A stretch of DNA of 32,000 nucleotides from Trichlorobacter lovleyi SZ. Its GTDB lineage: Bacteria; Desulfobacterota; Desulfuromonadia; Geobacterales; Pseudopelobacteraceae. This document shows, in pieces, positions 1-32,000 of the stretch. The stretch spans positions 1,500,001 through 1,532,000 of the forward strand of contig NC_010814.1 of NCBI RefSeq assembly GCF_000020385.1, in the 5' to 3' direction. Under the pieces are notes generated by a model. That model was not told where the DNA came from. It saw nothing but the letters and a program-made list of their open reading frames with translations, and made no database searches. The position numbers and the translations under genes were made by a program. Every line of letters starts with the position of its first letter. Positions within the stretch are counted from its first letter, which is position 1.

Positions 1-1079
1 AATACCGGATTGACGGGGTGCTTTACCAGGCCAATGATCCGATTGACCTCCACTTTCAGGGACCGATCATCTCCCGCCTCAAGATCATGAGTGAGCTGGA
101 TATTTCTGAACGACGCATTCCTCAGGATGGCCGTTTCAAGATCCGTTTGGGGGACAAGTCGATTGACTTCCGGGTGTCGATCATGCCCAGCGCCCATGGC
201 GAAGATGCGGTCATCAGGATTCTTGATAAAGAAAGTATTGCCGCCGAGATGAAAGGTTTAAGTCTTGAGCATCTTGGCATCCATCCCCGCGAACTGACCC
301 GTATCAGGCGCAAGATTCGCGAACCGTACGGCATGGTGCTGGTGACCGGCCCCACCGGTTCAGGTAAGACCACCACCCTGTACGCTGCCTTAACCGAAAT
401 CCATACCGGTCTGGACAAGATCATTACCATTGAAGACCCGGTTGAATATCTGCTGAAGGGGGTGCTGCAGATCCCGGTCAATGAAAAAAAGGGACTGACC
501 TTTGCCCGCGGTCTACGCTCCATCCTGCGCCATGACCCGGACAAGATCATGGTGGGGGAGATCCGCGATCCCGAAACCGCCCAGATCGCGGTGCAGTCGG
601 CCCTGACCGGACACCTGGTCTTTACCACGGTCCATGCCAACAACGTGCTGGATGTGATCGGGCGTTTTACCCACATGGGGCTCGATCCCTACAACTTTGT
701 CTCTTCACTGAACTGTGTCATTGCCCAACGGCTGGTTCGTAAGGTCTGTAAAGAGTGTCGCCGGCCGGTCGACCTGACGGATCAACAGTTGCGCGAGGCG
801 GCCATTGACCCTGCCTGGCGTGCCACTGCCACCTTCTATGAGGCGGTTGGCTGTGATGCCTGTAACAGTACCGGCTATCGGGGGCGTTCCGCCATTATTG
901 AGATGCTGGAGATGAATGATGAGCTGAGGGATATGATCGTATCCAAGACGCCGGCGGTGCGGCTGAAACAGGTTGCCCGTGAACAGGGGACGGTCTTTCT
1001 GCGGGAGGCAGCAGTAGAAAAGCTGTGTGCCGGTGATACCACGTTGCAGGAAATCAACCGCGTGACATTTGTGGAATAG
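1..1079 (+). CDS. Type II secretion / type IV pilus assembly ATPase (GspE/PilB family), 5'-truncated by the window edge
   Basis: Frame is open from nt 3 (YRIDGVLYQ..., typical GspE core). Walker A GPTGSGKTTT (348-377), Asp box ITIEDPVEY, Walker B DKIMVGEIRD, His box GHLVFTTVHAN, and tetracysteine CKEC...CDAC Zn motif. Stop TAG at 1077-1079. Confidence 0.93.
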   Translation, partial: YRIDGVLYQANDPIDLHFQGPIISRLKIMSELDISERRIPQDGRFKIRLGDKSIDFRVSIMPSAHGEDAVIRILDKESIAAEMKGLSLEHLGIHPRELTRIRRKIREPYGMVLVTGPTGSGKTTTLYAALTEIHTGLDKIITIEDPVEYLLKGVLQIPVNEKKGLTFARGLRSILRHDPDKIMVGEIRDPETAQIAVQSALTGHLVFTTVHANNVLDVIGRFTHMGLDPYNFVSSLNCVIAQRLVRKVCKECRRPVDLTDQQLREAAIDPAWRATATFYEAVGCDACNSTGYRGRSAIIEMLEMNDELRDMIVSKTPAVRLKQVAREQGTVFLREAAVEKLCAGDTTLQEINRVTFVE

Positions 1080-1211
1080 GTGGTACACTTTTTAAACCGA
1101 ACAAGTTTCTTATCTGCAGGATACATGTGACATCTGCCTGACTGCCGGCCGGTAACACCTTCCTCCACCCCTCCTGGCCAGCCTAGGCCGCTGTTAATCA
1201 GGAGGTGGCTT

Positions 1212-4200
1212 ATGAACCTTCAGTCCGGCCCGATAACGTTTACTTTTATAGTAGGAACCCTCCTCTTAAACCTCCGCTTCTTGTCCCTGCCTCGGATTCT
1301 TGTCCTTAGCCTGCTACTCACTGCGGTTTCGCCGGCATTCGTGCTTGCTGACGATATCTGCGGCTGGGGTACGTCCACCAAGTGGAAGGTTAAGATGCAT
1401 CTGACCCAGGTGCTGAGCAAGTCGGGAATTCTGCAATCAGGGCCTGACTGTACTGCCAACTATGTGCTGGCGCTGGACCATGTCTCGGATGTAAGAGGCG
1501 AGTTCATCAGCAGCGGAACGCCTGGCCAGTATCAGGGAGACCTGACGAGCACTGAGGTCGTGAACAACATGATGGACATTCCGTTCACCGGCAGGCCTGA
1601 GTGCAGCTATGGGAATGTCTACTTTACCGAAATAGGTACTGGAGAAGGAGCTGAAAGTGCTGTTCCGTTTACCATCGATACTGCGATGGGGAAGTACACC
1701 ATCAGATTTCCACATACCGGGGTTGATATTCCATTCAATTATATCACCATGTATGGAGGGTATTCGGGAACACTTAATAAAGAGATCAACGGCGGGTTCA
1801 TTATAGACTATCCAGGCATGGTACTTGCCGAAAGCCCATCCGATCCGGTCACTACCCTTGAATTTCCGCTGCCAGGCGCCTCCCCCCAAATCATCACCGG
1901 CGAAACCACCTTTCCTCACCAGCAGTACCCTGAAATTCCGGTCACCTGGTCATGGGAGTTGACACCTGATGCCGGCGGGGCTGAAAAGGAGCTGGGCGCA
2001 CCCGGCGGCATGGGCAAGGGGAACGGTGGAGACATGGCCCCTGGCGCGGGATACGGTGCGCCGAGCTGGACCGTCAATATGGCGAACCTCAACATCTTCA
2101 TCACCGATACCCCGCTTTGGTACAAAAGCCCGATCGGCCCTGCGGTGGAAGTCTCCTTCAGCTACAATTCCAAGGCGGTGTCCAACCGCTTTGAACCGGC
2201 CGGCCGCAACTGGCAGCTGAACTACGAGAGCTACCTTGCTCCTGATCCGGTCAGCGGCGATGTGACCATCTACATGCCGGACGGGCGCCGCGATGTCTAT
2301 ACCTATGATGCAAACACCGCGAAGTTCACCCCGCCCTACCGGGTCTTCAACGAGCTGACGGTGGTGGCTGGGGATTACCGGCTGGCCTTTCCCGACGGCA
2401 CAGTCTATATCTACAAAGTCCCCTCCGGCCAATTTATCTGGGCCTTTCTGACCGAGATCCGCGATCCCCACTATCCCACCGACCCCAGTAACAAGCTGAC
2501 GCTCTATTGGGATCCGCTTCCCAACTCGCCGTGGGGGGGAAAGCTCAACCGGATCACCGATGCCCTGGGGCGCTCGACCACCTTCTTCCATAATGCCGAC
2601 AACCGGATCTACTCGATCCTTGACCCGTTCGGCCGCACCGTTTCCCTCACCTACGACAGCTTCGGCAACCTGACCCGCATAACTGACATGGGAGGCTTTT
2701 CAAGCTCCTTCAGCTATGACGGGTGCGGCACCATCCAGACCATAACCACCGGAAATAACAAGGTGACATTTACCTCCGGATTCAACAGCCTGACTGTCAG
2801 TGATTACATGGGGAGCGAGACCTTCACACTCAATCCGCTGACCGGAGAAGCAAGCTATCAGGGGGCCAATGCAGCAGCCGGTTCCACCTACGGCTATACC
2901 AAGACCGCCACACCGGACGGTAACAGTGATATCACCGGCTTCCAGACACCTGAAGGGGTCGGTTTCAATTACAGCTATGACAGCAAGGGAAATCTGCTCA
3001 CCCAAACCCTGCAGGGGGCAGCTGGCAACGAGACCTCCACCTTTACCTACAACTCAAAGGGGAAGGTTACCTCGGTTGTGCCACCCGTCGGTGCCCGCAC
3101 TGATATCACCTATGCCGCTAATGCTGTTGATCCGCTGACCGTGACCCAGGCCGGGCTTGGCACCATTACCGCCACCTACAATACGACCCATGACATCCTG
3201 TCGCTTACAGATCGGATGGGACTTGCCAAAACTTTTACCTTCAACCTCTCCGGTCAGCCAACCAGCTCACTGGGCGCCGGAATTCTGACCAGTTTCAGCT
3301 ATGACAGCAACAAACAGCTTACCGGCATCACCCGGGCCGGGACGGCAGTTGGCAGCTACAGTTACGACACCATCGGCCGGCTTGCCTCATATACCGACCA
3401 GAACGGCTTCACCCTGCAGCGGAGCTACAACAACCTCGACGACCTGGTCAGCATCAGCTATCCTGACAGCTCGTCAGCGGCCTTCATCCGTTCGACAACG
3501 GTACCGCACCTGCTCGACAGCATGACCGATCAGGCCGGGCGCACCACCTCCTATTTCTACAACCCCCACAGTCAGCTGCGGGAAATACTCGATCCGATTG
3601 GAGGACGCACTCGTTTCACCTACGATGCGGCCGGCCATGCCAGCCAGCTGACCGACCCCAACGACAACGTTACCTACTTCAGCTACAACAAGGACAACCG
3701 GCTGACCCGCAAGCAGTACGCGGACGGCAGCAGCATACAGTTCGCCTATCCCCATGGCCGGATGACCTGGGCCAGCAATGCCCGGGGGACCACCTCAACC
3801 TATTCGTATGACCGTAACGGCAACCTGCTGACAGTGTCCTACTCAGACGGCACGCCGGGGGTCACCACTACCTACGATGCCTATAACCGTCCTGTCACCG
3901 TCGCCGATGCCCTGGGCAGCCGCACCATCAGCTACGACGCATCCTCCAGGGTGACCTCCATCGACGGCCCCTGGGCAAGCGATACGATTACTTTCAGTTA
4001 TGACACTTTGGGGAGGAAGACCTCAGTAGCGCTCCAGCTGGGTCTGACCGCAAACTACAGCTATGACTCACTTGACCGGTTGACAACGGTAACCGGTAAC
4101 GGCACGACCTACACTTACAGCTATCAGGGGGGAGGGACGCTCCTGCAGCGGCTGGCCCGTTCCGATAGCAGCAAGACCGACTACAGCTATGATCCGGTTA

Positions 4201-5606
4201 TGAAACGTCTGCAGCAGCAGATTAACTATCTTTCGACCGGCACGGTCCTGAACGGCTACAGCTACAGCTTCGATTCCCTTGGCCAGCCAACGGGCGAGAC
4301 CGTTACCAACGGCCCGGCCCTGCAGTTTGTGGCCGCCGGAACCGTTGATGCTACCTACAACAATCTGAATCAGGTTGCGACCTGGGGCGGATCCGCAACG
4401 GCAATCAGCTACGATGCCGACGGAAACATGACCAAAGGACTCACTCCTGATGGCCGGGCGTTTACCGCGACCTACGATGCTGAAAACAGGATGACCTCGA
4501 TCCAGTACACCGACGCCGGTGGTGTGATCAGGAGGCAGGAGTTCACCTACGGCTCCGACGGCTATCTTGGGATTCAGAGAAGTTTCGCCAACAGCGTGCT
4601 GACCGGTGAACGGCGTTTTATCTGGGATGCCGGAAAGCTGCTGCAGGAACGTGACGGCAGCAACGCCGTGGTGCGTGACTATCTCTGGGGGATCAATCAG
4701 CCGGGCGGCGTGGGGGCACTGCTCTCGCTCAAACAGGGCGGGGCGGCGTACCAGGTGTTTTCCAACCCCCGGGGGGATGTCACCGCTGTACTGAACAGCT
4801 CCGGTTCGGTTGTCGCCTCATATGCCTACGACCCGTTTGGTGGAACCCTTGCAGCCAGCGGCACCCTCAGCCAGCCGATCCGCTATTCAACCAAGCTGTA
4901 TGATGAAGGGACCGGGCTCTACTACTTTGGCCACCGCTTCTACTCGCCGCAGATGGGGCGCTGGCTCTCCCGCGATCCGCTGTCTGAGATGGCCTCCATC
5001 AACCTGTATCGCTTTGCAGCCAACAACCCGCTCACTCACTTTGATCCGTTCGGTGCTGCCGACAACGGCGGGTTCTGGGATCGGCCGGAGGTTCAGGCCC
5101 AGCTCCAGGCGCAACGGGAGGCATTGCAGGCAAAACGTGCCTCGGAAGTCACTACCTTTGAGAAGGTAAAAAACAGCATTGGATCAGCATTCAAGTGGAT
5201 CGGCGACAAGTTCAAGGAACAGCCGGAAATGGCCAGGTCGATCGAGGAAAAAGTGGCTAATACCGCACTTGAAGCCAATAAGTACACCAAGGCAGGCAAG
5301 GAGTGGAACGAACGGATCAACACCGGGATTCAGATGGCTGAGGATTATGGCACCGTAAAGGCCGCCCTCAAGGATGATGATCCTGCCTCTGGTCTGACCC
5401 TGATCAAGGTAGGAGCAAAATACACTGTCGGTCGTATACCGGGCGTCGGTGAGGCATATTCAGAAGTCATCGTTAAAGCGGTCGAGACCGTTGAGAACGC
5501 TCCTGGCGGTGTTGAGGCGGCACGCAGGATGCGGGCGACCGGCGGCACCAACAACAGCAACGAAGCAGTCCAGTTGGGGCAGGTGGACAACGGAGGCGGG
5601 CAATGA
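1212..5606 (+). CDS. RHS/YD-repeat protein with N-terminal Sec-type signal and variable C-terminal (toxin-like) domain
   Basis: AGGAGG at 1200-1205 lies 6 nt before the ATG. Hydrophobic N-terminus ends ...SPAFVLA/DD. Dozens of YD repeats (YSYDxxGNL, FxYDxxGR, TYDAxNR). RHS core terminus is LYYFGHRFYSPQMGRWLSRDPL...YRFAANNPLTHFDPFG, with the Gly codon at 5052-5054. A 183-aa tail (5055-5603) follows. Confidence 0.92.
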   Translation: MNLQSGPITFTFIVGTLLLNLRFLSLPRILVLSLLLTAVSPAFVLADDICGWGTSTKWKVKMHLTQVLSKSGILQSGPDCTANYVLALDHVSDVRGEFISSGTPGQYQGDLTSTEVVNNMMDIPFTGRPECSYGNVYFTEIGTGEGAESAVPFTIDTAMGKYTIRFPHTGVDIPFNYITMYGGYSGTLNKEINGGFIIDYPGMVLAESPSDPVTTLEFPLPGASPQIITGETTFPHQQYPEIPVTWSWELTPDAGGAEKELGAPGGMGKGNGGDMAPGAGYGAPSWTVNMANLNIFITDTPLWYKSPIGPAVEVSFSYNSKAVSNRFEPAGRNWQLNYESYLAPDPVSGDVTIYMPDGRRDVYTYDANTAKFTPPYRVFNELTVVAGDYRLAFPDGTVYIYKVPSGQFIWAFLTEIRDPHYPTDPSNKLTLYWDPLPNSPWGGKLNRITDALGRSTTFFHNADNRIYSILDPFGRTVSLTYDSFGNLTRITDMGGFSSSFSYDGCGTIQTITTGNNKVTFTSGFNSLTVSDYMGSETFTLNPLTGEASYQGANAAAGSTYGYTKTATPDGNSDITGFQTPEGVGFNYSYDSKGNLLTQTLQGAAGNETSTFTYNSKGKVTSVVPPVGARTDITYAANAVDPLTVTQAGLGTITATYNTTHDILSLTDRMGLAKTFTFNLSGQPTSSLGAGILTSFSYDSNKQLTGITRAGTAVGSYSYDTIGRLASYTDQNGFTLQRSYNNLDDLVSISYPDSSSAAFIRSTTVPHLLDSMTDQAGRTTSYFYNPHSQLREILDPIGGRTRFTYDAAGHASQLTDPNDNVTYFSYNKDNRLTRKQYADGSSIQFAYPHGRMTWASNARGTTSTYSYDRNGNLLTVSYSDGTPGVTTTYDAYNRPVTVADALGSRTISYDASSRVTSIDGPWASDTITFSYDTLGRKTSVALQLGLTANYSYDSLDRLTTVTGNGTTYTYSYQGGGTLLQRLARSDSSKTDYSYDPVMKRLQQQINYLSTGTVLNGYSYSFDSLGQPTGETVTNGPALQFVAAGTVDATYNNLNQVATWGGSATAISYDADGNMTKGLTPDGRAFTATYDAENRMTSIQYTDAGGVIRRQEFTYGSDGYLGIQRSFANSVLTGERRFIWDAGKLLQERDGSNAVVRDYLWGINQPGGVGALLSLKQGGAAYQVFSNPRGDVTAVLNSSGSVVASYAYDPFGGTLAASGTLSQPIRYSTKLYDEGTGLYYFGHRFYSPQMGRWLSRDPLSEMASINLYRFAANNPLTHFDPFGAADNGGFWDRPEVQAQLQAQREALQAKRASEVTTFEKVKNSIGSAFKWIGDKFKEQPEMARSIEEKVANTALEANKYTKAGKEWNERINTGIQMAEDYGTVKAALKDDDPASGLTLIKVGAKYTVGRIPGVGEAYSEVIVKAVETVENAPGGVEAARRMRATGGTNNSNEAVQLGQVDNGGGQ

Positions 5607-5626
5607 GTCCGGGAAAGGAGCGCCCT

Positions 5627-6622
5627 ATGAAAAAACTACAGCGGATGGCGTTCGTTCTGGTACTTGCCGGACTGCTTGCTGTTCCGGCTGTTGCTCATGC
5701 CGTCAATGCCACCTACCGGTATGACCGCCTGAACCGCCTGACCAGTGTGACCTACGACAACGGCATGTCGATCGCCTACAGCTATGACAAAACCGGTAAC
5801 CTGATCAGGATTGCCCGGGGGATAAACGGTGCAGATGTTATTCCTCCCACGGTTACAGCCTTTAGCCTGCCTGCTGAAAGCAACAGTCTTGTCGTCCCCG
5901 TCAGCGTCTTCAGCGCAACCGATAACGTGGCCGTAACCGGGTACTGTGTTATGTCGACTGATAGCGCTGCCGGATGTTCCTGGAGCGCCAGTCCTCCGAC
6001 GAGCTATACCTTTGCCTCTGGAACGGCAAACGGCAGCCATACCCTCTATGCCTTTGCCAGGGATGCAGCAGGCAACAGCTCTACGGCAATAGCGGTAACA
6101 ACACAATTAGCAGTGCTCCAGCAGCAGTTGTCAGTGACCATTCTGGGGTTGTACGGCGGAGGCGGTTCCGTTACCAGCAGCCCTGGCGGTATCGCCTGTA
6201 CCAGCGGTACCTGTACTGCAGAGTACGCCAACGGGACTTCCGTTACGTTGATACCTGCACCGGATACGAGTTCAGTCTTTACCGCCTGGTCAGGCAACTG
6301 TACCGGCAGCAGCAACTGTACGGTCAGCATGACTGCGGATCGCAGTGCAACTGCCAGCTTCAGCCTGATTCCGCGGGCCAGAGTAGCAGGGATACCCTAT
6401 GGCAGTCTTGCCAGTGCCTATGCAGCTGTTCTTGCCAGCGGAGTGCTGGAGGCCCAAGCGCTGACTTTTGTGGAAGATCTTGCCCTGAACCGTGGCATTG
6501 TGTTCACTCTTCGGGGCGGTTTTTCCACTGATTACCTCAGCCGTACGGGGTATACCACCCTGCAGGGCAGGCTGACGGTGGGGACGGGGGCTGTCACGAT
6601 TGACCGGCTGATTATCAAGTAG
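5627..6622 (+). CDS. Secreted protein: signal peptide, two orphan YD repeats, Ig-like domain, Cys-containing B-repeat-like domain, shared terminal module
   Basis: AAGGAG at 5615-5620 lies 6 nt before ATG 5627 (MKKLQRMAFVLVLAGLLAVPAVAHA). The track ORF starts at 5603, overlapping the rhs stop as ATGA. Contains YRYDRLNRLTSVTYDNGMSIAYSYDKTGNL, DNVAVTGY Ig-like region, and GGGSVTSSPGGIACTSGTCTAEY...FTAWSGNCTGSSNCTV. Ends TLRGGFSTDYL...LTVGTGAVTIDRLIIK. Confidence 0.85.
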   Translation: MKKLQRMAFVLVLAGLLAVPAVAHAVNATYRYDRLNRLTSVTYDNGMSIAYSYDKTGNLIRIARGINGADVIPPTVTAFSLPAESNSLVVPVSVFSATDNVAVTGYCVMSTDSAAGCSWSASPPTSYTFASGTANGSHTLYAFARDAAGNSSTAIAVTTQLAVLQQQLSVTILGLYGGGGSVTSSPGGIACTSGTCTAEYANGTSVTLIPAPDTSSVFTAWSGNCTGSSNCTVSMTADRSATASFSLIPRARVAGIPYGSLASAYAAVLASGVLEAQALTFVEDLALNRGIVFTLRGGFSTDYLSRTGYTTLQGRLTVGTGAVTIDRLIIK

Positions 6623-6693
6623 GGGGAATCAAGGTATTTCTGATCCATACCGACACTGATGCGCGCTGAACTTCCGCCACGGATCCATATAGT

Positions 6694-6795
6694 CCCCTCT
6701 CCCTGAGGGCCAGGGTGAGGGGAAAATGCTGGACAGTATATGCAGCGCTGCCCCCTCATCCGGCCTTCGGCCACCTTCTCCCCCAGGGAGAGGGT
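6694..6795. repeat. Nested imperfect inverted repeat (REP-like extragenic palindrome) in a convergent intergenic region
   Basis: ccctctccctg (6695-6705) is the exact reverse complement of cagggagaggg (6784-6794). Inside it, tgagggg (6716-6722) pairs with cccctca (6752-6758). No credible ORF. Confidence 0.5.
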
Positions 6796-6837
6796 ATAGC
6801 GGAAGATTAGCACTCATCAACATACTTATTAACGCAG

Positions 6838-6869
6838 AATCCCCCTTCCGGATAACCGGAAGGGGGATT
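6838..6869. terminator. Bidirectional stem-loop terminator between convergent genes
   Basis: Perfect 14-bp stem aatcccccttccgg / ccggaagggggatt with loop ataa. It sits between the stop at 6620-6622 (+) and the stop at 6896-6898 (-). U-tracts are weak on both strands. Confidence 0.6.
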
Positions 6870-6895
6870 GTTGTTACGGTACAAGCAGCAGCGTT

Positions 6896-9800
6896 CTACT
6901 TGACGACGATCTGATCCAGGATCAGGGTGCCGGCTTGAATGGTGAGCGGCGAAGTTATATCAGTATAGGTCGTACTTGGTGAGTTGCGTAACTCAAACGC
7001 ATTGTCGTACCCTCCGGCAATTTTCACGGTGATATTGGCTCGATTGTAGGAAAGGTTAGGAGCCTGAAGGCTGTCGTGGGCGCGAACCTCGTTGCCGTTT
7101 GCGGCATTCGTCAGCGCCTCAAGGAGGGTGTCATAGTAGGTCGTTAATGTAATGTTTTTGAGCTGTTTGAGCGAGAAGGTGGTGATAGCAGTCTTGTCGC
7201 TGCTCATCGTGAAGGTACATGGTTCAGCACTGCAGGCGCCACTCCACCCGCCAAAAGACGATTCCGGGAGGTGTGGAGTCGCCGTCAGGGTTACAGAGGT
7301 GCCGGAGTTGATCTGGGCTGTGCAGGTGCCCGGACAGTTAATGCCGCCTGTGTTCGAGGTGACGGTGCCTGTGCCATAGCCGGATAGGGTTACCGTAAGA
7401 GTATAGGGGGTAACCACCGTAAAGGAAGAACTGCTGGAAGCGCTACCGGTGGCTGTGGTAACACCGATAACGCCGGATAGTGCGCCAACAGGCACAGTGG
7501 CAGTTATTTGTGTCGGGCTGTTAACGGTGAATGAAATTGCCTGAACACCGCCAAACGTAACGTTAGTCACATTGATGAAACTTGTGCCGGTAATGGTGAT
7601 GCTGGCACCAACCGCACCACTGCCGGGAGTGAAACCTGAAACCGTTGGAGCCGCTACGACACCGCCGATCCCGCCGGAGGTAGAAGCCTCTGCAACTCCT
7701 GTTGAGCTGATGGAGCTAAAGGTATAGCCAGGTGCCGAGGCGTTGATGGTCAGCTTGTCGCCGTGGTTGACATTGGCGAACAGCACCACACCACCGCCGG
7801 CAGTTGAGGTGGAGGTGCCGGTATAATTGGTACCGTTATAATACTGCGCAACATAGGTGGTACCGCTGGAACCGACTGCCGTAACCGTGGCACCGTCAAT
7901 TGGCGTAGAGGTGCCCTGTACCAGGACGCGGGTGGAAACCGCCCCTTTGCCCGGGGTTGTCATGCCAGACAGGCTGTTCAGCTCGGCATAAGTTCTCATC
8001 TTGTAGGGAAATGATGCTGTTGTGCTGCTGCCGGCTGACATGCCCATTTTCTTGGTGTAATGGGGTTGTTTGCCGCTCGCCATGAACCGCAGGCTGAATG
8101 GCGTGGCAGTGCTGTTGGGCAGATTATTCAAAGTGAAGTTGCCGCTGCTATCAGTTGTGGTGGTGATGGACGGGTTACCTACCATGGTCACCGTGACGCC
8201 GCTGATGGGAGTACCGGCATTATCCACCACCTGACCGCTGTGGGTAGTGGGAGAGCCGAGACTTAAGGGCGCGCCATAATAACCGGCAGGACCCCAGGTA
8301 TAGGTTCCGGCTGTTGTTGTAACCACCAGCGGATTTGAAGGGCCGCCAAAACCGCCCGGCACGGTTGCAGTGATCTGCGTGCTGGTGGAGCTGGTGACAG
8401 AGAGCGGTGTACCACCGACTGTCACACTGGTCGGGCCGGCAAGATTGTAACCCTTAATGGTGAGAGTCCCTCCAGGCACCACAGAGGCCGGACTGATGCC
8501 GGTAATCAGAGGTGCTGATTGGGCGGTGACAAACCCTGCCTGGTACTGGATCTCGTTGTCGTTGGCATCCATTGCGGTCAGGGTCCAGCCGTAAGCACCG
8601 GTTGCCGTGGGAAGCGTGAATCCGTCATCGCTGGTATTATAGCTGGTGATCGTTGACGTCAGATTGTCCGTTGACCAGAGCTGATTGTAGTTGATGTCCT
8701 GCAGCCAGATCGCGTAGCTGTACCATTCTCCCGGTGGGGTGGCCGGCGGCAGCCAGCTGAAGACCGGGCTGCCATTGCTAGTCCCCTTGGTGAGGTCATT
8801 GTAGGGAACGGGAAAGATCGGTGCCAGCGGCCAGGGAGGGCTGTTATAAGGGGCCGTTGTTAAAACCGTGTAGGCATCGCTGCCGCCCTCAAGGTAGTAG
8901 ACGGTCACGGTGTAGCTGTCACCGGCTTGAGCCTTTTTCAGTCCCTGGATATTCAGTTCCAACCTGCCGTTTTCATATGAGTTGCCAAGGTCTACCGGAG
9001 TAACAACGTAGCCTGACCCGCTTGAAGGTGCGCTGGTGAGAGTGGCGTTGATCGGTGTCTTGAGTTGGGGAGTTACCAGCAGCCGGTACTGAAATTGTTC
9101 ACCGGAATTGTCTGCACCGGTCTCACCATACAGGGTGTGCGAGGTTCGTGCCTGCAGTACCGCGCCGGTTGTGGGCAGGTTGACCGCTATACCGCTTACG
9201 TTGGCATTGGTAATGGTGACCCGTACCCCGGCGCTTTCCTTGATCCGCAGGTCACCGGCATCATCGATGCCGTTGTTGTTCATATCAATAAAGCCCTGGA
9301 TGCCGTACTTGCCGGCAGGCAGGTTGGGGATGGTGAAGCTCTGACTGTTGGCTGCAGGGGTGGCATAGCCGACAAAATAGGGATAACCGTTTTCGTCCAG
9401 TGCAGCTAATCCCAGAGGTCCGGTAGGGGTGACGCCGGTGTAGGTGACGGTGCCTGAGATCGAGTAGCTTCCCTGTGGAAGCTGACCGGCCGGGCTCCAG
9501 GTGCTGGCAGCGGTGCTACCGGTGCTGCTTACCGCCACAACTTTGTAGTAGTAGGCGGTCGTTGCACCGGCGTGAATCCACATGCCGTTGCCATTGGCCG
9601 GAACATTAAGCTTTGAGCCGATAATTGATGCGTCACTACCCGCAGAGCTCCAGTAAATGTTGTATTTAACTGGTATTTCAAGTCCGCTGCTGTTTCTTGG
9701 AGGATCCCAATTAACAAGGTTTGCCGAATTGTTTTGCGATCTTGCAGCTCCCACGTTGGTAGGAGCGGCAAGTGTTGCCGGAGTGGGATCGGTGAGTGTG

Positions 9801-10183
9801 ATGTTGATGCCGGTGGTGTCGCCGGTCACATTGCTAAGATAGACAATCCCGGCTGGATCGCTGTCATGCTGAATGCCGGTGCCGGTGCTGTCAAGATACG
9901 CCTTGACCGGATAACCCCCGATTCCTGCACCTCTGATGGTAAAACTACCGCTATAGCTCCCTGAACTGCCGGTAAGTGTTGTGGAAACACCAACATTCCA
10001 GAGGTTGTAAATAACACTTGAACTACCGTTTGCCACCAGGTAGACCCTGCCGGTCTTGCTGCCGTTATAGGTGATTGTGCCGGATAGCGTTGCTGTCGGC
10101 GCTACCGATGCTTGGCAAATGCTACTGAACCCAAGCAGTATCATGGCCATAATGGGCAGTATGAGTTTTGTCAAGGTGCGCAT
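6896..10183 (-). CDS. Giant secreted adhesin-like protein (duplicated beta-sandwich N-domains, FN3, 2x IPT/TIG, carboxypeptidase-regulatory-like domain, B-repeat, shared terminal module)
   Basis: Likely start is ATG 10183 (MRTLTKLILPIMAMILLGFSSICQA, preceded by a G-rich aaagggggc). The track ORF extends to TTG 10261. IPT-like PLITGISPASVVPGGTLTIKGYNL and PTVSGFTPGSGAVGASITITGTSF, FN3-like VKYNIYWSS...YYYKVVAV. Ends ...IAGGYDNAFEL...PLTIQAGTLILDQIVVK. Confidence 0.85.
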   Translation of the reverse strand: MRTLTKLILPIMAMILLGFSSICQASVAPTATLSGTITYNGSKTGRVYLVANGSSSVIYNLWNVGVSTTLTGSSGSYSGSFTIRGAGIGGYPVKAYLDSTGTGIQHDSDPAGIVYLSNVTGDTTGINITLTDPTPATLAAPTNVGAARSQNNSANLVNWDPPRNSSGLEIPVKYNIYWSSAGSDASIIGSKLNVPANGNGMWIHAGATTAYYYKVVAVSSTGSTAASTWSPAGQLPQGSYSISGTVTYTGVTPTGPLGLAALDENGYPYFVGYATPAANSQSFTIPNLPAGKYGIQGFIDMNNNGIDDAGDLRIKESAGVRVTITNANVSGIAVNLPTTGAVLQARTSHTLYGETGADNSGEQFQYRLLVTPQLKTPINATLTSAPSSGSGYVVTPVDLGNSYENGRLELNIQGLKKAQAGDSYTVTVYYLEGGSDAYTVLTTAPYNSPPWPLAPIFPVPYNDLTKGTSNGSPVFSWLPPATPPGEWYSYAIWLQDINYNQLWSTDNLTSTITSYNTSDDGFTLPTATGAYGWTLTAMDANDNEIQYQAGFVTAQSAPLITGISPASVVPGGTLTIKGYNLAGPTSVTVGGTPLSVTSSTSTQITATVPGGFGGPSNPLVVTTTAGTYTWGPAGYYGAPLSLGSPTTHSGQVVDNAGTPISGVTVTMVGNPSITTTTDSSGNFTLNNLPNSTATPFSLRFMASGKQPHYTKKMGMSAGSSTTASFPYKMRTYAELNSLSGMTTPGKGAVSTRVLVQGTSTPIDGATVTAVGSSGTTYVAQYYNGTNYTGTSTSTAGGGVVLFANVNHGDKLTINASAPGYTFSSISSTGVAEASTSGGIGGVVAAPTVSGFTPGSGAVGASITITGTSFINVTNVTFGGVQAISFTVNSPTQITATVPVGALSGVIGVTTATGSASSSSSFTVVTPYTLTVTLSGYGTGTVTSNTGGINCPGTCTAQINSGTSVTLTATPHLPESSFGGWSGACSAEPCTFTMSSDKTAITTFSLKQLKNITLTTYYDTLLEALTNAANGNEVRAHDSLQAPNLSYNRANITVKIAGGYDNAFELRNSPSTTYTDITSPLTIQAGTLILDQIVVK

Positions 10184-10360
10184 GATCAGGCCCCCTTTCT
10201 TGCATGCATTTTTTTGTTGTATACAGTTAAAAAGCGTAGCTCTGCACTGCCTGCTTGTCAAGCAACCAATTGCGAATGTTTTAGGGGAGAATTAAGAGCC
10301 ATTTTGTGCTGTTAGGCTGAACCGTTGCCTGCTGGAAGGTCTGATGTCTGAAAGTGCTGC

Positions 10361-10404
10361 TTAAAAAGTAACGGCATTGACTGATTAGCCCAGTCAATGC
10401 CGTT
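10361..10404 (-). terminator. Rho-independent terminator downstream of the 10424-13420 gene
   Basis: On the - strand: aacggcattgactg / loop / cagtcaatgccgtt (14-bp stem, 10370-10404) followed by ACTTTTTAA. Begins 20 nt after the stop codon. Confidence 0.7.
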
Positions 10405-10423
10405 ACCATCATCGGAGGAAAGG

Positions 10424-10987
10424 CTATTTTATGATCAGGTTTTCCACTGTCAGGCTACCGCTTGTGCCGCCAATGGTGAGGATGCCTGCGAGTGTGCTGT
10501 AAAGACCGGCATTGCTGCTGAATGCGGCATTATAGCCACCCTTGAGGGTTATCGGCTTGGTTACGGTCAGGTTTTCTGTAAACGGTTCTGCAGCCAGGGA
10601 GGTGGCATTATGGAGTTCGCGGGCCAGGATAGTGGCGTTGTCAGCGGCATTGCCATGGGCAAGGGTTAAGGTGTCATATCCGTTGCCACCGCTGATTTTG
10701 GTCTTATAGGCACCGGCAAAGGTGCCGGTTACGGTGGTATCGGAAGCGATGGTGAAGCTGCAGCCGTCGGTGCCGGAGCAACCTCCTCCGGTCCAGCCGT
10801 TGAAGGTTGAGTTTGCATCAGCCGCTGCAGCAAGGGTCACAGTGCTGCCATCGTCAAGGGAGACTGAGCAGGTTCCGGTCTTGCTACCGCCATTGACGGC
10901 GCTACAGGAGATGCCGGAGCCGTTGATGCTGCCTCCGCCCTTGATAGCTCCGGCAGCGGTGTAGGCGTGGTTAACGGTCAGAGTGTA
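10424..10987 (-). repeat. 3' cassette copy 1 (B-repeat plus terminal module), similar at nucleotide level to copies at 13446 and 18960
   Basis: Colinear protein and DNA similarity with the other two copies. In my hand alignment of the first 168 nt against the 13446 copy there were 29 mismatches (about 83% identity). Confidence 0.85.
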
Positions 10988-13420
10988 CTGTAAAAGAGGA
11001 ATACCTGTAACGCTGATATCGTCAATGTAGATATTGTAACCGTAGGCACTGATGCTTTTTATGATCAGGAAATTGGTTGCAGAATTAAATGATTCTGGAA
11101 TGGTGAATGAATAGTTGTACCACCCGTATGAATTGACGGCAGGTGCAAGAGCTGTTGCGCGATTAACGGTTCCCAGTAGGGTTGCATTGGTCAAACTGTT
11201 ACTATTATTGACGTAGATCTCAACTCTGTCGGCATAAGAAGAACCGTTGGTGTCCCTGTACATCCAGAATGAAATGGTATTGTTGGTTGTCGTTGCCAAT
11301 GAAAACGACGGAGATATCAGCGCTGCTGCAGAGCCAGATGGAGCCCAATAGGAATTATAATAAAGTGCATTCGCGCCACTGTGAGGAGTAACGGCGTCGG
11401 TGCTTGTAGCCCAGTTGTAACTGCCTGTAACAATATTTGTTGACCAAAATGAAGGAATGCTTGGTGCCGTCACACTGTCAAAGTTTTCGCTGATGAGGGT
11501 GGTTGCCGTGGCGAAGCTTGCCGTCACAGTCGTGTCATTGGCCAGGCTGACCACGCAGGTTCCAGTGCCGGAGCAACCGCCGCCGGACCAGCCGGTGAAG
11601 ATTGAACCTGCGTCGGCAGCTGCAGTTAAGGTCACGGTCTCATTTTGCAGGAAGCTTGCCGAGCAGGTGCTGCCGCATGAGATCCCGGCCGGCGAGGAAC
11701 TGACCGTCCCGCTGCCGGTACTGCCTTTAGAAACTGTCAGGGTCTTGGTCAGTGGAGGGATAAAAGAAATGCTGCCGGTCATGGTGGCGGCCTGTGCTGA
11801 GATGCCGGTTAGACTAAAGTTGGTGGCAGTGCCGCTGTAGTAGTTTGAGTTGGGGGTGGTGACCGGTCCCCAGCTGGCATTGTTGCTGGAATAGTAGAGG
11901 GTGGTGCTGCAGCCTCGGCTTGTTGTGGTCAGCATGTTGCAGTTTGCGGTGCTAGCCTGGACCGGTACGACCCCCTGGTGCCCCCCACCGGCAACATTAT
12001 TTGTCTCGTAATCGTTAATATCATTACCTCCAACAGAGCCGGATGTAATGTCAATATGGGTAATCAGCAAGCCACCCAGCCACCCTGAACCTAGATAACT
12101 ACGAAGCCCAAGATCCCATCCAGTAGGCTGGCGGTTTTCAACCAGAAAATATTCAGTACTGCTGATAAGTGGCGACACGAATTTATAGACTGCATTCTGA
12201 GAGGAAAGCGGGTGGGCTAGTGACAAGTTGCCAGATGAGGTTGGAGTGACCGGTGTTGCCCAGCCAAGGTATTCCCGTGTCCAGGCATCTAAAGCTGTCG
12301 GTGTTACACCACTATACTCTCCGATATCTGCTCCCCAACTGCCGCCTGCCATGAGAGAAAAATGACCCATGCCTCCGTTGCTATATGAAGTGTCGTACAG
12401 GTCTGGCAGTCCACACAAGGCATGGCCAAGCTCATGTGCTATAACTCCCATCGGATGCTGAACATCTGAGTTGTTAAGTTCACCGTTAATAGCCCAGCGG
12501 GTGACGTATTTACCGCTTGCAAGTACGTCGTACCCCCCCCAAGCATGTGCCCATATCTTTGGTGTCTTGTCACTGCCTGAATCTTCGTAGCCAGCGTAGA
12601 TGAAATAAATGGAAAGCTCTGATTGTTCAAGAGTGCCATTATTGTTGGTGTCAAACGAAGCAAAATTTACATATGAGGCAGCTTGTGCCAGGGCATGATT
12701 GAGAATGGTTGTCTCGGAAGTATAATCGTAACTATTGCCAGAATTAGGATGATTGTCTGCAACGGTAACACTGACAACACCAGGCGTTGCGGATTGGGTA
12801 TGAGTTGCCGGTAGAACGTTAAGCGTACTGAATGAGTTGTCTTTGAAATATTTTGCTACTGATTTAGCACCGGCAGTTGTATCAAATATTTTTGCGCTCC
12901 AACTTGCAGGAGTTGTTGTTGTCATAGTGCGATCTGCAAAATTAACCAAAACAATCAGGAGGTTTCGATTTCCTGAAACCGGGAATGGGACCCAATTACC
13001 TGTTCCAGCTGAGATCCCCGAACTGGGTGTTGCAGATGCTTGATTCAGACGTTGTTGGTAGGTGTTTCTAATGTGCTCTGAGAGCAGCTTTTCTGCCTCA
13101 GTGTTTCTTTGCGGCTTCAGACGCTTTGGTAGATCAGCAGGAGCTTTTTGCTGAGGCATAACCTTCTGGCCTGACAAACCAAGTGAGCCGTCAGCATTTT
13201 TAGTAGCATATTCCCATTCTTTTGTTTTTTTGTTTTTCAGAACAGTATGCCCTGCTTCGGTTTCACTCCAGTTCTGAAATTCATCCCCCTGTTTACGGAT
13301 TTTGAAACTACTACCATCTGGCTGCGTCACCTCAATTAGGTCCGGCGATGCCGGACCGGCATGCAGTTGCGTGGCACAAAGACTGATGCCGATGACAAAA
13401 ATGATAATTTTATTAAGCAT
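10424..13420 (-). CDS. Secreted M6-family (immune inhibitor A-like) zinc metalloprotease with B-repeat / MAM-like / B-repeat / shared terminal module chassis
   Basis: Signal peptide MLNKIIIFVIGISLCATQLHA. N-terminal TQPDGSSFKIRKQGDEFQNWSET motif typical of M6 peptidases. HELGHALCGLPDLYD (HELGH at 12436-12422). Ends ...LKGGYNAAFSSNAGLYSTLAGILTIGGTSGSLTVENLIIK. Confidence 0.9.
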   Translation of the reverse strand: MLNKIIIFVIGISLCATQLHAGPASPDLIEVTQPDGSSFKIRKQGDEFQNWSETEAGHTVLKNKKTKEWEYATKNADGSLGLSGQKVMPQQKAPADLPKRLKPQRNTEAEKLLSEHIRNTYQQRLNQASATPSSGISAGTGNWVPFPVSGNRNLLIVLVNFADRTMTTTTPASWSAKIFDTTAGAKSVAKYFKDNSFSTLNVLPATHTQSATPGVVSVTVADNHPNSGNSYDYTSETTILNHALAQAASYVNFASFDTNNNGTLEQSELSIYFIYAGYEDSGSDKTPKIWAHAWGGYDVLASGKYVTRWAINGELNNSDVQHPMGVIAHELGHALCGLPDLYDTSYSNGGMGHFSLMAGGSWGADIGEYSGVTPTALDAWTREYLGWATPVTPTSSGNLSLAHPLSSQNAVYKFVSPLISSTEYFLVENRQPTGWDLGLRSYLGSGWLGGLLITHIDITSGSVGGNDINDYETNNVAGGGHQGVVPVQASTANCNMLTTTSRGCSTTLYYSSNNASWGPVTTPNSNYYSGTATNFSLTGISAQAATMTGSISFIPPLTKTLTVSKGSTGSGTVSSSPAGISCGSTCSASFLQNETVTLTAAADAGSIFTGWSGGGCSGTGTCVVSLANDTTVTASFATATTLISENFDSVTAPSIPSFWSTNIVTGSYNWATSTDAVTPHSGANALYYNSYWAPSGSAAALISPSFSLATTTNNTISFWMYRDTNGSSYADRVEIYVNNSNSLTNATLLGTVNRATALAPAVNSYGWYNYSFTIPESFNSATNFLIIKSISAYGYNIYIDDISVTGIPLLQYTLTVNHAYTAAGAIKGGGSINGSGISCSAVNGGSKTGTCSVSLDDGSTVTLAAAADANSTFNGWTGGGCSGTDGCSFTIASDTTVTGTFAGAYKTKISGGNGYDTLTLAHGNAADNATILARELHNATSLAAEPFTENLTVTKPITLKGGYNAAFSSNAGLYSTLAGILTIGGTSGSLTVENLIIK

Positions 13421-13445
13421 CTACGTGTTCCTTTATATAGAGATG

Positions 13446-14006
13446 TTATTTGATTGTCAGGTTTTCCACGGTCAGTGCTCCGCTGGTGCCCCCGATGGTG
13501 AGGATGCCTGCGAGCGTGCTGTAAAGACCGGCATTACTACTGAATCCGGCGTTGTAGCCACCCTTTAAGATGACAGGTTTGGTTATGGTCAGGTTCTCTA
13601 CAAACGGTTCAACGGCCAGAGTGGTTGCATTATGGAGTTCGCGGGCCAAAATGGTAGCACCGGAACCGGCGTTGGCATGGGCAAGGGTTAAGGTGTCATA
13701 ACCGTTACCACCGCTGATTTTGGCCTTATAGGCACCGGCAAAGGTGCCGGTTACCGTGGTATCGGCGGTGATGCTGAAGCTGCAGCCGCCGGTGCTGCAG
13801 CCGCCACCTGACCAGCCGCTGAAGGTTGAGTTTGCATCAGCCGCAGCTGCCAGGGTGACGGTGCTGCCGTTGTCAAGAGTGACCGAGCAGGTGCCGGTTT
13901 TGGTACCGCCATTGACGGAGCTGCAGGAGATACCTGAACCGCTGATGCTGCCGCCGCCATTGACAACGCCGGCTGGGGTGGAGGCATGGTTGACAGTGAG
14001 GGTGCG
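13446..14006 (-). repeat. 3' cassette copy 2
   Basis: Same as copy 1. Encodes RTLTVNHASTPAG...GTFAGAYKAKISGGNGYDTLTLAH...LTVENLTIK. Confidence 0.85.
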
Positions 14007-15824
14007 TTGGACAACGGGCACTCCTAATACACTGATGTCGTCGATATGGATGTCGTTACCATAGCCGCTGATCCCTCTTAAAAGCAGATAGTTGGTCGTA
14101 CTGGTGTAGGTGTCAGGTATGGTAAAGGTATAATTGTACCAGCCTGCGCTGGCAACCGTGGGTGACAGTGTTGTTAAACGATTGACTGTTCCCAGTAGTG
14201 TTGCGCCGGTAAGATTGGCGGCGGTGTTGACATACACTTCGGCCCTGTCATCTGCTGATGAGTAGCCTGTATCCCGGTACATCCAGAAAGAAACAGTATT
14301 GTTGGTTGTGCCTGATAGAGAAAAGACAGGTGATAGTAACACGGCAGAGTTGCCGGTGGGCACACTGTATGAGTTAAAGAACACCAGATTTGAACCACTG
14401 TGGGCAGCGATGCTGGAGGGATGTACGGTTCCTGCATGTGTTGCCCATGCTCCGCTGCTGGTTATGATGTTGGAGGACCATCCCGAGGGCAGAGCTGCAG
14501 GTGTCACACTGTCAAAATTTTCTGAAAGTAGTGTTGTTGCAGCAGTGAAAGTCGCTGTGACGGCCGTGTCATTGGTCAGGTTGACCACACAGGTTCCGGT
14601 GCCGGAACAGCCGCCTCCGGACCAGCCGCTAAAGATCGAGCCGGTGTCGCCGACAGCAGTCAGGGTTACGGAGGTGCCCTGGGTAAAGCTGCTGCTGCAG
14701 GTGCTGCCACAGGAGATCCCGGCTGGTGCTGAGGTGACGGTGCCGCTGCCGGTGCCGTTTTTGGTAACCGTCAGGGTGTACGTGGGGGTTGCAACGGTTG
14801 TCCAGCCAAGATCCTCCAGCAGGCCCATCGTAACAACACCGGGATCATGAATAGCCCGGCCGTAGGACACGGCATAGACCATCATGGCGTTGGAGGTGTT
14901 GACGAACGTCGTATAGTCCAGGTGGGAGTAACTACTACCGGGAGCCCAGGTGGTTGGCGCATACAGCTTGACGTCGGTGTTATTGTTGGCAATGTTGGCC
15001 TTGGTGCCGCTGAACCAGACGTTATTGCTGGTAAGCACTGTTCCGAGCGCTGTCGAAGGGTTCGGGAAGATGGTGGTGTTCAGGAGTGCCTGGCTGCTGC
15101 CATTATACGCAAAACGGTCATAGGCGAATATTTTCGAATAACTGCCCGTACCGCTTGATACCGTCATTCCGCCGGCAAACCCCAGCCCGTGTGCAACCTC
15201 ATGGGCAACAACCGTGATAAAATCGATTTTGTCAGAAGGGGTGTTGCCATCCGCACTATAATACCAGTCAAAAGTACTACTGTAGGCGATATACATATCA
15301 CTTTGACCAACATTAAGTTTTGATCCTGCCAGTGCATTTGCCAACGCAACCTTATAAAAGGTGTTGGGAAGCGGGGCATTGGTAAAGTTTTGATACTCTG
15401 ACAGTGAGCCTGCGTGCCCCAAGACACCGGTTGGAAGATTTGTTGCCCAGCAGGCGTCAATGGTAATCGGTACAGAGGAAATGACTCGTGTTGACCAGAC
15501 ACTTACTGCTGTTTCAAAGGATGTCTTTGCCTCATCGGGCCATGTTGTGCAGGTGTCACCTATATCGTAGGGGTCAGAGCCTGCAGGCAGATAGTTGATG
15601 ACAAAGGTACTGGCCATTACGGCAGCCTTACTCAGCTCTGAAACCGGCTTTGCAGGGAGAATGTGATTGTAGTTCGGAACCGGGTCAACCACCAAGGGCA
15701 CGACAAGCCTGCTGGTGCTGACAGAATTTTTGTCAAGGGCCAGCACGGGAGACAGGAGAAGCAAGCACAACAGCAATGAGCCGGTCACCGTTACCAATAA
15801 GCGAATAAATCTGTTTGACTGCAT
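13446..15824 (-). CDS. Secreted HEXXH zinc metallopeptidase (family unassigned) with the same C-terminal chassis
   Basis: AAGGAG lies 6 nt before ATG 15824 (MQSNRFIRLLVTVTGSLLLCLLLLSPVLA). The track ORF starts at 15845. VVAHEVAHGLGFAGG (HEVAH at 15203-15189). The B-repeat, MAM-like, B-repeat and terminal module closely resemble those of the 10424 gene. Confidence 0.85.
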   Translation of the reverse strand: MQSNRFIRLLVTVTGSLLLCLLLLSPVLALDKNSVSTSRLVVPLVVDPVPNYNHILPAKPVSELSKAAVMASTFVINYLPAGSDPYDIGDTCTTWPDEAKTSFETAVSVWSTRVISSVPITIDACWATNLPTGVLGHAGSLSEYQNFTNAPLPNTFYKVALANALAGSKLNVGQSDMYIAYSSTFDWYYSADGNTPSDKIDFITVVAHEVAHGLGFAGGMTVSSGTGSYSKIFAYDRFAYNGSSQALLNTTIFPNPSTALGTVLTSNNVWFSGTKANIANNNTDVKLYAPTTWAPGSSYSHLDYTTFVNTSNAMMVYAVSYGRAIHDPGVVTMGLLEDLGWTTVATPTYTLTVTKNGTGSGTVTSAPAGISCGSTCSSSFTQGTSVTLTAVGDTGSIFSGWSGGGCSGTGTCVVNLTNDTAVTATFTAATTLLSENFDSVTPAALPSGWSSNIITSSGAWATHAGTVHPSSIAAHSGSNLVFFNSYSVPTGNSAVLLSPVFSLSGTTNNTVSFWMYRDTGYSSADDRAEVYVNTAANLTGATLLGTVNRLTTLSPTVASAGWYNYTFTIPDTYTSTTNYLLLRGISGYGNDIHIDDISVLGVPVVQRTLTVNHASTPAGVVNGGGSISGSGISCSSVNGGTKTGTCSVTLDNGSTVTLAAAADANSTFSGWSGGGCSTGGCSFSITADTTVTGTFAGAYKAKISGGNGYDTLTLAHANAGSGATILARELHNATTLAVEPFVENLTITKPVILKGGYNAGFSSNAGLYSTLAGILTIGGTSGALTVENLTIK

Positions 15825-15875
15825 GCCTGTCTCCTTGCTGTTCATGTAGATACCTTGAAATATTATTTCCTCAGA

Positions 15876-18698
15876 TTATTTGATTATCAGATTTTCCACG
15901 GTCAGGCTGCCACTGCCAACCGTAAGCTGCCCCTGCAACGAGGTGTACGCGCCGACAAGCGGTGAGAAGTTCGCATCCATGCCGCCCCTCAGGGTGACGG
16001 CAATACTGCGGTTAAGGTTCAGGTTTTCGCTGAAGGTGATATCCCGTGCCTTGATAACCGGGTCGCTGGTCACGCCGGCATAGGCCAGTGTGAGGGTTTC
16101 AAAACCAAGGATGCCGACTTTGGTTTTCGGGGCGGCAGCAAAACCGGCCGTCACTGCTTTGTCGGAGGTACCCATGGGGACGCTGCAGCCTGCTGTGCCG
16201 CTGCAGGCGCCGCCCCAGCCGGTAAAGGATGAGCTGCTCGATGGTGCGGCAGCCAGCGTGACGGTTGAGTTTTGATCGAACTGGGCAGCGCAGGTGCCGG
16301 GGCAGCTGATGCCACTTGGCGAACTGGTGACACTGCCACTGCCGCTGCCGGACAGGGTGACGGTCAAGGTTGGTTGAATGGCGGTAAAGGTTGCCGTTAC
16401 CGATGCATTGGAGTTGGCCTGTACCGTGCAGCTGCCGGTACCGCTGCAGGTGCCGCTCCAGCCGGTAAACAGGGAACCGTCTGCAGGGGTGGCCTGCAGG
16501 GTGATCCAGGTTGCTGCAGGATAACTGCCACTGCAGCTGTCACCGCTGCAGGTCATGCCGGATGGGGTAGAGGCCACGCTACCGCTGCCGGTACCGGCCA
16601 GGGTGACGGAGACGGTGACGGGAAGCAGATAGTGCAGCAGAACCTGGTTTTCTCCGGCGGCAACAACCGTAACGGTTTCGGCTGAGGCTGCGTCAGCGGC
16701 ATTGGGATACCAGACCGGGGTACTACCGCCCCAGGGTGGCATATACTTCAGTTTATAGGAGGCGGGTGAGATCCCCCCCAAGGCGGTCAGATTGCTGTCA
16801 AGGGTTGGATCGCCTTGTCCGTACCTACTGAAAAGCTTGGTACCGGAGCTGTCGCAGAAATCCAGTGCAATCCAGGGCTCACCTCCAGGTGAAGCGGGAT
16901 CCAGCGATCTGGCAGCGACCTTGACCAAGCCGTAGCTGGGATCGTTGGTGATGGTCAACGGCAGTTCCTGCAGTGCCAACAAGGAGTAGGAACTGTCCTT
17001 CAGGTTGACATGCACGCCGACAACGCCTGGGTTGGGCGGCATGGGATGCTCGGCGTCAAAGGTGTCCTGCTGTACCGTCAGTGAGCCGCTGAACAGTTTT
17101 GATTCACTATCGTAATGCATGCTGCCCAGTTCGGTGATGATCATCCCTTCACTGCCAAAGCCATAGTAGCTGGCTGTGCCGAACTCCAAGGTAGCGCCGA
17201 CGTTGATGGTTTTGGTCGTGACATCCTTGTTGGTGATGCTGCTGGGGGAAAGGGCGGTATTGACGACCTTGGGGCTGGCGGGTACGGAAATGGGAACGAC
17301 CAGGGTTGCGCTGGTGCCGTCCAGTGTGTCGGCAATCAGGTTGGCACTTCCGCTGTTCAGGGCAAAGATGCTGGAGCCGTAAAAGTAGATCGGATAGACT
17401 CCCAGAATGGAAGGGTTGGATGAGCTGATGTTGATGGGGGTGGTCAGTATTTGGCCAGTGCTGTCCTGGGCTTCAATGCCGACGCTGACAGTCCCCTGTT
17501 TGGTGACGGTGGGCAGTGTGGTGTGGTAGGTCTTGGCACCGGTCCCGGGATCGGTGGTATAAAATTTGATCGAAGCAACGCCGGTAATGGTCAGGCTGAA
17601 GGGGGCGGATACCGTACCGGAGGTGGTGGTTGTGCGTACCTCGGCACTGTAGGTCTGGCCAATGGTAAGTCCGGAGGTGCTGATCCGGATTGAAAATCCA
17701 CCGCTGTTTTTAAGGGAAGCCGGGGTAAGCTGGACCGTGCCGCCAGGAAAGGGGGAGGCACTGCCGCCAGGACCGGTTACGCTGAAGGTCAAGCCGGTTG
17801 AGGTAAAACCGTTCAGAAAATCACCCCGTACCACAAACTCGGCGATCTCTCCCTTAACAGCTGTCTGTTGCGGCTTTATCACCATCAGGGCCAGGTGGGA
17901 TGAGGTCACCTGGAAAGGGAAGAGCCCATCGCTTTCAACATAGCCGCTGATTGCACGGATCAATCCGCTGCGGCCGCTGGATTGTACGGTGGCGTTGATG
18001 GAGGTGCTGTTCCAGCTGGTAACTGCCAGTCCACTGCTTGAGCCGGCCAGGGTCAGGGTACCGGAGCTGCCCAGATCCGTGCCGCTAACCGTCAGGGCTG
18101 TTCCGAACGTCCCTGTGGAGGCCGACAGGCCGGTGATAACCGGCACTGCTCCGACAACAACATCAACGGGAGCTGTTAGCGAGATATCATCAATCAGAAA
18201 GTCGCCGTTGCCTTCCTTGTGTATCGACAGGCGGACAACCTTCTGGGCACCGGCCGGTATGACGGCGTTACCTGTTACCGTGGTGTTGTCTGAAATCGTG
18301 CTGTTATCGGGATTGGCCAGTTTCAAAAGCTGGCGGTTATTGGATGCATCGATATATTCGAGATACACGGCAACGGTCTTGCCGTCAGGTGCATACGACT
18401 TGGTCAGTGCGCAGGAGAAGGAAAAGGTCTTTCCGGCCACATTGGTGACGTTCAGGTTCTGATAGAGTACCTGTCCCAGGTAGCCGTAGCCGGGGTGCAG
18501 ATCAACCTTGCCGCTGCTGAGCGGGTTCCAACCGTAGGCAATGGCCGGATCCAGATTCCAGGAGGTTAAGCCGGAACTGAAGTTGCCGTTGCGGGTGACT
18601 GTTACTGCTGAGACAGCATAGCTTGCCGAAGCACAGGTCAGAGAGATAGCTGCAAACAGGAGCAGGATACTGAAAAGTCTGGACAGGGCTCTGGACAT
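15876..18698 (-). CDS. Secreted adhesin-like protein (CBM/galactose-binding-like N-domain, IPT/TIG, Ig-like repeats, 2x B-repeat, shared terminal module)
   Basis: AAGGAGG lies 5 nt before ATG 18698 (MSRALSRLFSILLLFAAISLTCASASYA). The track ORF starts at TTG 18737. IPT-like PVITGLSASTGTFGTALTVSGTDLG. Ends ...LRGGMDANFSPLVGAYTSLQGQLTVGSGSLTVENLIIK. Confidence 0.85.
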   Translation of the reverse strand: MSRALSRLFSILLLFAAISLTCASASYAVSAVTVTRNGNFSSGLTSWNLDPAIAYGWNPLSSGKVDLHPGYGYLGQVLYQNLNVTNVAGKTFSFSCALTKSYAPDGKTVAVYLEYIDASNNRQLLKLANPDNSTISDNTTVTGNAVIPAGAQKVVRLSIHKEGNGDFLIDDISLTAPVDVVVGAVPVITGLSASTGTFGTALTVSGTDLGSSGTLTLAGSSSGLAVTSWNSTSINATVQSSGRSGLIRAISGYVESDGLFPFQVTSSHLALMVIKPQQTAVKGEIAEFVVRGDFLNGFTSTGLTFSVTGPGGSASPFPGGTVQLTPASLKNSGGFSIRISTSGLTIGQTYSAEVRTTTTSGTVSAPFSLTITGVASIKFYTTDPGTGAKTYHTTLPTVTKQGTVSVGIEAQDSTGQILTTPINISSSNPSILGVYPIYFYGSSIFALNSGSANLIADTLDGTSATLVVPISVPASPKVVNTALSPSSITNKDVTTKTINVGATLEFGTASYYGFGSEGMIITELGSMHYDSESKLFSGSLTVQQDTFDAEHPMPPNPGVVGVHVNLKDSSYSLLALQELPLTITNDPSYGLVKVAARSLDPASPGGEPWIALDFCDSSGTKLFSRYGQGDPTLDSNLTALGGISPASYKLKYMPPWGGSTPVWYPNAADAASAETVTVVAAGENQVLLHYLLPVTVSVTLAGTGSGSVASTPSGMTCSGDSCSGSYPAATWITLQATPADGSLFTGWSGTCSGTGSCTVQANSNASVTATFTAIQPTLTVTLSGSGSGSVTSSPSGISCPGTCAAQFDQNSTVTLAAAPSSSSSFTGWGGACSGTAGCSVPMGTSDKAVTAGFAAAPKTKVGILGFETLTLAYAGVTSDPVIKARDITFSENLNLNRSIAVTLRGGMDANFSPLVGAYTSLQGQLTVGSGSLTVENLIIK

Positions 18699-18834
18699 GG
18701 CAGCCTCCTTGAAGGGTAATTTAACACTTCTTAACAAAATACCACACTTCAGGCAACGGTCAAGCTATGCCGGTGGTTTCTAGACAGACATGGTGACATC
18801 TTGACCAAACGTGCCAACCTGTTTCATGGATGCA

Positions 18835-18894
18835 GAAAGCGGCCACAATTGGCTGTGCGACACTGAAACTCGCACGTCTTTTGTGGCCGCTTTC
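18835..18894 (-). other. Compound stem-loop in the 222-nt gap between two cargo genes (RNA structure, function unknown)
   Basis: Perfect 14-bp outer stem gaaagcggccacaa (18835-18848) / ttgtggccgctttc (18881-18894). It encloses a 6-bp inner stem gtgcga (18855-18860) / tcgcac (18870-18875). No U-tract on either strand. Confidence 0.45.
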
Positions 18895-18959
18895 AGGAGG
18901 CAGCAGGTCAGGACCTCAATTCTGAATGCTGCTTCCCTGTCCGGTGTCCATGCTGTGTC

Positions 18960-19523
18960 TTACCGTATGATCAGATTCTCCACCGTCAGACTGCCGCCAG
19001 CGTCCCCAATGGTGAGGATACCGCTGAGAGTACTGTAGAGACCGGCATTACTGCTGAACCCGGCGTTGTAGCCGCCTTTAAGGGTAACGGCTTTGGTTAC
19101 GGTCAGGTTTTCTGTAAATGGTTCCTCTGCCAGGGTCGTTGCATTGTGAAGTTGACGTGCCAGTATGGTCGCGCCGGAAGCAGCATTGGTGTGAGCAAGG
19201 GTTAAGGTGTCATAACCGTTGCCTCCGCTGATCCTGACCTTGTAAGCACCGGCAAAGCTGCCGGTTACCGTGGTGTCGGCGGTGATGCTGAAACTGCAAC
19301 CGCCTATGCCGGAGCAACCACCTCCGCTCCAACCGCTGAAGGTTGAGTTTGCATCAGCCGCCGCAGCCAGGGTAACGGTGCTGCCGCTGTTAAATGATGC
19401 CGAACAGGTGCCGGTCTTAGTGCCGCCATTGACGGAGCTGCAGGAGATACCTGAACCACTGATGCTGCCGCCGCCTTTGACAACCCCGGCAGCGGTGTAG
19501 GCGTGGTTGACGGTGAGGGTGGG
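18960..19523 (-). repeat. 3' cassette copy 3
   Basis: Same as copy 1. Encodes PTLTVNHAYTAAG...GSFAGAYKVRISGGNGYDTLTLAH...LTVENLIIR. Confidence 0.85.
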
Positions 19524-22025
19524 CTGGGAAACAGGAATAATCCCTGTCACCACCACATCATCAATATCCCAATCATTATCGTAATTGGCATTATAGTATC
19601 TGAAACGCACCATGACATTCGATCTGCCTGCTGCAAGCGATGAAATATCAATCTGCTCTGATCCGATATAGTCAACAAGGCTCTTGCTCCAGACAGTGGT
19701 CCAGGGGCCTGCGGCTCCATTGCTGCTGATATCGACATTCGCAATTTCTGATGAATAATGATCGAAAAACGTCTTGAACTTCAACAAGACGACGCTGTAC
19801 GCGGCCAGGTTCAAGACCGGTGTGCGTAGCTCTGTATCCATGTTGACGGTACCGGCATAGTCACTGTCAGCAATGGCGAAATTGCCGGTGCCGCCGGTGT
19901 CGTTGGGATAGCCCTGCGGGTTGTCGAAACGCCAGACCGCTCCGGTGCCGGCATTGTCTGTAATGCTCCAGCCTGTTGGCGTGGTGCCGGCATCAAAGCT
20001 CTCTGACAGTACGGTGGTTGTGGTGGCCGGAACAAAGGATGCGCTTACCGTGGTGTCTGTGGTGAGGCTGACAGTGCAGGTGCCGGTACCGGAACAGCCG
20101 CCGCCGGACCAGCCGCTGAACATGGCATTGCTGTCAGCGGTTGCCGTCAGGATTACCGAAGAGTTCTGGACAAAGCTGTTGCTGCAGCTGCTGCCGCATG
20201 AAATACCGGCCGGAGATGAACTGATGGTGCCGCTGCCGGTTTTGGAAACGGTCAGGGTTCTGGTAACGGCCGGTGCAACGCTGAATGTCATGGTCGCTGC
20301 CGATGTGCTGAAGCTGTTGAATGTCAGTGCTGATCCGGTCCCATCCCACCAGACGGCACTGGGGAGGCTTGAGGCATGGAAGGCGTTGGAGTAGGCCGTT
20401 GCCGTGTTAGCCGGATAGTAGAGGTCATTGGCATCGCCGCTGTTCTGGTTGTTTTCAAAATGCCAGAGGTTGTCGGCCTGGACCAGGGTCAGCTCATAAT
20501 TGGCGTGGCTTGTATTGGGGGTCAGGCTCTGGTTGTCCCGGTCACCCAGTTCATCAACATGCCAGATGGCGATGCCTGCAGCGGGCAGGCCGCTGTCTCT
20601 GCCGGTTTTTTGCCGGTTTTCAAAGAGATAATATTCTGTGGAGACGCCGGGTTTCTGGTAGCGGTAGAAGGTGTTGTAGCCGCTGGTTGGCGCTGCGGTC
20701 AGGGAGGCGGTGCTGTTTGATACGCTGGTCAGATCGATGGTGGTGGCCCAGCCTGCAGCCCGCTTGAGGTAGGCATCAACCTGACTCGGGTTTGTGCCGC
20801 CGCCGCCATAGCCCATCAGGCTGAACTTGCCGGCACCGCCTATTGAGTCGTAATCATAATCGTACAGGTCCGGGAAGTCACAGAGCATATGACCGTTTTC
20901 ATGGCAGAAGGTACCCAGTTCCAGTGACGATCCGACATTGGTGATTTGATAATAGTACAGGTTTTTCCCGTTGCCCAATGCCACCGGGCTTGCCAGCACC
21001 CATGAGTGGGGCCAGAGGCCGTTTGACCAGACTCCGCTGGTCGCACCGGCAAAGTACACGTTAAAAGCGGCAACATTACCGTAGGCATCTGCCGTAAGCG
21101 CATTTAAGGTTGGCAGGATGGTGCTGGTGTAATCAGGTCTGGCCTTCAGGATTGCCAGGGCATCATTGATCAGCAGGCGCCCCTGGTCCCCGCAGTTGTC
21201 GTCAACTGATATGTCATTATAGTAACTTTTGGGCTGCGCCATCCGTACATAGGCAATCACCACGTTGGTGTAGGTCAGCTGGCCATTGGATACATCGCTG
21301 AAATACTTTTTGACCGAACCGTTGTTGCCGTAACCGGAATAGGAGTCGCTATTAAGAAATGAGTCTATCTCACTGTCGGCAATGGTGGCCGGATCGTCGG
21401 AAAAGTCGATCAGCAGCGTCAGGCCCTGCTTCACGCCAAGTGTTGTTGAAGAGGGTGGGGCAAGTACACTGGAACTTCCATTGCCGGTTGCGGATGCTTC
21501 CGGAGCAGATTCAAGCGTGGGGCTGTCTGATTTCTTGAGCTCCCCCAGTTTTTTTGCCTTCAACTGTTTCCAGCGTTCCGACAGCCCGATCTCCTGATCC
21601 CACTTCGCTCTTTTGGCACGGGCAGCAGCAGCAGCTGCTGCTGCGTCAATACGGATATGCTGATTCAGACCCCGGGGGGGCTTGTCGTGAGCAAGTACGC
21701 CGGTAGAGACGAGACTCTTTCCGTCAGCCGCACGTGTGGCGTAATAGTAGGCCTTTGTTTTGGGGTCAAAGAGCACCGTGTAGCCGGTTTTTGTTTCAAA
21801 GACGGCATGGAATTCATCACCTTGCCCCTGTAGTGTGATCCTCGAGTTGTCCGGTTGGGTAAACTGAAAATCCTTTGCAAACGGGGCTGCCCACACAAGT
21901 GCGGATGAGGCAAGCACACACAGTAGTGCGAACAGGATGCCGACAGAAAGGCGTTTGTAAGAAGGATGGCGCATCACAGCCGCTACCGTTTTGTCTCGTC
22001 TGGTCATACCTGAAATGCTATGCAC
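18960..22025 (-). CDS. Secreted M6-family (immune inhibitor A-like) zinc metalloprotease with B-repeat / MAM-like / B-repeat / shared terminal module chassis
   Basis: GTG start at 22025 with GGAGG 8 nt upstream. TQPDNSRITLQGQGDEFHAVFET M6 N-motif. CHENGHMLCDFPDLYD (HENGH at 20903-20889). Ends ...LKGGYNAGFSSNAGLYSTLSGILTIGDAGGSLTVENLIIR. Confidence 0.9.
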   Translation of the reverse strand: MHSISGMTRRDKTVAAVMRHPSYKRLSVGILFALLCVLASSALVWAAPFAKDFQFTQPDNSRITLQGQGDEFHAVFETKTGYTVLFDPKTKAYYYATRAADGKSLVSTGVLAHDKPPRGLNQHIRIDAAAAAAAARAKRAKWDQEIGLSERWKQLKAKKLGELKKSDSPTLESAPEASATGNGSSSVLAPPSSTTLGVKQGLTLLIDFSDDPATIADSEIDSFLNSDSYSGYGNNGSVKKYFSDVSNGQLTYTNVVIAYVRMAQPKSYYNDISVDDNCGDQGRLLINDALAILKARPDYTSTILPTLNALTADAYGNVAAFNVYFAGATSGVWSNGLWPHSWVLASPVALGNGKNLYYYQITNVGSSLELGTFCHENGHMLCDFPDLYDYDYDSIGGAGKFSLMGYGGGGTNPSQVDAYLKRAAGWATTIDLTSVSNSTASLTAAPTSGYNTFYRYQKPGVSTEYYLFENRQKTGRDSGLPAAGIAIWHVDELGDRDNQSLTPNTSHANYELTLVQADNLWHFENNQNSGDANDLYYPANTATAYSNAFHASSLPSAVWWDGTGSALTFNSFSTSAATMTFSVAPAVTRTLTVSKTGSGTISSSPAGISCGSSCSNSFVQNSSVILTATADSNAMFSGWSGGGCSGTGTCTVSLTTDTTVSASFVPATTTTVLSESFDAGTTPTGWSITDNAGTGAVWRFDNPQGYPNDTGGTGNFAIADSDYAGTVNMDTELRTPVLNLAAYSVVLLKFKTFFDHYSSEIANVDISSNGAAGPWTTVWSKSLVDYIGSEQIDISSLAAGRSNVMVRFRYYNANYDNDWDIDDVVVTGIIPVSQPTLTVNHAYTAAGVVKGGGSISGSGISCSSVNGGTKTGTCSASFNSGSTVTLAAAADANSTFSGWSGGGCSGIGGCSFSITADTTVTGSFAGAYKVRISGGNGYDTLTLAHTNAASGATILARQLHNATTLAEEPFTENLTVTKAVTLKGGYNAGFSSNAGLYSTLSGILTIGDAGGSLTVENLIIR

Positions 22026-22072
22026 GGTTGTTTCCTCCAGTCTGTCCGGGAGTCTGCCCTATCCTCCAGAGG

Positions 22073-22972
22073 TTAGGGTGCGGTCACCAGCACGGTCCGG
22101 CTGGTTGCACCACCGGGGTTCACCACCTGTATGCGCAGCTCTTTGGGGGATGATGAGTAAGGGTGCCGCTCGTAGACCATTCTGGTGCAGTCCTGGTAGA
22201 TCAGGCGGTCCCGTTGCTGGTTGTTGTTACCTTCTACCCTGACCCCGTCAACCATCAGGCTGCTGGTCTGCAGGAAGTTGTCGCCTTCAATGATCAATTC
22301 ATAGCTGTTGACATGGTCGCTGCCGGTGGTGATCGAGCTTATGTCGGGGGCGGTGACAATGGAAAGTCCAAGTGGCGTGCTGCTGATGTCGCCGTTTTTG
22401 ACCGCAACCTGATGCAGACCATCGCGTACATTGGGGGCTGTGAATTTAATGGTATCGGGGGAGGTGACACGGCTGCGAATAATGGCGCCATTAAACAGCA
22501 GTTGTGAAGAGGCGTTGAAGTTGCGCCCCTGTACGGTTACTTCGCGGGCTGTACCGCTGGTACAGGAGGTAACCCGGTCAGGATCGATGCTGATAGCCAC
22601 CGGTTTAAGCGGCAGTACCGTAAAGGCGTAGGAGCGGGAAGCACCATCCGGGGCGGTCACAGTTAGTGAATACTGTCCCGGTGCAGCATCCCGGGGGATA
22701 TCAAAGGCGATCCGGCGGTCATTCAGCACCCGCCAGGCAAGCTCATCGCCTCCCAGTGCCAGCCTCAGGCCGTCACTGATCCCGTTTATGGCCAGCAATA
22801 TCTGAGTGCCCGGTTCTGCCTGCGCCGGCACGATACTGAATACAACAAGCGGTCCCGCTTGCTTTGTAGAACGGGGAGCGGCAGCCTGGCCGGACGGAGG
22901 TGCTGCGTGTGCTGTTGCAAGTTGCAGGACAATAGTCAGTGCCAGAAGGGATTGTAAGGCATACTGCAGCAT
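22073..22972 (-). CDS. Secreted protein made of three IPT/TIG (Ig-like) domains, encoded directly after the pseudopilins
   Basis: GAGGTG RBS before ATG 22972. Signal peptide MLQYALQSLLALTIVLQLATAHA. Three repeats of the xIxSIxPxxxxxGTxxxIxGxNF type. No shared terminal module. Confidence 0.8.
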   Translation of the reverse strand: MLQYALQSLLALTIVLQLATAHAAPPSGQAAAPRSTKQAGPLVVFSIVPAQAEPGTQILLAINGISDGLRLALGGDELAWRVLNDRRIAFDIPRDAAPGQYSLTVTAPDGASRSYAFTVLPLKPVAISIDPDRVTSCTSGTAREVTVQGRNFNASSQLLFNGAIIRSRVTSPDTIKFTAPNVRDGLHQVAVKNGDISSTPLGLSIVTAPDISSITTGSDHVNSYELIIEGDNFLQTSSLMVDGVRVEGNNNQQRDRLIYQDCTRMVYERHPYSSSPKELRIQVVNPGGATSRTVLVTAP

Positions 22973-23081
22973 ATGGTCACCTCGGGTTTACCTGTCAATG
23001 TTGCATGGTACATTCTGAATGTTGGATGATGCCCGTTGTATTCAGCATTCAGCATCCAAAATTCAAAATTGCCTTTCTAAC

Positions 23082-23543
23082 TTACCATTCCTTGTACGGA
23101 ACGCCGTTGCTCCCCACCAGGTCTGAGCCGCTTTGTACATCATAGACATTGCCCTTGGGCAGCGGGATGGCCCCCACCGGCTGGGGATTGGTGCCGCTGT
23201 TTTCCGGCGGTTTTTCCGCAGGAGGAGGGATAGTGATCCAGGTGTCATTCTTTCTGGTAAAGGGATCGGTAGGAATGCCGCGCAGGTACTTGCGTTCGCT
23301 AAGATCTTCAAGTTTGTCCGGGTATTTGCCCTGGTCAGCATAGTACTGGTCAATGGCCGAACGGATGCCATAGAGATTCTCCTGCAGGACCGCCTCGCGG
23401 GCCCGGATCAGGGCCCACTGGTAATTGGGCACGGCAATGGCCACCAGAATGCCGATGATGGTCATGACGATCATCAGCTCAATCAGGGTAAAGCCGTTCC
23501 TGCTCGTAATGGAATTACCAGTCTTTATAGCTGCTGCCGTCAA
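23082..23543 (-). CDS. gspG: GspG-type major pseudopilin (prepilin N-terminal methylation domain)
   Basis: G/FTLIELMIVMTIIGILVAIAVPNY with Glu at +5, YLRGIPTDPF motif, C-terminal ...GVPYKEW. Start is uncertain. I favour TTG 23543 (AAGGAG at 23555-23550, 6-nt spacer, 17-aa leader). In-frame ATGs at 23582 and 23606 would give 30- or 38-aa leaders. Confidence 0.85.
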   Translation of the reverse strand: MTAAAIKTGNSITSRNGFTLIELMIVMTIIGILVAIAVPNYQWALIRAREAVLQENLYGIRSAIDQYYADQGKYPDKLEDLSERKYLRGIPTDPFTRKNDTWITIPPPAEKPPENSGTNPQPVGAIPLPKGNVYDVQSGSDLVGSNGVPYKEW

Positions 23544-24003
23544 TGGCAACTCCTTCGCTGAGTGAATAGACGTCAAACACATCTTCCTTGCCCCAACTGG
23601 CTGCATCAGGTTGATCCGTATAGGAGCGCATGCCCCACTGCGGCGGCTGGCCCGGCTGGGGGGGATTCATCGGGTCAGGAGGAATGCGGCGCAGAAACTT
23701 GCGCTTGGCTCCGTACAGACCGCCGAAATCCTCTCCTTCAACCAGCAGTTCAAGGGTCTTGGGGTAGCCTGAGGCCTGCAGGGTTGCCACAATCTTTTTC
23801 TGTTCAACCGCCTTGTCATAGGCTTTTTTATAGTCATCAATCGCCGTGCGAATGGTGCGCAGGTTGCGGTGCAACTCAATCTCGCGGGTCCGTTTGGCGG
23901 TCATGCGGGTAAACGGCAGTACTGCTGATGCCAGCAGTGCCAGCAGGGTGACCGCTATTATCAGCTCAACCAGAGTTACCCCTTTGGTGCTGCGGCCAAT
24001 CAT
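23515..24003 (-). CDS. Second GspG-like pseudopilin
   Basis: MIGRSTKG/VTLVELIIAVTLLALLA (8-aa leader, Glu at +5), FLRRIPPDPM motif, C-terminal ...GSSYKDW. Its ATG overlaps the secretin stop as ATGA (24003-24000). Confidence 0.85.
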   Translation of the reverse strand: MIGRSTKGVTLVELIIAVTLLALLASAVLPFTRMTAKRTREIELHRNLRTIRTAIDDYKKAYDKAVEQKKIVATLQASGYPKTLELLVEGEDFGGLYGAKRKFLRRIPPDPMNPPQPGQPPQWGMRSYTDQPDAASWGKEDVFDVYSLSEGVAIDGSSYKDW

Positions 24004-26309
24004 GGACCAGCCGCCTCGTTGGCAGGTTCGGGCGGAGCCGTTGATGAACCCAGGTCCGGCTCCGGCGGTGGTGGTGCTTGCGCCGGGTCCGGCTCTGCAG
24101 CAACCGCCGCTGGAACCGGTTCAGGTTCTACGGTAACCGGTGGTGGTGGCGGCGCAGGCTGTGCCACCACCGGTGCAGCAACCGGAGTCGTCGTCGGCTG
24201 TTGACGGCCCGGCACCGGGGCCATTTTAAAGACACTGTTCGGCTTTCTGGCAGGCGGTGGCATAACCGGCCGGTTCTGTGTCGCTGGTGTTGCTGCCGCT
24301 GCCCCGGGCTGTTGCTGTGGTGCAGCTCCTGTCTTGGCCGGAACTGTTGGCAGAGGTGCCGGCCTGGTTGACGGTTGCGCCGGTATGCCCTGTGGCGGTT
24401 GTGGTTTGATTGCCGGAACTGCCTGGTGAACTGCCGCTGCCGGCACCGGCGCGGCGTATTCCGGCTCCTGTTCAAATGAGGCATAGGGTGGTGTCACCGA
24501 CGGGTCATCCTCTTTGCCGGAGATAAAGGAGGTTACCTTGCGGGGTTGCACGGTCACGCCTCTGACGAGCCTGGGTGTAATGGCCAGGATCAGCTCGGTC
24601 TTGTCGTTGTCGGTCTTGCTGTTTGACAAGAGCGGTCCGATAAGCGGGATGTCACCCAGCAGGAAGATCTTCTGTTTGCTGTCGCTGTTGCTGTGGGAGA
24701 TCAGGCCGCCGATCACGCTGGTCTCACCGTCTTTGAGGCTTAGGACCGTATCAAGGTTGCGGGTGCCGATGGTGACCACCGTGGTGGCACTGTCCTTGCC
24801 CCCCACGGTCTCGCGGGAGATGATCGAGCTGACCTCAAGTCCCAGCTTGATGGAGACCTCGTTGTTGAGCTGGATGGTGGGCTCGGCATTGACCTTGACC
24901 CCCACATCCACGTACTGCACGTTGACCTGCGAGGTGGTGCCGGTGGTGGCCATGGTGGTGGTGGTGATCGGTACCCTGGTGCCGACATTGAACTTGGCCT
25001 TTTCCTTGTTCTTGACCCTGATCTTGGGATTGGAGAGTACCTCGCCGTTGGTCAGGGTCTTGCCGAAGTTGTACTGGGCATTGGGCACGGTGACATAACC
25101 GCCGAAGCTGTTGATGCTGAAGGCCTTGACCAGGTTCTTGATGGTTGCATCGGTGGTGACCGTGGTGGATGTCGTGGAGGTGGTGTCCTTGAGCGTGGTT
25201 GCCAGCAGTTCGTTGCTGGGGGAGAACGCCCCCAGCTGCACATCGTAGTTGCTCAGCAGCAGACCGACGTTGTGGGCGTTCTTGTCACTGATCTCGATCA
25301 CCTCGACATCCAGCACCACCTCTGCCTCCGGCAGGTCATGGGCCTCCAGGATCTTTTCAATCACATCGGTGACATCACTGGTATCCCGTACCACCAGGGC
25401 ATTGGCATCCTCGTTGATATACAGCCGCCGCACCTGCAGCATGGTCCTGATCAGGTTGGCCGCCTTCTTGGCATCCAGGTGGTTCAGGTGGAAGGTGCGC
25501 AGCTGCATGTCCTGGTACTGCTTGGTCTTCTCCGCACTCTGCGGGTAGATCAATACCGTGGTCTCGTTCAGTATCTTGTGACCCAGTTTGTACATGCCGG
25601 TCAGGAGGTCGGTTGACTGGCGGAAGGTGGCGTTTTCCAGGGTAATGGTGACACTCTGGTCTTTGACATCCGGGTCAAAGATGAAGTTGATGCCGGACAG
25701 TTGCGAGATGACCGAGAAGATATCCTTCAGGCGTGTTTCACGGAAACGCAGGGTGATCGGCTGTTTTGACTTCAACTGCAGCTCAAAGCCGTCAAGCTTG
25801 GATTTGCGCAGCGCGGCAATGCGCTGGGCTGCGCTGCGGTACTCCGGGTTCTCCGCTGCCAGATCCAGGGCCCGTCCAAAGGCGGTGGCTGCGTCCCGCA
25901 GCTTGTTGCCTTTTTCCAGGGTCAGACCTTCCTGATAAGCGGCCGCGGCATCCCGCAACCGGATGGCGTTGTTTGCCTTCTGCACAAGCCGGGGCTGACT
26001 AGGGTCAAGACCGGCAGCGGTTTGATAGGCAGCCACGGCACCGGCATAGTTGCCTGTCTTCAGCAGGGTATCACCCTCCTGCTCGCGCCCCCTGGCCGCA
26101 GCCATGCGTGTATTCAGGAATTTTACCCGGTATTCAGACTCCTCCGGAGCAGCTTTGACCGCCTCGGCGTAGCGGTACATCGCCTCTTCCAGCTTGCCCT
26201 GTTCTTCCAGATCCCTGCCTTCGCTATAATTTTTGCGGGCGGCGGAACAACCGGAAATAAAAAGTGCTAAGGCTACCACTAAAATAGCTATGTAACGTGG
26301 TTTAGTCAT
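24000..26309 (-). CDS. Secretin (GspD/PilQ family) lipoprotein with N-terminal TPR region and Pro/Ala-rich C-terminal tail
   Basis: Likely start is ATG 26309 (MTKPRYIAILVVALALFISGC, lipobox LFISGC). The track ORF starts at TTG 26339. TPR-like helical repeats, N0/N1-like ITLRFRETRLKDIFSVISQLSGINFIFD, and secretin core VQYVDVGVKV...LSLKDGETSVIGGL...FLLGDIPLIGPLL. The ~153-aa low-complexity tail is encoded at 24003-24461. Confidence 0.92.
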   Translation of the reverse strand: MTKPRYIAILVVALALFISGCSAARKNYSEGRDLEEQGKLEEAMYRYAEAVKAAPEESEYRVKFLNTRMAAARGREQEGDTLLKTGNYAGAVAAYQTAAGLDPSQPRLVQKANNAIRLRDAAAAYQEGLTLEKGNKLRDAATAFGRALDLAAENPEYRSAAQRIAALRKSKLDGFELQLKSKQPITLRFRETRLKDIFSVISQLSGINFIFDPDVKDQSVTITLENATFRQSTDLLTGMYKLGHKILNETTVLIYPQSAEKTKQYQDMQLRTFHLNHLDAKKAANLIRTMLQVRRLYINEDANALVVRDTSDVTDVIEKILEAHDLPEAEVVLDVEVIEISDKNAHNVGLLLSNYDVQLGAFSPSNELLATTLKDTTSTTSTTVTTDATIKNLVKAFSINSFGGYVTVPNAQYNFGKTLTNGEVLSNPKIRVKNKEKAKFNVGTRVPITTTTMATTGTTSQVNVQYVDVGVKVNAEPTIQLNNEVSIKLGLEVSSIISRETVGGKDSATTVVTIGTRNLDTVLSLKDGETSVIGGLISHSNSDSKQKIFLLGDIPLIGPLLSNSKTDNDKTELILAITPRLVRGVTVQPRKVTSFISGKEDDPSVTPPYASFEQEPEYAAPVPAAAVHQAVPAIKPQPPQGIPAQPSTRPAPLPTVPAKTGAAPQQQPGAAAATPATQNRPVMPPPARKPNSVFKMAPVPGRQQPTTTPVAAPVVAQPAPPPPPVTVEPEPVPAAVAAEPDPAQAPPPPEPDLGSSTAPPEPANEAAGP

Positions 26310-26368
26310 ATCATCTCCACAGATAACAACTTCATACAACTACCAGATTTCACCATTCAAAATTGCCT

Positions 26369-26965
26369 TTACCGCATTCCCAACGCCATCTCATCCCCAT
26401 CATCCGCACGCAGCACCAGTCTGTCGTCAGTGATGGCGGTCACCTTGTAGCCGTTGATCAGGCTGTCCCCCACGCGAATCAGTTTGATCTGGCCCCCCTT
26501 GGTCAGAAATGCCACCTGTTTGCCCTGTTTTTTCAACAGTCCCAACGACTTGTACTGTGCCAGCTCTTTGCGGGCCAGCTCCTGAGGTGTTGGCGGTGGC
26601 GGCGGTGGGGGGGGCGGGGGTGGTTTGATCGCTGCCGCTTTTTTGGCGGTGATCTTGGCCTCGACAACCTGTAGCGGGATAAAGAGATCCCGTTTGATCC
26701 GTACCTCGGCCTGCTCCGGTTCGGGTACTGCCAACGGCTGGTAGGCCGCTGCCGCAGGAACGGTTGTTCTTGCCGGTGGTTGAGCCGGAGCGGATGGTTG
26801 AGCCGGAGCGGATGGTTGAGCCGGAGCGGGACGCCGGGCAGGCAAGGTGCTGCCAGCCGGCCGGGGGGCAGCAACCTGTTGCCGGGGAGTCCGCAGCCAG
26901 GCATAGGCTAGCGAGAGCATGAAGATGAACAGGAGTACGATCAGCAGCTGTTTCTGGCGGCTCAT
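26369..26965 (-). CDS. PilP-like (or GspC-like) inner-membrane protein that probably contacts the secretin; Pro-rich linker
   Basis: N-terminal TM LLIVLLFIFMLSLAYAW. PAQPSA tandem repeats and an 11-Pro run. C-terminal beta domain VAFLTKGGQIKLIRVGDSLINGYKVTAITDDRLVL. ATGA overlap with the upstream gene (26965-26962). Lies immediately upstream of the secretin. Confidence 0.7.
   Translation of the reverse strand: MSRQKQLLIVLLFIFMLSLAYAWLRTPRQQVAAPRPAGSTLPARRPAPAQPSAPAQPSAPAQPPARTTVPAAAAYQPLAVPEPEQAEVRIKRDLFIPLQVVEAKITAKKAAAIKPPPPPPPPPPPTPQELARKELAQYKSLGLLKKQGKQVAFLTKGGQIKLIRVGDSLINGYKVTAITDDRLVLRADDGDEMALGMR
26778..26829 (-). repeat. Perfect 18-bp in-frame tandem repeat (about 2.9 copies)
   Basis: ggttgagccggagcggat at 26778-26795 and 26796-26813, plus a 16-nt partial third copy. 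Encodes (PAQPSA)n in the PilP-like linker. Confidence 0.9.
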
Positions 26966-27522
26966 GGCTGCTTCTCCCGCAGGTAAATGGTGAGTTGCAG
27001 GTCAAGCACGACCTTTTCGAGGCCGGGATCCGGGCTGGAGAAGGAGACGCTGTCAAGGGTTGAGATACCGTCAAGACGTTCCAGATCGCCGATAAGGCGC
27101 TTCAATCCGGGGTAGCTGCCGTTGGCAGAACAGGTCATGCTATAGGCCAACAGGCCGTCAAGGTCAGTCTTGCGAATCTTGTAGCTCATCACACCGGGGG
27201 TGGCATTGCGCAGTGCCATGAAATCAAGGATTTCACTGATCACGCGGGGAAACTCATGGCGATAGGGGATGGTTGCGTAAAGTTCCCGGATCTGCTCCCT
27301 GTCACGCTGGTAGCTGTCGGCACGTTGGGCTTCGGCCCGGGGCGCTGTCAGGCGCCGTTTGCTGTTCCAGTCCGACTGTTGCTGTGCCAGCAGGGTCGTC
27401 TGGTGAAAGCCGGCGTACCAGAGCGATCCACACAGCAGCGTTGCCGCCAGCAGTGCCGTTAGCAGCAGGCGGTTTTCACGCAGGATCTGCAGCAGCAGGG
27501 CTTTTCTCATGGGGTATCCCAT
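26962..27522 (-). CDS. PilO/GspM-like assembly-platform protein
   Basis: Single N-terminal TM (LLLTALLAATLLCGSLWYAG), a coiled region, then an alpha/beta domain. Sits in the M-N-O-P-secretin gene order. An alternative ATG at 27510 forms an ATGA overlap with the upstream stop. Confidence 0.65.
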   Translation of the reverse strand: MGYPMRKALLLQILRENRLLLTALLAATLLCGSLWYAGFHQTTLLAQQQSDWNSKRRLTAPRAEAQRADSYQRDREQIRELYATIPYRHEFPRVISEILDFMALRNATPGVMSYKIRKTDLDGLLAYSMTCSANGSYPGLKRLIGDLERLDGISTLDSVSFSSPDPGLEKVVLDLQLTIYLREKQP

Positions 27523-28055
27523 CCCAGGCTGATCACAAACCTGATGCCGACCGGGGCTCCCGGCATGCCGTGCTGAGCATTGTCGTCGGTTGAAAGCAGG
27601 GTGGGGGTCTTGATTCCGCCGGTGTTGCCAAGCCGCTCCAGCAGATCGGAAAGCAGCGCCAGGCTGCGGACCCGTCCTTCGAGTTTGACCGTTTTTTCCT
27701 TGGTATCGGGGACTATGGCCGTGTAGGCAACGCCGTTGGGAGTGGCCTGTTCAAGTGCGTCCAGCAGCGCCCGCCGGGAACTGCGTCGTTGGGCCAGGAT
27801 ACTGTTCAGGGAGGCCACCTGGCGGCTGTGCAGGCTGAACTCTTTTTCAGCCACCCCGGAAGGTGGTGCGGCAAGCCGTTTGTCAAGCGCGCTGATCGCT
27901 GCTGCCAGTTTGTACGATTCGGCACGGTAGCCGATCAGTTGCCGGGCGCCAAGGATGCTGAGCAACAGCAGCAGGGCCAGCAGACAGAGCAGCCAGCCCC
28001 TGAGCAGGCGGCGGTTGTAGTAACGGCGGGTGGCTAGGTTGATGGCCGTTTGCAT
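27507..28055 (-). CDS. pilN: PilN-like assembly-platform protein
   Basis: INLATRRYYNRR followed by TM LLRGWLLCLLALLLLLSILGA and a coiled coil. Its start overlaps the pilM-like stop as TGATG (28057-28053). Confidence 0.75.
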   Translation of the reverse strand: MQTAINLATRRYYNRRLLRGWLLCLLALLLLLSILGARQLIGYRAESYKLAAAISALDKRLAAPPSGVAEKEFSLHSRQVASLNSILAQRRSSRRALLDALEQATPNGVAYTAIVPDTKEKTVKLEGRVRSLALLSDLLERLGNTGGIKTPTLLSTDDNAQHGMPGAPVGIRFVISLGWDTP

Positions 28056-28975
28056 CAGATCGCTCCCAGACCAGCGCCGACGGCGGCGCTGGTCTGAAAC
28101 AGCTGCAGTGGCGTAAGGCTGAGTTCAGGCCCCTGCTCAACCAGCGCTGCAAGGGCAACCATGCCGGGCGGGGTGCCGCGTGTTTCGGTCAGCAGTGCTG
28201 CAAGCGAAGCATCATGGGGGGCTGTCAGGGCATGACAACTGCCGGGCAGGATACCGCCGTAGCTGTGCCGGGCGGCAGACAGAGACGTTGCCAGTTCCCG
28301 GCGCAGCAGGGTGATCTGACCAGGTCCGGATGGCAGCGTTTTGACCCGGTAGAAAAGCGGCCTGGCATCAGATAGTGCAATGGTGCCGAGGACGTTGTCG
28401 TACAGGGTAATGATCTGCCCTGTATCCATGGGCAGACGGTCAAGCAGCCGCAAGAGGTGCAGTGTATGAAAACCGATCCGTGCCGGTTGCAATCCTGCCT
28501 CCTGAAACAGATCTTCATACTGTTGGATCACCGTGCGATGCACCAGGGCTACCAGCAGGTCAGTACTGCCGTCCGGCTTGCGTTCCAGCAGGTGAAAATC
28601 AAGCTGCAGCAGTTCAGGTTCCATGCCCAGCCGCTTGGCCAGTTTCCAGCGGAGCATGCCGGTTGCCTCGTCACGGGTTTTCCATGGCTCATCAAGGCGT
28701 GTCAACAGCAGGAGACCGGCATTGTCGGGCAGTGAAAGTGCTATCCGGCGGGTGGACAGATTAAGACTGCCCCAGGCCTCACGGAGTGAGTTGACAAAGG
28801 CAGCCGGTTGCAGCACCTGGGCTTCTTTCAAACTGGGTTGAAGGGTATTGGCGGGGAGTGCCGTGCGGGTTGCACGCTGCAGTACGATTCTGCCGGCCGG
28901 GCAGGAGAGCATGACGGCTGCTATACCGCCGTGACTGATCTCAATGCCGATTGCTTTTCGCTGCAACAGTCCCAT
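28055..28975 (-). CDS. pilM: PilM/GspL-like actin-fold cytoplasmic assembly protein
   Basis: N-terminal KAIGIEISHGGIAAVML (PilM-like first phosphate-binding strand). 306 aa, no TM. First gene of the M-N-O-P-secretin order. Confidence 0.75.
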   Translation of the reverse strand: MGLLQRKAIGIEISHGGIAAVMLSCPAGRIVLQRATRTALPANTLQPSLKEAQVLQPAAFVNSLREAWGSLNLSTRRIALSLPDNAGLLLLTRLDEPWKTRDEATGMLRWKLAKRLGMEPELLQLDFHLLERKPDGSTDLLVALVHRTVIQQYEDLFQEAGLQPARIGFHTLHLLRLLDRLPMDTGQIITLYDNVLGTIALSDARPLFYRVKTLPSGPGQITLLRRELATSLSAARHSYGGILPGSCHALTAPHDASLAALLTETRGTPPGMVALAALVEQGPELSLTPLQLFQTSAAVGAGLGAI

Positions 28976-29017
28976 AGTGCCCCAGATGACCTGTTTGGCC
29001 GGATTGTGTAAGACCTA

Positions 29018-29046
29018 TCAGTACCATTCAAGTCTGTCGGTGTCAA
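29018..29046 (-). promoter_or_regulatory. Candidate sigma70-type promoter for the pilM-like operon
   Basis: On the - strand: TTGACA (29046-29041), 17-nt spacer, TACTGA (29023-29018). It lies about 45 nt upstream of ATG 28975 and just downstream of the cytochrome terminator. The -10 element is weak. Confidence 0.25.
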
Positions 29047-29072
29047 TCCGGTGGCCGCGTATAAATCAGGTC

Positions 29073-29106
29073 TGAAAAAGAAAGCCCGCCGGTGAATCGG
29101 CGGGCT
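29073..29106 (-). terminator. Rho-independent terminator after the cytochrome gene
   Basis: On the - strand: agcccgccg / attcac / cggcgggct (9-bp GC-rich stem, 29083-29106) followed by TTCTTTTTC. Begins 27 nt after stop 29133. Confidence 0.85.
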
Positions 29107-29132
29107 GGTAAAAGGTGGTGCGTCTCAGTTGC

Positions 29133-31280
29133 CTATTTGGTGGTTTTCAGGCCGCGCTCGGCTGCCCGACTGAAGTTGTGGCAGAAGGAACAGTCATATC
29201 TTCTGTCGGCCACATGCTTGCTGTGTACCTTGGTGAAGCTCAGACTGTCTTCGCTGCCGTGGCACTGGACGCAGACCACGGATTCTGATGCCTTCAAAGC
29301 GTAGCCCATTGACTTCAGGTTCATCTGGGTTGCCGGTACGCTGGTGGTGCCGTGGCAGGCAGCGCACTTCAGGGCGTTGGCCTTGGGGGCCACGGTGTGG
29401 TTCAGCATCTGGTACTCGTCGGCCTTGACCATGCTGTAGGCATCGCCCGGGTTGAGACCCATGTTGGTCAGACCGGACTGAATTGAAGCAGCCACATCGG
29501 CGGTCTTGAAGTAGACCGAGGTGTTCAGGGCGATCAGCTTGCCGCTGGCGGTGTGCATCGGCTGGGTCGAGGTCTTGTACTTGAACGGATACAGCTTGGT
29601 GTTGGCGGTGTTGATGCCGCCGTTGGGACGGCTGATCTTGTAGTTGCCGGTGGCCGGATCGATCACGGCCACATCATACAGGTCATAGACCCAGGAACTG
29701 CCGTCATAGAAGGCGTAGACCGGTTTGAGGTTGTTGGCACGGACAACGGTCGGCTCCCAGCGGTTGTTGGCCACTGACCATTCGGGGGTTACCCAGGTGC
29801 GGTCGGTTTCAGTGGACTGATCACCAAAGCCGGTCACGGTGTCCAGTACGGCATCGGCCGCCTTTCTGCCGTAGGAGGGGATATGGCAGGTCTGGCAGGC
29901 CACACGCCCCACATGGTGGCTGATGTCATAGATGGTGGTGGAACTGAGGGTTGAGCTGCTATGGCCGGTGCTCAGGTTGGTTTTGGTGGTATGGCAGGCC
30001 GAGGTGGAGCAACTGATAAGCGTGGCATTGTCGGTTGGTCGCAGGTCTGAACCTCCGCCAGCCACATGGTGGTCAATGGTGGTATGGCACTGCTGGCAGG
30101 TCAGATTGGCGCCGGTGGAGGCCATATGGACATCGTAGTTGCGGTCGGTGGTGGTGCCGTTGATCAGGGCCAGATCCCCACGCTTGAGGGCATCGCCGCC
30201 GCCGCCCTTGGCATGGCACTGCAGACAGTTTGATTTAACCGGCTTGTGCAGGGTCTGCACGGCCTGATCCATGGAGATGGTCATCTTGGCGGTGTCCGGC
30301 TCAAACAGGCCGGTGGTGGCGTTACGTACCCGCTTGTAGGCAACCTGGTGGCAGATCAGGCAGTCGATGTTCTGGGTGGCATCGGCAATGGTGCCCGGCT
30401 TGGCACCGGCACCGATATGGCATGAACCGCAGCCGTTCCAGTTGCCCAGGGTGTTGATGCAGTAGGCGTTGACGGCGGTGTTCAGCTTGCCGCCGGTTAC
30501 CCCCGGTTTGTTGCTGATCTTGCTATACGGCCCTTCCCATTTGTAGTGGACTGAACCGGCCAGATCGGTGGCCTGTTTGGTGTGGCACTGCAGGCAGGTG
30601 GTGCTGCCGGTGTAGGTCAGATTGGCGTGGTTAGCTGCTGCATCTCCTGCCGGGTTGATGACAAAGGTGCTGGTCTTGGCTGCTTCACTGTTTCCGGCAC
30701 TGTCTATTGCAAAATAGGTAAGCGTCGTCGTGCTGCTGACCGGAATCAGGCCGGTGTAGGCCGCAGAGGCGGTGGTGGGGGTGCTGCCGTCGGTGGTGTA
30801 GTGGATAGTGGCAGCCTCATTAGTGCTCAGCTGGACATTGATCGCTGCCGTAAAGCTGCCGCCGGCGGGGTTGGGCGTTGTTACCGGCGGGGTTAGGTCA
30901 CCAGGAGGTGTCGTTGATCCGCCAATGGTAAGGTTGTCAAGGATCAGGGTGCCCTGGCTGATGGTCAGGCTGCTGCCCAATACGGTTGTGCCGGCCTGAG
31001 CGTTGAAGGCGTCATTGAAGCCGCCCTGTATCGTCAGGGTGACGCCGGGGCGGTTAAAGACAACCGGCGTGCTGTCCGGAAGAGGACTGGCGGTCAACAT
31101 GATGGTTGTCAGTGCGTCGGTCAGTGCAGTCGTGAAAAACTGGTTGTAGTAATAGGTTGCATTGTAAAAGGCGTTTGGCCCGGCAACTACCGCTGTGGAG
31201 ACAGTGGAAAAACAGGTCAGATACAGTGCAGTACCGGCCAGAAATGATAGTAGCCAACGATGCATGGTTGCTATACGCAT
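29133..31280 (-). CDS. Secreted multiheme c-type cytochrome (9 CXXCH plus 1 CX4CH) with a non-heme N-terminal region
   Basis: AAGGAG RBS before ATG 31280. Signal peptide ...CFSTVSTAVVA. Heme motifs: CLQCH, CGSCH, CLICH, CLQCH, CQQCH, CSTSACH, CQTCH, CAACH, CVQCH, CSFCH. The N-terminus carries the shared module (aa ~36-120, nt 30921-31175) and an IHYTTDGSTPT...AIDSAGN domain of the chitobiase/hexosaminidase C-terminal-like type. Confidence 0.92.
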   Translation of the reverse strand: MRIATMHRWLLSFLAGTALYLTCFSTVSTAVVAGPNAFYNATYYYNQFFTTALTDALTTIMLTASPLPDSTPVVFNRPGVTLTIQGGFNDAFNAQAGTTVLGSSLTISQGTLILDNLTIGGSTTPPGDLTPPVTTPNPAGGSFTAAINVQLSTNEAATIHYTTDGSTPTTASAAYTGLIPVSSTTTLTYFAIDSAGNSEAAKTSTFVINPAGDAAANHANLTYTGSTTCLQCHTKQATDLAGSVHYKWEGPYSKISNKPGVTGGKLNTAVNAYCINTLGNWNGCGSCHIGAGAKPGTIADATQNIDCLICHQVAYKRVRNATTGLFEPDTAKMTISMDQAVQTLHKPVKSNCLQCHAKGGGGDALKRGDLALINGTTTDRNYDVHMASTGANLTCQQCHTTIDHHVAGGGSDLRPTDNATLISCSTSACHTTKTNLSTGHSSSTLSSTTIYDISHHVGRVACQTCHIPSYGRKAADAVLDTVTGFGDQSTETDRTWVTPEWSVANNRWEPTVVRANNLKPVYAFYDGSSWVYDLYDVAVIDPATGNYKISRPNGGINTANTKLYPFKYKTSTQPMHTASGKLIALNTSVYFKTADVAASIQSGLTNMGLNPGDAYSMVKADEYQMLNHTVAPKANALKCAACHGTTSVPATQMNLKSMGYALKASESVVCVQCHGSEDSLSFTKVHSKHVADRRYDCSFCHNFSRAAERGLKTTK

Positions 31281-31324
31281 TGCCTCTGCTCCTTGTGGTG
31301 TGGGCGAGTCCGGTGTGAGATGCT

Positions 31325-31435
31325 GAAACTTTTGTTTGGTGAAACTTGTCGATATTATTTTAAAATACCATAAACTATACTTGTCTGGTCAAATAAAAAT
31401 ATTTTAATAGTGTAGTTGTTTAATATAAAATATGG
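31325..31435 (-). promoter_or_regulatory. AT-rich promoter/regulatory island upstream of the cytochrome gene
   Basis: I counted 18 G+C in the 90 nt at 31341-31430 (20%), in an otherwise GC-rich window. It lies between the upstream terminator and the RBS. TTGACC is at 31392-31387 on the - strand, but no convincing -10 sits at canonical spacing. Confidence 0.35.
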
Positions 31436-31440
31436 TCTTG

Positions 31441-31473
31441 CAAAAGCCCCCCTCGCTGTTTCCGAGGGGGGCT
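31441..31473 (-). terminator. Rho-independent terminator after the upstream cytochrome paralog
   Basis: On the - strand: agcccccctcg / gaaacag / cgaggggggct (11-bp stem, 31445-31473) followed by TTTTGC. Begins 25 nt after stop 31498. Confidence 0.8.
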
Positions 31474-31497
31474 TGTTTGTCTTGCCCGTGTTGCTTG

Positions 31498-32000
31498 CTA
31501 CTTGGTGGTTTTCAGGCCACGCTCGGTTGCACGGCTGAAGCTGTGGCAGAAGGAACAGTCATAGCCCTTGCTGGTGACGTGCTTGCTGTGCAGCGAGGTG
31601 AAGCTCGGCATGCTCTTGTTGCCGTGGCACTGGATGCAGACTACGGACTGGGCAGCCTTCATGGTGTAGCCCATCGACTTCAGGTTCATGTGGGTTGCCG
31701 GTACGCTGGCGGTGCCGTGGCAGGCAGCACACTGCAGGGCGTTGGCCTTGGGTGCCACGGTGTGGTTCAGCATCTGGTACTCGTCGGCCTTGACCATGCT
31801 GTAGGCATCGCCCGGGTTCAGACCCATGTTGGTCAGGCCGGACTGGATGGCACCGGCCACATCGGCGGTCTTGAAGTAGACCGAGGTGTTCAGGGCGATC
31901 AGCTTGCCGCTGGCAGTGTGCATCGGCTGGGTCGAGGTCTTGTACTTGAACGGATACAGCTTGGTGTTGGCGGTGTTGATGCCGCCGTTGGGACGGCTGA
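31498..32000 (-). CDS. Multiheme c-type cytochrome, tandem paralog of 29133-31280 (only the C-terminal ~167 codons are in the window)
   Basis: The frame stays open to the window edge. It is colinear without indels with 29133-29635. Contains CAACH, CIQCH, CSFCH and ends ...RGLKTTK like its neighbour. Confidence 0.9.
   Translation of the reverse strand, partial: SRPNGGINTANTKLYPFKYKTSTQPMHTASGKLIALNTSVYFKTADVAGAIQSGLTNMGLNPGDAYSMVKADEYQMLNHTVAPKANALQCAACHGTASVPATHMNLKSMGYTMKAAQSVVCIQCHGNKSMPSFTSLHSKHVTSKGYDCSFCHSFSRATERGLKTTK

Follow-up and report, generated by a model that had tools for sequence, protein, structure and literature searches.

What does an Rhs protein do that carries a signal peptide and a tail of no recognised family, and that has no immunity gene behind it? 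The question is raised by a gene of Trichlorobacter lovleyi SZ, located in a stretch of 32,000 nucleotides that was analysed whole and is called the window here (Table 1). The open reading frame of 1,464 codons described in an earlier note is real and has an ATG start. It encodes a signal-peptide-bearing Rhs "cage" protein with an unclassified, strongly conserved helical tail.

Table 1. Features of the window (positions counted from its first nucleotide)
Feature	Position	Strand	Basis
GspE/PilB/MshE-family ATPase, C-terminal 353 aa, cut by window start	18..1079	+	Pfam T2SSE E=1.4e-115; NCBIfam GspE/PilB
RBS AGGAGG	1201..1206	+	direct sequence reading; 6 nt 5' of Rhs ATG
Rhs protein gene, 1,464 aa plus stop	1212..5606	+	ORF and Pfam/NCBIfam matches
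Predicted signal peptide, aa 1-46, cleavage VLA/DD	1212..1349	+	hydrophobic core, conserved site
Clade-specific N-domain, aa 47-255, ~10 long antiparallel beta-strands, conserved Cys	1350..1976	+	AlphaFold2
Disordered Gly-rich linker, aa 256-~290	1977-2081	+	AlphaFold2
DUF6531-like plug segment (aa 311-362) and YD-repeat shell (aa ~300-1205)	2109..4826	+	Pfam/NCBIfam
Rhs-associated core domain, aa 1206-1281, ends in DPFG	4827..5054	+	TIGR03696 (Rhs_assc_core)
Predicted aspartyl autoprotease pair D1255, D1278	4974-4976, 5043-5045	+	23 residues apart
C-terminal tail, 183 aa, aa 1282-1464	5055..5603	+	3' of Rhs core
Mobile tail sub-module, ~last 90 aa	5334..5603	+	recurs in P0124, P0125, P0126, P0127
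YD-tagged partner gene	5627..6622	+	ORF, Pfam/NCBIfam, conserved architecture
Partner signal peptide (predicted)	to 5701	+	sequence
Partner single YD unit, mature N-terminus	5702-5821	+	Pfam/NCBIfam
Partner Ig-like domain	~5840-6097	+	
Partner InlB B-repeat	~6128-6370	+	
Partner un-annotated terminal domain, ends ...TIDRLIIK	6371-6619	+	
Secreted protein, 1,121 aa	6896-10261	-	partner-like B-repeat and terminal domain
Secreted protein, 998 aa	10424-13420	-	partner-like B-repeat and terminal domain
Secreted protein, 799 aa	13446-15845	-	partner-like B-repeat and terminal domain
Secreted protein, 953 aa	15876-18737	-	partner-like B-repeat and terminal domain
Secreted protein, 1,021 aa	18960-22025	-	partner-like B-repeat and terminal domain
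Remaining type IV pilus/T2SS-like machinery	22073..28975	-	Pfam, NCBIfam
TIG protein	22073-22972	-	Pfam
Two pseudopilins	23082-23606, 23515-24003	-	Pfam N_methyl
TPR-secretin	24000-26339	-	Pfam Secretin, Secretin_N, TPR; NCBIfam GspD/PilQ partial
Two small unannotated proteins	26369-27522	-	
PilN-like protein	27507-28055	-	Pfam PilN
PilM-like protein	28055-28975	-	Pfam PilM_2

An identical copy of the Rhs protein is present on three independent metagenome contigs, and there are about 20 full-length orthologues. Pfam RHS_repeat matched seven stretches of the ORF (E=5.8e-56), NCBIfam YD_repeat_2x and RHS_core gave partial matches, and the Pfam DUF6531 match was sub-threshold (E=2.2e-4). The core was aligned with model positions 1-75 of 76 in TIGR03696 (NCBIfam, E=3.6e-23) and has the previously described ending, NNPLTHFDPFG. 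Both residues of the putative autoprotease pair are invariant in 21 of 21 sequences; the motif that would cut after DPFG is intact. The hydrophobic core of the signal peptide is ILVLSLLLTAV (KD15 = 2.29). All full-length orthologues obey the -3/-1 rule despite their diverged signal sequences (merely 11-63% identical), and an AxA-like site followed by (D/E)(D/G)xC is kept. The hydrophobic core and the conserved site thus bear out the earlier prediction of an N-terminal signal peptide.

What the earlier note overlooked is the next gene, which encodes a dedicated secreted YD partner and is no unrelated neighbour. Its start is more likely ATG 5627, preceded by an AAGGAG RBS, than ATG 5603, which overlaps the Rhs stop. 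A gene for a signal peptide and a single YD unit lies directly 3' of the Rhs gene in all nine distinct loci of the clade; among these loci the tail is of three types and the C-terminal part of the partner of two, and the partner is present regardless of the tail. The same architecture was found downstream of the Rhs gene in four of four other Sec-type loci, two from the sister clade (L011, L012) and two unrelated (L029, L030). In short partners a DxNGD Ca-binding motif is duplicated, and the match to Dockerin_1 is sub-threshold (E=1.1e-3); the partners of other lineages bear dockerin-like Ca-binding, PKD or Fn3-like modules. The C-terminal module of the partner also occurs in cohesin- and NHL-headed proteins. 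We found no description of a YD-tagged accessory beside Rhs genes in the literature searched.

Pfam and NCBIfam confirmed the GspE ATPase upstream of the Rhs gene. In identical contigs the full gene encodes 574 aa with an MshEN domain, and in loci L001 and L002 it is preceded by a GspF gene; the ATPase is 96% identical across Geobacteraceae genomes. Five Geobacteraceae genomes, counting that of the window, have the Rhs gene within a type IV pilus/T2SS-like island; the others are those of Trichlorobacter sp. MAG11, T. thiogenes, T. lovleyi and an uncultured Geobacter. The five large secreted proteins of the window all end in LTVxNLIIK, and the C-terminal ~170 aa of the partner is 33-46% identical to them (pairwise BLASTP, E=1.6e-16 to 1.2e-41). 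Pfam matches in the five were Flg_new_2, TIG, CarboxypepD_reg, MAM and M6-like. An upstream DUF5122 protein in L001 has the same ending as the partner, which makes six other exoproteins in total. The pair also occurs without adjacent pilus/T2SS-like genes, in Desulfatibacillum and three metagenomic lineages, and therefore the adjacent machine cannot serve as exporter in general. Of the suggested Sec plus T2SS-like export, the Sec-type route is supported, there being no PAAR or VgrG in the window, whereas the T2SS link is not universal.

The tail consists of an Ala/Gln/Arg-rich helix, a conserved middle (AFKWIGDKFK, KYTKAGKEWNERIN) and the C-terminal cassette sub-module. Its composition is led by A25, G20, E18, K15 and V15, with neither Cys nor His, and its pI is 5.4. 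With 0.74 as its highest 19-residue Kyte-Doolittle mean, it has no transmembrane segment. AlphaFold2 predicted seven helices from 19 aligned tails, at a mean pLDDT of only 44.5. The tail is thus, as first described, Cys-free, helical (in a low-confidence model) and Gly/Asn-rich at its end. It is also unrecognisable, as had been said: Pfam, NCBIfam, PDB sequences, a PDB profile search and Foldseek, including the searches of aa 1282-1464 proposed earlier, gave no match, and no catalytic or membrane-insertion motif or hydrophobic segment could be recognised. Among 1.84 billion cluster representatives only 10 matches were found, one or two of them spurious.

The tail is kept in 17 of 20 orthologues, from Trichlorobacter/Geobacter to Desulfatibacillum. 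In the closest relatives (L013, L014, L027) its dN/dS is 0.03-0.07, compared with 0.11-0.14 for the shell. Between Desulfuromonadota and Desulfatibacillum it is retained at about the rate of the shell, unlike arms-race toxins. By these sequence comparisons the tail is functional, given a dN/dS below that of the shell, and because it is also so widely kept it is not a hypervariable toxin tip. The same comparisons make it a discrete, exchangeable unit and still a cassette, since in three orthologues (P0016/P0017 and P0019) this scaffold ends in an unrelated tail and the last ~90 aa also end unrelated Rhs cores (P0125 and P0126), as a search proposed in the earlier note revealed. The sub-module has the pattern AED..KDxDPASGL..K..GRIPxVG..ETVExAPGGVEAxRR.., with D107, P110, S112, G113 and K118 (tail numbering) invariant in alignment A1.

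Like teneurins, the cage and its conserved tail might instead be a structural or adhesive surface component, the Rhs protein and partner belonging to the island's set of large adhesin-like exoproteins and serving, for example, attachment to mineral, matrix or partner cells. No small cytoplasmic ORF occupies the immunity position after the Rhs gene in any of the nine clade loci, which extends what had been noticed in the window. This absence and the strong purifying selection on a tail kept across two phyla-level lineages favour a non-toxin use, and so do the adjoining genes for TIG, CarboxypepD_reg, Ig and B-repeat proteins and the adhesion-type modules on the partner. However, an invariant autoprotease pair is sensible mainly for the release of an encapsulated cargo. 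Tail replacement and cassette reuse are the signature of effector cassettes and favour a toxin, and related loci with the same partner type have classical toxin/immunity arrangements. We consider a non-toxin shell somewhat unlikely.

The region behind the signal peptide, described earlier as an unknown N-domain of ~270 aa, is indeed unmatched, but its structured part is only about 210 aa, followed by the linker. AlphaFold2 modelled residues 4-208 from an 18-sequence alignment at a pLDDT of about 90 (pTM 0.73). Searches of sequence (Pfam, PDB) and fold (Foldseek against PDB and BFVD), of the kind that the earlier note had called for, left the domain unrecognised, with no fold match at E<=0.001. 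As a confident meander of ~10 antiparallel strands directly after the signal peptide, it might be an outer-membrane beta-barrel that threads the Rhs passenger in the manner of an inverse autotransporter; such type V-like self-export would explain how the pair works in the four lineages without neighbouring T2SS genes. The weak Foldseek list was led by outer-membrane barrels (a Legionella Dot/Icm porin, prob 0.98, had the best TM-score, 0.36) and also contained OmpT, the intimin beta-domain, OmpX, OmpG and OmpA. Yet TM-scores were 0.1-0.36, the later strands are short (5-11 residues), and C4, C34 and C85 (domain numbering), invariant in the alignment, are unusual for outer-membrane barrels. The sister clade, moreover, has a soluble-type Peptidase_C39-like domain at this position. 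Self-export on the strength of this model is improbable.

Could the downstream secreted protein be a periplasmic immunity protein against a periplasm- or membrane-acting tail? It sits where an immunity gene would, with its translation coupled or almost coupled to that of the Rhs gene, and it carries a signal peptide; a periplasm-acting YD-shell cargo is a precedent (bioRxiv 10.1101/2025.11.11.687626). However, the YD unit is the sole universally conserved part of the partner, and the type of partner does not follow that of the tail: the tail that is paired with an Ig/B-repeat partner in the window has a dockerin-like one in Desulfatibacillum, and near-identical dockerin-like partners accompany two different alternative tails. 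The C-terminal module is common to six unrelated exoproteins, and three loci (L011, L029 and L030) have small immunity-like ORFs of their own, placed after the Rhs gene and before the YD-tagged partner. An immunity role is thus very improbable; judged by gene order and architecture, the two genes are a module in which the downstream one is not immunity. That the protein is a conventional T6SS or Tc-type Rhs with an uncleaved N-terminus is scarcely credible, for although Gram-negative Rhs proteins are most often T6SS cargo (PMC4436062), Pfam and NCBIfam detected no PAAR, prePAAR, DUF4150, VgrG, SpvB, TcB-type or Tc-toxin domain in the protein or window, the hydrophobic N-terminus and -3/-1 site persist in all full-length orthologues while the sequence drifts, and the conserved N-domain Cys are consistent with an oxidising compartment.

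Like Rhs4 and Rhs5 of Myxococcus xanthus, which bear signal sequences and do not need T6SS for their action (PMC10433427), and WapA of B. subtilis, which uses the general secretory pathway (PMC4436062), the window Rhs has a signal peptide, a YD shell, a core that closes with DPxG and a C-terminal region that can be exchanged, and it is apparently independent of T6SS. For those proteins a cognate immunity gene is present or toxicity in kin discrimination has been demonstrated, whereas none of the nine clade loci has an immunity gene and the window tail is of an unclassified family under purifying selection. Cell-wall-binding domains are present in WapA, and the Myxococcus proteins are ~4,000 aa long; the window Rhs has instead a beta-rich N-domain that lacks any match, and its YD-tagged partner is a separate protein. 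Bacterial teneurin-like YD-shell proteins are also exported by Sec in Gram-negatives, including Thermodesulfobacteriota; one ~15-kDa cargo permeabilises E. coli only if sent to the periplasm, and a downstream immunity gene is nearly universal (bioRxiv 10.1101/2025.11.11.687626). They resemble the window system in their small (~15 kDa) encapsulated polymorphic cargo and in having anchoring modules for surface display of the shell. These modules are in cis there and in trans here, on the YD-tagged partner, and the downstream gene, a tail-specific immunity gene there, is not so in the window clade. Pfam detected no NHL propeller, TTR, FN-plug or TIP domain in the window Rhs.

In the TcB-TcC cocoon, an aspartyl autoprotease frees the C-terminal cargo encapsulated in a YD shell. 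That shell is made of two polypeptides whose YD beta-sheets are joined edge to edge, which gives the docking of a YD hairpin from another protein its structural precedent. Here, by contrast, there is no TcA partner and no TcB-type propeller or SpvB domain; the Rhs protein has a Sec signal, and its partner supplies one YD unit and is otherwise made of attachment domains. T6SS Rhs effectors such as RhsA of P. protegens and Tse15 of A. baumannii (PMC8765631, PMC11461821) likewise have a YD cocoon with cargo inside and a C-terminal autoproteolysis motif. The window Rhs differs from T6SS effectors by its signal peptide, the absence of an immunity gene, of PAAR/prePAAR or a clade domain, and of VgrG/Eag chaperone neighbours. 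As for cohesin-dockerin tethering, the DxNGD motif of short partners resembles a type I dockerin, below the Pfam threshold, and cohesin-headed proteins (P0160-P0162) share the Ig/B-repeat/terminal module of the window partner; but no cohesin protein was seen in the genomes that have dockerin-type partners, and the window's own partner lacks a dockerin.

Our best explanation, to which we give about an even chance, is an Rhs cage that is exported by Sec without a T6SS and held in place by a dedicated secreted adaptor with a YD tag. Both proteins, with their conserved signal peptides, would cross the inner membrane via Sec. The Rhs protein would form a YD shell in which D1255/D1278 cut after DPFG and, by analogy with Rhs and TcC proteins, leave the helical tail as a separate encapsulated cargo. 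The genomically linked partner may dock on the cage by its single N-terminal YD hairpin, probably through beta-strand addition at a free YD-sheet edge as in the split TcB-TcC shell. The architecture of its other end suggests that it anchors the complex on a surface structure. In Geobacteraceae the Ig/B-repeat/terminal module, common to the six island exoproteins, may allow the adaptor to couple Rhs to the machine; in other lineages dockerin-like Ca-binding, PKD or Fn3-like modules would do the fixing. Against the tethered cage as a whole count the four lineages without pilus/T2SS-like genes beside the pair, as regards passage through the outer membrane; the missing immunity candidates, atypical for antibacterial polymorphic toxins; and a tail with no recognisable motif for catalysis or membrane insertion, a low-confidence model and shell-like retention. 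The weakest step is the role of the cargo, for which we think it most likely that it belongs to a new effector family, perhaps one that acts on membranes, and is aimed at cells other than close kin. A cargo aimed at non-kin would explain both the missing immunity gene and the purifying, rather than diversifying, selection.

The Rhs protein encoded in the window fits the structural definition of the family. Multiple YD repeats were detected with Pfam (RHS_repeat, E=5.8e-56, 7 stretches) and with NCBIfam (YD_repeat_2x, E=1.8e-35), and the Rhs-associated core (TIGR03696, E=3.6e-23) ends in NNPLTHFDPFG. Both this ending and the signal peptide are as the earlier note had described; the N-terminus is signal-peptide-like, with an h-region ILVLSLLLTAV and a predicted cleavage site between VLA and DD. 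Three independent metagenome contigs encode an identical protein. All 21 of 21 sequences keep the catalytic aspartates D1255 and D1278, which are spaced by 23 residues, and because both autoprotease residues are invariant, release of the tail inside the shell would be expected.

Features of the window and of the contigs compared with it (aa, residues of the Rhs protein; L-numbers, comparison contigs)
Feature	Location	Strand	Description
ATPase	18-1079	+	GspE/PilB/MshE family
Rhs gene	1212-5606	+	1,464 aa; ATG start; AGGAGG 6 nt 5' of start
Rhs N-terminus	aa 1-46		signal-peptide-like
Rhs N-domain	aa 47-255		about 210 aa
Rhs linker			Gly-rich
DUF6531-like segment			sub-threshold, after linker
YD repeats			after DUF6531-like segment
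Rhs core	aa 1206-1281		TIGR03696
Rhs tail	aa 1282-1464		183 aa
Partner gene	5603/5627-6622	+	more likely start ATG 5627, with AAGGAG RBS
Five secreted proteins	6896-22025	-	799-1,121 aa; between Rhs pair and machinery
998-aa gene	10424-13420	-	low-GC stretch in N-terminal half
Low-GC stretch	12001-13500		GC 0.45-0.47
TPR-secretin	24000-26339	-	TPR at aa ~38-120 of the secretin
Cytochrome	29133-31280	-	octaheme tetrathionate-reductase family, c-type
Two pseudopilins			pilus/T2SS-like island
PilM-like, PilN-like			pilus/T2SS-like island
DUF5122 protein	L001:3732-6815		upstream of GspF
62-aa ORF	L007:1027-1215; L006:9351-9539		overlaps Rhs start
471-aa ORF	L020:15508-16923		3' of partner
Sister-clade array	L011:12352-15590		after C39-type Rhs

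The tail contains no Cys and no His, is rich in Ala, Gly, Glu, Lys and Val, has a pI of 5.4 and lacks a hydrophobic segment of transmembrane grade. AlphaFold2 with 19 aligned tails gave seven helices at a mean pLDDT of only 44.5, and the Foldseek list obtained from this low-confidence model (best E=3.1) is meaningless. The earlier description of the tail as Cys-free and Lys/Glu/Ala-rich was accurate. No toxin motif had been seen in it by eye, and Pfam, NCBIfam, PDB sequence and profile searches and Foldseek all returned no toxin match. Pfam at E<=10 gave noise (ActA, DUF445), NCBIfam nothing, and PDB, by sequence and by profile, one designed protein (E=0.019). When 5.8 billion proteins were searched by word index for the tail by itself, nothing came back despite existing orthologues, a sensitivity limit of this tool; plasmids searched with tblastn held no match either. 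Of 1.84 billion cluster representatives scanned exhaustively with HMMER, 10 matched, one of them spuriously. The 3,579-aa protein P0123, with 26 tail "matches", was rejected as a trimeric-autotransporter-type adhesin that shares just a short GSAFxGxGDK motif, summed over repeats, and P0128, likewise a repeat protein, was also rejected. A structural or adhesive use of the Rhs shell is an alternative that we consider possible, though rather unlikely.

A full-length search recovered about 20 Rhs orthologues at 44-87% identity, including those of Trichlorobacter thiogenes and Desulfatibacillum alkenivorans, and 17 of the 20 keep the window-type tail. The middle 100 residues of the tail diverge at about the rate of the shell (46% versus 47% identity with Desulfatibacillum, 72% versus 61% with the homologue P0013). 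Against the three closest relatives dN/dS was 0.03-0.07 for the tail and 0.11-0.14 for the shell; the tail is therefore under strong purifying selection and not in an arms race. Exchange of the C-terminus was seen in P0016/P0017 and P0019, where a scaffold 56-61% identical continues past the same DPxG junction into unrelated tails. In addition, the last ~90 aa of the tail (KDxDPASGL...GRIPxVG...ETVExAPGGVEAxRR...) form the whole C-terminal region of two unrelated Rhs cores, P0125 and P0126. Judged from these sequences, the tail is still a cassette despite its retention in 17 of 20 orthologues. The final ~25 aa come in two versions, shuffled between tails that are otherwise nearly identical: P0003, which has the alternative version, is 94-95% identical to the window tail over the body and 36% at the end. 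The sister clade of next-closest Rhs proteins has a C39 domain, from which came the idea that ETVExAPGG is a double-glycine leader; it was dropped, as positions -8 and -12 do not fit by eye.

The N-domain was modelled with AlphaFold2 from an 18-sequence alignment (pLDDT about 90 for residues 4-208, pTM 0.73) as some 10 long antiparallel strands with a disordered Gly-rich linker behind them, and it contains invariant cysteines. In inverse autotransporters (type Ve), the class compared with it, the passenger is preceded by a closed outer-membrane barrel of 12 strands. It had no match in Pfam or among PDB sequences. An outer-membrane barrel used for self-export, which would be compatible with a toxin, is suggested by the weak Foldseek list, headed by barrels of this kind (intimin barrel 4e1s, E=0.08, TM 0.19); however, the best barrel reached a TM of 0.36 and nothing in PDB or BFVD matched at E<=0.001. 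We keep the barrel as a minor, improbable alternative. In the sister clade, which makes up about a hundred of the 120 matches listed and comes from many anaerobes, the position of the N-domain is occupied by a Peptidase_C39-like domain. The clade of window-type Rhs orthologues is rare, with N-domain matches in 5 of 185,579 species representatives and 9 metagenome loci. The Rhs gene is also a recombination mosaic: between the window and the T. lovleyi contig L027, dN was 0.35 (dS 2.3) in the N-domain, 0.054 in the shell and 0.022 in the tail, while P0004 is 85% identical in the N-domain and only 55% in the tail.

The partner gene encodes a signal peptide, one YD unit starting from the first mature residue (VNATYRYDRLNRLTSVTYDNGMSIAYSYDKTGNL), an Ig-like domain, an InlB B-repeat and, up to the closing ...TIDRLIIK, a terminal domain without annotation. 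A gene with this N-terminal architecture lies directly 3' of Rhs in 9 of 9 distinct clade loci with a visible 3' flank. The loci counted were those of the window (with the 99%-identical L018/L020), Trichlorobacter sp. MAG11, an uncultured Geobacter, T. thiogenes, T. lovleyi, P0009 (L009/L024), D. alkenivorans, Desulfatibacillum sp. MAG7, P0017 (L006/L007) and P0019 (L008). The YD unit is the sole universally conserved part of these partners. It is followed either by Ig/B-repeat modules (331-339 aa) or by a dockerin-like duplicated Ca-binding motif (132-145 aa). Dockerin_1 (PF00404) was detected in one of three short sequences, below the cut-off (E=1.1e-3, 19.5 versus 22.9 bits), and the duplicated DxNGD...GADxDG motif is visible in 4 of 4 short forms, all from related loci and not from the window. 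The YD unit of the window partner is closest to an internal Rhs repeat (aa 945-983, 50% identity), and the idea that it mimics the terminal repeat was dropped, the match to an internal repeat being uninformative.

As noted before, no small immunity ORF follows the Rhs gene; this holds in all nine clade loci, where the partner comes next and no other small co-oriented ORF was found after Rhs. The partner occupies the place of an immunity gene and could be a periplasmic immunity protein, but the window-type tail is paired with either form of partner, and dockerin-like partners that are nearly identical accompany two different alternative tails. Since the form of the partner does not go with the kind of tail, it is no immunity protein matched to the tail, and this explanation is highly improbable. 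The 62-aa ORF that overlaps the Rhs start was seen only in the lineage with the P0017-type alternative tail. The 471-aa ORF of the 99%-identical relative, with a transposase-like C-terminus by eye, lies where the window has a convergent 1,121-aa gene.

Like WapA (PMC4436062) and Myxococcus Rhs4/5 (PMC10433427), which are T6SS-independent Rhs/YD toxins, the window protein is predicted to be of the Sec type. PAAR/prePAAR and VgrG-type domains are absent from the protein and the window, in agreement with the earlier reading that T6SS delivery genes are lacking, and Pfam found no TcB-type SpvB, mid-N or propeller domain and no TcA in Rhs or its neighbours; with these defining domains missing, a conventional T6SS or Tc Rhs is very improbable. 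Nor were NHL, TTR or TIP detected, the N-domain model had no match, and TEN_YD-shell matches were weak precomputed ones only. In bacterial teneurin-like proteins, likewise T6SS-independent and of the Sec type, one of which has a periplasm-acting, membrane-permeabilising cargo, downstream immunity genes are near-universal (bioRxiv 10.1101/2025.11.11.687626). With polymorphic toxins of the Rhs class the window protein shares the exchangeable C-terminus, but it has no immunity gene. New elements are the tail family, the N-domain, the clade-wide absence of immunity and, most importantly, the recurring accessory in the form of the YD-tagged partner. We found no description of such a small YD-repeat accessory in the searchable literature, an absence that is not proof.

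A profile search with both partner forms recovered more small secreted proteins in which this YD unit comes first and a different module follows: PKD (P0165), Fn3-associated/CHB_HEX (P0168), Gly-rich (P0164) and dockerin-like (P0151). The two that could be placed, P0168 and P0165, are downstream of unrelated Rhs genes in the order Rhs, small immunity-like ORF, YD-tagged protein. The immunity-like ORF encodes a 134-aa four-helix membrane protein at one locus and a 193-aa cytoplasmic protein at the other; where such a classical ORF is present, it is a different gene from the accessory. In the sister clade, a 1,297-aa PKD protein after the Rhs of L012 begins with a signal peptide and a YD unit. 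Behind the Rhs of L011 come a multi-TM ORF of the immunity-like kind, a YD-tagged gene truncated to a 67-aa remnant, an orphan Rhs-CT, a small secreted ORF and an intact 364-aa YD-tagged PKD protein; this array suggests that the partner gene, too, is duplicated or eroded when cassettes are displaced. L006 contains a second, T6SS-like Rhs, which is accompanied by a 68-aa membrane ORF but by no YD-tagged gene. Altogether the accessory is present in 13 of 14 inspected Rhs loci, a linkage based on nine distinct clade loci and four outside because the N-domain scans gave few loci (5 and 9).

The Rhs pair is surrounded by a type IV pilus/T2SS-like island, and contigs identical to the window have GspF and a pseudopilin 5' of the ATPase. 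The last ~170 aa of the five secreted proteins are homologous to the C-terminal part of the partner (E 1.6e-16 to 1.2e-41), and the DUF5122 protein upstream of GspF has the same ending. Seven secreted proteins thus share an un-annotated module, an InlB B-repeat plus ~85 aa ending in LT(V/I)xNL(I/T)IK, behind different heads (TIG/CarboxypepD_reg, MAM, M6-peptidase-like, DUF5122, single YD unit). It is also found elsewhere behind cohesin and NHL heads (P0160-P0162, P0153) and resembles a shared device for sorting or anchoring. Five Geobacteraceae genomes keep the gene order ATPase, Rhs, partner and reverse-strand giants. What bears on the earlier idea of T2SS-like export is this adjacency of genes, which is absent from four other lineages (Desulfatibacillum and three metagenomic ones); there Rhs and partner sit among unrelated genes and therefore form an autonomous module. 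In Geobacteraceae, to judge by the C-terminal module of the partner, the pair is wired into the exoprotein set of the island.

Several other observations were made in the island. The ATPase is 96% identical among the window, T. thiogenes, T. sp. MAG11 and the uncultured Geobacter, the adjoining Rhs only 72-86%, so that the evolutionary rate changes sharply at the gene boundary. The N-terminal TPR of the secretin precedes FecR_C/N0-like and Secretin_N domains, which is unusual for GspD/PilQ-type secretins. The low-GC stretch contrasts with a value of about 0.56 over the remaining window and may represent a head domain that was acquired or recombined recently. The cytochrome gene (NCBIfam E=8.5e-78, below cut-off) adjoins the PilM-like gene and also encodes an OmpL47-like beta-barrel domain.

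The domains, the invariant motifs, the regime of selection, the linkage of the genes and the sharing of modules are observations. The reading that we prefer is a Sec-exported cage with a YD-tagged adaptor; it has five steps and about an even chance of being right. Rhs and partner would both be exported via Sec. The shell is predicted to cleave itself and to keep the helical tail encapsulated as cargo. The partner would then dock through its YD hairpin, by strand addition at a free edge of the YD sheet, for which the split TcB-TcC shell is a structural precedent. It would tether the cage to a surface structure, in Geobacteraceae possibly the pilus/T2SS-like machine. The cargo probably represents a new family of effectors; that it is conserved and has no immunity gene beside it points to a target outside the kin or to a role other than antagonism.

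More tentatively, the single YD repeat with which various secreted proteins begin in their mature form, unrelated as they otherwise are (Ig/B-repeat, PKD, Fn3-like, dockerin-like, Gly-rich), might be a general docking tag by which modules for attachment or receptor binding are fastened through strand addition to Rhs cages exported via Sec. Environmental Gram-negatives would then have binary cage and adaptor systems, with TcA and TcB-TcC, or cohesin and dockerin, as functional parallels. The cage of this clade would have lost the toxin/immunity logic, with a conserved cargo that is non-antagonistic or aimed at non-kin, and be coupled to the type IV pilus/T2SS-like exoprotein island.

Sec-type Rhs proteins of this sort number hundreds in anaerobic sediment and groundwater bacteria. 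The small recognisable partner gene is a concrete handle on how Rhs cages without T6SS firing or Tc carriage reach, stay on and act from the Gram-negative surface. It would also separate adaptor from immunity in automated annotation of polymorphic toxins, where the gene after the toxin tends to be labelled immunity. The module is carried by cultured strains (Trichlorobacter lovleyi, T. thiogenes and Desulfatibacillum alkenivorans). Because its cargo is conserved and immunity is absent, the clade is a natural test of whether an Rhs cage can be retained for purposes other than kin warfare.

Follow-up and report, generated by a model that had tools for sequence, protein, structure and literature searches.

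A truncated beta-helix module on seven proteins whose genes adjoin a type II secretion-like locus of Trichlorobacter lovleyi

In a stretch of 32,000 nucleotides from Trichlorobacter (Geobacter) lovleyi (hereafter the window), 25 kb next to genes for a type II secretion-like machine encode seven copies of one protein module. The module is an autonomous extracytoplasmic domain of ~85 residues, wherein an N-terminal cap helix leads into a right-handed parallel beta-helix that is truncated after its first ~2.5 rungs. Its fold type is known, and the family that it represents is new and widespread. It has mostly been appended at the 3′ terminus of genes whose products are multi-domain hydrolases and adhesin-like proteins exported by Sec, and here a cytochrome carries it as well. 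A sorting or docking role for the module is plausible but unproven.

To detect the copies, we used an HMM built from 202 modules of other organisms only, with window sequences excluded. Among the 208 window ORFs scanned, this model matches exactly seven, with whole-sequence E-values (database size set at Z = 1.8e9 proteins) of 8e-20, 2.8e-19 and 1.3e-12 for the copies of proteins A, E and F, and of 8.7e-11, 5.7e-10, 1.1e-7 and 1.5e-5 for those of C, D, B and G, the last being the cytochrome. These matches exceed chance by far. The HMM confirms the seven copies listed in the initial annotation, whose boundaries agree with ours within 3 nt and whose coordinates for the six minus-strand copies are plus-strand positions. 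The described arrangement, six copies C-terminal and one after the cytochrome signal peptide, is likewise correct. Copy 1 (6371 to 6619, plus strand; HMM and AF2 model) forms the C-terminal end of protein A, and on the minus strand copies 2 (6899 to 7165; HMM and alignment), 3 (10427 to 10711; HMM), 4 (13449 to 13733; HMM), 5 (15879 to 16133; HMM) and 6 (18963 to 19247; HMM) form those of proteins B to F, respectively. Each of these six runs up to the stop codon of its host gene, and the copy of protein C carries a 9-residue insertion common to the D and F copies. Copy 7 (30924 to 31178, minus strand; HMM) is N-terminal, occupying residues ~41 to 119 of cytochrome G between the signal peptide and a TTPP linker that leads to a CHB_HEX_C domain.

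By inspection, all seven module proteins have Sec-type signal peptides, and only gene A is on the plus strand. Gene A (5603 to 6622; 339 aa), whose start overlaps the stop codon of an RHS gene, encodes a signal peptide, a YD/RHS repeat, an Ig-like domain, an InlB B-repeat and the module. The product of gene B (6896 to 10261, minus strand; at most 1121 aa, likely ATG at 10183) combines TIG/IPT, CarboxypepD_reg and choice-of-anchor-Z repeats with the module. Genes C (10424 to 13420, minus strand; 998 aa) and F (18960 to 22025, minus strand; 1021 aa) encode M6-family metalloproteases (TIGR03296; 5.3e-49 and 3.6e-50) that continue into InlB B-repeats and the module, with a Cleaved_Adhesin-like domain in F. 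The metalloprotease of gene D (13446 to 15845, minus strand; 799 aa; weak NF038122 match) differs from this M6-family type and is joined to a MAM-like domain, InlB B-repeats and the module. Gene E (15876 to 18737, minus strand; 953 aa) encodes an Ig-like/adhesin-like protein with InlB B-repeats and the module. The module is indeed carried by unrelated enzymes and adhesin-like proteins, as first reported. The Cys-containing B-repeat-like domain noted before it corresponds to Pfam PF18998 (divergent InlB B-repeat), which is detected in A, C, D, E and F; in protein B the repeat is seen by eye, and a near-identical fragment (P0002) carries a precomputed PF18998 annotation. Gene G (29133 to 31280, minus strand; 715 aa), directly upstream of pilM, encodes a multihaem c-type cytochrome with the N-terminal module and CHB_HEX_C; a partial ORF that matches the cytochrome has the same position, upstream of pilM, in locus L005. 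Nine CXXCH motifs and one CX4CH motif make the proposed decaheme assignment plausible, and the best family match is to the octaheme tetrathionate-reductase type, below cutoff.

The AF2 model of copy 1 (pLDDT 96.4, pTM 0.85) places two short strands and a helix before ~9 short strands, which make up a cap helix and ~2.5 beta-helix rungs. An hhalign comparison of 52 modules with the N-terminal parts of long beta-helix proteins from Chloroflexota gives 97.9% probability (E 6.4e-13); of the 174 template columns, the module reaches column 104, beyond which the template goes on with GGG-type rungs. The model and this alignment together bear out the two or three rungs that had been suspected. Weak Foldseek/PDB-sequence matches include the beta-solenoids of pectin methylesterase, a PL6 lyase and a phage tail fibre (TM 0.63). 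The consensus runs from ...Y-x-T-L-Q-x-A-Y-x-A-A-x-x-G-x-x-I...F-x-E-N-L...V-T-L-x-G-G-Y... to ...G-Y-T-T-L-x-G-x-L-T-I-x-x-G-x-L-T-V-x-N-L-x-I-[KRQ]-COOH, and the most conserved positions (cap helix, GG turn and core strands) appear to be structural. Beta-helix domains of the pectin-lyase-like and PMP-like/Beta_helix types have an N-terminal cap and first rungs that are profile-homologous to the module, the same cap-helix motif (Y-x-T-I/L-Q-x-A-I/Y-x-A-A-x-x-G-D-x-I ... F/Y-x-E-N-L ... L-x-G-G) and a like topology of cap helix and three-strand rungs. Unlike them, the module ends after ~2.5 rungs, lacks a C-terminal cap and is a separate, usually protein-terminal domain, such that the protein stops with the last rung.

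The module had been called unrecognised, and indeed, scanned alone, it yields zero matches to Pfam and NCBIfam even at E<=10; the Pfam beta-helix models Beta_helix, NosD, Pectate_lyase_3 and Chlam_PMP do not detect it. The search for a named family that had been recommended returned none from these libraries, and an exhaustive search found 5,917 clusters (50% identity) at E<=1e-3, of which 3,155 remain at E<=1e-10, wherein the module ends thousands of extracellular proteins in metagenomes. It is the protein end in 153 of 166 proteins examined. The final residue is one of K, R, Q and E in 134 of 150, and the three residues before it are hydrophobic. Multi-copy, tandem or internal arrangements occur in 48 of the 166, internal copies being followed by linkers and then other domains. 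These and the N-terminal copies uphold the view that the module is a folded domain rather than a strictly terminal signal. Its partner domains are of extracellular type (adhesin, surface protein), InlB-B, PKD and Ig-like domains being the usual spacers before it; cohesin domains occur in 3 of 67 module proteins.

Copies of one locus are 22 to 47% identical, the C/D/F triplet excepted, and mean identity between genomes is 36%. The 3′ cassettes of C, D and F, including the preceding InlB-B repeats, share 72 to 82% nucleotide identity, which points to duplication or recombination; this is a recent triplet. The cargo proteins are mosaic, joining one C-terminal cassette to differing N-terminal domains. 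In orthologue pairs, the module is conserved no better than the remaining protein.

The neighbouring machinery is of the secretin/pseudopilin kind that had been recognized initially. A GspE/PilB-type secretion ATPase gene (18 to 1079, plus strand; 5′ end beyond the window) is convergent with the apparatus/cargo operon, and an RHS/YD-repeat toxin-like protein (1212 to 5606, plus strand; 1464 aa, with signal peptide) is encoded immediately upstream of gene A, a pairing that recurs in L029/L030 and L035. On the minus strand are PilP/GspC-like, PilO-like, PilN and PilM assembly-platform genes (26369 to 28975), the secretin gene (24000 to 26339; N-terminal TPR region and Pro/Ala-rich C-terminal tail) and two GspG-like pseudopilin genes (23082 to 23606 and 23515 to 24003, within 23082 to 24003). 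The gene for an IPT/TIG protein (22073 to 22972, minus strand; 299 aa, with signal peptide) separates the pseudopilin genes from the cargo island. The minus-strand genes from IPT through B have no terminator-like site between them, and no sortase-like processing enzyme was found within the window. This gene set is that of the Geobacteraceae Pul system, an atypical system for type II secretion (PulF/E, PilMNOP-like proteins, secretin and the pseudopilins PulG/OxpG/TklG) needed for OmpB secretion (PMC3543383), and the window secretin, which matches a T. lovleyi protein at 100% identity, is 54 to 64% identical to those of ftsEX-linked systems of Geobacter, Oryzomonas and others. Compared with the Pul system, the window variant adds the IPT/TIG gene and the cargo island, has GspE/F on the opposite strand and has a secretin that carries its Pro/Ala-rich tail in place of a Cohesin domain.

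The order PilMNOP, secretin, two pseudopilins, IPT and three to five module genes is found in T. lovleyi, Trichlorobacter MAG11, T. thiogenes ATCC BAA-34 and Geobacter UBA6802. In T. lovleyi and its Geobacteraceae relatives, module genes form a variable mosaic island between IPT and convergent GspE/GspF genes, and the Pul-like type II secretion locus that hosts it is a variant with an IPT gene. An identical IPT protein occurs on several contigs with different cargo sets. This gene is a conserved component, kept even in locus L037, where IPT directly abuts GspE-GspF and both cargo and module are absent; L037 is an empty island site. Around three canonical Pul-like loci that adjoin ftsEX and have a cohesin-secretin, zero module genes lie within 10 kb. 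An unrelated MAG of deltaproteobacterial origin encodes a protein with three modules at a distance of 5 kb from a cluster of classical T2SS genes (F-G-H-I-J-K-L).

The island inside the apparatus locus, the empty site and the module-free canonical loci fit a shared export or retention handle. On this basis of synteny, in one bacterial family and one distant case, we tentatively favor such a role, at somewhat under an even chance. Cargo would first be exported by Sec and then folded in the periplasm, with the module serving as a common fold-level handle. A component of the T2SS-like machine might engage it and pass unrelated cargo through the secretin, or the module might retain cargo on the cell surface after export. 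The partner could be the IPT protein, the pseudopilin tip or the PilP/secretin N-domains, and the last beta-rung, which is free and uncapped and ends in a polar residue, would be the natural interaction edge. Several observations count against a handle or are neutral. Known T2SS substrates have composite, non-transferable structural signals (PMC7949064). Module genes also occur more than 10 kb from any such apparatus, and the module is homologous to ordinary Chloroflexota beta-helix N-termini. Same-locus copies (C/D/F excepted) diverge as much as copies across genomes, and the module is conserved no better than other cargo parts. Binding modules, more typically than an export signal, occur as internal, tandem and N-terminal copies, and AF2 does not fix the packing of tandem modules (pTM 0.48, linker disordered).

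A rather unlikely but serious alternative is that the module is a general extracellular module, SLH/LysM/CBM-like, that binds or anchors to a surface or matrix polymer or another common ligand. It would then have no specific tie to the secretion machine, and its clustering in Geobacteraceae would merely reflect an island of secreted-protein genes. The breadth of the family, the repeated and internal arrangements, the N-terminal copy of cytochrome G and the adhesin/surface-protein partners all accord with such a binder. So do the four copies (three intact genes and a module-only ORF) in the capsule-synthesis/sulfatase/PKS locus L031 and the several loci with no apparatus nearby, T2SS/T4P-like genes being absent within 10 kb of module genes in L007/L008 (Geobacter MAG), L028, L031, L032, L035 and L036. 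However, the 2.5-rung stub shows no evident groove or motif for ligand binding, the terminal bias and conserved polar terminus are unexpected for a generic binder, and the apparatus locus is exactly where the island is inserted, with an empty site also present.

It is less probable still that the module is an inert, partnerless end. It would then be a stable cap or spacer, or what remains after the shuffling of beta-helix domains, and recombination of 3′ cassettes would have spread it. The apparently fold-determining nature of the top-conserved positions, the unexceptional conservation between orthologues and the similar C/D/F cassettes are compatible with this explanation, but an inert remnant would not persist as an intact, confidently folding domain across thousands of clusters at 20 to 40% identity, nor would it keep so strictly to the terminus and conserve a motif there.

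The initial annotation had also likened the module to dockerins, which are small C-terminal modules on diverse extracellular enzymes; the analogy stands, but membership does not. Despite the Cohesin domain at the C-terminus of most orthologues of the window secretin (including the T. thiogenes secretin adjoining module cargo) and in a few module proteins, a true dockerin-type partner of cohesin on the secretin or other envelope proteins is very improbable, because seven modules flank a secretin that has no cohesin, the canonical cohesin-secretin loci are free of module genes, and the module is a beta-helix rather than a helical F-hand pair, with no dockerin HMM match (PF00404) and no duplicated Ca-binding loop-helix motif.

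Sorting tags of other lineages offer further parallels. In the 'choice-of-anchor' logic, one scaffold bears different C-terminal tags by lineage, and in curated relatives of two cargo scaffolds a sorting domain probably occupies the module's position. The M6-like scaffold partially matches NF052323, a curated T9SS-dependent protease, its homologues being curated as T9SS-dependent cargo in Bacteroidota; relatives of the choice-of-anchor Z repeats are likewise curated as C-terminal sorting cargo, and a match to NF058597 accords with the choice-of-anchor logic. Like the module, the T9SS C-terminal domain (Por_Secre_tail, TIGR04183) is a folded C-terminus of ~80 to 100 residues on many unrelated Sec-exported hydrolases and adhesins of one genome, with sequences that are very divergent between cargoes. 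However, it is an Ig-like beta-sandwich with no HMM match to the beta-helix stub, whereas the module belongs to a Desulfuromonadota host with a T2SS-like neighboring machine and also occurs internally, in tandem and N-terminally. The GlyGly-CTERM/rhombosortase, MYXO-CTERM and PEP-CTERM/exosortase tags are similarly shared C-terminal elements of diverse secreted proteins on a T2SS-type route. As initially observed, the module has no TM helix, no PEP, LPXTG or GlyGly motif and no aromatic terminus; in contrast to the TM-containing tags, with their signature tripeptide, hydrophobic TM segment and basic tail, it is globular and ends in three hydrophobic residues followed by [KRQ].

All seven copies of the ~85-residue module that the initial annotation placed in the window are present, each offset by no more than 3 nt from its proposed position. 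The genes that carry them and their protein products are called A through G, and six of these genes reside on the reverse strand. A profile HMM was trained on 202 modules from other organisms, with the window sequences left out, and it detects exactly these seven window ORFs with E-values between 8e-20 and 1.5e-5 at a database size of 1.8e9 (module HMM consensus: PVRIAGTTPSYYSTLQAAYNAAADGDTIQAQALTFTENLTLNRNISVTLKGGYDSDYTSNSGYTTLKGSLTISSGSLTVENLVIEK). The lowest-scoring copy (1.5e-5 at this database size) is the N-terminal one of cytochrome G. As originally described, six copies extend to the stop codon and the seventh is located behind the cytochrome signal peptide, where it spans residues ~41 to 119 and is followed by a TTPP linker and a CHB_HEX_C domain. 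By inspection, Sec-type signal peptides are present in all seven of proteins A through G. The Cys-containing, B-repeat-like domain noted ahead of the module is Pfam PF18998, a divergent InlB B-repeat, and the shared Y/F-x-T-L-x-x-A element, taken at first to lie upstream, proves to be the cap helix of the module itself.

The window is organized as two convergent gene sets, one per strand. The forward strand carries the 3′ part of a gene for a GspE/PilB-type ATPase (18 to 1079; TIGR02533, 7.6e-130), an RHS/YD-repeat gene (1212 to 5606), and gene A (5603 to 6622). The first gene of the reverse-strand set, in transcription order, encodes multihaem cytochrome G (29133 to 31280), whose haem motifs comprise nine CXXCH and one CX4CH. 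It is followed by PilM, PilN, PilO-like, and PilP/GspC-like genes (28975 to 26369), a secretin gene (26339 to 24000; TIGR02517, 3e-52), two genes for GspG-like pseudopilins with an N_methyl motif (24003 to 23082; TIGR01710, 1.1e-13), the gene for a 299-aa IPT/TIG protein (22972 to 22073), and then genes F, E, D, C, and B (22025 to 6896). No terminator-like sites occur between the reverse-strand genes from IPT through B. The 3′ end of the cytochrome G gene (29133 to 29635) is duplicated at 31498 to 32000 on the same strand with 90% nucleotide identity. This duplication includes an ORF of 141 aa (31498 to 31923) that reproduces the C-terminal ~140 residues of cytochrome G and contains three CXXCH motifs; it could be either the end of a second cytochrome gene continuing from that point or a fragment.

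The conclusion that the module represents the N-terminal cap and first two to three rungs of a right-handed parallel beta-helix, truncated to yield an independent domain, is firmly supported. An AlphaFold2 model built from a 16-sequence alignment (pLDDT 96.4, pTM 0.85) has two short strands, one helix (residues 14–20), and then ~2.5 layers of short strands (26–30/33–35/38–40, 45–52/63–66/69–71, and 75–79/81–83). Thus, an amphipathic N-terminal cap helix precedes stacked three-strand rungs, in agreement with the two or three rungs first proposed. The decisive evidence is profile homology to the N-termini of longer beta-helix proteins. When an alignment of modules was compared by hhalign with one of Chloroflexota beta-helix N-termini (A4 versus A9), the match had a probability of 97.9% and an E-value of 6.4e-13; the last residue of the module falls at column 104 of the template, which continues to column 174. 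The module profile matches the N-termini of long GGG-rung proteins on Anaerolineae and Thermoflexales contigs (L010–L012), one of which is also matched by the Chlam_PMP repeat.

By descent, the module belongs to the pectin-lyase-like beta-helix superfamily. With only ~2.5 rungs, it falls short of a conventional beta-helix domain; it lacks an extended solenoid, and the Pfam models Beta_helix, NosD, and Pectate_lyase are silent at E ≤ 10. A beta-helix that stops after its second rung and serves as a stand-alone terminal domain is unusual in protein architecture; here, such a derived domain acts as an accessory at the C-terminus of secreted proteins. At E ≤ 1e-3, Foldseek found nothing in PDB or BFVD. 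A phage tail fibre gave the highest TM score, 0.63, and the weak matches include other beta-solenoids, namely pectin methylesterase and PL6 alginate lyase. A PDB sequence search using a 52-sequence module profile gave nothing significant, the best relevant match being a pectinesterase N-terminus (E = 2); a match to quinolinate phosphoribosyltransferase (E = 0.028) was judged spurious.

The module was originally reported as unrecognised, and scans of Pfam (2025 copy) and NCBIfam (June 2026) bear this out for full proteins at E ≤ 0.01 and for isolated modules at E ≤ 10, where the candidate families (WI12, HCBP_related, BasB) were noise only. When 1.84 billion cluster representatives were searched exhaustively with a module profile, 5,917 proteins matched at E ≤ 1e-3, of which 3,155 also passed E ≤ 1e-10. 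With thousands of matches and no Pfam or NCBIfam model that recognises the module, this extracellular domain family is large but uncurated. Word-index homologue searches with module alignments gave 11 and 13 fragments, all short and hence of limited value for taxonomy or architecture. Scans with narrow queries yielded results skewed to close relatives in a genome collection and nine contigs, most of them short, in metagenomes; a plasmid collection contained no match. No description of the module was found in literature searched on T2SS, Geobacter lovleyi, OxpG, cohesin-secretin, choice-of-anchor, and C-terminal beta-helix.

We examined 166 proteins, namely the 150 top matches from the exhaustive search, fragments found earlier, and the seven window proteins. 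Of these 166, 153 carry a module that reaches to within five residues of the C-terminus. Among 150 proteins, 134 finish in K, R, Q, or E (52, 37, 32, and 13, respectively), directly after three hydrophobic residues, and only three finish in an aromatic residue (Y twice, W once). Two or three copies are present in 48 of the 166 proteins. In a natural tandem pair, AlphaFold2 predicts two folded modules with a disordered linker between them (pTM 0.48), which lends no support to a continuous helix formed by stacked tandem modules. Internal copies are followed by Pro/Thr linkers and CHB_HEX_C, thrombospondin-type-3, InlB-B, or Ig-like domains, and the module is therefore a self-contained domain rather than a peptide signal. 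In 67 longer proteins it is combined with domains commonly seen in extracellular proteins: InlB-B repeat (27), PKD (13), HYDIN/VesB-like Ig (8), Lcl_C (6), and CarboxypepD_reg (5), as well as fn3, CHB_HEX_C, TSP3, M4 peptidase, BACON, RHS, and cohesin.

In position and logic, the closest known counterparts of the module are the T9SS C-terminal domain and dockerin, although tests of fold and HMM failed for both. Like the T9SS domain (Por_Secre_tail), it is a folded unit of ~80 to 100 aa at the extreme C-terminus of diverse cargo. However, it has no match of the TIGR04183/PF18962 type, it forms a beta-helix stub rather than an Ig-like beta-sandwich, and the machine adjoining its genes is T2SS-like. 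Unlike dockerin, the module is predicted to be nearly all beta, with neither a PF00404 match nor a duplicated Ca-binding loop-helix (F-hand). The signature motif, transmembrane helix, and basic tail of PEP-CTERM, GlyGly-CTERM, MYXO-CTERM, and LPXTG sequences are absent; modules end in sequences such as LTVENLIIK, carry no hydrophobic stretch, and have no NCBIfam match. The C-terminal sequences and the scarcity of aromatic ends also uphold the statement in the initial annotation that the module lacks a transmembrane helix, a PEP, LPXTG, or GlyGly motif, and an aromatic terminus, which distinguishes it from the outer-membrane-protein beta-signal (a C-terminal aromatic residue, usually Phe). It differs likewise from the PPC domain, as neither proteins A through G nor the isolated modules match PF04151.

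The apparatus encoded beside the module genes has a GspE-type ATPase, a GspD-type secretin, and GspG-type pseudopilins with the prepilin N-methylation motif, but the canonical GspC/L/M platform and the minor pseudopilins GspH–K are missing. Its platform is PilM/N/O/P-like, with a weak GspC_delta match (1.3e-4), and there are two pseudopilins only. In this it resembles the atypical Pul system of Geobacter, which has a PilMNOP-like platform and, in its ftsEX-linked form in Geobacteraceae, represents the wider family of the window apparatus (PMC3543383). The NCBIfam "choice-of-anchor Z" repeat NF058597 matches both the IPT protein (5.8e-18) and cargo protein B (4.5e-10), and thus an apparatus-associated protein and one cargo protein share a domain type. 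The PilP/GspC-like protein (26369 to 26965, reverse strand) and the secretin tail (24000 to 24540, reverse strand) each contain long low-complexity stretches rich in Pro and Ala, examples being a tandem PAQPSA repeat and a run of ~14 prolines.

An order of PilMNOP, secretin, two pseudopilins, IPT, and then three to four module-ending genes is found in Trichlorobacter MAG11, T. thiogenes ATCC BAA-34, and Geobacter sp. UBA6802. Contigs with an identical IPT protein differ in their cargo sets, one of which includes Sortilin/Vps10-type cargo. At a related metagenomic locus (L037) whose secretin is 70% identical, IPT directly abuts convergent GspE-GspF genes with no cargo and no module, indicating that the cargo genes constitute an inserted island that separates IPT from the ATPase. 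This locus (5177 to 17550) encodes the secretin, two pseudopilins, and IPT, preceded only by a truncated PilP remnant, with PilMNO absent. Its secretin gene adjoins that of a 1,493-aa multicopper-oxidase/fn3/FG-GAP protein without a module, which recalls OmpB, the known substrate of the Geobacter Pul system. Neither an IPT gene nor a module gene occurs within 10 kb of three ftsEX-linked Pul loci (Geobacter sp. SVR, Oryzomonas sagensis, and a Desulfobacteraceae MAG). Outside Geobacteraceae, a deltaproteobacterial MAG encodes a protein with three modules at a distance of 5 kb from a classical T2SS cluster (F-G-H-I-J-K-L).

Within the window island, genes C, D, and F have common 3′ cassettes of 570 to 1,340 nt with 72 to 82% nucleotide identity (10425 to 11743, 13447 to 14777, and 18966 to 19539), encoding InlB-B repeats, a MAM-like domain, and the module. 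D shares the cassette with C and F despite its different protease domain, and F is a mosaic of proteins from two relatives, its N-terminal half corresponding to a Trichlorobacter protein and its C-terminal cassette to another protein, from Geobacter. These sequence relationships point to cassette shuffling among cargo genes.

Unlike its structural identity, the function of the module is something we infer. The module may be a shared handle on Sec-exported, periplasmically folded cargo, which either would be recognized by the IPT-variant T2SS-like machine or would retain the cargo at the cell surface after export. This is the preferred reading, which we hold tentatively, at somewhat less than an even chance. 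One small, confidently folding domain sits on every gene of a variable cargo island within a T2SS-like locus. The handle is favoured because that island lies inside the apparatus locus, because its content varies around a constant C-terminal cassette, and because the domain is strictly terminal with a conserved polar end on its uncapped last rung. It is weakened by module genes at loci with no such apparatus nearby (L007 and L008, two contigs of one Geobacter MAG; L028; L032; L035; L036; and the capsule/PKS locus L031), although T2SS substrates are often unlinked to their machine anyway. Copies within one locus, the C/D/F triplet excepted, are only 22 to 47% identical, about the same as between genomes, and modules of orthologues are no better conserved than the rest of the protein, which also weakens the case. 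These identities lend no support to within-genome homogenisation or extra conservation of modules of the kind implied by coevolution with one receptor.

Tandem and internal copies count against an export or retention handle as well, being more typical of binding modules. They are better accommodated by a generic surface-binding module, which, set beside the island evidence, we consider on the unlikely side. That the domain is simply inert at the terminus of its proteins appears improbable. A true cohesin-dockerin pairing is highly improbable and membership in that system was rejected, because the window secretin has no cohesin. Most orthologues of this secretin do have a Pfam Cohesin domain at the extreme C-terminus, past the secretin domain (residues 661–770 in T. 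thiogenes; examples are the proteins P0198, P0204, and P0191 and the loci L033, L034, and L038), at the place where the window protein (24000 to 26339, reverse strand) has a ~180-residue Pro/Ala-rich tail. In the literature searched, we found no account of a cohesin at the C-terminal end of a secretin.

The export or retention handle could be extended to a transferable, fold-level cargo tag for a T2SS-type machine, one that would alone suffice to send unrelated folded proteins out through the secretin or to the cell surface. A small uncapped beta-helix stub would then direct proteases, adhesins, and a multihaem cytochrome via the IPT-bearing Pul-like system, with the IPT protein, pseudopilus tip, and secretin N-domains as candidate recognizers. 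We regard this extension as doubtful. If it is true, T2SS-type systems would gain their first generic, modular export tag, a counterpart to the C-terminal domain of the T9SS. How T2SS machines choose folded substrates is a long-standing open question that a proven transferable tag would address; the published substrate signals are composite, structural, and non-transferable (PMC7949064). Because T. lovleyi and T. thiogenes ATCC BAA-34 are cultured, the modular-tag idea is open to direct experiment. Whatever the function, a curated model of the family would improve the annotation of many environmental surface proteins. The NCBI label of one module-bearing fragment (P0162) names a Candidatus Hodarchaeales (Asgard archaeon) MAG as its source. 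Either a binning contaminant or a genuine occurrence outside Bacteria could explain this label, which matters because it bears on the hypothesised dependence on a secretin.

The capsule/PKS locus L031 contains four module copies, in three intact genes and a module-only ORF. This 90-aa ORF (9651 to 9920), either a stand-alone module or a pseudogene remnant, lies just upstream of the gene for a 1,268-aa module protein, in a setting of capsule-synthesis, sulfatase, and PKS genes with two further module genes. In three unrelated loci, an RHS/YD-repeat gene is directly upstream of a module gene: the window (1212 to 5606 and 5603 to 6622, forward strand, overlapping by 4 nt), L029/L030 (669 to 9821), and L035 (2950 to 12152). 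In L035, as in the window, the module protein encoded downstream begins with a YD repeat. The RHS gene of both distant loci is a Tc-toxin-like SpvB-TcdB-RHS fusion, and in both a gene for a ~165-aa protein without a Pfam match comes next.
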